A stretch of 64,000 nucleotides of DNA from Squalus acanthias (lineage: Eukaryota). The stretch lies in NCBI GenBank assembly GCA_030390025.1, contig CM059430.1, positions 62,310,001-62,374,000 on the forward strand, read 5' to 3'. Shown here piece by piece: positions 1 through 64,000 of the stretch. A program made the translations under genes and the position numbers. Within the stretch, counting starts at the first letter, position 1; each line of letters begins with the position of its first letter. The notes under the pieces are model-generated. The model had not been told where the DNA came from and ran no database searches. It worked only from the letters and a program-made list of their open reading frames with translations.

Positions 1-492
1 CTCAAACAGACCATCGTTCGCAGCAAATTACCCAGCCTTCAGGAGAACAGCGACCACGACACCACACAACCCTGCCACGGCAAACTCTGCAAGACATGCC
101 TGATCATCAACACAGATACCATCATCACACGTGAGGACACCACCCACCAGGTACATGGTACATACTCTTGGGATTCGGCCAACATTGTCTACCTCATACG
201 TTGCAGGAAAGGATGCCCTGGAGCACGGTACATCGGCGAGGCCATGCAGACACTGCGACAACGTATGAACGGACACCACGCAACAATCACCAGGCAGGAG
301 TGTTCCCTCCCAGTCGGGGAACACTTCAGCAGTCAAGGACATTCAGCCTCCGAACTTCGGTTAAGCGTTCTCCAAGGCGACCTTCGAGACACACGACAAC
401 GCAAAATCGTCGAGCAGAAACTGATAGCCAAGTTCCGCACCCATGAGGACGCCCTCAACTGGGATCTTGGGTTCCTGTCACGCTACATGTAA
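1..492 (+). mobile_element. Penelope-like retroelement, 3' end of ORF (GIY-YIG endonuclease region)
   Basis: Translation reads ...CKTC...ANIVYLIRCRKGCPGARYIGEAMQTLRQRMNGH...PVGEHFS...H...EQKLIAKFRTHEDALN-DLGF*. This has the VY..YIG, R..H, HF and LN motifs of PLE GIY-YIG endonucleases. Confidence 0.85.
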
Positions 493-799
493 CCCCACCT
501 GACGTAGAGTCATCCAGACTCGAGTCGTCGTTGGCTTGTTCTCTCTACACAGATGCGGCCGGTCCTGCTGTGATTTCCAGCAAAACAAGTTTTTTGTTTT
601 CCATACAGACCCCAGCATCTGCCACATTGTCTATGATGTAATGTTTTGCTGACTGACCTGTTTGGACACCATCCACAGCTTTGATTGCCGTGATTATCTC
701 TCTGCCGAGGTGTGATAAAGGGCAGTTGGTAGGATTAACTGAAATTATCTGGCTGTGTTCTCTGACTATATATGCTGTGACTATATGAATCTCTTCACT

Positions 800-836
800 T
801 CACCTGACGAAGGAGCAGCACTCCGAAAGCTTGTGA
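800..836 (+). ncRNA. Minimal type I hammerhead ribozyme motif in PLE terminal sequence
   Basis: tcac-CTGACGA-a-GGAG-cagca-CTCC-GAAA-gctt-gtga: core CUGANGA and GAAA, stem II GGAG/CTCC, stem I tcac/gtga, palindromic AGCT in place of stem III. Lies just downstream of a PLE ORF. Confidence 0.65.
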
Positions 837-899
837 TTTCAAATAAATCTGTTGGACTATAACATGGTGTTGTGCGACTTCTCACATTTCTCTATCCAC

Positions 900-2228
900 T
901 GTCACCTCTTTGGAACAACCTATCTCAACATTGACAGATTACTTCTTTCATCTCAACCTCACGTGCCATCTATTCCATCAGCATCGGTGCCCTTGAAAAG
1001 ATCTCACCTTGGTCCTCAGAATCCCAAAACGATCAGCACCAACACCAGCATCACCACGCACTCCAGCAGCACCAACAACCACACCAACCTTCACCACAAT
1101 CAACTGATGCTGCACTGGATACAGGGCATCATCACCCGTGCACATTGCTGCCCGGGACACCAGCGATGGACTCACCATGTTCAACTTAGCTTCACTGAAC
1201 GCAGTACACACTGGCTGCCACATGATGCACCAGGTTGGCATCACCCCAGACCAGCACCATAAAGCATCCCTACAATGTCCAAGCCATTCCTTTCACTCTC
1301 ATCACCATTGCAGGAGTGGGGAGGGAAGTTCTGTCGCACCATTCACGGCAACTCACTAAGACACTTTCAAATGTACACACGAATCTGTCCAAGAACGCAA
1401 AGTGTTGAAAATAAAGATTTCAATGTTTGATTGCACATTACCAGAATCTTCACGTGAATATTGGCTAAACCATCCAAGTACTTACCCTTGTGTGTTGTGA
1501 GTTGGTATTCTTGCAGTAGGATGAGGCTGAGTTTGAGGAGGGGGGCTAGTGAGATGGGGAAGTGATAATGTAGATAGAGAGGGATGGGTGGAGGTGCAAG
1601 GTGAGTTGGTGTGAGTAAAGATGTGCAGGAGTAGGATAGGGTAGGCATAGTAATGGGGGTGTGATGAGTGGCACAGCAGGATGAGGCTGAGTGTGGCATG
1701 GCAGTAACATTTCGTGAGCTACTGAGATCATTGAAAGGTTTGTGCGACTGCAGCCTGGTCCTCCTGACGACATCCCTGCTTGTGCCGTCCTGTGCAATTT
1801 GCAACCAGGCTGCGTTGGTGTCCTGGGAAGGTGTCTTCCGCCCATTGGTAGGGAAGAGAACCGCCCTGCATGATGTGACTGGCTCCATAAGCAGATGGAG
1901 GGAGTAATGGGAGAGCCTGGTTGCAGCCGTGCACCTTTGTGCAGTGCTTGTCAGTGTTTGCAACACCTCAATGCTGCACAACACTGACAACAGAAATGTC
2001 AAAATCAATTTGGACATGGTCCCTTCAAGGAAACCGATTGATGACGCATCTTCAAATGACGTCATCAGATCCGCTTCCTATTAATTGGCCGGGAAACTCG
2101 CAGGGCGGGTTTAACAAGCCCAATCATCGGAATATCTTGTTGGAGTCCGGGATCGAGACAGATGCGAGGCCTCGACACACCACCGACGTCGCCCGCCTGG
2201 ACCCGCCGAGGTTGGAAAAATCCAGCCC
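900..2228 (-). mobile_element. PIF/Harbinger DNA transposon remnant (Myb/SANT-like ORF)
   Basis: Minus frame contains RAVLFPTNGRKTPSQDTNAAWLQIAQDGTSRDVVRRTRLQSHKPFNDL, resembling the W..IA...R...Q.RK.FNDL pattern of Harbinger Myb/SANT proteins. TIR-like end aaaatccagccc at 2217-2228. Left boundary is approximate. Confidence 0.65.
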
Positions 2229-2299
2229 GATGTGCTGATCCCACAGACAGCCCAGAAACGACATCGAGGTACCAGGTAGTGTGCACTTTCGCTCCCACA
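2229..2299 (-). repeat. Start of 3' LTR, cut by the Harbinger insertion
   Basis: atcccacaga...gacatcgaggtacc.aggtagtgtgcactttcgctcccaca matches the 5' LTR end, and is adjacent to the PPT. Confidence 0.75.
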
Positions 2300-4399
2300 T
2301 TCCCCCGATTCTTCTTACTGTTATTTCTACAATGTTTTATTTGGGTAATGCTACAATGTACCATAATATCAATAAATCACGGACTTAAAAGATTCTCCAG
2401 CTTTCCTTACCATAATGGATATTCTTGCTAAGCATCATTTCCCTTTCTCCTTCTGTTGTTCCAATTTCATTGTCAGCACAAAAGAACCCAACCCTGAATT
2501 TTAGAAATCCAAACCCTATTTCCCTCTTTACTTTCAATGTCAATCCCTCTGATATGTACCAGTGCGTTTTGCTCTATATTGGTTTATTAAAATGTCAGTT
2601 TCGTTATGGTGCATATGCCTTGATTAAAAGTTGTCTCAGTTCCCTGAGCCACATTAAGAATTTCATGTTGTGTTGTTGTCAAGTAACTGAGTATGTCTGA
2701 GATCCGTTCTTCAGTGTATCTTCACCATGCATTTCTGCATGCTTGGTGCCTCATGCACAACATATCACATTCGCACACACACCGGTATCTCAATATCATT
2801 CTAGATTTGACATCAGATACAAGCTATTCCTTTGCTTTTAAGTTATTTTATGAAAAGATCGGAGGTCTCTTCTCAACTCTCCATGCATCATCCCATTTTC
2901 TAGGTTAGTGGCCAGGCTTTCAAATACATTTTCCTTATTGTTCATTGTAGGCAAACATCTCCAAGAGAAACCTATCAATCATTGAATCTCACCTTCAGTT
3001 TCCTGACTTTCAACAGCGTGTACCTCGATAACATATTGAAATCTTTTCAGGAATCATGCCCATGTGTTTTATGTTACTCAGAGGTGTACTCATACATCTT
3101 TTCCGAACCCCTATTCTGATTCTAGAAAGCAAAAAAAACACAGTTGCTTGTGGAAAGAGTGAAGTTCCTTTTTTTGCATTTCAAAAGAAGACAAACCCAG
3201 ATATCATCAATCAATGCCAGTTTGTGTCAAACACCTTCTCGTAGTTTTCAAGTAAACTTAAAAAACTTCCATCAAATAAAAAAGAAACAAACTGCTACTT
3301 TTTCAATTTGTGTGCCTTTAATACATACAAAGACCCTGATACAATTCAATTCAGCAAGTAAAACATCAGACATCATCAGCAACACCACTATAAACACTCT
3401 GTGAAACAATTCTGTAGTACAATCCAACTGCAAGATATCTTCAGATCATTATCACATTTTTCCCTGGTCACACATTACAGTACCATTAAGATGAATAAGC
3501 AATCAGAATCATATCAAATCATGGAGTGCTTGACATTTTCTCCGATTTTTTTTTAAATGCCAATTATTGATGTGATTGACTCATGTCCAGAACTATCAAA
3601 CCATTTAAAACAACCAGAATTTCACTATAGCCATAATAAAAGCTTGGTTTTCCCAAATTAATTTGTAAGTTAACCTCAATAACTCAATTTTAATTCAGGC
3701 CAACATCTTAAACTAAACACAATAGAGCTTGAAAAAGGTTAGAGCCACAGCCAGTGATAAAGAAACATTCGGACATGCTTTGAATAGAGATATTAACATG
3801 CACACTGAAAACAAAAAAAACTTCCATAGAACAGTAGAAAAGAGACATGCTCTTCCCTTGTCTCCTTTATACCATCATAGAATAATGTATCCTTTTTCTC
3901 TGAAACCAATTTTCAATTTCTGATGTTTTCCATTGAATCCCATTCTGTACTGATTCAAAATCTTAAACTCCGTGTCCGCAACCAAGCGTGTTACCTCCTG
4001 CCCAATTCTTAACACTTTTCTCTGGCATGTAGGAGGTTTATAACGACAAAGATTAAAGGGTGACCGGAACGCTGAAGATTCAGTCGAGAGTCTCAGTCCT
4101 TTTGTCAGTTCACCCTTCGGAACTGCTATATCTGCCTCTCTCAATATTTTCAACTTTCCAAGTTCCATTCCGCATCCCTTTAGAACATGGTTACAAATCC
4201 CATATTTTAGCTGTTCACTGAACATCTCATCAATTCTGAGACAGTCCATTCCGAGAGAAACTTTAAGTGCTTCTGTTCTGAGAAAGCCGCTCCCATTGTT
4301 TTCCTCTCTAACTGTTTCTGCATCAGTTTCTCAGTAATTGCTCCTCGCGTGTTTGGGGGAATGGGGCTCTTTCTCTGGGTTTGGGGGGTCCTTTCCCTC

Positions 4400-6110
4400 T
4401 AGGACCACCTAAATCTTCATTCTACCGACGGCCAAGTAGTGGGGTACTCACGCTGCCAACAAGGGTCCCAAATCTGTGGGGAGAGGGGATGGTTTCTTTG
4501 GACCCACCGGCGTAACAGGAACGACCGCGTTAGCCATTGTCACTGTTACCGGCTCATTCCCCGATTTAGTTCCCCACAGCACAATGTTCTGCATGACAGG
4601 AACGCCCTCCGGGACACCAGTGGCATCCTGAATGGTCGTAAACCTAGATGTTGCAACAGAAGTATCCTCAAATGTAAACGTGGGCCCTTCCATACATGCC
4701 TCGATAAGGATCACACCTATCCTGAAGTAAGAGTACTAAGAGAATGATATGGGTGGTTGTGGCGCGGCCTCCCTATTGTGATTCCGCCTCACTTGTGGAA
4801 TCTCCCCAGACCTCACCAACTAGATGGAGGTCTCATTCCCGTCTGTGATTGCCTCCTTTTCCCGGTTCTTCAACTTTTTTTTAAACTTCACTGCTTCTTT
4901 AGCCAATCTATCTCTGTTCTCTAATAACTGATGGATCGGATCCATGGCACCGCATGGTCCCGCTCCTTTCATGCGACCTCTCCCGGGATGTATCCACTCA
5001 GCCCCTTCTGCCTTCCATCGCTGTAACTTCTGTCTCACTTCCATGATTGGGATACCTGCAGCACTGTGATACAGGCTGATACAAGCTCGTACATTCGTAT
5101 GAACCCACTTTTTATCCGATATATCCCCCGACTGCCACCATCCCAGAATACTACACCACAGATGGGAAAACTTATTAAGATACTTAAGCGGTGCACGTCC
5201 CACTTCACCAAGGATAGCTCTCATGTCCTGTAGCTTTACGGCTCCTCGCTCATACCAGGAACCCCCAAACCACTAAGTTAGCGTTCCCTTCATGACCCCC
5301 ATAGGGAGTGCAAGATTCAAGATCATGCTCTCGCCTTGTCCGCCCAAACGTGTTCCCCTCACTTTCCACATTACCAGCAGGTCGAGTGAAATATTGTTGG
5401 GTGACAAGGCGTTTGACCAGCCGAAGAGGCATCTAACTGCTCCTCCTCCGTACCTAACATTTCAAGACATACTACGTGGGTTCGCATCTCCAGAGTTGGA
5501 GAAGGTAAATGGGGCGCAGAATGGTATACTGGCTCTGCTCCCTGTCCCTAAATTCCCTTTGCAACTCTTGGAATAGGGGAGTCCTCTGAACACCTCCAGA
5601 CTTCATCGATATCTGTCTCCTCTGGGAAAGCTAATACCACCACCTGCTGCCCTCCAATTCCCTTCACAGTACGCGTGCTCCTCGTGGCCTATCTCATTAT
5701 TATGCCCTCCCGGGTCTCCGCCAACTTTGTATGTTGCAGATTAGATATTCCTTTCTCTCGTCCCTGTTCTGCTTATCCGCAAGATGCTGACTAGCGTCAG
5801 AAAAGTCCTAGCTGCTCCGAGCGTTTGAAATCGCCAGTTTTCTACCTCTTTCTCAGCTGCTGCTAGCTGCTCTGTAATTTCTGCTCGCTGCTCTATAAGT
5901 TCTGAGATTTCTCTATCTTTGGCCTCCGCCTCTTCTTGTAACTTCTGAATCCCAAGCATTAGATACTGCAAAACTAGCGCCTTTTTCTTTTTATCACTTT
6001 TTAACCCTAACACACTAATCATTTTTAACCGAACACTCTGCACTAATGACTGCCGTGTCTCACTCCATCCTCCTCTCATTTTTCCTACCCTATCCCGTCG
6101 GGCCCCTTTT
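4400..6110 (-). pseudogene. Degenerate gag-like ORF fragments of the LTR element
   Basis: Coiled-coil-rich fragments (IQKLQEEAEAKDREISELIEQRAEITEQLAAAEKEVENWR) in the gag position. The likely start MDLELTKVRSFLTKS lies at ~10610, on the far side of the CR1 insertion. The assignment is mainly positional. Confidence 0.5.
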
Positions 6111-6112
6111 CA

Positions 6113-9100
6113 GATTCATAGGACCATAGGAACAGGAGTAGGCAATTGAGCCCCTCGAGCGTGTTCCCCCATTCAATGAGATCATGGATGAACTTCGATC
6201 TAACTCCACATACCCGCCTGTGGCCCATATCCCTTAATATCTTTATTTAACTTAAAGTAATCAATCTCCGATTTAAAATTAACAATTGATCTCACATCAA
6301 TTGCAGTTTGCAGAAGAGTGTTCCAAACTTCTACCACCCTTTCTATGGAGAAGTGTTTCCTAATTTCACTCCTGAAAGGACTGTCTCTAATTTTTAGACT
6401 ATGCCCCCTTGTCCTAGAATCCCCCACCAGTAGAAATTGTTTCTCGCTATCTACCCTATCTGTTTCCCTTATTATCTTGAAATCTTCGATCAGTCACTCT
6501 TAACCTTCTAAATTCTAGGGAATACAAGCCTAATTTGTATAATCTCTCATCATAACTTAACCTTGATGTCCAGGTATCATTCTGTTAAACCTACGCTGCA
6601 CTCCCTCCAAGGCCAATACATCCTTCCTAAGGTGTGATGGCCAGAACTGTTCACAGTACTCCAGCTGTGGTCCAACTAGAGTTATGTATAGCTGCAGCAT
6701 GACTTCCACCCCCTTCTATTCTAGTGCTGTAGATATAAAGCCAAGTATTCCATTAGCCTTTTTGATTATTTTCTGTACCTGTTCATGACATTTCAATTAT
6801 CTATGTTCCTCGACCCCCAAGAATCTTTGGTCTCCACGGTTTATATCTTTTCACCATTTAGTAAATACCCTGGTCTATCCTTTTTAGGTCCAAAGGTCCT
6901 CACATTTGCCTACACTGAAATCCATTTTCCACAGTTTTGCCCATTCACGTAATCTCTCGAGACCCTTTATAATTTTATGCTTCAATGTACACTGCCTACA
7001 ATGCCACCTATCTTCGTGTCATCGACAAATTTGGATATATGACTTTCTATGCCATCACCTAAGTCGTTAATAAACACTGTGAATAGTTGAGGCCCATAAA
7101 CAGATACCTGCGGTACATCACAAGTCACATCCTGCCAATTTGAGTACCTACCCATTATCCCTACTGCCCGTCTCCTGCCGCTCAGCCAATAGCCTAACCA
7201 GGTCAATAATTTGCCCTCAATTCCGTGCGCTTCTACCTCAGTTAACAATGTCTTATGTGGGACTTTATCAAATGCCTTCTGGAAGTTCATATAAATAGCA
7301 TCCATAGACATTCCTCTGTCCTGTACTTTATCACCTCCTCAAATAAATCAACCAGATTTGTCAGGCATGACCTACCTTTTACAAATCCATGCTTGCTCTC
7401 TTTGATCAACTGAAAATTTTCGAGGTGTTCAGTCATCCTATCCTTAATTATAGACCAGCAATTTCAGGACAGCAGATGTTAGGCTAATTGGTCTATAATT
7501 CCCTCTCTCGCCTTTCTTATATAGCGGAGTGACATGCACAATTTTCCAATCTGTATCACCTTAAATTCTTTTTTCAAAATCTCCCACTGATCTTCTGTCG
7601 TTTTACCCATAAACAGATCTGCCCAGTTTACTGCGGACAGTCTCTGTCGCATCCCGTTGAACTCTGTCTTACACAAATCTAGAATCTTTAGTAGCTTTGT
7701 CACACGTTTCTCCCTTTCAAACTTCATGTTGAACTCGATCATGCTATGATCGCTATTGGATAAATGTTCATGCACAGTTAGGCTGTTAGCTAAATTTGGC
7801 TCATTACACATTACTAAATCTAACATGGCATGCCCCCTTGTTGCCTCGAGGACATATTGGCCCAGAAATTCGGCCGAATACGGGAGAGTACGCACTGTGT
7901 ACTCACCCGTATTAGGTCCCGCAGTGCCGGTTTCCTGCATGCACTGCGCATGCGCGGGAAACCGGCACTTCCGATATTGCGAAGGGGGCTTAAGTGAATC
8001 GCGTGCGCACTACAGGCTGTGGGCACACAGCACACTTAGGTTTTTTTTCAGGTTTGAACGCGAGGGTAAGTATTGGATATTTTACACATGAAAAAAGGAG
8101 GCGTAAGACCCCCTTTTAACAAGGTCAGTAGTTAATTAAGTATTATTTTAAAACATTTTCAACAGGTATATCTTTTTTAGAGACTTTAAAGAAAGGCAAG
8201 TTTATTTTTATAACTTTGAAAAAGAATTTAAATTTTTTCAAAAATTTAAATTTTTGTTTAAAGTGGTTAATTTATTTAACTATAGTTATTTTATTAATGA
8301 GATGTTTTTTTTTAAATTTAACTGAGGTTTAGCTGTTCTTTTGGGGGCAAGTTGTATTCATAGTTTTGACAGTTCTACTGTCAAAACTATGAATGAAAGA
8401 TGGTGTGCTGCCATTGGCTCTAAATGCCCACGTGATCCCAGATGTCGCATCGAACTAACTGCGCCTCTGGGACACGCACACACTGCGCGCCGGCACCAGG
8501 GAGAGGCGCAGGAGCTGAAGTTCGTGTGGGCCCGAACCATAAAGGCAGGCGCGGAGTGCGATATCGCGGGGGATCCTTACCCCCGCGGCAACCATCGAAG
8601 TCAATGAAGAAATTCACTACCTTTATGACAGGTGCAAGTCTGCTTATCCCAATCGATATGCAAGTTAATATCCCCCATTAAAACTATGCTGCCTTTGCTA
8701 CACGCTTATCTAATCCCTGCATTTATACAATTTAGCAATTCACAGCTGCTACCAGGGGGCCTATACACAAGTCCCACTACATTCTTAAATCCTTCCCTAT
8801 TTCTTAATTCTACCCATAAAATCTCCACTGCCTGCTTACCTCTCGTTATATCCTCTCTTATCATGGAAGTGATTTCATCCTTAATCACTAAGGCTACTCC
8901 TCCCTCGCTGCCATTTTTGCTATCTTTCTTGTTGACCATATAACCTGGTATATTTAGTTCTCAGTCCTGACCGTCTTGCAGTCATGTCTCAGTAATGGCT
9001 ACCATGTCATACCCTCCAATTTAAATTTGCGCCTGCAGTTCATTGAATTTATTCCTTATACTACATTCCTTTATATAAAGAACGCTTATTCAGCCTGTCC

Positions 9101-10563
9101 CACAGCTCTAATGATTTACTCATTTGCTTCTTATTTCTCTATCCTGGTTTAATCACTTTACATCTTTTAGTTTTCCCTTTACATGTAGTGCCTAAAGCAC
9201 AATTTCTGACTGTTACTCTACTCACTTCCACTTCGTTTGTTTTTGAACTACTATTTGTACTATAATTTCCACCAGACCCCTCCCCATTTACTAGTTTAAA
9301 GTCCTTATGAACACCCTAGTTTTTCCCTTCCGCTAGGTCCCTGGTCCCAGACCAGTTCAGGTGGAGTCCGCCGAAATGGTACAGTTCCTTCCTGTCCCAA
9401 TACTGGTGCCAGTGCACCATGGGATGGAACCCCTCTTTCCCACGCCACTCCTTTAGCCACGTGTTCACTTTCCTACGCAACTCATCCCTCCACCAATTTG
9501 CACGTGGCTCAGGTAATAATCCAGATATTATAACCCTGGAGGTCCTGTTCTTTAATTTAGCTCCTACTTCCTGGTACTCTCCAAACAAGACCTTTTGCCT
9601 ACTCTTCCCTATGTTGTTGGTCCCAACATGGACCACAATAACTGGATCCTCCCTCTCCAATATCTTTTAATGCTGGTTCGAGATGTCCCTCACGCTGGTA
9701 CGAGGATTTAACATACCATGTGGGACTCTCGATCTTGCTTACAAAGGATGCTATGTGTCCCACTTATTGTAGAATCGCCTATAACTACCACATTACGCGT
9801 CCTCGCCACCTCCCCACTTCGAAAAGGCTCCTGCTCCAAAATGCGATGGTCTGCATTCTGAATGTCCTTCCAACAGTCTTTATCATTATCCTCACATGGT
9901 TGCAGGTACATTGTACCTGTTGGATAGGATCAGTTTCTCAGGATCTCATTCCCTTTCTTACCTGGGTTCCCCTTACTCTGCACACTATCGGTCACACCAA
10001 CCCCGTTCTGATCCTGCACCTCTCTACGAGGTGTGACCGAGGTCTGGAGCAAACTGTCCAGATACTCCTCCCCCTCCCTTACGTGTCGGAGTGTCTCCAA
10101 CTCGTACTCCAGCTCAATGACTCTGAGCCGGAGAGAATCGAGACGGAGACGTCTACTGCAGACATGTTCGCTCGGGACAGTCTCACTGTCCACAAGCTCC
10201 CACATACCGCAGTCCAGACACAAAACCTCTCTACCATATCAGAGTCTGACCTTGTTTTATTTATTTAATTAGTTAAAATCTTCTTTCAACGATTATTTAT
10301 AGTTATATGAATTAGTTTATCTCGTTATGTTTTTAATTTAATGAAGTCCGTTTTAGTTTACGGCTCTAAGTTTAAGCCACTGTCCTGGCTTAGAGAAAAA
10401 ATGTTAATACTCACCAACCAATCACCTACCTGCTGTCCTGTGACGTCATTCCTTGTTTTTTTTGGTTGTTTTTGAATCCGCTCTCCCGATGTGCTCTGCT
10501 GCACTGCCGCCCGGTTCCCGCGCTGTTTTTAAATGCTCCGCTTTCCCGATGTGCTCTGGTGCA
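6113..10563 (-). mobile_element. Near full-length degenerate CR1 LINE
   Basis: ORF1 zinc finger (CLDCGMWE...HVC) and SGNH esterase (VVVIGDS, VVHVGTNNIG). ORF2 APE (GGVALVIK, VGLVYRPP, SDH) and RT (FQKAFDKVPH, VPQ..GPQLF, FVDDTK). CR1 3' tail at 6113-6430. Confidence 0.9.
7859..8603. mobile_element. Harbinger-type MITE family 1 (one end truncated), inside CR1
   Basis: Starts ggcccagaaatt and is homologous along its length to 37041-37801. Confidence 0.8.
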
Positions 10564-10783
10564 CAGCTTTTAGTAAGAAACGACCGGACCTTTGTTAACT
10601 CGAGATCCATTTTGGACCCGACAACTAAGAGAATACACACCCATCGAACTGATGTGTGGGAGACACATCCTCGAACCAACTCCAACTGCACAAAATTCGA
10701 AAATATCTTGTCGGACCACCTCACACTTAATGAAATTTGAAAAAATCACGTCGGACCAACTCCGACCGACAACATTCGAAAAT

Positions 10784-10801
10784 ATCACGTCGGGATCACC
10801 A
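10784..10801 (-). promoter_or_regulatory. Primer-binding site complementary to tRNA-Trp 3' end
   Basis: Plus strand atcacgtcgggatcacca versus tRNA-Trp 3' end AUCACGUCGGGGUCACCA (17/18, recalled sequence). Confidence 0.8.
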
Positions 10802-10804
10802 AGA

Positions 10805-11470
10805 TGTTGGACTGCTTTCTTTTTGCTTTTCGTCTGGTTACTTTAAACGCCAGATTACACACACATTCAGTTTTAGCAATGCAGCATCAGGATTTATTGA
10901 AACCTCATACTTCACAAAACCGGTATTAGAGCTGAGACATCATACCATCCAAAAACATTATGAGCTTTGTTGAGGCTTCATACTCCACGATTTCATTATG
11001 AGCTAGTAAAGAGTGGTTCACTCACATCTCTTATACCAATGTCACCTTTGATCTCTACGTTTCCTCCATACCACCAATAAATCACAGTATATCAAAGATA
11101 CCTACAAATGCCAACAGAATAATAACATGATGCAAAGAAACATGTACTTAATTCTTCTAATTATTTTTGCCCTCATAAACTATTCCCGTCATTTTATTAA
11201 CATGACCCGAAGTGATCTGATTGCCCTCATAAGCCCTTCCCATTCCCATAAACACAGGCGACCAAGCTGACATATTGCAGAACATTACAGATATGGCTGA
11301 GCGACTCTTACACATTCCACTCTCCTATTTTTCTCTGAGGATATCTTTGCTTTTAGCCCTCTTTACACAATTCATCTCATGCTCAGCAGAAAGCTGTTTT
11401 AAGTCATCGTGTGCCTATCCCACAGAAAGGACATCGAGGTACCCAGGCGGTGCGGACTTTCGCTCCGACA
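10805..11470 (-). repeat. 5' LTR (666 bp)
   Basis: TG...CA termini with 7-bp imperfect inverted repeat. PBS follows after a 3-nt spacer. Its first ~55 nt are repeated at 2238-2299. Confidence 0.8.
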
Positions 11471-12623
11471 ACGATCAACACCGAATTAGGAAAACAATAC
11501 GCGAATTTCAACTGGAGAATTTACCACCAATGGCTGAGCCAGTGTTGGTTTCACTTAGATTAAGATGGCGAATGTGCCCTTTCCTTGTAATGAATACCGT
11601 GAGGCAATTATCCTTACACTTCCCTTAGGTTGTACCCTGCTGTTAACGTCACACAATAGACTAGAAATTTTAACTTTGAAAAAAGCTGGCAACAGTTATC
11701 GATTGTTTATAATCAGTCCATAAATAACATTAGCAATATTTTATGAGAATGGCTGAAGATGAGAAAATGACTGATTGATACAGCAGTTGTGTGTCCAGAG
11801 ACGGTTCCAGTATAATTTCACGCTTTCCTGCACATTCCACGTGATACTGAGGAGATCGTATTCATTCTGATGTGCTATAAATCGGGCGACCTGATGTTAT
11901 TCCGAACACAGTGACCTGAATATGAACGGTCCGTGATAATGTAGCGGTTTCGTTTCACGTTATAATAGCCTTATTGAAAATTGAGGAAATAGAGATTTGA
12001 GAATCCCATCAGACAGCTGCCGATGTGTGCTTGAGGTCAGGCCATGATTGCCAATGCAATTTCCCGCTATCAGCGCGCCCTTCCCAAACTGATTGGAGGA
12101 AAATTGTTGTAGCCACGATGAAACTGAGCAAATTGGTTTGAAAGCGGATATATTAGCTAGATAAATAAATATCGTGGAACTAATGAGCTTCCAGGTCAAG
12201 AGCTCAATGGGCCAAAATATGTTAAGAAAAGTGAAGGGTAATCTTCTTCTCATTCGAGTGCATGGGAGGCTTCACCGTTATTTGAAGGATATTCTAACGG
12301 GTTCTCATATTGCAGGTGTTCACGGACGCCGCACATTAAAATAGTAGATAAGAATTTGTGCGTAGTACAGCACTCCACAAATTAGTAACTATAGTTTTCT
12401 GATTGATTCATATAATCACTCACCCTTAGGTTTATGTGATGTTTTTGGTCAAGTATGGAGAGTTGCGACTGTTTGCAATCGAAACCAGAACCCGCCATAG
12501 GATCCAACAACAAGAACAATCTGTATTTTATAACGCCTTTAAAATAGAAGAAAATGTCCAAAAACACTTCGCAATATCGGAAGGAAATTGTAACTTTAAC
12601 TCCCGTCCTCGTTCTTTGATATG

Positions 12624-12965
12624 TGTCTGCTGTGGCTCAGTTGGTAGCACACTCGCCACTGAGTCATGAATGGTCGTGGGTTCAAGTCCCACTCCAGGAA
12701 CTTAAGCATATAAAGCTATGCTTGCAGTGCTGCACTGTCGGAGGTGCTGTCTTTTTAATGAGACGTTAAACCGAGGCACTATTTCGAAGAAGAGCAGGGG
12801 AGTTATCCCCGGTGCCCTGCCCAATAATTATCCCTCAACCAACATAACAAAAACAGATTATCTGGTCGTGGGATCTTGCTGTGCGCAAAATTGCTGCCGC
12901 GTTTCCTACATAACAACAGTCCGGTGATCGTGAAAGGCGCTATATAAATGCAAGTCTTTCTTTCT
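12624..12965 (+). mobile_element. tRNA-derived SINE (Deu-SINE/SacSINE1-like)
   Basis: Box A/B head tggctcagttggtagc...gggttcaagtccc and tail gcgctatataaatgcaagtctttctttc. Absent from the paralogous units. The family name is from recall. Confidence 0.75.
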
Positions 12966-15900
12966 ATATGTCGGTAAAATAATGGTCAACAATAGAAGTG
13001 TGGAAATATTCCACAAAATGATGTAACCTTCTTCACAAAGGTTTACGATCTTGTCGTAGCTCATCTTATCACAAATCACTGGCTCTGATTATATTTTTTA
13101 AGTCTGCATCAGCCATTTTTTATTAAAAGTTAACATATATTTTATAAACTACAGTCAATCTCCCACAGTGCTGCACAAGGCGATTCAAACTGGCGTGTAG
13201 TCCTCAGGTGAAGCAGAGTTGGAGGCTAGGTAACATTTGGACCAGTGCATGCATACGCAGCTCGATACCCATTTAATGTCATATACATTCTGTCCTGTAA
13301 ATTCCGATATTCATTTTTATAATGAAAATTTCCCATACTAAACTCGTCAGGCTGCAATCACGCCCATCTGCCAGTGGCGGTGCTGCAACACCTCTAATGC
13401 TGGGTGGGCGCAATTACCGCTTGACAAACTTACAGAAGCAATTTCCATTATAAATAGTGAAGTTGACAAGAAGTGTGCACTGATATCATATATGGTACCG
13501 AGGGAATTCTCCCTTAATTGAACTCCCATCTTTAAGGTTAACTAAGGAACAGTCTGCCAGTTTAGGTAGAAGAAAAATTCCCCTTGGTATTTTTGAAGAA
13601 GAACGCACCGTTCACCCAGTTTCCCAGTCAGCAATCCTTCCCAAATTAACATTCAGTATGCTGTCATTCAACGCACTTGCTGTTTGTGCGACCTTGTGTT
13701 CACATTGGCTCCTGCGTTTGCCGATATAACAGTGTTGGCATTTAAGAAAAATTCCATTGGCTGTGGACCGCTTTGTGAGATCCCAAGAAAGTGATGATGT
13801 GAAATGTAAATTAAAGTTACTTCTTTCAAATCTTAATGACAGCTCATTTCACATGCTATCAGATTCAACAATGAAATATAACGTATTTCTCATTTTAGCA
13901 CTAACTCTTTCTGTGTTATTGAACATATGACGCCACATTTAATATCTGCCCACCGCTAAATTATATCAACATTTGTTTCTGTGTCTACTTATACTCCACA
14001 CATGAAGTGCACAACCGAAGCGTAATCAGATTTTGAATATTTCTGATTTTAGTATAACGGAACTTCAAAACTCTATTTCCTCATTTAAAAAATCTGTTAG
14101 GGTGAATTATGCATTGATCCCAGTGAATGGTGTGAGGGCTAAGCAGAGGGACGATTTCCTGCTTTACGTCTGTAGTTGTGCGCTGTGTGCTATGCATAAC
14201 AAAATTCCGTTCATAACGGATTGGTTTGCTATTTCGTTTATATAATACAGAGACAAATTTATGATGTCAGCACGATCCAGAGCAAAGCAGACATGAGTTC
14301 ATCAGATGGCTCAGCCTCAACCTAAGTAGAAGCTGACATGTAGACCAGTAAGGTTTTTTTCACTCCCATATTAATTATCCTGTGGTTTATCTCAGTGAGA
14401 GTGACAATTGGTTCCAAACTGGGCCATTTTGTTCATGATTTATACCCAGCAGGAACAGACCAAACTTGTTTCGGACGTTTACTTTTAGGATCAAAGTGAC
14501 CACCGCCATTGAATTGAAATCCCACAGAGGTGCACGTTGTCATTGAACGGAATTGCAAGGAAGTTCGCGAGAGTTCTTGAAGCACTGTTTTAATTGTTTC
14601 CTGAAATTTCTAATTGAACTAACAATTAAATAACCCTGCTTTTGTATCGACCAATGCAGGGGATATAAATAAATCACCTTGTTTCAAGCACACAGCACAG
14701 TAACATAATTCATTAAATATGTGCATGTATCATCTGTAGTTACATAAATCACCAACTGGTTCAAAACTGGTGCTTAAGAACGTGTTCAAAACTTCATACT
14801 TTACGTTGCTTTAATGCTCCATGCAGAAAAATTGCAGCTATGGTTGAAGTATTCAATGAGACAAATAAGGCCTTATTTACATTTATGTTGCCATGATTGC
14901 TCAGCAATGCCTCTTCCGTCGATGGACTGTGGGGGTTGTTGGATGATTGTACGAAACACACGATCTGGCGTGTTCTGAGAAGGGCTGTTTTCAGTGAACT
15001 CAGAAAGGAGCAGCTGTAGGTACATGCTCGAAATTCTCTGCACAGACTATTAAAAGCAGTCACAATGGTGCATGTTAGGAGCTGTCAGTTCATGCCTTTT
15101 TGAGCTTGTTTTCCGCTGACAGAGTGATATCGCTGGAAAGCCCTTGCACTGTAAATTTGGGCTTCTCATAGAGGTGCAAGCCTTCATCCCAAAAAGTTCT
15201 CAAAGTCTGTTGAAAAGATATAAAATCTATTGTATCAATTGAGTTAAATATTTTCTTGTAAATTCTGTAATTATGATGTTACAAGCCTTGTTTCCGGTGG
15301 TAAGCCTCAGCTTAATGGTAAAACTAGAAACAAATTATTTTCAAAAAGTCGAGTAATTTGGTTTAGTCCTCTTTATTTAATGAGTATATTTTACTGACTG
15401 ATCGAGCATTATTGCTTTAATATCTTCTGAGTACTTCACCATCGGTGCTGTTTCTACCCTCCTTCGACATGTTTGATTTGTGCGTTCTCTACCTTATCAG
15501 TAATAATTTGTCGCTTTTTAAAAATGAGAACCTACTTTAAACACATGTAAGTGTTATACATCGATACAATCTTCGAGATAGCGTATGTTGGCATTCTCCT
15601 AACAGAATGGTTGGTTTTAAATTCCCATAGTCATTAAAATCGACAGTCTCAGAATCCGTGAAATTCTGGAATTGACCAAATCTCTCGTGTTTCTGTCAGT
15701 GCTGAGTCCAGATCAACCATGATTTAATTAAATGGCCGAACAGGCCCGAGGGGCTCAATGGCCTGCTCCTGTTCCAATGTTCCTATGTTCTTACTTGTTC
15801 CAAATCTTGAGTATGTGGGTAAACGGGTGTTCTCAAATGTGAGAAATAAAGTTCCAAGGGCTATGTTGCACCTCACCATCAACTGTAGAAAGAGTTATTG

Positions 15901-16459
15901 AAAAGACGATGTAAATTAGAAATCAGTTGACTGAACTATATTTGCAACATTAATAGGTAACTGTCTACATTCTGCGATGCTGGTTATGGATACAGAGATG
16001 AAAACACAATGAATATAGGCTGTTACTATGCTTCACGCCTTATTCTACGTAAAGTGATTTAAAGAAAACGAAATAAAGACAGGGGAAGAAAGATGAATTT
16101 AAGAGAGAGATAAAAGAGTCAAAAGAAAAAGTTGAAAAAGATAATTTAAAAAAAATCTCCGACAATAATTAAATTCTAAAGGAATTAGACTCCACATTAG
16201 TAAAATTAAACTTTCAGTGCCAGAGAGGTTGTTCGGCATAGTTAAGGTTAATCATGTCGTTAAAGATTCACTAACACTTGAATGCACCAGCCCTAATCTT
16301 TTAGGGTTGTTTAGTGGGTAACTAATGGGTAAGTATCGCAACTTCAAGCCCTTCATATGTAATTAATCACAGTAACTAACTACTCATTTATTTAACATCA
16401 AGCTAAAATTCACATATTTAATAAACCGTGACTTCAAGTGACCAATTAGTTAAATAAAT

Positions 16460-19170
16460 AAACTACAGGTAACTAACAAATAAATAAGTTAATTAATATT
16501 GACATGGCAGTGCAGGCAGTGTTTCGGCATTTTAGTAAGTGAGGGTTTGTGGACAACGTGATTGTCCCAGGCTGCCGTATCTGCTAGAAATGTCTCTGCT
16601 TCGAGATACTCCGGCTCAGAGTTTTTGTACTGGAGTCCAATCTAGTGACACTCTGACACATAAGGGAGGAGGAGGAATTATTCGCTAATTTACACCAGAG
16701 CACAGTCACACACCAGAGGAAAGTAGAGGTGCAGGAAGGGGAGTGTTTAACTATCAGACAGCCGGGTAAGGGGAACGTCGGAGAAGGTTGTGAAGGAGGT
16801 CCAGTAGACATTGCTCTTATCCAACAGGTACAAAGAACTGGATCCCTGTGAGGATAAGCGGAAAGACTGTGGACGGACAGCCAGAATGCAGAAGGATGTC
16901 CGTGGGTGTAGGTATTGAGTAGAGAGGTTGTAGTTATGGCGGATTCAATAATTATGGGGACAGATAGTATTATTTGCAGTCAGGATCGAGCATCCCGAAG
17001 GTTCTGTTGTCTAGCCGGTGTTAGGGTAAGGGACATCTCGAAACGGCTGGAAGATAATCTGAAAAGGGAGGAGGAGGATCCAATTGTTGTGCTCCATGTC
17101 GGAACCAACAATATAGGAAAGAATGGGGAAGAGGTCCTGCTAAAGGAGTTAGGCGCTAACTTGAAAAGCGGGAACTCGCGTGTAATAATCTCGGTATTAT
17201 TACCGAGCAACGTGCAAATTGGCATAGAGGCAAACAGTTTAGGAAAGTTATTAGGATGGGCTGCACCTGAACCGGGCTGGGAAATACGTCCCAACGCAAA
17301 GGATAATTAGGATGTAAATAAGACTTTAAACTAATAACATGGGGGAGGGGGGTGGTGTTGATGTACAGTTAGAAATTACAGAACCCTAACGATAAAATAA
17401 TCTAGAAAAGAGAGTAAAGGACAAGCTGAACGAAGGAATAAGGATAACACGAATAGTCAGAGACTGGATAAAGTCATAGAGCATAAAGGTAAAGTAACTA
17501 CTAAAACGATGAGAGAGGAATAATAAATAAAAACAATTTATACTGTTTGTTCAGCAATTCACGTAGTATTCTAACAAAGTAGTTGAATTGGAGGCAATAA
17601 TTTGTGGAGAGAATCCGGATATAGTAGGGGTGACAGAAACATGGTTGGATAGAGAACAGGATTGGCAACTAAATATGGCAGGATATAACACATTTAGGAA
17701 GAAAAGGGAAGGAGGGGAGGTGGAATAGCTGTACTAGTTAAAGATAACATTATGGTTGTAGAACAATGATTGAAACTATCAGTTAGATAGTTACAGAATC
17801 CATATGGATTGAGTAAAAAAATAAGAAGGGATCTATCACCCGAATAGGGGTCTACTATAGACCACCAAATAGTGAAAGACAAATGGAGGAAGAAATACGT
17901 AGGCAAATCTACAAGGTGAGTAGCAGGCATAGAATAATAATCCTGCGAGATTTCAACTATCCCTAAATAAACTGGCAGAAAGTAATAGCGAAATGAGAAA
18001 AGGGTTTTTACAGTGTGAAAGAAGTCGACCTAAAACAGAATCACTACTGTATCTTATATTGGATAATGAACCAGAACAGATAGGAGGAGCAAGAGTAGGA
18101 GAGCATCATACTAAGAGTGATCACAACATAGATTAGGATGGACAGTGACACACGTAGGTTAAAGACTAAGGTAATAGATTGGAAAAGAGCCTATTATGAG
18201 GAAATGAGGGTGCAACTAAAGAAGGTAAACTGGGAGAAAATCTTGAAAAACAAAGAGAGAAAAACATTGCGACATCTTGAAAAGGGTAATCAATTGAGTC
18301 CAAGAGGAATGTATTCCATAAAAAAGCAAGAACAAGCAAGCTAATTATTGGGCACCATGAATGAATGAAGCACTAAAGGGAACAGTGAACCTAAAGAAAA
18401 AGACATATAAGAACTGCTTATGTACTGTGGTAGAGGAGGACAAAGGGGAATACAAAAAACTTAGGAGCGAAGATAAAAAAAGAAACATCCAGAAGGCAAA
18501 GTGAAATTACGAAATCAAATGATCAACCAATATACAAATAAGTAATAAAGTGTTCTATGGACACATAAATAACAAAAGGAAGATTAAAGTAGAGATAATG
18601 CCACTAAATGATGAGCAAGATAAACTCACAGGTAATGACAGAGTAATGACAGAAGCATTGACTAACTACTTCGCCTCAGTTTTTCTGAAGAAGATAACGA
18701 AATCTTTACTTCTTTAGAGGATGAGTGAAAAACGAATATTAATACAGTTGGGATGGAAAGGGAGAAAATAACTGACAAACTAGCAAAACTAAAAGAGGAT
18801 AAAACCCCTGTTCCAGATGGTGTGCACCCTCATGTACTCAAAGAAACTAGAGAGCAGATATTCGTGGCACTATAAATTCCTTGGAAGAGGGGATAGTGGC
18901 AGAGGACTGGCGGACAGTTAATGTTGTTCCTATATTCCAAAAGAGAGATACAACAAAATCTGGGAAATATAGACCGGTCAGCTTAACGTATTTGATAGGA
19001 AACATACTGGAAGCTATACGAAAAGAAGAGATAGAAGAAAACTTAGACACAGGACATTTAATAAAAAAAAGTCAGCATGGATTCTGAAAGGCTAAGTCAT
19101 GCTTAACTAACCTGGTAAAATACTTTGAAACGGTAATGGAAAAAGCTGACAAGGATAAGGCAGTAGGCAT
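16460..19170 (+). mobile_element. Degenerate CR1 LINE (ORF1 esterase, APE, partial RT)
   Basis: VVVMADSII...VLHVGTNNIG; VTETW; YRPP; WRTVNVVPIFQK...YRPVSLT...SQHGF. Confidence 0.85.
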
Positions 19171-19179
19171 CATATACCC

Positions 19180-20098
19180 AAGCAGTTGTATCAAACCTCT
19201 ACAAAAAAGTATAATAAGAAGAAAACCGGACGGACCACCCAGCATTGTCGTAGGCATTGGTATCAGACACGACAAAGCCCAGTCGACACTGCAAAGTCCT
19301 TCTCACTACCAACTGACTTGTGCCAAAATTGGGGGAACTGTCCAGCCGACTACTCTGACCTATCAGCTAACATCTCCCCGGCAGGAAAGACCCACCAGCC
19401 GGAGGGAGTGGCCCTGGGAGTCCTCAAAATTTACCTCACATGCCGTGGAAACCTACTGCTGATTACCGCCCTCAGCTGATGAATGTTGAACACTACTTGG
19501 AAGAAACACTGATGGCAAAGAATGTAATGGTTCGGGGCTTCAATCACCAAGAGTGGCTCGGTTGTACCACTACTGACGGAGCGGGCTGACGGATTGTGGC
19601 AGGTGGTGCGACAACAAACACGAAGGAAAAACCTACTTGACCTAGTAAAACTTGAAAAACCTCAGCATGACATTGGTAGGAGTGACCAACAATATCCCGC
19701 CTTCACACTGAGAACACGTGTTGTGCTAAATCAGATCAGATTAGATCAGAACAGATCTAGCAGCTCACAGCTGGGAATGATGGCAGAGCCCAACACGTGA
19801 GTAAAAAAGACAAGGCTAAAGGGTTTGCAACCATCCTCAGCCAGAGTGCCGAGTGGATGATCCATCTTGGACTCCTCCTGAGGTTCCCACCATCACATAT
19901 CTTCAGCCAATTCGACTCATTTCACGTGATATCAAGAAACGGCGGGGCGCACAGAATGCAGCAAAGGCTATGGACCCCCACAACATTCCAAATGTAGTGC
20001 TGAAGGCATGTGCTGCAGAATTAGCCGCGCCTCGAGCCAAGCTGTTCCAGTACAGTTACAACACTGGCATCTATCCGATAAGGTGGAAAATCGGGTAG
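19180..20098 (+). mobile_element. Fragments of a second non-LTR retrotransposon family
   Basis: KAMDPHNIPNVVLKACAAELAAPRAKLFQYSYNTGIYP; same family as 43490-44918. Confidence 0.75.
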
Positions 20099-22069
20099 AG
20101 TAAGCCACAGGACAGCTGTACAACCAAGGCAATGCATTAGGGCTAACATGCGATTTTTACTAATGAAAACAAAAGCTCTTTCAATAATGAACCATTTCTT
20201 TGTTTAACTGTGGAATTCGTTATCAAAGCCATTGGCACCTTTTGCCGTAAAAACGTGGCGGTCGGCGGGAATCATTGAATTTTTGAAAAGTATCAGTTTC
20301 TCCTGGGGTTTTCAAACCCAACATGGTTCATAGGTAATGATAATACACCGTCAGATTTCATTCTCACCAACTTTCGCTTCCAAGTGAAGTGGTTTCCGTT
20401 TGCCAGCCAGGCTAAACGTACAGCATGAATCCAAGTCACGGCCTGACCAGGAAGAATTACTCTCACAGGGATGGGTATCGGCGGCGCACTAAGTGTAGCT
20501 CAGTGGGAAATTATGTAAAAAAAAATAAAGTTCCCAGGGAATCCCTTGTGGTGTTCTTTATTTCTACATGTTGTACTGAGCTACATCAGCACGTGTGTTT
20601 CCCACTGAAACCAAATGGTTGGGGTCTGCAAAAACAGTCACATAATGTCGCGCAGTAGGGAGTCTTATTGGCACTGGTTTAAACGTGGCCAGTGCTTATA
20701 TCGAGTGTTATTAATATAAAATGAACATCCCACAGAGTCAGTTGCAATTCCTTTTTCACGTCGACTGATTATTCTAGCAAAATCAATTGCAGCGGGAAAT
20801 CCGGTTGTTTGTGTGGAATCAGAGGTCGCGAGTCTAATCTGTGTAAACCATTTTCTGAATATAACTGAAAGTCCAATTTTTCTGACTCAAACTTGCAACG
20901 ATAATCTGCGGCTAGAGAATCGACGAAATAAACTGCCTTCTGATTGCGGGTGTGGTGGTGAGAAAATAAAACGTTTTTACTGGGTTACATAGAGGTCACG
21001 CAAATAAGAAATAATCATGTTTGAGTCCGTTAAGTTGACTATCCATTCTTATTCATATCTTTTCTCTGATTATGTGTTAATTGTAAGATAAACCAAAACT
21101 ATGTAACTGCAGCAATGATTACCTTTACATTAAGCCACCTGAAAAATACTAATCTACAAATCTACCTGGACGGAGAGAGCCAAGATGTGCTCCTATTGAC
21201 ATCCGAAGTTGGATACTTTGTCAATAATTTTCCGCAGCCACGATACACTTGCCTTGTATGTGTAGGTCGGTATATTTGATTCTGCGCATATGTCTGCGCA
21301 TTGTCTTTTCACTCATCCTATGTATAATCATAGGCAATGTATTCTTTAAGGGGAATGCAAACATCTCGACACTGCAGAACTATCTTATATTCCTTCAATG
21401 TTGTAATCGGAAATACCTCTCATCGTATTACTGCCTCCCAGTCCCCTTTGTTATGATACCGATCTCCAGGTTGCATGCTGTCTGGGTGCAGGAATTCCGT
21501 ATGGAAGTGCCTCTCCAGTGACTTCACGAATGGGGATTTCTTGCCTCTGCTCAATGTCCCGATGTGATTGGAACGGCCCGCAAGACGACACATTAGAAAT
21601 TATTTGCAAATCTGCTCCTTCGTCACCTCCAAACTCCAGTTCTGTGATGTAAAACACTGCGATAGGAACAACTTGAATAAGCAACATTCCTCACAAAATG
21701 ATTAAAATTATGGAAAAATTGAATAAATTGTGCATTATTGGCCGAACTCTCTTGACATTTTGGACAATATGCAGAACCTACAATTTGTGAGTCCACGTGA
21801 TCAATGTTACAATAGTGTAGGATATGAAGAAATTGCAGTGCGTTTCAGAGATTTAACCAATTTAACTGTACTGAAATTTGTGAGTGGATATATAAAACAA
21901 AAATGCAGAAAATTCACTTAGGAAACCAATTAGAGCAATATATGAAATAGAATGAATAAAAGAGGGACAAATGCCTTAAAGCGAAGCACTTACCCATTCC
22001 CATCTGTATCGATAGTGAGCTTAGGAAAATTACAAATACTAATGTGAAGTTGAATTTCAGTTGAATATG

Positions 22070-24215
22070 AATCATAGAATCACAGAAATTTACGGTACAG
22101 AGGAGGCCATTCGGCTCATCATGTCTGTGCCGGCCGAAAAAGAGCTATCCAACCTAATCCCACGTCCAGCTCTTGGTCCGTAGCCCTGTAAGTCATGGCA
22201 AATCAAGTGCATATCCAAGTACTTTTTAATTGCGAAGTGTGTTTCTGCCTCTCGAATCCTTTCAGGCAGTGAGTTCCAGACCCCCACCAACCTCTGGCTG
22301 AAAAAAGTTCTCCTCAACTCCCCTATGATCCTTCTACCAATTACTTTAAATCTATGCCCCACTGGTTACTGACCTCATTGCTAAGGGAAATAGGTCCTTC
22401 CTATCCGCTCTATCTACACCGCTAATAATTTTATACACCTTAATGAAGTCTCCCCTCAGCCTTCTCTGTCCCAAAGAAAACAACCCCCGCCTAACCAATC
22501 TTCCGCATAGCTAAAATTCTCCAGTCCTGGCAACATCGTCGTAAATCTCCTCTGTACCCTCTCTAGCGCAATCACATCTTTCCTTTAATGTGGTGAGCCA
22601 ATTGTACGCAGTATTCTAGCTGTGGCCTAACTAATGTGTTGTACACTTCAAGCATAACCTCCCTGCTCTTATATTCTATGCCTCTGCTAATAATGTATCC
22701 TTCTTAACTACGTTATCTACCTGCCCCACTACATTCAGACATCTGTGGACATGCACTCCAATTTCCGTCTGTTCATCTACACTTCTCAGAACCCTACTAT
22801 TTATTGTTTATTCCCTTGCCTCACACTTCACCAGATTGAATTCCAATTGCCACTTTTCTGCCCACCTGACCAGTCGATTGATGTCTTCCTGCGCTACAGC
22901 TTTCTTCCTCATTGTCAACCACACGGCCAATTTTTGTATAATCTGCAAACTTCTTAATCATGCCCCCTACATTGAAGTCTAAATCAGTGCTGTATGCCAC
23001 AAAAAGCAAAGGACGTAGTACTGAGCCCTGTGCAACCCAATTGGAAACAGCTTTCTAGTCACAAAAACACCCGTCGACCATTACGTTTTACTTCCTGCCA
23101 CTGAGCCAATATTAGATCCAACTTGCCACTTTCTCTTAGATACCATGGGCTTTTACTTTTCAGACCACTCTGCCATGTGGGACCTTGTCAAATGCCTTGC
23201 TAAAATCCATGTAGACTACATCAAACGCGCTACCCTCATCAACCCTCCTTGTTACCACCAAAAAAAATCCAATCTCCTTTGTCACACACGACCTTCCCTT
23301 AAGAAATCCATGCTGACTCTCCTTGATTAATCTGTGTCTTTCTAAATGATGATTAACATTGGGCAGTATTTTCCGATCAGAGGCTTCCCGCTTGCGGAGG
23401 CCTCCGATCTCGGAAAAATCTACGCACTTACCTGAGGGCTTCCGAGTTCCTGACACTTCCGCTCCTGGGCCTCTCCAACTCGAAATGTGCAGGGCCCAGG
23501 TTTACCAGAGGCGCATGCGGTTCGCGAGCGTCCCTGGGATCACGTGGGTCATGGGGATCCAATCAAAGAAGGGAATCTCCCTTCATACACTTGACAGATA
23601 GACCTGTCAAATATATGAATGGAGATCACCCCAAAAACACTTTAAAACATTACATAAATATGAAAAAACTTCACATTTTTTAAATTATTTGAAATTAAAA
23701 TAAATTAAATATTTTAAACAAATATTTAATTTTTGAAAAAAGTAATTAAAGTTTTTTACGGGGCTAAAAATAACCGTACCTTTTTAAAAGTATTTTTAAA
23801 TGATAAATGAGTGAAAAAAAATTGTTTTTACTTTTTTCAAATCTTATGCTGGTAAAAGCAGGCCTTACACCTGCTTTTACCAGGCATAAGATTTCTAAAG
23901 GTTTTCTGGAAGCGGAGGTTTTTCAGAAAGCGGAACTATCCGCCGGCAGAGGCCCTTCTCCAGAGCAGGCGTCCGATCTCTCAAGAGCATTCTTGGCAGA
24001 TCGGAAATGCCGGTTTTCAGCGCATACGCTTGGCATGCCTGAAACCGGCATTTCCGATGTCCCTATGCGTGTGTACACAGCGCGTACATTCCCATAGGAA
24101 TAGGAATATCCGGCCCAGTGACTCTCAGCACATTTTCCAATAATTTTCCCACCACCGAGGTTAGGCTGTCTGGCCTATAATTACTCGGTCTATCCCTTTC
24201 TCCCTTTTTAAACAA
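22070..24215 (-). mobile_element. CR1 LINE 3' part (RT and tail)
   Basis: SQHGFLKGRSC...YMDFSKAFDKVPH and KFADYTK, CR1 tail near 22070-22360. Split by a MITE. Confidence 0.85.
23361..24116. mobile_element. Harbinger-type MITE family 2
   Basis: Ends gggcagtatttt...aatatccggccc. Interrupts CR1 RT. Homologous to 28164-30169 and 38344-39100. Confidence 0.75.
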
Positions 24216-24642
24216 CGGAACATTAAATGTTGCTATAATTACACTGAAATATGCGATGTGAAATAACTGCTGCTATTCAGCATTAGATACGTTTTCAGTA
24301 TGTTACAATTAAAAGAGTTAACTCAAGAACAAGACGTGTTAGTGTTTCGAGCTGAGCCACTGAACCACGTCCTTTATTACCTCGCATAAGCGATTCGCCC
24401 TGGTCAATATTTAGCAATATATCAGTGTAGCGAAAGCCAGAAGTTAAAAACCCCAGCTCATCGATTATACTTCATCAGAACTGATAAATCACCCACATGT
24501 TGACCTTTAATTACTGGACATAGATGTGCCACTCTTTCGGTTAATTAATTATCAAAATAATCTACACTACTTTGTCTCCATTTTGAAGCAACGCATTGAT
24601 ATTAGGTAAGATAATGGAATGTGAAGTAAACTGCAACATAAT

Positions 24643-25380
24643 GGCCCAGAAATTAAAGACGAAGCCTTCCTGCGGGGGTAAGGCTTCCCCGCGATATCTC
24701 ACTGCGCGCCTGCCTTTTCATTCCGAGCTCGCACGAACTTGAGTTTCTAGACAGCAGCTGTGCAGTACTTCCGTATCTCACAGACGCAGTTAATTCGTGC
24801 GAGCTGTGGGATCACGTGATTCAGTTAGAGCCAATGGCAGCACACCATCTTTCATTCATAGTTTTCAGAGCAAGGGCTGTGAAAGCTATGAATATAAACC
24901 CCCCCAAAAGAACAGCTAAACCTCAATTAATTTTTTTTTAAAAACCATCACATTAATAAAATAAGTATAGTTAAATAAATTAACCACTTTAAATAAAAAA
25001 TTAAATTTTTGAAATTTTTTAAATCTTTTTAAAAGTTATAAAAATAAACTTACCTTTCTTTAAAGTCTCTAAAAAAGATATACCTGTTGAAAAAAATTCA
25101 AATTAATACTTAATTAACTGCTTACCTTGTTAACTGCTTACACCTCCTTTCTTTATGTGCAAAATCTTCCATGCTTACCTGCGCGTTCAAAGCACTAAGT
25201 GCACTGCGTGCGCGCAGCCTGTAGCGCGCACGCGGTTCACTTAGGAACCGCCCCCTTTTGAAATCACCAAGTGCCGGTTTTCAGCGCATGCGCAGTGCAT
25301 GCAGAAAACCGGCAATTGGAGACAGAATACGCGAGAGTACACAGTGCGTACTCTCGCGTAGCAAGACTAATTTTTGGGCC
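24643..25380. mobile_element. Harbinger-type MITE family 1, complete
   Basis: TIRs ggcccagaaatt...aatttttgggcc with an exact 3-bp TSD aat on both sides. Confidence 0.85.
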
Positions 25381-26028
25381 AATGACAGGTAAACAGTTGC
25401 ACATTTACTTGCAATATTTGGGCCCTGTGTCATTCGGGATAAAACTGCGACGTTCTTGTAGAAACCTGAGCTAATCAAGGCAAATCAGCACGGATTTCGA
25501 AAAGGCAAATCGTGCTGGACTTACCTTCTAGAATTCTTTGAAGAAACAGCAGTGAAAAATAGATAAATGCAATGCAGCAGATGTCGTTTGCATGGATTTT
25601 GTTTTAAATGACAAGGTGATACCAGAGGATAATGAGTCTTGGAAGCAGAATACATGGGAACTTTCAAAACTCTATCGCAACTTGAAAAGGAGCAAATTGC
25701 AGGGCTTAGGGGAAAGAGAGCGAGAGTGGGACTAATTTGATAGATCTTTCAAAATGCCAGACAGGCACAATGGGCCGCATGCTGAAAAATTCTATGATTC
25801 TACTTGGCCACATGGGTATACAGATGTTTGGAAGACATAAAACAACTGGTAGCTACTTTCAGTAGGTTGACGGTTAAGTCCATAAACTGGAGCATCACCC
25901 GTTTCATATCAGGAGCGTCACCTGGACTGGAAGTCAGAATGCAGTAAATCAACGCAGAGGTTTTGCAGATTTACTCGCCAAAAATGAGCACGAATCGTTG
26001 AATTGTAAGAGAACGTACATAATCTATT

Positions 26029-26034
26029 TTTATT
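26029..26034 (-). terminator. Candidate polyadenylation signal of gene A
   Basis: AATAAA on the minus strand ~340 nt after the stop. Similar tttatt motifs occur at the homologous position near 47185. Confidence 0.5.
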
Positions 26035-26370
26035 AAATTCATGTATGATGATTATTAGGTACAACAAGTCTGTTAGCGTATCATTGTAATCGAAAGAGTA
26101 GAGATTTGGCAACAGTTGAAAAGAACAGATTTAATATTAAAGTATGTCAGGAAAGTTATATTTTTCTTTAAAACAGTTAAAAGAAAAATCATCAAATGAT
26201 TGAACAGTAACTAATAACTATACATTGCATTCTCTAATATATCACTGGAATGGGATTCGTCTCGGTGCGATGGTATCGCATGGGAGGCAGACGCTTGGAG
26301 TTGATATGGCAGCGGAATGGAATCAGTGCACACCAAAGAATTGACTTCTCCATCTATAATGTTAGCTAAT

Positions 26371-26538
26371 TTACTCTTCCTTCTGTGTAGACAACTCTGT
26401 TACACCTCTTTGTTTTTTGGTCTGCAGCTGGGCATACTCTGTGCTTCTTTCATTATTTTTGCATTTCCCCGTTTTCTCTGAGCCAGTCAATGCTATAGTC
26501 GCGTACGTCAGCTTGTCACGGGCTGCCCCTTGTTTGGT
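26371..26538 (-). CDS. Gene A exon 7, ITIM plus ITSM and stop
   Basis: TKQGAARDKLTYATIALTGSEKTGKCKNNERSTEYAQLQTKKQRGVTELSTQKEE*; acceptor ctttacag. Confidence 0.85.
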   Translation of the reverse strand, partial: TKQGAARDKLTYATIALTGSEKTGKCKNNERSTEYAQLQTKKQRGVTELSTQKEE

Positions 26539-26745
26539 CTGTAAAGCCAATGTTTGGGAAGTTGTTAATTGGCCGTTTTGTAAATTCTGTGGCCTGCTGC
26601 TGAAAGCAATCATCAGAAGGACATACAAATAGCCTTAGATACAACACACGGTCAAAGTCAGCACAAACATATGCCCCCCGCTAACGCATGAATGTTGATA
26701 TTACACTGGTGACCCATGTTTCTCTGATCTGTTACTCAGTCCTAC

Positions 26746-26847
26746 CTGAGCGTATACGGTTCCCTCCTCTTCACGTTTACGTCTTGGAGTTTTCCTGGCT
26801 CTGCTCAAATCTAATGCAGCATAATGCACGGTCTCAGCCGCTGCTCC
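26746..26847 (-). CDS. Gene A exon 6, ITIM plus ITSM-like motif
   Basis: GAAAETVHYAALDLSRARKTPRRKREEEGTVYAQ; 102 nt, catgcag|...cag|gtagga. Confidence 0.85.
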
Positions 26848-28163
26848 CTGCATGGATCAGAAAGACGTGGATCAGAAAGAAAGTGTTTGGTTATGTGGCA
26901 AGTACATTGCCTTCACCATTTTCCGTACCCTGATCAAAGACGGAACATAATGACCTGGGCTTGAGATCAAGTGCACAAACCATAGTTCATATATATTTAC
27001 ATAAGTCCGAATATTAAGATACTGTGGTCACTATAACTAATATTTAAACCTGTGTTACAGAAATGTTTAATTGAGCGGCAGGTTTAGAACATCATTTTCA
27101 CCATTCCTAAGAACTAAATATTCCAGGACACTTGACTTTTTGAAGAGATATGCAAACTGGAAAAGGAGTAGTGGTAGCCCTGATTATAAAGGATGGGATA
27201 AAGACAGCTGAGTGAAAATATCATAGTTCGGAAAATCAAGATTTAGAAACACTTTAGCGGAGCTAAGAAACAACAATGGGCAGAAAACCTGGTAGGAGTA
27301 GTGTATAGGCCACTTAACAGTAGTTGTAGTGTCGGGCACAGTATAAATCAGGAAAATCTAAGTACATGTAACAAGGATAATATTGTAAACATGGCGGCCT
27401 TTAATTTTCATATAGACTTACCAAAAACAAATTTGCAGTAATACTGCGGAGAACGAGTTCATAGAATGCATTCAAGAGAGTTTTCTAGATCAGTATGTCG
27501 ATGAACCAACTAGTGAACAGGCTATTTTGGATCTAGTATTGAGCAATGAGACAGGGCTAATTCATAACCTGGTAGTAGTTGAGCCTCTGGGGAAGAGTGA
27601 TCATAATATGATAGAATTTGACATTAAGCTTTAGAGTGATTTAGTTAAGTCCGAAACTGGGGTCTTAATTCTAAACAATGCAGACTATGGAGGTATGAGG
27701 TGCAAGTTGGCTGAGGTAGATTGGGAAAATAGATTAAAAGATATGATAGTGTGTAAGCAATGGCAAACATTTAAACAATTAATTTGTAATTCGCGACAAA
27801 TATACATTGACTTAAGGAATTAAAACCCCATGTGAAAATTGGCCCAAAAGTGGCTAACAAGAGAAGTTAAAGATAGTATTAGATTAAAGGAAGAAGCTTA
27901 TAAAGTCGTCAACAAGTTGTAAACCTGAGGATTGGGAGGATTTTTTAGCAAAGAGTGAACAAGCAATTGATGAAGAGAAAGAAAATAAAATTTGAGAGTA
28001 AACTAGCAAAAGACATAAACACAGATTGTAAAACCTTCTATAGGTATGTAAGAAGGAAGAGATTACCGAAAATAAATGTGGGTCCCTTACAGGCAGAGAC
28101 AGGAGAAATTATAATGGGGAATCAGGAAATGGAAATATAGCAGAGACATTAAACAAATACTAT

Positions 28164-30169
28164 GGCCCGTATTTAACGATCAGAGGCTTCTGCAGGCTTT
28201 TCGCAAAATCCCCCAGAAATTCGAACAGAACCCTAAGTGAAGTAATTTGAGGTAAAACCCTCAGTATTGGACATTTTTAAAGATCAGGGAAGAAAAAACC
28301 TGAGGAAAATGACTTTTTGAATCTTACTTTTGGGAAAGACACCTTTCACAGACTGCGGAGTGGTGTGGCCAGGCAGTGGACAGCTTTGGGTATTGGGGCC
28401 CAATCAAGCTGTCTGGGGAATTTGTTTACACTGCCTTTCTACCAAGGAGGAAGAGACAAACCGAAAAGCATCACTCACACATCAAAATATGAATAATCCA
28501 AGAGCTCTTTTGAAATTCCCAGGCCCAAACAGGATAACAGAAGCCTGAAATCAATAAAACATTTAGTACCCCGATTTACTTCATCAAAAACCAATCAACC
28601 AGGTATCTACAGGACAGATTTAAAGCCCGCCAAAAACCTAGGACAATAGGGACAAGATTTGATGCGCAGATAAAGGCCTTGCCTAAATCGGAAGCTATCA
28701 GGACATGTTTAACACCAAGTTAAAGCCATCGAAACTGATAAGCCCGTCAAAACTAAAACAATGGAATAAACAGGGCTCATTTGAAATCTAAAGGAAACCG
28801 ATTTTGTAGGAGGTTTCGGACGCGAAAAGGACAGTATAATTGGGGGCCTAATGTCCCAAGACTCTCTCTCTCTGGACTCGCTGACAACACTCTCAACGCT
28901 CGCACAGCTCTCTCTCTCTCAGCTCTGCTCCAGCAAAGACACCACAAGCCACGAGGAGGAGGAAAGAAGGCCAACAACTTCAAAAACAGACCAACACACA
29001 AGAAGAAACCAGAGCGACTGCCTCAGTGACCATCGGACACCTCACGGCAACAAGGGCCTTATGAAACCTTTTACTCAAAAAACTCTAAACCCTAACTCTC
29101 AACTGTCAAGGATCCGTTTGGTGAACATTATCCCTGACCTCCTGAAACCAAAACCTAGCTAGATAGTGGGATTTTTGGAAGGGATAAGGTTTTTTTTAGT
29201 TATATTGTCTTTCTCCCTCGAATGTAACGTGTGTTCCCCAACCTGTGTTTAAGTATTAAGTGCGTTTTAAGTTTTTTACCTTTTTCTTTTAATAAAGTCA
29301 GAATTCTTTCATCGGAACCTGTTGTCTACTGCATCTTTGTTCACAACCCCTAAATAAGTCCAAAGTCTAGGAACCAGGGGTGTGGGAGCGATTCGATCCG
29401 CTCACTGAGTCAGAGGTGAAGGCTGACACCATTACCACCCCCTACAGCTTCCTGCGTGCAGAAGCCTCGGATCTGGAAAAAATCTACACCCTTACCTGAG
29501 GGCTCCATAGATCCAGCCATTTCTGCTGCTGGGCCTCTCCATGACAAAATGCGCAGTGCGCACGTATCCCAGGGGTGCGTGTGGTTTCCAAGCGTCCCTG
29601 GGATCACGTGAGCCATGGGGATCCAATTGGAGAAGTGAATGCCCCTTCATACTTTTGACAGCTTAGACATGTCAAAAGTATGAATGGGTATCACTGAAAA
29701 AACACTTCAAGACATTAAATACATTTTTAAAGAATCACGTTTTTAAAATTTGTTAAAATTACATTAAATTAAATATTTTAAACAAAAATTTTATTTTTAA
29801 AAAAAATTAAAGTTTTTTACGGGGCTAAAATTAAACTTACCTTTTTTAAATTATAAATGAATGAAAACAAATTATCTTTTAACTTTTTAAAACTCTTATG
29901 CGAGTAAAAGCAGTCCTTACACCTGATTTTGCCAGGCGTAACATTTTTAAGGGCTTTCAGCGGTCGGAGGTTCTGCAGAAAGCGGAAATCTCTGTCTGCA
30001 GATGCCCTTCTCCAGTGCAGGCCTGCGATCTGTCAAGAGGATTCTTGACAGATCGGAAGTGCCGGTTTTCAGCGCTTGCACTTCTCATGCCTTGAAACCG
30101 GCACTTGAGAGGTCCATACGGGTGTAGACACAGATCGTACAGACCCGTAGGGAATGGAAAATACGGGCC
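28164..30169. mobile_element. Harbinger-type MITE family 2 carrying a solo LTR
   Basis: TIRs ggcccgtattt...aaatacgggcc. CR1 sequence resumes on both sides. Confidence 0.8.
28191..29446. mobile_element. Solo LTR (1256 bp)
   Basis: Ends tgcagg...cctaca with an exact 5-bp TSD gcttc (28186-28190, 29447-29451). AATAAA at 29291. Confidence 0.8.
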
Positions 30170-31119
30170 TTTGTATCTATCTTCATGGAAGAAGAAACAA
30201 ACAAACATTCTGGAAATAGTGAGAAGCAACAAGTAGTGAGAATGAGGAACTTAAAGAAATTAGTATTAATAAAGAAATAGTAGTGGACAAATTATTTGGA
30301 CTGAAAGCTGACAAGTCCCCATGGACATAATCGCCTTCATCCTATGGGTTTAAAAGAGGTGGCTACATAGATAGTGGATGCATTGGTTTTGATCTTCCAG
30401 AATTTCCTAGATACTCGAACGATCCCAACAGATTGGAAGGTATAAAATGTAACCCGCTATTCAAGAAATGAGAGAGAGTGAAACAGGGAACTTTAGACCA
30501 GTTAGCCTGACATCAGTAGTAGGGGAAATGCTAGAATCTAATATCAGCGAATTGGTAACAGGGAACTTAGAAAATCATAATATGATTGGGCATACTCATA
30601 ACGGATTTATAAAAGGGAAATCGTGTTTGACAAATCTGGTAGAGTTGTATGAGGTTGTAACGAGCAAGGTAGATAAGGGGGAATCAGTGTATGTAGTGTA
30701 ATTAGATTTTCAAAAATCATTCGATAAGGTGCCACACCAGGGGCTATTACATAAAATTAGGGATCATGGGATTGGGTGTAATATATTTCAATGCATTGAG
30801 GATTGGTTAACACAGAGAGTAGGAATAATCGGATAATTTTCAGGTTGCCAGGCTGTAACTAGTGGGTTCCACAAGGATCAGTGCTTGAGCCTCAGGTATT
30901 TACAATCTATATGAATGACATAGATGAGAGAACTGACAGTAATGAATCCAGGATTGCTGACGATACAAAGCTAGGTTGGAAAGTAAGTTGTGAGGATGAC
31001 GCAAAGAAGCTGCAAAGGGCTATAGACAGGTTAAGTGATGGGCAAGAACATGGAAGATGGAAAATAACGTGGAGAAATGTGATGTTATCCACTTCGGTAA
31101 GAAAAATAGAAAATGAGAC

Positions 31120-31540
31120 AACACGGTGGCATAGTGGTTAGCACTGGTGCCTCACAGCGCCAGAGACCCGGGTTCGAATCTGACCTCGGGTGACTGTCTG
31201 TGTGGAGTTTGCACATTCTCCCCGTGTCTCCGTGGGTTTCCTCTGGGTGCTCCGGTTTCCTCCCACAGTCCAAAAATGTGTGGGTTAGGTTGATTTGGCT
31301 ATGATAAATTGACCCTTAGTGTTAGGGGGGATTAAATATGTGGGGTTATGGGGATAGGATGGGATATGTTAGGGGGAATTAAATACGTGGGGTTACGGGG
31401 GTAGGGTGGGATATGTGTACTGTGGGGATTAAAGCAGGGACAGGGTACTGGATTTGGATGATCAGCCATGATCGTATTGAATGGCGGAGCAGGCTCGACG
31501 GGCCGAATGGCCTACTCCTGCTCCTAGATTCTATGTTTGT
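31120..31540 (+). mobile_element. HE1/V-SINE-like tRNA-derived SINE with CR1-like tail
   Basis: Head ggtggcatagtggttagcact...gggttcgaatc, V-domain tgtgtggagtttgcacattctccccgtgtct, CR1-type tail, TSD atgagac. Confidence 0.85.
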
Positions 31541-32573
31541 ATGAGACTATTTTTTAAATGGTGAGAGACTGAGAAATGTTGGTATTCAGAGATAACTGGG
31601 ATTCCTTGTACATGAAGCATAGAAAGGTAACATGCAGGTACAGCAAGCGATTAGGAAAGCAAATGGCACGTTAGCCTTCATTACAAAAGGATTAGAGTAT
31701 AAGACTAAAGAAGTCTTATTGCAATTATATAGGGCCTTTGTGAGACTAGACCTGGAGTATTGTGTTCAGTTTTGGTCTCCATACCGAAAGAAAGATATAC
31801 TTACCTTAGAAGGAGTGCAACGAAGGTTAATTAGATTGATTTCTGGGATGGAGGATTCTCCTATTAATGGAGATTGAGCAGACTAGGCTTATGCTTCCTA
31901 GAGTTTAGATGAACGAGAGGTAATCTTATTGAAACATACAAAATTCATAACGGCCTTGACAGTGTAGATGCTGGGAAGATGTTTCCCCTGGCAGGGGTGT
32001 CTAGATTTAGGAGTCACAATGTCAGAATAAGGGATCGGCCATTTAGGACAGAGATGAGAAGACATTTATTCACTCAAAGGGTTGTGAATGTTAGGAATTA
32101 TCTACCCAGGTGGCTGTGGACGCAGAATCATTGACATTATTCAAGATAGAGATCGATGTATTTTTTGATACGAAGGGAACCAAAGGGTATTGGGATAATG
32201 CAGGAAGATGATGTTGAGGTAAAAGATCAGCCAGGATCTTACTGAATGGTGGAGGAGGCTCGAAGGGCTGAATGGTCTACTCCTGCTCCTATTTCTTATG
32301 TTGTTATGTTATTATGATTCTATAAACAGATATTACCCAGGTACCTTTTCAACGAAACAGGCTGGTTTCTTTTCTGCCATTTAATTTCTTTTACCAGCAA
32401 CGCACCGGGTGCCAAGATCATTTCTAACCACGATTTGAATTACACAATAAAACCGGACACTACTTTTAGTTAATAGACTTAAAGTGTTCTGATGTGATTA
32501 TGATATAATATTTCCACTATAACAATCTTTCTTGCAATCTCAAACATCTGCCGGGATGAATGAATGAACCTAC

Positions 32574-32617
32574 CAGCTCTTGACGGCGGTTCGGTCCCAT
32601 TACACATTCTTCTTTAC
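32574..32617 (-). CDS. Gene A exon 5, short cytoplasmic exon
   Basis: 44 nt (GKEECVMGPNRRQEL), tttccag|...ctg|gtaggt. Supplies the required phase 1 to 0 switch. Homolog at 48422-48463. Confidence 0.75.
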
Positions 32618-33292
32618 CTGGAAACGAGTGAAATTTAATCATATTGAAAGACTGAAATATTTACTCAGTTTCCAGTCAGTGATTGAAAAGTCATTTTTAG
32701 ACTCACTACAAAGCCGAACATGATATCCAATTCCGGATTGTGCCGACAGTGTTTGAAATCCCAGACCTTGTAGCGATCAGCAATGGTGCAATTTTTGGAT
32801 TTGTTTTGGAAACTAAGGGAATCAAGGGATATGGGGAGAAAGTGGAGTTGAGATAGAAGACCAGTCATGATCTTATTGAATAGCGGAGCAGGCTCGAGGA
32901 GTCGTATGGCCTACTGCTTCTCCTTTTTCTTGTGTTCTTATGTGTACAACCATTCCCCGGCCGGAGACTCACACTCTTTCCCTCAAACTAATTGCGCATC
33001 CACTACAGAATCGGTCGGAAAGTGATTGTGTGTCCTGGTATATTTTATTTATTATGCTGCAATATTGGCATTTCTGTTGCAAACATCCTGATAATTATCT
33101 CCATTTTTATTTCGTTTCTGTGAGCATTCCTGCGTTTTAAATTGCATTTGAAACAATCGGCGCTCCCTGAAAGCGGATAACACTGTTTTGAACTTTAAGT
33201 CCTAATCGGGTTCTCCGTTTCCCGAGTTGCCTGGTATCTGTCACTAACGCTGAGGTTTTCTACTAAAATTAAAGGCTTACAGTTGATCTTAC

Positions 33293-33406
33293 CTTCATAA
33301 TTCTGCAGTCGGCACCGCGTCCCAATGAAGATTATTAGCACTAGAAACGCCAATCCACCCACCGCACACCCAGCAGCCCAGAAGTAAAGTGACTTACCGA
33401 CGCTAC
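33293..33406 (-). CDS. Gene A exon 4, uncharged transmembrane segment
   Basis: GSVGKSLYFWAAGCAVGGLAFLVLIIFIGTRCRLQNYE; 114 nt; ttgcag|...gaag|gtaaga. Confidence 0.88.
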
Positions 33407-35118
33407 CTGCAAGATTAATAGGAACATTAAGTTATTGCGGGCCTTGGTTAAAAATAGACCTCAAGATAGTTTATTGCTTAAACTACGGTGTTCTTTTCAG
33501 GAACTCCGCGGTACAGAACGGCAATAAGAAAGATTAAATACAAAATGTTATTTTTTATAGATATACTTTTTGAAGTAACTTCTTCATCGAATGCATCATA
33601 TATTCTGGATCAATCTGCGTATCGCACTACCGGTTTAGGGATCTCACAACACTGTTTTAGGAGAGTTAAAGTATGAGAGAGATCAATTTCCCATGACCAA
33701 AGGACTTGTTCTTGACCTTTCTTATTTATTTACATAAAGTTTGAAGAAATTGGAGGCATTTTGTCAAAAGCATTTCTTCGTTGTCCGCTCGAAATTCCGG
33801 ATTGCAGCAGTCTGTTAAAAAACCCTTTTCAATTATCTGAACTGTGATTATTACAGTACGAATGTCACTGAATCGTAAACGATATCAATGGGCGATGGTT
33901 CATTGATTATTGTCTTGGGGAGAGAAAGAGTTTTTCACAATATAATATATTGACCCAGTCGTACTGTCGCCATGTTGCGGGCACACTTTGAATGAGATTT
34001 ATGAGACAGTTTACAAGTAAACCCGCTGTGACATGGATAGGTGAGGGGTAAAAGCAAGACAGGGATTAATTTCATATCTCTACAGTAGAATTAGCCGATA
34101 GGGGGATGGGGATCAGGAACTGCATGGGAAGAAGCCCGAGTGCAAACAGAATGACGGCAGCTCCTGGCAACATTCTTGGTGCAAGGACAGCAGGCTATAG
34201 TAAAGAATAAAATGTTATTAAAATTGAAACAAAAGACATTGAACAGGTATTAATAATAAGCAGGTGCGGAAATATAATCGGGCTGCAATTATAAACTCAA
34301 AACGAATTGTTATACATCAATTAAAGGAATTTCAAAGAAAATAATGTTTGACAGAATATTTGTGTGGCTGTGGCCAGGAGTTACCAATGGAATAGATCTC
34401 GACCATGAAAGTTAAAGGGGGATGTAAGCTTGAACAGAATGGGAGAAGATAAGACCTAGGATTAACCATGTCGTCGTGTGTGAGAGTACTGGGATTTGGG
34501 AAGTGATTTGAATTTTAGTGTGTGCCTTCTTGGTTGCTCGTCTTAGCCAGCACCGGGGGTAGAAGGCCATTGCGTAACTGAAATATGAGACCTAGGAAAA
34601 CAACAAATGAGCTGGTGTTTGGGAGTAATTGACGGTGTAAAAGTTCTCACAGTGAATTGCCCATCAGAGGCCGGTTTCAGGAGCCGCACTGGGAGACCCT
34701 CGAGACCAGACAAACGAACTGCCGCTCCTGGTCCTGCAACTCATGTAAGGAACCAAATAATGGGGAAAATGAATTCAGTTTAACAAGGGGACACGTTTGA
34801 TTGTTTAGTAATAAACAGGAGATGTAAAATAATTGGATGGAAGAGATAAACCGCCCACTCATATTTGTTTTAACAATTGGAAGCTGATATGGTTTAACAG
34901 GCAGCTACTGGGTGAAGGGCGATAATAATCCTTAGGTTTGACAAAGGTTCCGGGTCTATAATATTTTACATTCAAACATTAATTTTCTCTTTAGTTTGCT
35001 GTTTCCTGGACGCTTTTTCAAACAAAATTTATGATTATCAATATGAACAAATTCTATGATATACCCTTTCAGAATATAACAGTAGCTGACCTCACTTCTT
35101 GGCCTGTTGACTTCGTAC

Positions 35119-35430
35119 CTGGGTCGGAATTAACAACTGTGTGGATGACAATGGCAGGACTCCGGAGGGAGGCATGAGATACCAAACAGATGTAAACAGC
35201 CCCGTTCGGCAAAGGCTGCGTCTCTTCCAAAGAGCTGGAAACTTCATAGAGTCCCTCAGCGTTCTGCCGTTCAGTGGAATTGATCCCAGTTGCGGTTTCG
35301 ACGCCATTTTTATACCAAACGAGGGTTAATTCGCGCGGGTAAAACCCAGCCGTTTCACACACAAGAGTCAGAGACGCAGCTGAATTGCTCTTGGGTGTCC
35401 TGGGAACAATCTTCAATGGATTTGGGGCAG
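35119..35430 (-). CDS. Gene A exon 3, C1-set Ig domain
   Basis: LTLVCETAGFYPRELTLVWYKNG...GLYEVSSSL...VYICLVSHASL (canonical C1 motifs); 312 nt, phase 1-1. Confidence 0.92.
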
Positions 35431-35864
35431 CTACGAAACAAGAAATGGGGAATATCAGGTTTCTAGTGGGATATTAAACATAAGATATGGGAGCACAACG
35501 GTATCCTCAGTCACTCCCTGAGAGAGGGAGCCGCGCATTAATCGAAAAGACTTTCAGTCAGTCATCAATATATTTGGAATTTGTTCCGCAAATTCCATTT
35601 CCAGAAGTCTGATGTAAGAAATACATTTTGAGATGAGTCGAGTAACATTTTACTTAATCTGGTTAATATTGATGACATTTTACACAACTTAGCAAATGGT
35701 ACGTCATATTATGCCAAATAATTAGCAATTCTCTGCAGAGTTTTCGTGTAAATGTATTAATATAATTGGTTTACAATTTCAAAGACGGTGCAAAAAAAAT
35801 GACAAAACTTCATCCTTGTTACATTTGATACATTTGGATGTTCCCGCTCACTCCGGTCACTTAC

Positions 35865-36185
35865 CGCACACAGTTAGATGTGATCCTGTTCCATTTCCAA
35901 TAATTCTTCCCTGACGCATCACTGCGCAGTGATACGTTCCAGAGTCCCGGAAAGTCAGGTTCAGTAACTCAAAAAAACCGGGTCCTTTATCTTTCAGAGT
36001 AAATCGTTTTCATTTATCGGCTCCGCTTTGCAGAAATTCTTTCTCATCATGTTTCCACCAACACACTTCTATCCCTGAATTGTCATCAGACAGGTGGAAT
36101 AAGCACTGGAAGGTGATGGCTGTCCCCATTAATTTAGTTACTTCTCTGGGAGTTTGAGACACGCTGATCGAAGTACGCGCAGCAG
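35865..36185 (-). CDS. Gene A exon 2, V-set Ig domain with fused J-like G strand (in-frame stop)
   Basis: ISVSQTP...ITFQC...EVCWWK...ADK*KRF...LLNLTFRDSGTYHCAV...IIGNGTGSHLTVC; 321 nt; acceptor ttttctaacag, donor g|gtaagt. Confidence 0.9.
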
Positions 36186-36381
36186 CTGTTAGAAAATACA
36201 TTCAAAGTTTGGTTAATTGTATTCTGTGCGGAACCAGATACTTTAGAACACATTACTGCATGGAACTGAAAATGAGAAAGAAGAATACAGACCGACTAAC
36301 TATATTTCATTCGATTTGTGTGGAAACTACTTGAGGTATGATTTTTAATTGAGACAGCTCGATTTGAGAATAATCAGGTAC

Positions 36382-36442
36382 CTGTGTAAATGATCCCTGG
36401 GAGAGACAGGAACAGGAAAAGAAGCATCACACTCGACAACAT
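36382..36442 (-). CDS. Gene A exon 1, signal peptide
   Basis: ATG start; MLSSVMLLFLFLSLPGIIYT; 61 nt, phase-1 donor ag|gtacct. Confidence 0.85.
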
Positions 36443-37040
36443 TCCGAGCAAAAGATTTAACGGATCACTGACTGCACTGACCGTGTGTTTGCCACTGAAA
36501 GCAGGGTTTGCTGATTATTTAAACTGAAATGCGTCGCAATGACGTTTTACATCCTGTGTCTTTGTGTTGAAAATAGGTTTCGTTTGTGAAGTGAAATTTG
36601 ATGACCGTTCTGCTCTTAGGCAGCCATTGGAATCAGCTATGTCACGGTCAGCAAAGAATTAGGAAAAATATTCTCCGAATTTCAAATGGTGAATTTACCA
36701 CCGATCGCTGAGCCAATGTTGGCTTCTCTCAGATTAAGATGTCGAATGTGCACATTCCTTCTCGTGAATCTCGTGAGGCAAATATTCTTACACTTCCCTT
36801 AGGTTGTACGCTGCTGTTAACGCCACCCTATATACTGGAAATGTCAAAGCTGAACAACATGGGAACAGTTCTAAATTGTTTACAATCAGTTCTTAAATAA
36901 CAGCAACAATATGGCTGGATGTGAGAAAATGACTGATTAACACAGTTGTTGTGTATAGAGGCTGTAATTCTGTACTATAATGTCACACATTGCTGCGCAT
37001 TCCACGGGAACTGTGGAGATCGTATTCATTGCGACGTGTT

Positions 37041-37801
37041 GGCCCAAAAATTCGGCTGAATACGGGAGAGTCCGAACTGTGCACTCTCGCGTATTCAGTC
37101 CCGAAGTGCCGGTTTCCTGCATGCACTGCGCATGCGCGGGAAAACGGCACCTCGGATATGGCGAGGGGGCGGTTCCTAAGTGAACCACGTGCGCACTACA
37201 GGCTGTGCGCACGCCGCACACTTAGGCTTTTTTTCAGGTTTCAACGCGAAGGTAAGCATGCAAGATTTTACACATGAAGAAAGGAGGCGTAAGACCCCCT
37301 TTTAACAAGGTAAGTAGTTAATTAAGTATTATTTTAATTTTTTTTCAACAGGTTTATCTTTTTTAGAGACTTTAAAGAAAGGTAAGTTTATTTTTATAAC
37401 TTTCAAAAAGAATTTAAATTTTTTCAAAAATTTAAATTTTACTTTAAAGTGGTTAATTTATTTAACTATAGTTATTTATTAATTTGATGGTTTTTTTGTA
37501 ATTTATTTGAGGTTTAGCTGTTCTTTTGTGGGCAATTTGTATTCATAGTTTTGACAGTTCTCCTGTCAAAGCTATGAATGAAAGATGGTGTGCTGCCATT
37601 GGCTCTCCATGCCCCATGTGATCCCAGAGTTCACATCGAACTAACTGCGCCTCTGGGACACGCACACACTACGCACCGGCACCAAGGAGAGGCCCAGGAG
37701 CTGAAGTTCGTGTGGGCCCGAAAAACAACGGCCGGCGCGGAGTGTGATATTACGGGGGATCCTTACCCCCGCGGCAAGACTACGAGTCAAATTTCTGGGC
37801 C
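37041..37801. mobile_element. Harbinger-type MITE family 1
   Basis: ggcccaaaaatt...aatttctgggcc. Confidence 0.85.
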
Positions 37802-39379
37802 GTGAACTTATTATGAGCTACAACAAGGTAGAAAGCCTTTGTGATGAGGGTTACGCCATTCTGTGGAATATTTCCGTACTTCCTGTTGCTGAACATGATT
37901 TACGCTCCATATAAAATAACGCGGACCCGAAATTAAGTTACATTTTCCTTCCGATTTTGCGCAGCCTCTTGGGAGATTTTCTTCTATTTTAAAGGCGCTA
38001 GAAAAATACAGATTGGTCTTGTTGTTGGATCCTGTGGTGGGTTCTGGTTTCAAATGGAAACATTCGCTGCTCTCCAAACTTGACCACAAACATCAGATAA
38101 AACTAAGGGTGAGTGATTGTATGAATTAATCAGAAAATTATACTACGCACACAATCTTACATAGTAAGTGCGGCGTCCGTGGACACGTGCAATATGAGAA
38201 CCCATTAGGATACCCCTCAAATCACGGTAGAGCCTACCATGCACTCGACTGAGAAGTATATTACCCTTCACTTTTCTTAACATATTTTTGCCCATTGAGC
38301 TGTTGACCTGGAAGCTCATTCGACGAACGGATTTTGTTTATATTGCTAAAATTTCCGATCTGTGGCTTCCTGCGGGCGGAAAGCTCCGATCAGCAAAAAA
38401 TCTACGAACCTACCTGTTGGTCCTGGAGATACGGTGGTTTCCGATCCTGGGCCTCTCCTCTTTAAAAGGCGCAGAGGCCCAGGCATCCCAGGGGCGCATG
38501 CGGTTTGCAAGCGCCCCTGGTATCACGTGGGCCAGCTCAACCAATGGAAGAAGGGAATCCCCCTTCATACTTTTGACAGTTCCAAACGGACGGAACTGTC
38601 AAAAGTATGAATGGGGATGATTTCAAAAATGCACCAACACACTGAAATAAATAAAGAAAAACCATTACATATATAAAATTAATTAAAATAGCCTTCAATG
38701 TTAAACAAAAATGTACTTATTTGAAATGTTTTTAATATATTTTAGCGGGGCTTAATATAAACTTACCTTATCGGACAGTATTTTTAATTTATAATTGAGT
38801 GAAAAAATCGTGTTTTTCTATTTTTAAACTCTTATGCCTGTAAAAGCAGGCCTTCCGCCTGCTTTACCAGGCATAAGAATTCTATGGCCTTTCAGCGGGC
38901 GGAAGTTAAGCAAATAGCGCAACTCTCGTCCGCAGAGACACTTTTCTTGGGCAAGCGTGGGATCTATCAAGAGAATTCTTAACAGATCGCTAGTTCCGGG
39001 TTTCAGTGCATGCGCTTCGCATGCATAAACCCGAAACTTGCGCGGACCCTATGGGCGCGTACACACCTCGTACGCACCCGTGGGGGTCGGAAAATATTGG
39101 TAAATATTTCTTCTATCAAACCAATTTGCACAGTATAATCGTGGCTACCACCATTTTCCTTCAAACCTTTCAGGCAGGACGCGCTGATAACAGAACAATG
39201 CATTTGCAAAGAAGCCCTGAACTCAAACACACATCGGCAGTTCTCTGATGGAATCATCAAAGTTCTATTTGCTAAATATTCAATAAGGTTATTATAATGT
39301 GAAAATAAGTCCCTACGTTATTACTGACTTTTCAGATTCAGGTTACCGTGTTCGGAATAACATCAGGTTCCAGAGATAT
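37802..39379. other. Local inversion between two inverted MITEs
   Basis: The segment is the reverse complement of the homologous sequence at 11890-13070 and 52420-52630, while both flanks are in direct orientation. Confidence 0.85.
38344..39100. mobile_element. Harbinger-type MITE family 2, degenerate ends
   Basis: Homologous to 23361-24116. Confidence 0.7.
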
Positions 39380-40142
39380 GGCCCAGAAATTAAACATCGA
39401 TGGTTCCCGCGGGGGTAATGATTCCCCGCGATATCGCACTCCGCTCCTACCTTTTTGTTTGGGGCCCACACGAACTTTACTTTCAGATCCTCTCCCTGTT
39501 GCAACCGTGCAGTGCTTGCGTGTCCCAGAGGCGCAATTAGTTCGTGCGAGCTCTGGGATCACGTGATTCAGTTAGAGCCAATGGCAGCACACCATCTTTC
39601 ATTCATAGTTTTGACAGCAAGGGCTGTCAAAGCTATGAATACTACAAACCCCCAAAAGAACAGCTAAACCTCAATTAAATTTAAAAAAGCCATCACATTA
39701 ATAAAATAAGTATAATTAAATAAATTAACCACTTTAAACAAAAAATAAAATGTTTGAAAAAATGTAAAATCTTTTTCAAAGTTATAAAAATAAACTTACC
39801 TTTCTTTAAAGTCTCTAAAAAAGATAAACCTGTTGAAAAAATGTTAAAATAACACTTAATTAACTACTTACCTTGTTAAAAGGGGGTCCTACGCCTGCTT
39901 TCTTTATGTGTAAAATCTTCACCACTTACCGGCGCGTTCAAACCTGGAAAAAAAAACGAAATGCACTGCATGCGCACAACCTGTAGCGCACACACGGTTC
40001 ACTTAGGAACCGCCCCCTTTGCAATTCACGAAGTTCCGGTTTCCCGCACATGCGCAGTGCATACAAGAAACCGGCATTTCGGGACCTAATACGCGAGAGT
40101 ACACAGTGCGTACTCTCGCATATTAGGTTTAATTTCCGGGCC
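39380..40142. mobile_element. Harbinger-type MITE family 1 (inverted relative to the 37041 copy)
   Basis: ggcccagaaatt...aatttccgggcc. Confidence 0.85.
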
Positions 40143-41579
40143 ATTATGTAAGTCTTCATCAGCCATTTTATTGAAAGTTAAGGTACATTTTATAAAATAC
40201 AGTCTATCTCGCATGGAGCTGAACAAGGAGATTCAAACTGGAGTGTAGTCATCAGATGACGCAGGGTTAGAAGCTGGGTGATATTTGGACCAGAGCATGC
40301 AGACGTACCTCTACACCCATTTAAAGTCATATACATTCTGACCTATAAATTCCGATATTCATTTCTACAAAATTTAATGTTAAACAGTTAGCCTGCAATT
40401 ACACTATCTGGCAGTGGCGGCGCTGCAGTGCCACTAAGGCGGGGAGGGTGTAACTACAGCTTGACGTACTTAGAGTAACATTTTCCATTGTAAATGGTAC
40501 AGTGGACAGAAAATGTGCGCAGATATAATAATATATGTTATTGACTGACTTCTGCCTTGATTGAACTGCCGCCTTTAAGATTATCTGAGTGTAGATGCAT
40601 TTAAGGGGCGGCAAAATAAGCATATCAGGGAGAAGGGAATAGAGGGTTATGCTGATAGAGTTAGAGGAAGAAGGATGCGAGGAGGATCGAGTGGTGTATA
40701 AGCGACGGCATGCACTGGTTGGGCCGAATTCCCTGTTTGTGTGCTGTTTATTCTATGTAATTCTATGGAAGGAATCACCTGCCTGTTTAGGTAGGAGTAA
40801 AATAACCCAAGGTATTTTTGAAGAAGAACGCGCAGTTCTCCCTGTTTCCTCTTCACCAATCCTTCCCATAGATCTTTTTCACTCCTATCCTGTGGTTTCT
40901 CTCAGTGAGAGTGATAACTGGTTCCAAACTGAACCATTTTGTTCTGTGGTCCATGCCCAACAGGAACAGGCATAACTTTTGTTGGAAGTTTTCTGTTAGA
41001 ATCAAAGTAACGTCTGCCATTAAATTTCAATATCAAAGAGTTGCACGCTGCCATTGAACGAAATTGCAAGGACGTTAGTGAGAGTTCATGAAGCAATCGT
41101 TTTAATTGATTCCCGAAAATTTCTATTTGAACTAACAAATTAATACATCAATAAAATGTCGCTTTTCTTACCCACTGACTGGGATATAAATCAATTACTT
41201 TTTTCAATCACATAATACAGTTATATAAATCATTAAATATGTGCATTTAATATCTGTAGTTACATAAACCACAAGATCTGGCTTGCACTGAGTGGGGCTG
41301 TGATCACTGAACTCAGAAACGAGGAGCTCTAATGCATGCGCGCTATTCTCTACACAGACTATTCAAAGCAGTCACAGTGCTGCATGTTGGGAGCTGTCGG
41401 CTCCTGCCTTTTTGAGCTTGTTTACCTCTGACAGAGTGCTATCGCTGGAAAGCCCTTACACTGTAAACTCTGGATTGTGAGAGAGGTGCTAGCTTCATAT
41501 TAAAACGTAATCAGAATCTGATGAAAACACAGAAAATTCTATTGTATCAATTGGTTAAATATTTTCTTGTAAATTTTGT

Positions 41580-42540
41580 AATTTTCCAATCCTCCTTTGA
41601 TACGAGGCTGGTTCCAGAGGAGTGGAGAATTGCACAAATTACACCCTTGTTCAAAAACGGGTGTAAGGATAAACCCAGAAACTACAGGCCAGTCAGTTTA
41701 ACCTCGGCAGTGGGTAAGCTTTTAGAAACGATAATCAACGACAAAATTAACAGTCACTTGGACAAGTGTGGATTAATTAAGGAAATCCAGCACGGATTTG
41801 TTACTGGTAAATCGTGTTTAATTAATTTGATTGAGTTATTTGATGAGGTAACAGAAAGGGTTGATGAGGGCAATGCGGTTGATGTGGTGTATATGGACTT
41901 CAAAAAGGCGTTTGATAAATTGCCACATAATAGGCTTGCCAGAAAAGTTGAAGCCCATGGAATAAAAGGGATAGTGGCAGCATGGATACGAAATTAGTTA
42001 ATTACAGTTAACAGAGAGTAGTGGTGAACGGTTGGTTTCCGGTTGGAGGAAGCTATACAGTGATGTTCCCCAAGGGTTGCTACTGCTTTTCTTGATATAT
42101 ATTAATGACTTGGACTTGAGTGTACAATGCACAATTTCAAAATATGCGGATGAGACAAAACTTGTAAGTATAGTGAACAGTGAGGAGGATAGTGGTAGAC
42201 TTCAAGAGGACATAGACAGGCTGGTGGAATGGGCGGACATGTGGCAGATGAAATGTAACGCATAAAAGTAGGAAGTGATGCATTTTGGTATGTTAAACGA
42301 GGAAAGTCAATGATCTGGAATGCACTGCTGGAAGGGTGGCGGGTGTAGATTCAATTATGGCTTTCAAAAGGGAATTGGATAAGTAAATGAAGTAAAAATA
42401 ATTGCAGGGCTAAAGCAAAAGGGCTGGCGAAGTGGGATTAGCTGAAGTGCTGTTGCGGAGACCCGGCACGGGCTCGACGGGCCGAACGGCCTCCTTCTGT
42501 GCTATAACCATTCTATGCTTCTATTCTATGATTCTATGTA
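41580..42540 (+). mobile_element. CR1 RT fragment and tail
   Basis: NYRPVSLTSAVGKLLE...QHGF...YMDFKKAFDK...YADETK. Confidence 0.88.
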
Positions 42541-43057
42541 TTATGATGTTATAAAACTTGCTTCCGCTTGTAAGCCTCAGCTTAATGGTGAACGAAAAAC
42601 ACAGTATTATCAAACAATTTGGTTGGTTCCTCCTTATCTAATGGTTATACTTTACTGACTGGTCATGCGTTATTGTTTTAATACGATATTAGCAATTCAA
42701 CATTGGTGCTGTTTCTACCCTCCTTCTGCTCATTTGATTTTGGCGTTCACATATCAATTATCATTTGATGCTTTTTAATGATGTTAACTTAATTTAAACA
42801 CAACAGATGTAAGTGATATTAAACGACACAATCTTCGAGATAGATTGTTGGCATTCTCCGACCAGAATGGTTTGTATATACATTCCCAGATTCCTTTAGG
42901 TCGACAGGCTTAGATTTCTGGAATTGACTAACTCTTTCGTGCTTCGGTCCGTGATGGTCCTCTTGGTCCAAATATTGAGAATGTGGATGAACGGGTGTTG
43001 TCACATGAGGAAAGAAGGTCAAAGGGCCATGGTGCAACTCACCATGAAAAGAATAAT

Positions 43058-43490
43058 AGAATCATTGAAATTTATGGCACAGAAGGAGGCTATTCGGCCC
43101 ATCGTGTCTGCGCCCGTCGAAAAAGAGCCATCCAGACGATCCCCTCCTCCCAGCTCTTGATCTATAGCCTTGCAGGTTATGGCACTTCAACGCATATCCA
43201 AGAACTTTTTAATTGTGATGAGGGTTTCTGCCTCTACAACCCTTTCAGGCAGTGTTTTCCAGATCCCCAACGCCCTCTTAGAGAAAAAAGATCTCCTCAA
43301 CTCCCCTCTAATCTTCTACCAATTACGTTAACCTATGCCCCTTGGTTATTGCCTTCTCTGCTAAGTGATATACGTGCTTCCTATCTACTCTATCTAGGCC
43401 CCTTATAACTTTATACACCTCAATTAATTCTTCCCTCAGCGTAATCTTTTCCAAAGAAAACAACCCCAGCCTATCCAATCTTTTTTTTTA
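43058..43490 (-). mobile_element. CR1 3' fragment
   Basis: Same family as 22070-22500. Confidence 0.75.
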
Positions 43491-44918
43491 ACTCGTTCAT
43501 GGGCCGTGGGTATTGCAGGCAAGGCCAGCATTTATTGCCCATTCCTAGTTGCCCTTGAGAAGTTGGTCGTGAGCTGCCTTCTTGAAACGCGTCAGTCTGT
43601 GTGGTGAAGGTACTGCCACAGTGCTGTTAGGTAGGGAGTTCCAGGTCTTTGACCCAGGATGAAGAAAGAAAGCCTATTTACTTCAAAGTCAGGATGATGT
43701 ATGACTTGAAAGGGAACTTGGAGGTGGTGGTGTTCCGATGCATCTGCTGCCCTTATCCTTCTAGGTGGTAGAGGTCGCAGGTTTCGGATGGGCTGCCGAA
43801 GAAACCTTGACGAGTTGCTGCAGTGCATCTTGTAGATGGTACACACTGGGTAAGCCAATGTTGGAGCGAGTGAATGTTTAAGGTGCCAATAAAGCGGGCT
43901 GCTATGTCCTGGATAGTGTCGAACTTCTTGAGTGTTGTTGGAACTGAACTCATCCAGGCAAGTGGAGCGTATTCCATCACCCTCCTGACTTGTGCCTTGT
44001 AGATGGTGGACAGGCCTTGGGGAGTCAGGAAGCGAGAGACTCGCCACAGAATACCCAGCCTCTGATCTGCTCTTGTTGCCACAGAATTTTTGTGGTTGGT
44101 CCAGTTAAGTTTGTGGTCAATGCTGACCCCCCAGGATGTTGATGGTGGGGGATTCGGCGATGGTAATTCCATTTAATGTCAAGGGGCGGTGGTTAGGCTC
44201 TCGCTTGTTGGAAATAGTGATTGCCTGGCACTTGAATGACGCGAATATTACCTGCCACTTATCAGCCCAAGCCTGAATGCCGTCCAGGTCTTGTTGCATG
44301 CGGGCATGGACTGCTTCATTATCTGAGGAGTTGCGGATGACACTCAATACTGTGCTGTCCTCAGCGAACATCCCAACGCCTGACCTTATGATGTACGGAT
44401 GGTCATTGATAAAGCAGCTGAATATGGTTGGCCCTAGGACATTGCCCTGAGAAACTCCTGCAGCGATGTCCTGGGGCTGTGATGATTGACCTCCAACATC
44501 CACAACCATCTTCCTTTGTGCTAGGTATGACTCCAGCCGGTGGAGAGTTTTCTCCCCAATTCCCTTCGACTTCAGTTTTACTAGGGCTCCTTGATGTCAC
44601 ACTCGGTCAAATGCTGCCTTGATATCAAGGGCAGTCACTCTCACCTCACCTCTGGAATTCAGCTCTTTTGTCCATGTTTGACTGTAATGAGGTCTGGAGC
44701 CGAGTGGTCCAGGCCGAACCCAAATTAGGCACCAGTGAGCAGGTTATTGGAGAGTAAGTGCTGCTTCATAGCAGTGTCGACGACACCTTCCATCACTTTC
44801 CTAATGATTGAGAGTAGACTGATGGTGCAGTAATTGGCTGGTTTGGATTTATCCTGCTTGATGTGGACAGGACATACCTGGGCAGTTTTCCATATTGTCG
44901 GAAAGTTGCCAGTGTTAT
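43490..44918 (-). mobile_element. Second-family LINE, RT and 3' end
   Basis: NYCTISLLSII; GVSQGNVLGPTIFSCFIND; FAEDS; YKAQVRRVMEY. Confidence 0.85.
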
Positions 44919-45199
44919 ACGACTCCGTTGATACCTTACTTCTTATCAGAACCCGGTACTGATAGAACGCCCAAATGTTCATCGTTTTTAATGCTGTACG
45001 TGAATGTGTCACTTTCGTTTCCATAATTATCAAAATAATCTACTGCACGTTGACTTAATCTCCAGCTCGAAGCCAACGAATTTTTATTAGTTGAACAAAT
45101 AGAATGTGACATAGATTGCAACATAACGGCAAAGAAACATTTGCACAAGTACTTACATCTCGCAGGCCCTGTGTCATTCCGGATAAATCTACTAAACTC

Positions 45200-46270
45200 T
45201 TGCAGAAACCTGAGCAAATCAAGCCCAGTCAGCACAAATTTCAAAAAGGCAGATCGCGCTTGACTTATAGGATTTACTGAAGAAATAACAGAGAAGAGAA
45301 AAAGGAAAGGTAATAGATGAAGTTTAAATACATTTTAAAAACGCATTTGATAACGTTCCACATATTATAACGCCACGTGGAAGTAAGAGTAAGGTGGCCA
45401 CATGGTTGGAGAGATAGTTGGAAGATAGGAAACAAAGTTTAAGGGTAAAATAACGTTTCTCGCGTTAAGATGTGGCGAGTGGTGTTCCACGGGCACTGCG
45501 TTGGGCTTCTTCTATATATTATACACATCAATTATCTTGACTGGGGAATTGAGGGTGCATCATTAAAACGTGCAGATGACATTTTATGGGGAGTCGGGAA
45601 AGAAATTATGCTGCAGGTCGTGAACTGCAGCAGACGACATCGAAAGTTAGTTTGAAGGGCAGATAGATGTCTGATTTTGAATGCAGGGAAATGTGAAATA
45701 GTATATTTTTGCAGGTACATTTAGAAAAAGGAAATGCATCTTGAACGGTATGATTTTAAATGCTGCAGAGGAGCACAGGGACCTCAATGAATGATTGAAA
45801 CAGAAGTTCATTACGAAGTAAAAATACAAAGGGAGTGTCTTGGCTTAGATTTTGGTGCCATCGAATACAGAAACAAGGAGATAATGTTCAACTGGTGTAA
45901 GAGCTTATGTAGAACTATGGAAGAATACAAAAATAAATTAAACGGCGCTGCCTAACTGACCAAGAATGAAGAATTATTAATTGAGAAACGTGGACTTCTT
46001 TAACTGGAGCTCAAAAATTGCTGAGTGACTTGATAGAGGTTTTCAAAACTACAAGGTTTTATGACAAGAACATAGTGATAGGTTATTTTCACTGTCCAGT
46101 AGACGGTGGCGAGTGAGTACAACTTTAACATAATCGGAAAAAATAAAGGGAGAGGTAAAATACTCTTTGCTTGTTTAGACTTTGAGATGTGGACGTGTCT
46201 GCCACAAAACGTTACTAAATCACAGCCCAAGATTTATTTTAGAATTGAATTAGTTGCATGAAAAAGAGGA
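45200..46270 (+). mobile_element. Ancient, highly decayed CR1 remnant (also at 61670-62740 and 25470-25800)
   Basis: Residual motifs agtcagcac..ttt.aaaaaggcagatcg (SQHGF.KG.SC), gagtggtgttccacggg (SGVP), gcagatgac. Confidence 0.55.
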
Positions 46271-47399
46271 ATATTAACGATTGTGTGAATTTAAATGGAA
46301 AACGGAACTAACTGAGTGGAGAGAAAAAAAGTACAGGCTTTGTTTCTCTGTTGTAAAACGCTTGTTAATGCACAGTCATCAATCCCGGGCAGCGAGGCAG
46401 AACAAGAGGAATGGATTCAATTCGTCTTGTATTATCTTTACATTCGGAGCTGACCCCTTGGTAACTGGAACTGTTCAGCTGCCTTTCTTCCAGTAACTAG
46501 CCACACAATGTTCTAACCCAGTAATTCAAGTGATCTACTTCCTCAATACTCACAGCATAATCATGGAAACTACGAGTTGTTTATAGCTGACGAGGCAACC
46601 ACGCTAATATGGATAAATGGTTGCAGTTCTATTCTCTCTCTTGAGGCTTGTTAATTTTCTAGTTGCGTGCCAAACCATACAGACTGCTTATATCTATATT
46701 ATCCACGACTGTCAACATTTTAAATGCCTGTTTAGTGCGGTCTTTTGTCCAATAAAAATGCATTACGCTCTGTCGGGCTTTTCTCACAACTTAAGTAGTA
46801 TGACCCGGATTCATTATTGTTGTTCGTCTCAGAACTCTCTGGAATCACTATCCATTTGAAGATACAACCGAATGAGAATAATGGAGGTATTCGATTTTGG
46901 AAGCGACTTGGAGTTGTCAGGGCGCATAGATTCGAATAGGAATCATACGGAATTTAGAGAAAGGCATCTTATACGCCTTCATCTGCAAGCTGTTTTCAGA
47001 GGGATTATGGAAGAATCCATAAATTTGAGCGCCCTGCCTTCCAAACCAGGAAAATCGCCTGCACAGGAGGTCAGAACACGGTAACGCAACACACAAGTCA
47101 AAACTCAGGCTTTGCAGTTTTACCCGCAAAAAATAAATAAATCAGCAATCGTTGATTGATAAGAGAGGTCGTGTAACATCTACTTTTATTGAATTTTATT
47201 TGATGATATCAAGATACAGCAGAACAAATAGCGTATCATTGCAGATATTTGTCATCTGTGAAATACTATAGATTGATCAAAAATGTGCAACGCAAGAGCG
47301 CTTTCTTACAAATAATTAAATGAAAATTCCTCAAATATTTAAGCAATAAAAAACGATTACACCCGCATTCAATGATATAACACTCGAATATGTTGCACT

Positions 47400-47763
47400 G
47401 ATTATTTTATTGTTGTAGACTGACAAATCTAGAGTCGCCTAGCTCCCTTGTTTTGTCTGTAATCCCATGTTTGGAAATATTGTAAATTGGTCGTTTTTCC
47501 AATTTTGTGGACTGCTGACGAAAACAATCACCAGAATAACACACAGACAGCTTGAGGTACACTACACGACCCGAGTCACCCAACCTTGTAGTCTCAGTTA
47601 TCGCATGAATGTTGGTGCTGCACTGGTGATCTGTGTCTTTCTGATCCGCTACCCAGCCCCGGCTGATGGAACACAGTCCTCTCCTCTTCAAGCTAACATC
47701 TTGTAGTTAACTTAGTTCTGCTCAAACCTACTGCAGCATATCAACAATCTAAGCCTTTTCTAC
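47400..47763 (-). pseudogene. Decayed ITIM pseudo-exons downstream of gene B
   Basis: 47763-47663 is homologous to exon 6 with both splice sites lost and stops. Sequence from 47456 is homologous to exon 7 with deletions. Confidence 0.75.
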
Positions 47764-48144
47764 CCGCATGGGCCAGAAATAATTATATATGTTCCAATGT
47801 GGCGAGTTCATTGCCTTCACCAGTTTACAGACTACTGGTTAAGCATTGAATAGAACAACATAGGCTCGAAACAAATTGCAGGAGGCACAGTTAATGCAGT
47901 GATACAAGTGTGAATGTTAAGACCGGTGAGTACTGTGGTCGTTATAACTAATAATTAAACCTGTCAATATTCGTTTTACAATACAATGTTACGGAAATGA
48001 TTAAGTGAGCAGTAGTTCCAGAACACGGTGTTGCCCAATTACAAATAATTTTGAATCGAAAATAGTTATTAATTAGGTAAATTTTCAACGAAACGGGCCG
48101 ATTTCTTGTCTGCTAGTTAATCACTTAAACCAGCAATGCACCGG

Positions 48145-48252
48145 GGGCGCGGCTGAAATTGATCTTCGGCGGTAGCGCGAATCAGGCGATAGCGATTGGG
48201 CAACAAGTCTTACACCGCGCTCGCATATTTTTCCGAAAACCAATTTGGCCCC
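48145..48252. mobile_element. Short MITE-like insertion
   Basis: ggctgaaattg...caatttggcccc inverted ends. Absent at the homologous position near 32405. Confidence 0.5.
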
Positions 48253-48951
48253 GAGGGTGAAATCCTTCCCGGCCGCCGTCAAGAATTTTTGTGAATACGA
48301 TTAGAATGACCCATTAAGGGGGTCAAATAAATTTAGGAAATAGACAAACAGTTCTGACGTGATTAAGATATACATTTTTCTTCATATTTGAACCTTTTGC
48401 TGGGTGAATAAATAAAAGTAGCAGCTCCTCATGCCGGTTCGGTCCCTTTATAGAATTTTTTCCCTGTGAAGTAATGAAATTTAATCATAATGATTGATTG
48501 ATATATTTACTGAGTTTGCATATTAATGCTTTCAAAGACCTTTCTAGAGTCGCTATAATGCCGAACTTCATTTTCAATTTCAGATTATGCTGTTAGTGTT
48601 TGAAATCTCACTGCTGAGACCAGGAATGTTGTTCAACCATTCTGGGCCGGAGTCTCACACCTATTCAGGATACATTCTATTCATCATCCTGCGAAGTGGA
48701 AATTTCTGTTGCAAATATCCAGATAATCAGATCCTTTAATTTAAATTCTGCGAGTATTTCTGCGTTTTAAAGAACTGAATCTGTTGCTGTTTGGAACAAT
48801 CAGCGCTCCCTGAAATCAGATAACACTGCCTTCAACTTTAAGTCATAATTTAGTTCTCCTTCCTCTGCGCTATTCGGAAACACTCACTCCCCCGTCCTCC
48901 TCAGGTCGCTGAAGTATTGTATGAAAATCAAATGCTTATAATAGATCTTAC

Positions 48952-49065
48952 CTTTATTAATCTGCAATTGACAGTGCATCCCAATGATGATCAGGAGCAG
49001 CAGGAACGCTAATCCATCCACCGCATATCTAAATCCCGAGTAGTAAGAGGACATACCGACGCTAG
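48952..49065 (-). CDS. Gene B TM exon with Arg and Asp
   Basis: ASVGMSSYYSGFRYAVDGLAFLLLLIIIGMHCQLQINK; 114 nt; splice sites intact. Confidence 0.85.
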
Positions 49066-51503
49066 CTGCAAGAATAATAGGAACAAAATATTAAGTTGTA
49101 CATTGTGACGAGTGTTTCCTAAAAAGAGATCTCAGCAGAGTTCTTTGGTTGAACTATTGATGTTTTATTAACTCCGTCGTACAGAATGGCAATAAGGATG
49201 TTTTAATAAAAACTGTTATTCTTTTTTAGATATAATATTGGGAGGGACTAATGCTTCTAATGGGTGAGAAAATTATTGCTTAAAATGCGAAGAGGGATTG
49301 GTGTAAGAGAGGTAATATACGAGTGGAATGTTTCCCTTTACCGAATGGCTTGTATTTTTCCTTCACTTTTCTTATGTTCTTTACCTACTGTCTGATGTTA
49401 TCCCAGGCAATTCGGTGGCAATTGTTTCGCCGTTCCCTTTAGAAAATGCCGAATTGCAGAAATCGGTTAAAACCCCCTGTTCACACATCTGTACTTTATT
49501 GAAGTAAGAATGTCACTGTATAGTCATGGGGATGGTTTATTAAATATTGTCTGCCGAGTTTAGCAGTTCTTAATAAAATGATGTAACCGGCTGAAAAGCA
49601 GTCAGACAGTAAGAACAGTTTAAATTAAATTTATGAGACAGATCCCACTTCAGCCCTTGTGCGAAGATTAGAAGTTGGCCAAAGGGTTAATTTCAGAACT
49701 CTTCATTCAGAATCGCCAAAAAGCGGATCAGGATCGGGAAATGAATTGGGAGAAACCCGAGAGCAGACAACTTGATCGTAGCTCCTGGTAAACGTCCAGA
49801 TGAAGCAGTCAACGTTAAAGAATAAACATTTTAACATGGAAACAAAACAAAGAGTAACAATCAGCAAAATATGAAATATCATCGGATAACAAAGATAAGC
49901 CTCATTTTTATATGTGTTCTTTATCAAATACAGGAATTTGAAGGCTTAATAATGTTTTACAGAGAATGTTTGTACGGCAGACGATATACCCGGTTTTACA
50001 ACACATTGGGTTCCACTAATCATTCAAACATGAATTTTATGTCTTTGTTTATATTCCCATGAGTTTTCCGTGTACTCCAGCAAACATTCAAAAAGGTTTC
50101 CTTCATTTCAATTGCTTATGAAAAGATTTCCAAATTCTTTCGATTCAGGTGCCCACGGCTCCGACTTACATCGTTCAGAAAGCCACATTCTTTCCTATGC
50201 TGCAGTACAACCACTTACTCGCCATGGGCAAAGCTATGGGAAATAAGCTTATATATGGATTTCCAACGGTGGTGTGCACAGTACGTTTGAGCATAGGCTA
50301 TTGTATAACACGAAGGTGACTCCGGGGGTTAGAATAACATCGGTCGCCTGTGGTGTTTTGCTTCTTGCAATTGTATATTTGCTTCTATCCAACTTGCGAA
50401 TTACTTTTGTGCTGCCCTCTCTATCTTTGCCTTACACCTTCTTCTTTCTTAATCTTTCTATTTGTATGTTTGTCACACATTTTATTCATTGTGCTGTCTG
50501 TAAAGGTCTATCTAAAGATCTATGCAGCAATTTTTTGGATTTTGTCTGTTTCACTCCTAATAAATGAATCGCTAATACTTCTCTCCTTAGGTAGTTCCAA
50601 ATGTTGTGTATTGGCTCCCACAAAAGATACATTTTAATATACTCAAAGTCTCTCTCTTATCATTGTTTACGGTCTTAATGACGTGGGAAGATGGAAGGCA
50701 ACATGTACTTTGTGAAGGAGGCTTTTGGAAAGGTGATGCAAGATGCAGAGTTGAGAGAGTAAGTGGGATGGGGAGACTGTGTGCCTGGAAGGGGTGTAGG
50801 CAGATCTGTGGCCAGGACGAAACAATAGAATAGATTTCGATTTGAAAGTTGGAGGGCAAGGTAGTCTTGAACCGAACGGGAGAAGGTACGAACTAGGATT
50901 AATCATGATGTCTTGTGTGGAAACATGATGGGATTATGGTATGTTTTCTTGGTTGCTCGGTTAATCCATTCACTTGGGGGTAGAAGGCCATTGCTGAAAA
51001 ATGAGAGATGGAACACAGGAAATGAGTTTGTGTTTGCGAGTAATTTACACTGTAAAAACCTCACAGTGAATCGCCCATCAGAGGTCGGACTCAGGAGACC
51101 CACTAGGAGACGCTCGAAGCCAGACAAACGAAGTGCCGCTCTTGGTCCTGCAACTCATGTAAGGAACCAGATAAAGGGAAACAAATGAGTTTTGAGTAAT
51201 CAGCAAGAAATGAAAACAATTGGATAAAAGAGGTTCATCGCCTGCTCATATTTGTTTAACAATTGGAAGCTGATAAGTTTTAACAGGCAGCTACTGGGTG
51301 AAGGGCGATAATAATCCTTAGGTTTAACAAAGTTTCCGGGTCTATAATATTTTACATTCAAACATTAATTTTCTCTTTAGTTTGCTGTTTCCTGGGCGCT
51401 TTTTTAAACTAAATTTATGATTATTAATATGAACAAATTCTATGATATACCCTTTCAGAATATAACAGTAGCTGACCTCACTTCTTGGCTGTTGGCTTCG
51501 TAC

Positions 51504-51815
51504 CTGGGTCAGAATTAACAACTGTGTGGATGACAATGGCGGGAGTCCGGAGGGAGGCATGAGATACCAAACAGATGTAAACAGCCCCGTTCGGCACTGT
51601 CTGCGTCTCTTCCAAAGAGCTGGAAACTTCATAGAGTCCCTCAGTGTTCTGCCGTTCAGTGGAATTGATCCCAGTTGCGGTTTCGACGCCATTTTTATAC
51701 CAAACCAGGGTTAATTCGCGCGGGTAAAACCCAGCCGTTTCACACACAAGAGTCAGAGACGCAGCTGAATTGCTCTTGGGTGTCCTGGGAACAATCTTCA
51801 ATGGATTTGGGTGAG
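51504..51815 (-). CDS. Gene B C1-set exon (open)
   Basis: 312 nt, splice sites intact, 5 aa differences from the gene A C1. Confidence 0.9.
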
Positions 51816-52249
51816 CTACGGAACAAGAAATGGGGAATATCAGGTTTCTAGTGGGATATTAAACATAAGATATGGGAGCACAACGGTATCCTCAGTCACT
51901 CCCGGAGAGAGGGAGCCGCGCATTCATCGAAAAGACTTTCAGTCAGTCATCAATATATTTGGAATTTGTTCCGCAAATTCCATTTCCAGAAGTCTGATGT
52001 AAGAAATACATTTTGAGATGAATCGAGTTGCATTTTACTTAATTTGGTTAATATTGATGACATTTTACACAACTTAGCAAATGGTACGTCATATTATGCC
52101 AAATAATTAGCAATTCTCTGCAGAGTTTTCGTGTAAATGTATTAATATAATTGGTTTACAATTTCAAAGACGGTGCAAAAAAAATGACAAAACTTCATCC
52201 TTGTTACATTTGATACATTTGGATGTTCCCGCTCACTCCGGTCACTTAC

Positions 52250-52419
52250 CTCACACAGTTAGATGTGATCCTGTTCCATTTCCAATAACTCTTCCGTGAC
52301 GCATCACTGCGCAGTGATACATTACAGAGTCCCGGAAAGACAGGTTCAGTAACTCAAAAAAACCGGGTCCTTTATCTTTCAGAGTAAATCGTTTTATTTT
52401 ATCGGCTCCGCTTTGCAGA
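52250..52419 (-). pseudogene. Gene B V-exon 3' remnant
   Basis: LQSGADKIKRFTLKDKGPGFFELLNLSFRDSVMYHCAVMRHGRVIGNGTGSHLTV* (TGC changed to TGA at 52253-52251). Confidence 0.88.
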
Positions 52420-52642
52420 CCAATCTGTATTTTTCGAGCGCCTTTAAAATAGAAGAAAATCTCCCAAAAGGCTGCGCAAAATCGGAAGGAAAATGTAACT
52501 TAATTTCGGGACCGCGTTATTTTATATGGAGGATAAATCATGGTCAGCAACAGGAAGTACGGAAATATTCCACAGAATGACGTAACCCTCATCACAAAGG
52601 CTTTCTACCTTGTTGTAGCTCATAATAAGTTAAGGACACATA

Positions 52643-53403
52643 GGCCTAGAAATTAAACATCGATGGTTCCCGCGGGGGTAAGGATTCCCCGCGATATCGC
52701 ACACCGCGCCTACCTTTTTGTTTGGGGCCCACATGAACTTTAGTTTCAGAGCCTCTCCCTGTTGCAACCGTGCAGTGCTTGTGCTTCCCAGAGGCGCAAT
52801 TAGTTCGTGCGAGCTCTGGGATCACGTGATTCGGTTAGAGCCAATGGCAGCACACCATCTTTCATTAAAATTTTGACAGCAATGTCTGTCAAAGCTATGA
52901 ATACTACAAACCCCCAAAAGAAGAGCTAAACCTCAATTAAATTTAAAAAAGCCATCACATTAATAAAATAAGTATAGTTAAATATATTAACAACTTCAAA
53001 CAAAAAATAAAATTTTTGAAAAGATGTAAAATCTTTTTCAAAGTTATAAAAATAAACTTACCTTTCTTTAAAGTCTCTAAAAAAGATAAACCTGTTGAAA
53101 TAATGTTAAAATAACACTTAATTAACTACTTACCTTGTTAAAAGGGTGTCCTACGCCTGCTTTCTTTATGTGTAAAATCTTCACCACTTACCTGCACGTT
53201 CAAACCTGAAAAAAAACCGAAGTGCACTGCGTGCGCACAACCTGTACCGCACACGCGGTTCACTTAGGAACCGCCCCATTTGCAATTCACGAAGTTCCGG
53301 TTTCCCGCGCATGCGCAGTGCATACAGGAATCCGGCATTTCAGGACCAAATACGCGAGAGTACACAGTGCGTACTCTCGCATATTAGGTTTAATTTTCGG
53401 GCC
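52643..53403. mobile_element. Harbinger-type MITE family 1 (duplicate of 39380-40142)
   Basis: ggcctagaaatt...aattttcgggcc. Confidence 0.85.
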
Positions 53404-54839
53404 ATTATGTAAGTCTTCATCAGCCATTTTATTGAAAGTTAGGGTACATTTTATAAAATACAGTCAATCTCACATGGAGCTGAACAAGGAGATTCAAACT
53501 GGAGTGTAGTCATCAGATGACGCAGGGTTAGAGGCTGGGTGATATTTGGACCAGAGCATGCAGACGTACCTCTACACCCATTTAAAGTCATATACATTCT
53601 GACCTATAAATTCCGATATTCATTTCTACAAAATTTACTGTTAAACAGTTAGCCTGCAATTACACTATCTGGCAGTGGCGGCGCTGCAGTGCCACTAAGG
53701 CGGGGAGGGTGTAACTACAGCTTTACGTACTTAGAGTAGCATTTTCCATTGTAAATGGTACAGTGGACAGAAAATGTGCGCAGATATAATAATATATGGT
53801 ACTGACTGACTTCTGCCTTGATTGAACTGCCGCCTTTAAGATTATCTGAGTGTAGATGCATTTAAGGGGCGGCAAAATAAGCATATCAGGGAGAAGGGAA
53901 TAGAGGGTTATGCTGATAGAGTTAGAGGAAGAAGGATGCGAGGAGGATCGAGTGGTGTATAAGCGACGGCATGCACTGGTTGGGCCGAATTCCCTGTTTG
54001 TTTGCTGTTTATTCTATGTAATTCTATGGAAGGAATCACCTGCCTGTTTAGGTAGGAGTAAAAGAACCCAAGTTATTTTTGAAGAAGAACGCGCAGTTCT
54101 CCCTGTTTCCTCTTCAGCAATCCTTCCCATAGATCTTTTTCACTCCTATCCTGTGGTTTCTCTCAGTGAGAGTGATAACTGGTTCCAAACTGGCCCATTT
54201 TGTTCTGTGGTCCATGCCCAGCAGGAACAGGCATAACTTTTGTTGGAAGTTTTCTGTTAGAATCAAAGTAACGTCTGCCATTAAATTTCAATATCAAAGA
54301 GTTGCACGCTGCCATTGAACGAAATTGTAAGGACGTTAGTGAGAGTTCATGAAGCAATCGTTTTAATTGATTCCCGAAAATTTCTATTTGAACTAACAAA
54401 TTAATACAACAATAAAATGTTGCTTTTCTTACCCACTGCATGGGATATAAATCAATTGCTTTTTTCAATCACATAATACAGTTATATAAATCATTAAATA
54501 TGTGCATTTAATATCTGTAGTTACATAAACCACAAGATCTGCCTTGCACTGAGTGGGGCTGTGATCACTGAACTCAGAAACGAGGAGCTGTAATGCATGC
54601 GCGCTATTCTCTACACAGACTATTCAAAGCAGTCACAGTGCTGCATGTTGGGAGCTGTCGGCTCCTGCCTTTTTGAGCTTGTTTACCACTGACAGAGTGT
54701 TATCGCTGGATAGACCTGACACTGTAAACTCTGGATTGTGAGAGAGGTGCTAGCTTCATATGAAAACGTAATCAGAATCTGCTGAAAACACAGAAAATTC
54801 TATTGTATCAATTGGTTAAATATTTTCTTGTAAATTTTG

Positions 54840-55800
54840 TAATCTTCCAATCCTCCTTAGATACGGGGCTGGTTCCAGAGTCTGGAGAATTGCACAAATT
54901 ACACCCTTGTTCAAAAACGGGTGTAAGGATAAACACAGAAACTACAGGCCAGTCAGTTTAACCTCGGCAGTGGGTAAGCTTTTAGAAACGATAATCAACG
55001 ACAAAATTAACAGTCACTTGGACAAGTGTGGATTAATTAAGGAAATCCAGCACGGATTTGTTACAGGCAAATCGTGTTTAACTAACTTGATTGAGTTATT
55101 TGATGAGGTAACAGAAAGGGTTGATGAGAGCAATGCGGTTGATGTGGTGTATATGGACTTCAAAAAGGCGTTTGATAAATTGTCACATAATAGGCTTGCC
55201 AGAAAAGTTGAAGCCCATGGAATAAAAGGGATAGTGGCAGCATGGATACGAAATTGGTTAATTACAGTTAACAGAGAGTAGTGGTGAACGGTTGGTTTCC
55301 GGACAGGAGGAAGCTATACAGTGATGTTCCCCAAGGGTTGCTACTACTTTTCTTGATATATATTAATGACTTGGACTTGAGTGTACAGGGCACAATTTCA
55401 AAATATGCGGATGAGACAAAACTTGTAAGTATAGTGAACAGTGAGGAGGATAGTGGTAGACTTCAAGAGGACATAGACAGGCTGGTGGAATGGGCGGACA
55501 TGTGGCAGATGAAATGTAACGCATAAAAGTAGGAAGTGATGCATTTTGTTATGTTAAACGAGGAAAGTCAATGATCTGGAATGCACTGCTGGAAGGGTGG
55601 TGGGTGTAGATTGAAGTATGGCTTTCAAAAGGGAATTGGATAAGTAAATGAAGTAAAAATAATTGCAGGGCTAAAGCAAAAGGGCTGGCGAAGTGGGATT
55701 AGCTGAAGTGCTCTTCCGGAGACCCGGCACGGGCTCGACGGGCCGAACGGCCTCCTTCTGTGCTGTAACCATTCTATGCTTCTATTCTATGATTCTATGT
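54840..55800 (+). mobile_element. CR1 RT fragment (duplicate of 41580-42540)
   Basis: Same RT motifs. Confidence 0.88.
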
Positions 55801-56317
55801 ATTATGATGTTACAAGACTTGTTTCCGGTTGTAAGCCTCAGCTTAATGGTGAACGAAAAACACAGTATTATCAAACAATTTGGTTGGTTCCTCCTTATTT
55901 AATGGTTATAGTTTACTGACTGGACATGCGTTATTGTTTTAATACGATCTTAGCAATTCAACATTGCTGCTGTTTCTACCCTCCTTCTGCACATTTGATT
56001 TTGGCGTTCACATATCAATTATCATTTGATGCTTTTTAATGATGTTAACTTAATTTAAACACAACAGATGTAAGTGTTATTCAACGACACAATCTTCGAG
56101 ATAGATTGTTGGCATTCTCCGACCAGAATGGTTTGTATATACATTCGCACATTCCTTTAAGTCGACAGGCTTAGATTCCTGGAATTGACTAACTCTTTCG
56201 TGCTTCGGTCCGTGATGGTCCTCTTGGTCCAAATATTGAGAATGTGGATGAACGGGTGTTGTCACATGAGGAAAGAAGGTCAAAGGGCCATGGTGCAACT
56301 CACCATGAAAAGAATAA

Positions 56318-58209
56318 TAGAATCATTGAAATTTATGGCACAGAAGGAGGCTATTCGGCCCATCGTGTCTGCGCCGGTCGAAAAAGAGCCACCCAGACGA
56401 TCCCCTCCTCCCAGCTCTTGATCCATAGCCTTGCAGGTTACGGCACTTCAATGCATATCCAAGAACTTTTTAATTGTGATGAGGGTTTCTGCCTCTACAA
56501 CCCTTTCAGGCAGTGTTTTCCAGATCCCCAACGCCCTCTCAGAGAAAAAAAGATCTCCTCAACTCCCCTCTAATCTTCTACCAATTACGTTAAACCTATG
56601 CCCCTTGGTTATTGCCTTCTCTGCTAAGTGATATACGTGCTTACTATCTACTCTATCTAGGCCCCTTATAACTTTATACACCTCAATTAATTATTCCCTT
56701 AGCGTAATCTTTTCCAAAGAAAACAACCCCAGCCTATCCAATCTTTTTATTTTATTCGTTCATAGGCCGTTGGTATTGCAGGCAAGGCCAGCATTTAATG
56801 CCCATTCCTAGTTGCCCTTGAGAAGTTGGTCATGAGCTGCCTTCTTGAAACGCGTCAGTCTGTGTGGTGAAGGAATTCCACAGTGCTGTTAGGTAGGGAG
56901 TTCCAGGACTTTGACCCAGGATGATGAAAGAAAGCCTATTTACTTCAAAGTCAGGATGGTGTATGACTTGAAAGGGAACTTGGAGGTGGTGGTGTTCCGA
57001 TGCATCTGCTGCCCTTATCCTTCTAGGTGGTAGAGGTCGCAGGTTCCGGAAGGGCTGCCGAAGAAACCTTGACGAGTTGCTGCAGTGCATCTTGTAGATA
57101 GTAAACACTGCAGCCACGGTAAGCCGATGTTGGAGGGAGTGAATGTTTAAGGTGCCAATAAAGCGGGCTGCTTTGTCCTGGATAGTGTCGAACTTCTTGA
57201 GTGTTGTTGGAACTGAACTCATCCAGGCAAGTGGAGAGTATTCCATCACCCTCCTGACTTGTGCCTTGTAGATGGTGGACAGGCCTTGGGGAGTCAGGAA
57301 GCGAGAGACTCGCCACAGAATACCCAGCCTCTGATCTGCTCTTGTTGCCACAGAATTTTTGTGGTTGGTCCAGTTAAGTTTCTGGTCAATGCTGACCCCC
57401 CAGGATGTTGATGGTGGGGGATTCGGCGATGGTAATTCCATTTAATGTCAAGGGGCGGTGGTTAGGCTCTCGCTTGTTGGAAATAGTGATTGCCTGGCAC
57501 TTGAATGACGCGAATATTACCTGCCACTTATCAGCCCAAGCCTGAATGCCGTCCAGGTCTTGTTGCATGCGGGCATGGACTGCTTCATTATCTGAGGAGT
57601 TGCGGATGACACTCAATACTGTGCAGTCCTCAGCGAACATCCCAACGCCTGACCTTATGATGTACGGAAGGTCATTGATAAAGCAGCTGAATATGGTTGG
57701 CCCTAGGACATTGCCCTGAGAAACTCCTGGAGCGATGTCCTGGGGCTGTGATGATTGACCTCCAACAACCACAACCATCTTCCTTTGTGCTAGGTATGAC
57801 TCCAGCCGGTGGAGAGTTTTCTCCCCAATTCCCTTCGACTTCAGTTTTACTAGGGCTCCTTGATGTCACACTCGGTCAAATGCTGCCTTGATATCAAGGG
57901 CAGTCACTCTCACCTCACCTCTGGAATTCAGCTCTTTTGTCCATGTTTGGACCAAGACTGTAATGAGGGCTGGAGCCGAGTGGTCCAGGCCGAACCCAAA
58001 TTAGGCACCAGTGAGCAGGTTATTGGAGAGTAAGTGCTGCTTCATAGCACTGTCGACGACACCTTCCATCACTTTCCTAATGATTGAGAGTAGACTGATG
58101 GGGCAGTAATTGGCTGGTTTGGATTTATCCTGCTTGATGTGGACAGGACATACCTGGGCAGTTTTCCATATTGTCGGAAAGTTGCCAGTGTTATAGCTGT
58201 ACTGGAACA
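56318..58209 (-). mobile_element. CR1 3' fragment plus second-family LINE RT (duplicate of 43058-44918)
   Basis: FQYSYNTGNFPTIWK...NYCPISLLS; GVSQGNVLGP. Confidence 0.85.
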
Positions 58210-58602
58210 CTTTTTAACCCTAGCATTCTAATCTTTTTAAACCGAACACTCGCCACTAATGTCTGCCGTGTCTCTCTCCATCCTCCTGTCATTCTTCTGC
58301 CCTATCCCTTAGGGCCCCTTTATAGATTCATAGTAACATAGAAACAGAAGAAGGCCATTGTGCCCTTGGAGCCTGTTCCACCATTCAATGTGATCATGGC
58401 TGATTTGTGACCTAACTCCACATACCCGCCTTTTGCCCATACCCCTTAATACCTTTATTTAGCAAAAGACAATCAATCTCCATTTTAAAATTAACAATTG
58501 ATCTGTCATCAATTGCAGTTTGCGGAAGAGAGTTCCGAAATTCTTCCACTCTTTGTCTGTAGAAGTGTTTCCTAATTTCACTCCTGAAAGGTTTGGCTCT
58601 AA
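58210..58602 (-). repeat. Gag-like fragment joined to CR1 tail, paralogous to 6000-6390
   Basis: Same junction gggcccctt..agattcatag at 58313-58332 and 6101-6121. Confidence 0.75.
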
Positions 58603-59675
58603 CGGGGGGGCTAGAAAACCAACAATATGGGTAAATTGTCATTTTTGGAATTATAACGTTGTGGAGAGTGCGGTGGGGGTGTTTGATGCAACAGTGTAAA
58701 TATCTCAATACTAGCAGTGTAATCAAATAGTGCAACCACAGGAACAGAAGACAATTGCCAACAGGTTGTGATTTTTGCAGTTGTTATTTGTACACAACAT
58801 CCGCGATCAGAATTTATGTCATGGACGACACTAATTCAAATGTAAGTGCTGAGGTAATTCAGTTATATATAAAGACTGGGCTATGGGGAAAGAGCAGGGG
58901 TGTGGGACGAATTGGATAGCTCTAACAAAGAACCGGCACAAGCACGATGGGCCGAATGGCGTCCCGCTGTGCGTTATCATTCTACGATTCCGTCATTCTA
59001 AGATCGCTTCTAACTTCTTTTTATAAGGAGTAAAATACCGCGACAGGAACAACATCAATTAGTAAATCCTCTTAATATAGTAACAATCATGGAGGCATTT
59101 GTACGTTATTGGCCGAACTCTATTAGAATTTTAGGCATTTGTCCAGATCCAAGAATATCTGACCCCATGCAATCAATGTCACATTATTGTATGACATCAA
59201 GAAATTACATCAAGTGCTGAGAATTTAACCAACGTTACGGTACGGAACCTATGTGTTGGGGAATAAATAAAATGTGCAGCATGAATCCAATTCATGTCCT
59301 GACCTGGGGGAGTTAGTCTCACAGATGCCACATTAGTAATTCGTTGCAACTGAAATAGCATCATTTTCTCAAAATGGTTACAATTATGGAGCGATGAAAG
59401 AAAATGCGCTTAATTTTAGCTGAAATCTGTTGATATTATGGACATTATCGAGAGCTGCAATTTGGGAGCCCATATGATCCATATTACAGTATTGCTGTAC
59501 ATAACTAAATTGCGTCGAATGTCCCGGATTTAGCCAATTTCACTGTACTGAATCATTTGTGTGGACCTATAAATAAAACGCCAGAAAATGCATGAAGGAA
59601 ATACTTCTGCGGCTTGCCTTATACTTAATATAATATGAGAATGGAAACAATGGGACACATGCAGGCGCCTTAAAT

Positions 59676-60143
59676 AAAGAAAGACTTGCATTTATATAGC
59701 GCCGTTCACGTCCAGCGGACTTCTCGAAGCGATTTACAGCAAATGAAGTACTTTTTGGAGTGTAGACACTGTCGCAATATAGGAAACGCGGCAGCGAATT
59801 TGCGCACGACAGGCTCCCATAAACAGCAATGTGATAATGAACAGATAATCTGCTTTTGTTATGTTGATTGAGGGATAAATATTGGCCAGGACCACGGGAT
59901 AACTACCCTGCTCGTCTTCGAAATAATGCCGTGGGATCTTTCAACTCCAACTGATTGAGGAGGCGGGACTTCGGTTTAATGTCTCATCCGAAAGACGGCA
60001 CCTCCGACAGTGCAGGACACCCTCAGCAATGCACTGGAGTGTTAACCTAGATTTGTGTGCTCAAGTCCCTGGAGTGGGATTGTGAACCCACGATACTTCT
60101 GACTCAGATGTGAGAGTGCTCTCCACTGAGCCACAGCTGACAC
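59676..60143 (-). mobile_element. tRNA-derived SINE (same family as 12624-12965)
   Basis: aaagaaagacttgcatttatatagcgcc tail and cactgagccacagctgacac head, reversed. Confidence 0.78.
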
Positions 60144-61285
60144 TCAAGGAAGTGAAATAAATTATTATTGGTAAAAAAATATGACTGGAGAAATTAATGG
60201 GACTGAAAGGCGATAAATCTAGTGGGCCTGATGGCCTGCAACCTAGGATTTTGAAAGAGGTGGCTTTGGAGATAGTGGATGTGTTGGTTGTCATTTTCCA
60301 AAATTCCTTCGATTCTAGAATGGTTCCCGTGGATTGCAAGGTGGGAAAAGTATCTCCATTATTTAAGAAAGGAGGGAGAGAGAAAACTGGGAACTACAGA
60401 CCAGTTAGCCTGACATCAGTAGTAGGGAAAATGCTAGAATCTTTTAAGAAGAATGCTTAGAAAATAATAATAGGATTGGGCAGAGTCAACATGGATTTAT
60501 GAAAGGGAAATCGTGTTTGACAAATCTGGTACCGTTTTTTGAGGTTGCAACAAACATAATATATTCGGGGGAACCAGGGGATGTGGTGCATTTGGATTTT
60601 CAGAAGGCATTCCATAAGGTGCCACACAAGAGGTTATAAAACAAATTAGGGCTCATGGGATTAGGGGTAATATACTAGCATGGACTGAGGATTGGTTAAC
60701 GGACAGAACACAGAGAGTAGGAATTAACAGATCATTTTCGGGTTGGCAGGCTGTAACTATTGGGGTTCCGCAAGGATCAGTGCTTGGGCCCCAGATATTC
60801 ACAATCTACACCAATGCTTTGGATGAGGGATCCAAATGTAATATATCCAAATTAGCTGATGATACAAAGCTGGGTGGGAATGCAAGTTGTGAAGAGGATG
60901 CAAGGAGTCTTCAAGGGGATATCGTCAGGCTATGTGAGCGGGCAAGAACATGGCAAATTAAATATTATGTGGAGAAATGTGAAGTTAAACACTTTGGTAC
61001 GAAAAATAGAAAAGCAGAGCATTTTTTAAATGGTGAGAGATTGGGAAATGTTAGTGTTCAGACGGACCTGGGAGTCATTGTACAAGAATCACTGAACGTT
61101 AACATGCAGGTACAGCAAGCAATTAGGAACGCAAATGGTATGTTGGCCTTTATAACAAGAGGATTTGAGTATAAGAGTAAAGACGTCTTTCTGCAATTAT
61201 AAAGGGCCCTGGAGAGACCACACCTGGAATATTGTGCACAATTTTGGTCTCATTACCTCAGGATGGATATACTTGCCATAGAGAG
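60144..61285 (+). mobile_element. CR1 RT fragment
   Basis: KSSGPDGLQPRILKE...NYRPVSLTSVVGK...GVPQGSVLGP...ADDTKLG. Confidence 0.88.
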
Positions 61286-63499
61286 CTGAGCTACTGAGCC
61301 ATGCTGTTTACTTTGCTCCAGAAATCGATGCGCTCCTGCCAATATTTAGCAAAACGTCTCGTACAGCAAAAAACAGACTGGTCAACGACTCCGTTGTACC
61401 TTACATCTTATCAGAACCCGGTACTGATAGAACGCCCAACTGTTCATGGTTTTTAATGCTGTACCTGAATGTGTCACTTTCGTTTCCATAATTATCAAAA
61501 TAATCTACTGCACGTTGACTTAATCTCCAGCTCGAAGCCAACGAATTTTTATTAGATGAACAACTAGAATGTGACATAGATTGCTACATAACGGCAAATA
61601 AACATTTGCACATTTACTTACATCTCGCAGGCCCTGTGTCATTCCGGATAAATCTACTAATCTCTTGCAGAAACCTGAGCAAATCAAGCCCAGTCAACAC
61701 AAATTTCAAAAAGGCAGATCGCGCTTGACTTATAGGATTTACTGAAGAAATAACAGAGAAGAGAAAAAGGAAAGGTAATATATGAAGTTTAAATACATTT
61801 TTAAAACGCATTTGATAACGTTCCACATATTATAACGCCACGTGGAAGTAAGAGTAAGGTGGCCACATGGTTGGAGAGATAGAGGGAAGAGAGGAAACAA
61901 TGTTTAAGGGTAAAATGACGTTTCTCGCGTTAAGATGTGGCGAGTGGTATTCCACGGGCACTGCGTTGGGCTTCTTCTATATATTATACGCATCAATTAT
62001 CTTGACTGGGGAATTGAGGGTGCATGATTAAAACGTGCAGATGACATTTTATGGTGAGTCGGGAAAGAAATTATGCTGCAGGTCGTGAAATGCAGCAGAC
62101 GACATCGAAAGTTAGTTTGAAGGGCAGATAGATGTCTGATTTTGAATGCAGGGAAATGTGAAATAGTATATTTTTGCAGGTACATTTAAAAACAGGAAAT
62201 GCATCTTGAACGGTATGATTTTAAATGCTGCAGAGGAGCACAGGGACCTCAATGAATGATTGAAACAGAAGTTTATTACGAAGTAAAAATACAAAGGGAG
62301 TGTCTTGGTTTAGATTTTGGTGCCATCGAATACAGAAGCAAGGAGATAATGTTCAACTGGTGTAAGAGCTTATGTAGAACTATGGAAGAATACATAAAAT
62401 AAATTAAACGGCGCTGCCTAACTGACCAAGAATGAAGAATTATTAATTGAGAAACGTGGACTTCTTTAACTGGAGCTCAAAAATTGCTGAGTGACTTGAT
62501 AGAGGTTTTCAAAACTACAAGGCTTTATGAAAAGAAAATAGTGATAGGTTATTTTCACTGTCCAGTAGATGGTGGCGAGTGAGTACAACTTTAACATAAT
62601 CGGAAAAAATAAAGGGAGAGGTACAATACTCTTTGCTTGTTTAGACTTTGAGATGTGGACGTGTCTGCCACAAAACGTTACTAAATCACAGCCCAAGAGT
62701 TATTTTAGAATTGAATTAGTTGCATGAAAAAGAGGAATATTAACGATTGTGTGAATTTAAATGGAAAACGGAACTAACTGAGTGGAGAGAAAAAAAGTAC
62801 AGACTTTGTTTCTCTGCTGTAAAACGCTTGTTAATGCACAGTCATCAATCCCGGGCAGCGAGGCAGAACAAGAGGAATGGATTCAATTCGTCTTGTATAA
62901 TCGTTACATTCGGAGCTGACCCCTTGGTAACTGGAACCGTTCAGCTGCCTTTCTTCCAGTAACCAGCCACACAATGTTCTAACCCAGTAATTCAATTGAT
63001 CTACTTCCTCAATACTCACAGCATAATCATGGAAACTACGAGTTGTTTATAGCTGACGAGGCAACCACGCTAATATGGATAAATGGTTGCAGTTCTATTC
63101 TCTCTCTTGAGGCTTGTTAATTTTCTAGTTGCGTGCCAAACCATACAGCCTGCTTATATCTATATTATCCACGATTGTCAACATTTTAAATGCCTGTTTA
63201 GTGCGGTCTTTTGTCCAATAAAAATGCATTACGCTCTGTAGGGCTTTTCTCACAACTTAAGTAGTATGACCCGGATTCATTATTGTTGTTCGTCTCAGAA
63301 CTCTCTGGAATCACTATCCATTTGAAGATACAACCAAATGAGAATAATGGAGGTATTCGATTTTGGAAGCGACTTGGAGTTGTCAGGGCGCATCGAATCG
63401 AATAGGAATCATACGGAATTTAGAGAAAGGCATCTTATACGCCTTCATCTGCAAGCTGTTTTCAGAGGGATTATGGAAGAATCCATAAATTTGAGCGCC

Positions 63500-64000
63500 C
63501 TGCCTTCCAAACCAGGAAAATCGCCTGCACAGGAGATCAGAACACGGTAACGCAACACACAAGTCAAAACTCAGGCTTTGCAGTTTTACCCGCAAAAAAT
63601 GAATAAATCAGCAATCGTTGATTGATAAGAGAGGTCGTGTAACATCTACTTTTATTGAATTTTATTTGATGATATCAAGATACAGCAGAACAAATAGCGT
63701 ATCATTGCAGATATTTGTCATCTGTGAAATACTATAGATTGATCAAAAATGTGCAATGCAAGAGCGCTTTCATACAAATAATTAAATGAAAATTCCTCAA
63801 ATATTTAAGCAATAAAAAACGATTACACCCGCATTCAATGATATAACACTCGAATATGTTGCACTGATTATTTTATTGTTGTAGACTGACAAATCTAGAG
63901 TCGCCTAGCTCCCTTGTTTTGTCTGTAATCCCATGTTTGGAAATATTGTAAATTGGTCGTTTTTCCAATTTTGTGGACTGCTGACGAAAACAATCACCAG
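63500..64000 (-). pseudogene. 3' end of a third receptor copy (gene C): decayed last ITIM exon and 3' flank
   Basis: 63866-64000 is essentially identical to 47400-47534. Confidence 0.75.

What the first reader, a model, noticed from the sequence alone, without database searches (positions are those of the whole stretch)
26371..52419. Tandem cluster of paired (inhibitory/activating) SIRP-like V(J)-C1 receptors in a cartilaginous fish
Seen: gene A has an uncharged TM and four tyrosine motifs. Gene B has nearly the same C1/V sequence, but a TM containing Arg (FRYAVDGLAFLLLLIIIG), a tail that stops after GKKFYKGTEPA, and destroyed ITIM exons. Established: ITIM tail versus charged TM plus short tail is the signature of paired receptors (SIRPalpha/beta, KIR, LILR). 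A J-containing V domain followed by C1 in a non-rearranging gene is typical of SIRPs and resembles antigen receptors. Inference: this is a shark paired-receptor family with a single C1 (mammalian SIRPalpha has two). The ORF track hides it because the exons are spread among TEs.
Basis: partly seen in the sequence, partly recalled or inferred. Interest (0 to 1): 0.9.

Follow-up and report, generated by a model that had tools for sequence, protein, structure and literature searches.

The report
Shark paired V-C1 immune receptor genes
Two neighbouring shark genes belong to a large cartilaginous-fish family of antibody-like surface receptors, seemingly undescribed in print, that come in "brake" and "accelerator" versions; the accelerator copy in this stretch is broken.

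Summary
On the minus strand lie gene A (7 exons, 36442 to 26371) and gene B (52419 to about 47410). The fossil 3' end of a third copy starts at 63876.

- **Gene A:** V(J)-C1 ectodomain, uncharged TM, and a tail with two ITIMs plus one ITSM-like motif. Its V exon carries an in-frame TGA in this assembly. Contigs from 2 of 2 other DNA samples read AGA (Arg), the family consensus, so A is probably functional.
- **Gene B:** it has the Arg-bearing TM, a frameshifted short tail and decayed ITIM exons, as reported. It also lacks the leader and the 5' half of V and has a TGA at the V end, so this copy is a pseudogene.
- **Other species:** intact Arg-TM, short-tail relatives exist in catshark, smooth-hound, horn shark, a stingray and a skate.
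- **Family range:** every named database hit is chondrichthyan (20 species). NCBI labels vary: SIRP-alpha-like, SIRP-beta-1-like, tapasin-related-like and Ig-lambda-like.

"Paired receptor family" is supported at family level. "SIRP-like" is only partly supported, because the family is as close to Ig light chains, and the V domain is closest to amphioxus VJ-C2 and TCR/NAR V. I found no paper on it. Scan notes report similar genes elsewhere in this genome.

The parts
36382..36442 (-). Gene A leader exon (ATG at 36442-36440; 20 codons + 1 base, phase-1 donor G|GT at 36382/36381-80): the 'split leader'
   Evidence: Read. It aligns to the N-terminus of Heterodontus P0008. Contig record 31 of run X6 joins 36384 to 36186, skipping 197 nt. 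That is within 2 nt of the predicted splice.
35865..36185 (-). Gene A V(J) exon, 321 nt, one exon holding both V and the J-like G strand (NGTGSHLTV); in-frame TGA at 36012-36010 in this assembly
   Evidence: V-set 18.4 and 24.7 bits for the two pieces. 59-70% aa identity to P0008. At 36012 the DNA contigs of X1 (43.3 of 43.3 depth) and X2 (64.8 of 64.8) read the other base, giving AGA = Arg. This is the nearly invariant R80 of alignment A2.
35119..35430 (-). Gene A C1-set exon, 312 nt, phase 1 on both sides
   Evidence: Pfam C1-set 2.1e-13, 50.8 bits against a cut-off of 21. PDB hits are Ig CL/CH1, SIRP-alpha d2 and UrIg2. 72% identity to Heterodontus francisci XP_067904999.
33293..33406 (-). 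Gene A transmembrane exon, 114 nt, uncharged TM with the family G-C-A-x-G-G motif
   Evidence: 72% identity over 43 aa to Heptranchias perlo P0173.
32574..32617 (-). Gene A cytoplasmic exon 1 (44 nt, phase 1 to 0)
   Evidence: It matches P0169 residues 265-278.
26746..26847 (-). Gene A cytoplasmic exon 2 (34 codons): ITIM VHYAAL and the TVYAQ tyrosine
   Evidence: 79% identity over 34 aa to P0168.
26371..26538 (-). Gene A last exon: ITIM LTYATI, ITSM-like TEYAQL, stop TAA 26373-26371
   Evidence: 90% identity over 49 aa to Heptranchias P0173.
52250..52419 (-). Gene B remnant of the V(J) exon (3' half only); TGA at 52253-52251 where A has TGC, directly before the donor
   Evidence: Homology to A starts at 52419. 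The 5' half of V is found once in the window, in A only.
52417..53410 (.). Repeat copy abutting B's cut V exon. It is inverted relative to the copy at 37040-38019 upstream of A. Further copies lie at 7851-8601, 24636-25383 and 39376-40149.
   Evidence: Self-BLAST.
51504..51815 (-). Gene B C1-set exon, 312 nt
   Evidence: Pfam C1-set 1.8e-14. Sister of A's C1 with SH-aLRT 99. dS 0.053, dN 0.026 against A.
48952..49065 (-). Gene B transmembrane exon, 114 nt, with Arg at about position 7 of 23 and a B-specific Asp four residues on
   Evidence: 85% identity over 27 aa to Scyliorhinus canicula P0051, but only 20 of 37 aa and 80 of 111 nt shared with A.
48429..48463 (-). Gene B first tail exon, 2 nt shorter than A's. 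The frameshift gives 11 residues and then TGA (48431-48429). The donor GT is also lost.
47410..47775 (-). Gene B fossil ITIM exons: acceptor AG and donor GT lost, in-frame stops, second Tyr now Phe, last-exon ITIM deleted
   Evidence: tblastn at 55% and 51% to A's tail exons.
63876..64000 (-). Fossil tail exon of a third, B-like copy (gene C) that runs off the window
   Evidence: 44919-47534 ~ 61385-64000 at 98%.
34368..36034 (.). Block shared with 50806-52419 at 90% nt (V 3' half, V-C1 intron, C1 exon and 750 nt of the C1-TM intron). Beyond it, similarity drops to 74% or nothing: a conversion or crossover boundary.
39376..47534 (.). First copy of a 13.3-kb tandem unit, repeated at 52640-64000 (97-98%, with a 3.2-kb insertion at 58195-61385). 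It is full of LINE fragments.
   Evidence: RVT_1 hits at 41521-41997 and 57389-57865.

Best explanation
The window holds part of a tandem array of a cartilaginous-fish multigene family. Its members are germline-joined (non-rearranging) V(J)-C1 type I membrane receptors that exist in inhibitory and activating forms.

Gene A is an inhibitory member. The inferred mechanism is that ligand binding by the V domain leads to phosphorylation of the tail tyrosines (two ITIMs and one ITSM-like motif). Those then recruit SH2 phosphatases (SHP-1/SHP-2) and damp the cell. Its stop codon in this assembly is either a private null allele or an assembly error, because other individuals read Arg.

Gene B is a dead copy of the activating counterpart. 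It keeps an A-like C1 and V remnant, recently homogenised with A. It also keeps an old, separately conserved TM with an Arg about one third of the way into the membrane. By analogy, that Arg would dock an Asp-bearing ITAM adaptor (FcR-gamma/CD3-zeta type more likely than DAP12). Its tail was shortened by a frameshift, leaving fossil ITIM exons. B then lost its leader and the 5' half of V at a repeat junction and was copied again in a 13.3-kb tandem duplication.

Shown here: gene structures, lesions, mosaic divergence, family range, and conservation of the Arg position.

Inferred only: phosphatase and adaptor binding, ligand and cell type.
For: - **Structure:** seven exons with canonical splice sites and IgSF phases; C1-set 2e-13.
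- **A intact elsewhere:** 2 of 2 DNA samples covering 36012 read AGA, not TGA, in contigs otherwise identical over 194 nt.
- **Splicing:** a leader-to-V contig in run X6.
- **Family:** 22 of 22, 55 of 55 and 86 of 87 hits (1 unnamed) are chondrichthyan proteins.
- **Pairing:** 63 of 117 proteins have an uncharged TM plus ITIM/ITSM, and 17 of 117 have Arg in the TM, no motif and a short tail.
- **Fixed Arg site:** the Arg replaces the Gly of the inhibitory G-C-A-x-G-G motif. Examples are P0172 and P0051 (S. canicula), P0192 (Mustelus), P0046 (Heterodontus) and P0069 (Hypanus).
- **Old TM lineage:** B's TM is 85% identical to catshark P0051, while their C1 domains are 56% identical.
- **Mosaic:** A against B shows 10 of 309 nt different in C1 and 31 of 111 in TM.
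- **Tree:** Arg-type and ITIM-type C1s are sisters in four places (SH-aLRT 99, 96, 85, 82).
Against: - No binding, expression or ligand data exist.
- The RNA evidence is one low-depth contig (2.6) from a run whose RNA label is a guess. It has 4 mismatches in 131 nt and runs on unlike the window after 36096, so it may come from a paralogue.
- Two other contigs from such runs cross the C1 acceptor unspliced.
- A carries Asp at a Gly that is conserved in at least 90% of 50 family members (G68 of alignment A2).
- A's second tyrosine is not a canonical ITSM after splicing.
- Contigs drop rare variants, so the TGA could still be a real allele.
- B's extra Asp next to the Arg and its missing V show that no activating partner is encoded within this window.
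- Many database proteins are uncurated gene models. Some short tails may be model truncations.
Confidence: 0.7

Rival explanations
1. These are true orthologues of tetrapod SIRP-alpha/SIRP-beta (a CD47-binding myeloid checkpoint pair) that simply have one C1 domain fewer.
For: - NCBI machine names are 'tyrosine-protein phosphatase non-receptor type substrate 1-like' and 'signal-regulatory protein beta-1-like'.
- The nearest ESM Atlas clusters by features are SIRP-alpha clusters (0.97, 215 of 256 features).
- SIRP-alpha d1-d2 aligns in one stretch at 63.7 bits.
- From recall, the SIRP-alpha tail also has four tyrosines in two ITIM-like pairs.
Against: - Ig lambda and kappa V-C score the same (65.5 and 63.3 bits).
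- The family V alone finds no SIRP among the best 60 PDB sequences.
- C1 identity is 26-36% to a SIRP-like protein (P0085) and 27-34% to Ig light-chain C.
- There is a single C1 exon instead of two.
- The basic TM residue is Arg, not the Lys of SIRP-beta (recalled).
- The deep C1 tree is unresolved.
- Synteny was not testable.
Confidence: 0.12
2. Both genes in the window are pseudogenes in a decaying, TE-ridden array, and nothing functional is encoded here.
For: - There is a TGA in A's V exon in the assembly.
- B is truncated, has a second TGA and decayed tail exons.
- The array is full of LINE fragments.
- No run on record as RNA holds the stretch.
Against: - A has all seven exons with intact splice sites and no other lesion.
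- 2 of 2 other DNA samples read Arg at the stop.
- A's tail is 90% identical over 49 aa to a Heptranchias protein, which argues for constraint.
- A spliced leader-V contig exists.
Confidence: 0.13
3. The family members are chains of a germline-encoded, TCR/BCR-like dimeric receptor. The TM charges serve assembly with CD3-like partners rather than forming an inhibitory/activating pair.
For: - The V domain is closest to amphioxus VJ-C2, TCR V-alpha/beta and NAR V.
- The architecture is V(J)-C1-TM, as in one TCR chain.
- A third TM type, with Arg near the outer end and Asp-His at the inner end, is conserved from chimaera to sharks.
- Cys is frequent at the V-C1 junction and in the TM.
- Scan notes place relatives beside Ig light-chain clusters (unchecked).
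Against: - Most members (63 of 117) carry ITIM/ITSM tails, which antigen-receptor chains lack.
- A conserved N-x-T sequon sits in the J-like bulge, where V-V dimers pack (inference).
- No evidence of pairing exists.
Confidence: 0.05

Closest known systems
SIRP family (SIRP-alpha / SIRP-beta / SIRP-gamma) of tetrapods
   Same: - A non-rearranging V domain with a J-like G strand, followed by C1-set.
- An inhibitory form with several tail tyrosines in ITIM-type motifs.
- A sibling form with a basic TM residue and a short tail.
- Tandem clustering.
- It is the name NCBI's pipeline gives most members and the nearest Atlas clusters.
   Different: - One C1 domain, not two.
- Arg, not Lys, in the TM.
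- Sequence no closer to SIRP than to Ig light chains.
- The V domain is not SIRP-like on its own.
- The ligand is unknown.
UrIg and UrIg2, non-rearranging shark antigen-receptor-like genes (PMC12227049, section 7 and searched passages read; PMC10751288, passages read)
   Same: - Elasmobranch genes with a single-exon VJ domain, a split leader and C1-type domains.
- UrIg2's solved structure (9dmx) is among the best PDB matches.
   Different: - Nurse shark UrIg2 has nine C domains and the epaulette shark model 11. UrIg also has multiple C domains. Both are read as antibody-like and liver/gill-expressed (PMC12227049).
- The family here has one C1, and either ITIM tails or a charged TM.
- UrIg2 scores lower against the family profile (44.2 bits for V part + C1).
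- That paper holds none of the words SIRP, ITIM or PRARP.
Teleost NITR and NILT, chicken CHIR, mammalian KIR/LILR: multigene paired Ig-like receptors
   Same: Large, fast-evolving tandem families. They mix ITIM-tailed members with members that have a charged TM and short tail. Ectodomains are homogenised between the two kinds.
   Different: Those use V/I or C2-type domains without a C1-set domain. This rests on abstracts seen in the listing for NITR, NILT and CHIR, and otherwise on recall. No sequence kinship was shown here.
PRARP (Fu et al. 2019, J Immunol) and NKp30
   Same: Non-rearranging VJ-type genes discussed as relics of the antigen-receptor precursor (passage in PMC10751288).
   Different: The PRARP paper is not held, so its architecture could not be checked. 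NKp30 is V-only as I recall, with no C1. Kinship was not tested.

Membership tests
SIRP family | N-terminal non-rearranging V-set domain with a J-like strand | tested here: met
   One 321-nt exon holds V and the G-x-G...L-x-V strand. V-set hits appear on both pieces. HMMER aligns the motif to the lambda J segment.
SIRP family | Two membrane-proximal C1-set domains (V-C1-C1) | tested here: not met
   There is one C1 exon per gene. Only two C1 exons exist in the whole window. Most relatives are V-C1.
SIRP family | Sequence closer to SIRPs than to other V-C1 proteins | tested here: not met
   SIRP-alpha d1-d2 scores 63.7 bits against lambda 65.5 and kappa-type 63.3. No SIRP appears among the 60 best V matches. 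The C1 tree is unresolved.
SIRP family | CD47 binding; SHP-1/2 recruitment (alpha); DAP12 association through a TM Lys (beta) | not testable with these tools
   Only motifs can be read: two ITIMs and one ITSM-like motif in A, and Arg (not Lys) in B's TM.
Paired inhibitory/activating Ig-like receptors (functional class) | Near-identical ectodomains on genes with opposite signalling ends, in one cluster | tested here: met
   A and B C1 are 95% identical in aa, against 54% for the TM exon. The two genes lie 16 kb apart. B itself is truncated.
Paired inhibitory/activating Ig-like receptors (functional class) | Intact activating members with a charged TM residue and a short motif-less tail | tested here: met
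   Not met in this window. Met in relatives: 17 of 117, for example P0172 and P0051 (S. canicula) and P0192 (M. asterias). These are gene models, not cDNAs.
Paired inhibitory/activating Ig-like receptors (functional class) | Opposite signalling shown (phosphatase against ITAM adaptor) | not testable with these tools
   Needs biochemistry.
UrIg / UrIg2 | VJ exon and split leader followed by a string of several C domains | tested here: not met
   The VJ exon and split leader are present, but there is a single C1 followed by a TM. UrIg2 has 9-11 C domains (PMC12227049, section 7).
Rearranging antigen receptors (IgL, TCR) | V and J as separate segments joined by RAG | tested here: not met
   V and the J-like strand are contiguous in one exon in A. 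The J end is contiguous in B's remnant too.
PRARP | Architecture and sequence as defined by Fu et al. 2019 | not tested
   The paper is not held. No PRARP sequence was available from any tool.

The most novel reading that the evidence does not exclude
This chondrichthyan V(J)-C1-TM family is an independent surviving lineage of the pre-RAG antigen-receptor precursor. It would be a membrane-bound, single-C1, non-rearranging chain about as close to Ig light chains and TCR chains as to SIRPs. It would already have been wired to ITIM and adaptor signalling, and it would have been kept beside Ig light-chain clusters. That would make it a better model than the multi-C UrIg genes for what the RAG transposon invaded.
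Probability: 0.12. Interest if true: 0.85.

Novelty: new variant of a known kind. Interest (0 to 1): 0.55.

Why it matters
Paired inhibitory/activating Ig-like receptors are well studied in mammals, birds and bony fish. I found no description of such a family in cartilaginous fish, the oldest living jawed vertebrates. Nine literature searches were answered and found none (and the in-paper search). The library lacks most J Immunol, Immunogenetics and Dev Comp Immunol papers.

This family joins an antigen-receptor-like VJ-C1 ectodomain to ITIM tails or an Arg-bearing TM. It is present in sharks, rays and chimaeras. That gives a testable entry point for three questions:
- How old the ITIM/adaptor pairing logic is.
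- What cells carry it in sharks.
- How non-rearranging VJ-C1 genes relate to Ig, TCR and SIRP.

For annotation, it shows that the mixed machine names hide one family. Those names include SIRP-like, tapasin-related-like, Ig lambda-like, CD276, NCR3LG1-like and MHC class II beta-like.

Tried and rejected
**Both genes dead.** I first read both genes as pseudogenes because of the TGA in A's V exon. I dropped that for A after the reads.

**More family exons.** I looked for further family exons or Ig light-chain exons in the window. None were found: 12 query proteins hit only the same exons. The stretch 1-24000 holds only LINE-type ORFs.

**Relatives outside Chondrichthyes.**
- All named hits of three word-indexed searches were chondrichthyan.
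- That tool only sees proteins sharing 5-residue words and of similar length, so this is no proof of absence.
- The exhaustive C1 search did find C1 domains at about 30% identity in poly-C1 proteins of frogs, a caecilian, the coelacanth and teleosts.

**Deep phylogeny.**
- The C1 tree with the outgroups I could obtain is unresolved at depth: 38 of 84 inner branches are open.
- Those outgroups were one SIRP-like protein recognised by eye only, salmon IgL-C-like repeats, an IgH-like protein and poly-C1 proteins.
- Named SIRP, TCR, tapasin, UrIg, PRARP and NKp30 sequences could not be brought in, because no tool supplied them and memory is barred.

**Weak or limited results.**
- The V 3' piece alone against the PDB gave only weak, uninformative hits.
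- Only the quick method was used for the trees. Before the tree I left out 16 stored proteins (isoform or cluster duplicates P0151-P0154 and P0157-P0166, and the multi-domain P0010 and P0144), plus hits whose C1 match was under 88 residues.
- The census rests on a simple hydrophobicity window and regular expressions. 9 of 117 proteins score as 'charged TM plus motif', mostly the Arg...Asp-His type, where the motif hit lies at the membrane edge.

**Not consulted.** Supplementary files of the papers were not consulted. Table S1 and figs S1-S2 of PMC12227049 may list neighbouring genes that bear on novelty.

Full report
**What is there**

All features lie on the minus strand. Stop-to-stop translation and direct reading give gene A as seven exons:
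- Leader 36442-36382.
- V(J) 36185-35865 (321 nt).
- C1 35430-35119 (312 nt).
- TM 33406-33293 (114 nt).
- Three cytoplasmic exons: 32617-32574, 26847-26746, and 26538-26371 including TAA.

Every intron has AG and GT ends, and the phases are 1,1,1,1,0,0, as usual for Ig-superfamily genes. The leader is split, and V and the J-like strand (N-G-T-G-S-H-L-T-V) share one exon.

Pfam calls the C1 exons C1-set (2.1e-13 for A, 1.8e-14 for B). The two pieces of A's V exon hit V-set at 18.4 and 24.7 bits. The TM and tail exons hit nothing, 4 of 9 queries.

A's TM is uncharged. After splicing, the tail reads ITIM (VHYAAL), a non-canonical TVYAQT, ITIM (LTYATI) and an ITSM-like TEYAQL.

**Gene B**

B has a C1 exon (51815-51504) and a TM exon (49065-48952) of exactly the same lengths as A's.
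- Its first tail exon is 2 nt shorter than A's. The phase-1 splice therefore runs into TGA after 11 residues, and the donor GT is gone.
- The next two exons are fossils: lost AG and GT, in-frame stops, Tyr to Phe, and the last ITIM deleted.

B's V exon, however, matches A only from 52419 downstream. Upstream of that is an inverted copy of a repeat also found upstream of A. The 5' half of V and a leader occur once in the window, in A. B also has TGA where A has TGC, one base before the V donor. B is a truncated pseudogene.

The stretch 39376-47534 is repeated at 52640-64000 at 97-98%. B therefore sits in a 13.3-kb tandem unit, and the fossil tail of a further copy begins at 63876.

No other Ig exon is in the window. 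The remainder is LINE debris.

**Is gene A alive?**

In the assembly, A's V exon has TGA at 36012-36010. The position corresponds to an Arg conserved in at least 90% of 50 aligned relatives.

I laid contigs of four public runs of the same (coded) organism on 32450-36600.
- Both DNA samples that cover the site read the other base, giving AGA = Arg. These were X1 (one contig, 43.3 of 43.3 depth) and X2 (two contigs, 64.8 of 64.8).
- The contigs are otherwise identical to the window over 194 nt. They cannot come from B, whose homology ends at 36034.
- The stop is therefore an assembly error or a private null allele. Contigs drop rare variants, so I cannot say which.

One contig of run X6 (RNA by guess; 213 nt, depth 2.6) joins 36384 to 36186, skipping 197 nt with one letter between. 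Given the repeated A-G at both edges, this is the predicted leader-to-V splice. That contig has 4 mismatches and departs from the window after 36096, so it may be a paralogue's transcript. Two further contigs of such runs cross the C1 acceptor unspliced. Expression of A itself is therefore not shown.

**The family**

An exhaustive HMMER search with A's C1 exon found 1,094 proteins at E up to 1e-3 and 20 at up to 1e-30. The single-domain hits at 40-72% identity are V-C1-TM proteins.

Three further searches returned 22 of 22, 55 of 55 and 86 of 87 named hits, all from Chondrichthyes, with one unnamed Logan protein. Twenty species are covered across sharks, rays, skates, a sawfish and the chimaera Callorhinchus.

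Their machine names vary:
- SIRP-alpha-like.
- SIRP-beta-1-like.
- Tapasin-related-like.
- Ig lambda-1-like.
- CD276 homologue.
- NCR3LG1-like.
- MHC class II beta-like.

The closest relatives are a Heterodontus francisci protein (72% in C1) and Heptranchias perlo proteins whose TM and tail nearly match A's: 72% over 43 aa and 90% over 49 aa.

**Pairing**

Among 117 stored family proteins with a recognisable TM:
- 63 have an uncharged TM core plus at least one ITIM/ITSM.
- 17 have an Arg in the outer half of the TM, no motif and a tail under 45 aa.
- 9 have a charged TM plus a motif hit.

In one Arg type the Arg replaces the Gly of the inhibitory G-C-A-x-G-G motif at a fixed site. Examples come from catshark, smooth-hound, horn shark and a stingray.

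B's TM belongs to a second Arg form, shared at 85% over 27 aa with catshark P0051. That protein is an apparently intact V-C1-TM model ending about six residues after the membrane. Yet B's and P0051's C1 domains are only 56% identical.

A third TM type, with Arg near the outer end and Asp-His at the inner end, runs from chimaera to sharks.

In the C1 tree (96 rows, quick method) A and B are sisters (SH-aLRT 99). Arg-type and ITIM-type proteins are nearest neighbours in four places, with support 99, 96, 85 and 82.

Divergence between A and B differs sharply by exon:

| Exon | nt different | dS |
|---|---|---|
| C1 | 10 of 309 | 0.053 |
| V 3' half | 7 of 156 | 0 |
| TM | 31 of 111 | 0.52 |

The high-identity block ends at 34368/50806, inside the C1-TM intron. 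This is the classic picture of an old split between signalling ends, with ectodomains kept alike by conversion or unequal crossover.

**What it is like**

| Query | PDB result |
|---|---|
| C1 exon alone | Ig CL/CH1 first (2.5e-16 to about 1e-12); SIRP-alpha d2 2.9e-12; UrIg2 4.3e-12; SIRP-gamma 6.6e-12 |
| Profile of 17 full-length relatives | Ig lambda V-C 65.5 bits; kappa-type V-C 63.3; SIRP-alpha d1-d2 63.7 (plus 44.2 for d3); UrIg2 44.2, 27.0 and 33.2 |
| Family V domain alone | Amphioxus IgVJ-C2 2.7e-6; then TCR V-alpha and V-beta, and shark NAR V; no SIRP among the 60 listed |

The ESM Atlas puts SIRP-alpha clusters nearest by learned features (0.97). That is a lead, not a test. A C1 tree with the few outgroups I could obtain is unresolved.

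The fair description is an antigen-receptor-like VJ-C1 ectodomain on a SIRP-style signalling chassis. SIRP membership fails on domain number and on specific kinship.

UrIg and UrIg2 share the single-exon VJ and split leader but have many C domains. The paper describing UrIg2 holds none of the words SIRP, ITIM or PRARP (PMC12227049, section 7 read). The PRARP paper could not be read.

**Literature**

Searches found no paper describing this family. One search (the NCBI name plus 'shark') found zero papers. The library misses most subscription immunology journals, and supplements were closed, so 'undescribed' is provisional.

**Scan notes**

Other first-stage notes on this genome report the same mosaic (s1-888633), the fossil ITIM exons at the window's end, and copies beyond it. 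They also report many VJ-C1-TM-ITIM genes beside Ig light-chain clusters on other pieces. I verified only the first two on this window.

**Limits**

Neighbourhoods in other species and fold comparison are therefore missing.
- Function (phosphatase recruitment, adaptor pairing, ligand, cell type) is inferred from motifs and from established knowledge of paired receptors, not shown.

**Verdict**

Gene A is a probably functional inhibitory member, and gene B is a dead, duplicated activating-type copy. Both belong to a chondrichthyan-wide paired V(J)-C1 receptor family that is already in public gene models but, as far as I could search, has not been described.

Noticed in passing
stored proteins P0061, P0174, P0081, P0117, P0013, P0015, P0237, P0253 (not in the window): A third TM type in the family has Arg near the outer end of the TM, Asp-His at the inner end and a short tail. 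It is conserved from Callorhinchus to several shark orders. It resembles neither the ITIM nor the Arg-Cys type and may dock different partners.
   Followed up: partly
window 32728-33005: A short element in gene A's TM-to-tail intron has enormous summed contig depth in all four runs. Depth reaches about 229,000-246,000 in the DNA runs and 23,000-38,000 in the runs guessed to be RNA. It is a very high-copy repeat, possibly transcribed.
   Followed up: no
window 7851-8601, 24636-25383, 37033-38019, 39376-40149, 52417-53410: Five copies of one 750-1000-bp repeat lie in both orientations at 80-90% identity. One copy abuts B's cut V exon and another marks the edge of the 13.3-kb tandem unit. This repeat probably mediated both rearrangements. 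Its longest ORF has no Pfam hit.
   Followed up: partly
window 35436: All four runs read the other base at this intron position, just upstream of A's C1 acceptor. As at 36012, the assembly differs from every run laid, which hints at assembly errors or a rare haplotype.
   Followed up: no
window 36067-36065 (gene A V exon): A has Asp where at least 90% of 50 relatives have Gly, in the W-W-K-x-G-E motif after the first Cys. This may matter for folding if A is expressed.
   Followed up: no
family alignments A1 and A2: The J-like strand carries a conserved N-G-T sequon, and many members have a Cys at the V-C1 junction and another in the TM. These features bear on whether the receptors dimerise.
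   Followed up: no
window 9316-9660 (-) and 16915-17310 (+): There are ORFs with a GDSL-esterase-like domain (Pfam 1.5e-06, below cut-off, for the first). From recall, such domains occur in ORF1 of some LINE families. The pair is inverted (9850-10133 ~ 16892-16609).
   Followed up: partly

Follow-up and report, generated by a model that had tools for sequence, protein, structure and literature searches.

Genes A and B of Squalus acanthias have nearly the same C1 exons joined to very different transmembrane (TM) exons, which raises the question of how such a pair arose and whether, as an earlier note proposed, unequal crossover in the C1-TM intron fused A's ectodomain to the activating-type TM and tail of a gene C. 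The window analysed here is the whole stretch of 64,000 nucleotides (contig CM059430.1, positions 62,310,001 to 62,374,000), and all coordinates below are window positions (Table 1).

Comparison of the two genes reproduced the claimed contrast, with 5 of 104 amino acids differing between the C1 exons and 19 of 38 matching between the TM exons. Change-point fitting of the A versus B alignment likewise bore out the proposed step near 34858/51246, placing it best at 34857/51244, within a support interval of 34856-34892. Identity is 81.1% on the left (433 ungapped columns) and 97.1% on the right (1174 columns; 2dLL = 105 for a step versus none). The change is stepwise, as had been stated, and a gradual shift across the junction was ruled out, the step model fitting better than a logistic gradient (10 log-likelihood units). 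Identity to the left of the step has two levels, 81% adjoining it and 72-75% around the TM exon, and the adjoining stretch is possibly an older exchange layer. A sharp junction of this kind, lying within a gene and in register between homologous DNA, is the mark of an NAHR hybrid gene of the FCGR2C type, and the step together with the homologous 81% DNA at its left argues for a single crossover.

Gene A is the ITIM-bearing, inhibitory member of the pair, with two strict ITIMs (PMC8631942 consensus) and two TxY motifs that are not strict ITSMs, and its V exon carries an in-frame TGA at 36010-36012 (codon 79 of 373), where 11 of 13 relatives have Arg. No exons of a further gene were found at 1-26 kb of the window, tblastn of 88 relatives revealed no further Ig exon within the window (one C1 exon per gene), and Rfam at gathering threshold gave 0 matches there.

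Table 1. Features of the locus, in window coordinates (a dot marks features given no strand).
Feature	Positions	Strand	Remarks
Gene A last exon	26371..26538	-	ITIM LTYATI, ITSM-like TEYAQL, stop
Gene A cytoplasmic exon 2	26746..26847	-	ITIM VHYAAL, TxY motif
Gene A cytoplasmic exon 1	32574..32617	-
Gene A TM exon	33293..33406	-	uncharged; Gly at diagnostic column
Intron stretch 81% identical to partner 50806-51244	34368..34857	.	homology supplier; alignment
Crossover interval, A's C1-TM intron	34856..34892	.	left edge of copy 1; change-point support, alignment
Duplicated unit, copy 1	34858..51244	.	A ectodomain, intergenic DNA, B tail and TM; self-alignment
Gene A C1-set exon	35119..35430	-	PF07654, E 1.1e-13
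Gene A V-set exon	35865..36185	-	J-like GxG end; PF07686, E 1.7e-10
Gene A leader exon	36382..36442	-	61 nt, phase 1; sole copy in window; 19/25 aligned aa match P0001 leader
1.58-kb segment inverted in copy 1	37802..39379	.	flanked by two opposed MITE-like copies, 37040-37801 and 39380-40143
Decayed homologues of ITIM exons behind B's TM	47410..47765	-	acceptor AG>GG, stops, indels
Gene B cytoplasmic exon 1	48422..48463	-	2-nt deletion, donor GT>CT; predicted 11-residue tail without ITIM
Gene B TM exon	48952..49065	-	open, AG/GT intact
Putative novel junction, B's C1-TM intron	51243..51278	.	change-point analysis
Duplicated unit, copy 2	51245..64000	.	B ectodomain remnant, intergenic DNA, start of C tail; runs past window; self-alignment
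Gene B C1 exon	51504..51815	-	open, AG/GT intact
Gene B V, 3' half only	52250..52418	-	56 codons, truncated at 52418; TGA (52251-52253) as final codon
215-bp piece joined to B's V remnant	52417..52631	.	96.7% identity to 37805-38019 in reverse
3.19 kb, mostly LINE-derived	58196..61384	.	kept in copy 2, lost from copy 1 at 44919
Decayed tail sequence of putative gene C	63876..64000	-	125 bp visible; C's TM exon predicted at 65418-65531

A tandem duplication with losses in both copies

The proposed whole-unit duplication of ~16.4 kb held as to a tandem duplication joined within the C1-TM intron, but not as to size: the ancestral unit would have measured ~19-19.6 kb, the 16.4-kb spacing arising because two losses of similar size followed. 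The copies show the extended identity of a tandem segmental duplication, 97.1-98.0% over three blocks with 9.3 kb aligned (97.1% at 34870-36033, 97.3% at 39380-44919 and 98.0% at 44919-47534, the copy-2 counterpart of the last extending to 64000), and are ~2.5% diverged over 9291 columns that take in ectodomain, intergenic DNA and next tail. High identity, which had been thought to run unbroken into the next gene's 3' end, does persist at ~97.5% to the end of the window but is interrupted by kilobase losses in each copy, and the supposed 3' end at 63876-64000 proved to be decayed tail sequence only. From copy 2 the counterpart of 36034-39379 is absent save for the 215-bp piece, which lies in opposite orientation and has 3-bp microhomology at its deletion junction, and copy 1 lacks the 3.19 kb found at 58196-61384 of copy 2, for which an insertion into copy 2 was ruled out since the LINE runs on across the left junction. 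The segment inverted in copy 1 has, in copy 2, the orientation of an older paralogue. Divergence is uneven along the duplicate (chi2 45.7, df 18, p 0.0003), so later exchanges are possible.

With only 2 mismatches among 291 columns, identity climbs to 99% towards the right end, as one might expect of an assembly artefact in which two haplotypes were laid end to end, but such an artefact sits poorly with 2.5% substitutions accompanied by just 12 small indels, with a ts/tv of 0.67 that falls inside the 0.58-1.00 spanned by five comparisons of older repeats or paralogues from the window, with derived changes in both copies (24 versus 18 against the older paralogue), and with kilobase rearrangements separate to each copy and a junction in register within 81%-identical DNA. 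We consider it very unlikely.

Ancestry of the two halves of gene B

Phylogenetic placement of the TM exons revealed that B groups with catshark XP_038661932.1 (P0089; support 100/99), matching it at 23 of 35 amino acids versus 15 of 35 for A. The Arg recurs in P0089, whose tail is short, but the P0089 ectodomain falls in a different clade (99/95), and placing it together with those of A and B in one clade was rejected (p-AU 5.6e-5). Because B's TM is a conserved activating-type module whose catshark partner ectodomain belongs to another clade, B is a mosaic, with the differing ancestry of two halves that characterises an NAHR hybrid, and these sequence comparisons suggest that it arose most simply from one unequal crossover. 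Of the proposal that B joins A's ectodomain to an activating-type TM and tail, the activating-type module and the tree-supported mosaic thus stood, and the working chimeric receptor did not, B being broken. An activating paired-receptor member is defined by a TM Arg/Lys and a short tail (PMC3533184), and B has both, in the Arg at 49028-49030 common to it and P0089 and in its predicted tail. Four residues past the Arg, where P0089 and A have Gly, B has an Asp (49016-49018) that recurs in only 1 of 82 relatives and is atypical for an activating TM.

That B's TM is instead a long-decayed inhibitory copy, with Arg gained by drift, was first suggested by its exon identity to A (71.9%, no higher than the 73-75% of flanking introns) and by its long branch (0.72 versus 0.11). 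The P0089 grouping overturned this, with B's own branch falling to 0.11 and a long stem, Arg included, becoming common to both, and a neutral simulation kept frame, splice sites and length in 3.5% of 20000 runs, which leaves neutral decay scarcely credible. Nor was placement supported in the oldest Arg clade of the family (P0039, P0042, P0050, P0055, P0058), which is separate at 99/97.

Evaluating the relatives, which are automatic gene models, we compared TM type with tail in the 57 of 82 with a recognisable TM, the 25 rows without one being left out here and in each motif count. Tails of at least 60 aa occur in 1/12 relatives with Arg/Lys at the diagnostic TM column versus 32/45 others (median sign-test p 0.031 over 7 independent pairs). 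The link between Arg/Lys and lack of a strict ITIM is weaker (3/12 versus 29/45 with one, Fisher p 0.022, with a median p of 0.22 over independent pairs), and P0043 combines Arg with a 79-aa ITIM tail. A first test for at least one motif gave 4/10 versus 30/43 (p 0.14), and at least two lax motifs, a threshold picked after the data were seen, gave 0/10 versus 25/43 and, in the later set, 0/12 versus 27/45. Pairs from the same species combine similar ectodomains with dissimilar TMs in Mustelus (205/210 and 19/38), Scyliorhinus (206/210 and 24/38) and Heptranchias (112/121 and 6/36), the smooth-hound and catshark pairs setting 98% identical ectodomains on Gly/long-tail versus Arg/short-tail modules. 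XP_038661932.1, and XP_078067246.1 with XP_078067247.1, are examples of intact Arg-type and Gly-type members, and Mustelus asterias, Scyliorhinus canicula, Heptranchias perlo and Heterodontus francisci have orthologous clusters. Grouping of the Mustelus and Scyliorhinus Arg types in the TM tree was not significant (85/87, p-AU 0.14), and a V-domain search for nearer relatives returned 1 protein, at 59%.

Gene A may itself be a mosaic too, judging from sequence affinities that place its TM and tail closest to the clade holding P0089's ectodomain and its V closest to another clade, with AU tests of A as an older mosaic not significant (p-AU 0.083, 0.275, 0.091). The same sequence within the window would result if A were the recipient, with B and C ordinary activating-type tandem copies and A's ectodomain and upstream DNA derived from the array by a deletion-type crossover or a long conversion ending at 34857. 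Favouring such an origin are A's tail, nearest P0005/P0017-type genes (73/102 versus 50/102 for P0004) as is its TM, its V, nearest P0001 (69/107 versus 52-55), and the 97-98% identity that ectodomains of opposing partners have already reached in two further sharks. Yet two events are needed versus one, the AU tests lend it no significance, and the catshark orthologue of B's TM likewise lacks an A/B-like ectodomain, so that an earlier swap would still be needed to explain a mosaic B; we judge a recipient A unlikely, if worth keeping in view.

Decay of the pair and its probable history

Gene B is dead: deletion has removed the leader and the 5' half of V, and what is left of V ends in a stop. 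The missing parts fall in the piece lost from copy 2, each occurring once in the window (in A), and no B leader or 5' V was found elsewhere in the window. The V remnant has lost a Gly invariant in 13 of 13 relatives, and dN/dS over the V half and C1 is 1.16 with V changes mostly on B's branch, which fits constraint lost in B. Given B's lesions and A's stop at codon 79, the two members no longer both encode intact surface proteins, and the suggestion of a working receptor with A's specificity and opposite signalling falls with them: "same ligand, opposite signal" was a past state at most. The C1 and TM exons have stayed open, their phase is compatible, their AG/GT sites are undamaged, and the TM is still hydrophobic (best 19-aa Kyte-Doolittle mean 2.04 versus 2.47 for A), as they would be if B worked as an activating receptor with A's specificity or if these exons were used by read-through splicing from C; with no leader or 5' V in the window, a remnant ending in TGA without its invariant Gly, dN/dS near 1 and a partner that is stopped too, we find either highly improbable.

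We consider it probable that a crossover-made hybrid was followed by decay of B and A, in a history whose identity step, duplication, lesions and mosaic B are demonstrated here and whose crossover direction, event order and signalling we infer. In a head-to-tail cluster of shark SIRP-like V(J)-C1 genes, with inhibitory gene A and an activating-type paralogue C upstream, one non-allelic homologous crossover between A and C in the C1-TM intron would have duplicated ~19-19.6 kb and created B, with A's leader, V and C1 on C's Arg-bearing TM and short tail. Going by the 81% intron layer, the introns of C's ectodomain might, tentatively, be ~80% identical. As the extracellular exons are all phase 1, the hybrid would have been in frame at birth, and the newborn receptor presumably paired with an ITAM adaptor and bound A's ligand. 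B would then have died through a stop and a 2.4-3.1-kb deletion that took its leader, the DNA upstream and the 5' part of V, and A would later have acquired its nonsense codon.

A SIRP-like family and known hybrid receptors

By sequence affinity, A and B belong to a shark and ray cluster of SIRP-like V(J)-C1 receptors, and a family search gave 78 matches, 77 of them named, all named ones chondrichthyan. Like SIRP-alpha/SIRP-beta, the cluster has a joined-VJ V (V-set with a J-like GxG strand, PF07686) followed by C1-set (PF07654), and both ITIM-bearing and charged-TM short-tail members; on best-match evidence, P0087 is closest in PDB to SIRP-alpha (E 1.9e-14) and SIRP-gamma, and the top Atlas clusters are SIRP-named. 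The V-C1-C1 ectodomain of SIRP, with two C1 domains as described in PMC12975943, is not that of the shark genes, which have one, and the J consensus as given in PMC11599192 is matched in part only. UrIg, PRARP, NKp30 and NITR resemble the cluster in their unsplit, non-rearranging VJ-type exon. NKp30 consists of one V domain, and NITRs have a V-I structure. For UrIg the published architecture is VJ-C1 (PMC10751288, PMC11599192), and A's C1 matches UrIg2 (E 1.3e-12), which, unlike the shark genes, is listed as V-C1-C2-C3; this analysis gave no evidence that the cluster is UrIg, PRARP, NKp30 or NITR.

The hybrid-making mechanism is already known from FCGR2C and macaque activating KIR. FCGR2C, of the great-ape Fc-gamma receptor cluster, is described as a hybrid formed by unequal crossing-over at a tandem segmental duplication junction, with the inhibitory gene's ectodomain on the activating gene's signalling end (PMC6563257), as would hold for B. 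It differs in its module of ~80 kb versus ~19 kb, in belonging to an unrelated receptor family, and in activating by an intrinsic ITAM-like tail where B's type would use the TM Arg. Many human FCGR2C alleles are null. Macaque activating KIR3D likewise arose by recombination, as described in PMC8102735, with a KIR3D ectodomain on a KIR2DL4 TM and tail, Arg near the TM start, a later splice-site mutation and FcR-gamma pairing; unlike B, it is functional, fixed and without V or C1 domains, and adaptor binding, shown there, is presumed for B. In merohomogenization, as described for KLRC/NKG2, KLRI, KLRB, Ly49 and PIR, ligand-binding exons are homogenised within species and opposite signalling parts are orthologous across species (PMC3210942), a pattern also seen in the Mustelus and Scyliorhinus pairs. 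It is known from rodents and primates and, in PMC3210942, mainly ascribed to gene conversion, with conversion versus recombination left open, whereas here the junction of a whole-unit duplication is visible.

We found no published description of a shark Gly/long-tail versus Arg/short-tail paired-receptor family. A tentative reading, somewhat short of probable, is that this is an undescribed cartilaginous-fish V(J)-C1 paired-receptor cluster in which old cassettes (ITIM tails, at least three Arg-TM lineages) persist across species and ectodomains are repeatedly swapped via a C1-TM intron hotspot, with successive rounds here as ~60%, 81% and 97% layers, and in which intact alleles of both A and B may be segregating in the population. 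The locus is a fossil of how receptor pairs arise and not a working receptor, and its readable breakpoint bears on how receptors of opposite sign retain matching ectodomains. It points as well to the existence, among sharks and rays, of a large family of SIRP-like VJ-C1 paired receptors, carried under automatic database names only, which is of interest for self-recognition by innate immunity in the oldest jawed vertebrates and for the relatives of antigen receptors.

A sharp step and a long duplication

Ig-superfamily exons with shark, ray and chimaera relatives occupy the minus strand of this repeat-rich stretch (GC 41%), the best C1 match being 72% (Heterodontus), and the profile search returned 78 hits, 77 of them named and all 77 of those chondrichthyan; an elasmobranch is thus the most likely source. 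Comparison of gene A, an ITIM-tailed receptor, with its hybrid neighbour gene B reproduced the counts of the earlier note (C1 differing at 5 of 104 residues, TM identical at 19 of 38) and bore out its sharp switch in the C1-TM intron. Over 1607 ungapped columns, identity changes from 81.1% on the left to 97.1% on the right of 34857/51244 (support 34856-34892; 2dLL 105), a step beats a gradient by 10 log-likelihood units, and no second significant step was found on either side within this span. Around the TM exon A/B identity drops to 72-75%, and rightwards the copies stay 97.1, 97.3 and 98.0% identical up to the window end. The duplication is genuine and extends far past the ectodomain, a whole unit rather than a short tract, as had been proposed. 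Divergence varies along the unit (p 0.0003) with its minimum at the right end; the near-identical segments there may reflect later conversion.

Between the two copies, 9291 columns show 231 substitutions, and 12 small indels were counted; ts/tv is 0.67 (0.58-1.00 in five older comparisons), and derived changes fall on both copies (24 and 18). Because rearrangements are copy-specific, the junction is in register within 81% DNA, and both copies carry derived changes, a false duplication appears unlikely. Low ts/tv (0.58-1.00) marks all six paralogue comparisons across the window.

Coordinates of features in the window
Feature	Position	Remark
Gene A	26371-36442	minus strand; leader, V, C1, TM, three tail exons, all GT-AG
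Non-coding ~750-bp family	7851-8604, 24641-25382, 37040-37801, 39380-40143, 52643-53404	short terminal inverted repeats; 80-95% alike
Related family	23370-24117, 29447-30169, 38350-39095	
Retroelement debris	41467-41994, 57389-57865, 60618-61199, 9319-9666, 1-489, 31125-31330	Pfam RVT_1, GDSL-like ORF1; ORF 1-489 without Pfam match, taken by us to resemble Penelope; 31125-31330 presumably shark SINE-like
Inversion, copy 1	37802-39379	
Orphan block	11471-22502	74-83% identical to upstream/intergenic block 36644-43482
C1-TM intron internal duplication	34645-34851 vs 34077-34296; 34654-34876 vs 49710-49927	weak
Near-identical segments	47244-47534 vs 63710-64000	2 of 291 columns differ
Decayed tail	47440-47580	matched by N-terminus of Heptranchias model P0071

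History of the unit

The unit had been put at ~16.4 kb, a size that we revise. The orphan block, an older paralogue of the upstream DNA, places the ancestral orientation with copy 2; 1.58 kb is flipped in copy 1 between two of the ~750-bp elements, which look MITE-like, and copy 1 has also lost 3.19 kb. With the old orientation and the copy-specific losses reconstructed, the ancestral unit would have measured ~19-19.6 kb before losses in both copies, and gene B's deletion 2.4-3.1 kb, with the range set by whether the left MITE was already present when the duplication took place. The inversion breakpoints fall at the inner ends of two opposed MITE-like copies, ~1.4 kb upstream of gene A's start codon, and the inversion may affect A's promoter.

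Left of the orphan block no trace of a leader, V, C1 or TM exon was found, which suggests that a neighbouring gene has been lost. The intron's internal duplication (scores 26 and 30 vs a shuffle maximum of 16; from B's side 21 vs 19 and 15 vs 17) may be what remains of a far older crossover that took place out of register. The P0071 match hints that the Heptranchias genes, too, are arranged head to tail and that this model was joined wrongly.

Mosaic ancestry of gene B

B's TM exon was first seen as decay-like, since it is no more similar to A's than the introns are and its branch was long; plain decay was set aside once P0089, a catshark relative recovered by profile search (Scyliorhinus canicula XP_038661932.1), was added. 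The two TMs share 23 of 35 residues, Arg included, and group at 100/99, leaving B's own branch at 0.11, and P0089 ends a few residues past the matched stretch. Activating paired receptors are defined, in the part of PMC3533184 available, by Arg or Lys plus a short tail. Among the 57 of 82 relatives with a TM, Arg/Lys at the TM column accompanies short tails: tails of at least 60 aa occur in 1 of 12 with Arg/Lys vs 32 of 45 others (median p 0.031 over independent pairs). Strict ITIMs occur in 3 of 12 vs 29 of 45, a weaker link (pairs p 0.22). B's additional Asp, found in 1 of 82 relatives, is probably a late change. With its Arg and its grouping with P0089, B's TM fits an activating-type module.

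P0089's ectodomain matches B's C1 at 53 of 104 residues. Because it sits in a separate clade (99/95) and a grouping with those of A and B fails the AU test (p-AU 5.6e-5), B's TM is attached to an ectodomain of another lineage than that found on its catshark orthologue. A single crossover between A and gene C, the presumed next gene, would account for all observations. Were A instead the recipient, with an array of B-type units as donor, the window pattern would be identical; A's tail is indeed nearest the clade of P0089's ectodomain (P0005-type) and its V nearest elsewhere (P0001-type), so that A, too, may be an older mosaic, with AU tests not significant. We consider this direction appreciably the less probable and favour B as recipient with reasonable confidence. 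The proposal that B joins A's ectodomain to gene C's TM accordingly survives as a mosaic with a probable direction, and B is now a pseudogene.

B's V retains its last 56 codons, ending in TGA, and is cut at 52418, where 3-bp microhomology fuses it to a 215-bp piece whose copy 1 counterpart lies ~1.4 kb 5' of the A start codon; neither a second leader nor a second 5' V was found in the window, which holds one copy of each. B's first tail exon is frameshifted and its splice donor is gone; the ITIM exons behind the TM are decayed. Since the duplication, the V half plus C1 show dN/dS 1.16, and of seven V differences, a small number, five are clearly derived in B, another is equivocal, and at the last both genes changed. 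Gene A spans 373 codons with two strict ITIMs (motifs as in PMC8631942); a TGA stands at codon 79, a position with Arg in 11 of 13 relatives. A transcript lacking the V exon would bypass this stop and preserve the reading frame.

Receptor pairs across sharks

Pairs of automatic gene models in three genera oppose an uncharged TM and tyrosine-motif tail to Arg and a shorter tail: Mustelus P0083/P0008 (ectodomain 205/210, TM 19/38), Scyliorhinus P0085/P0015 (206/210, 24/38) and Heptranchias P0079/P0058 (112/121, 6/36). Such opposed sets with near-identical ectodomains, seen in sharks and rays, also include P0086 alongside P0085/P0015 and the cross-species pair P0012/P0009. Ectodomains group by species, a single Arg-type clade being rejected (p-AU 5e-82), and TMs tend to group by type (85/87, not significant), the pattern termed merohomogenization in the accessible part of PMC3210942.

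The hybrid junction is well supported as real and of a known kind. In the portions available, FCGR2C is a hybrid at the junction of an unequal-crossover duplication (PMC6563257), and macaque activating KIRs joined an ectodomain to an Arg-bearing TM, with a splice mutation later (PMC8102735). The likeness to SIRP alpha/beta lies in the paired mode of working, whereas the shark family has one C1 and SIRP two (PMC12975943, as far as available); we would call it SIRP-like only. The available text of the literature searched (including PMC10751288, PMC11372145, PMC11599192 and PMC6795676; few subscription journals, no supplements) yielded no description of the family or locus, and comparative immunogenetics papers may hold one. 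This shark receptor family merits description.
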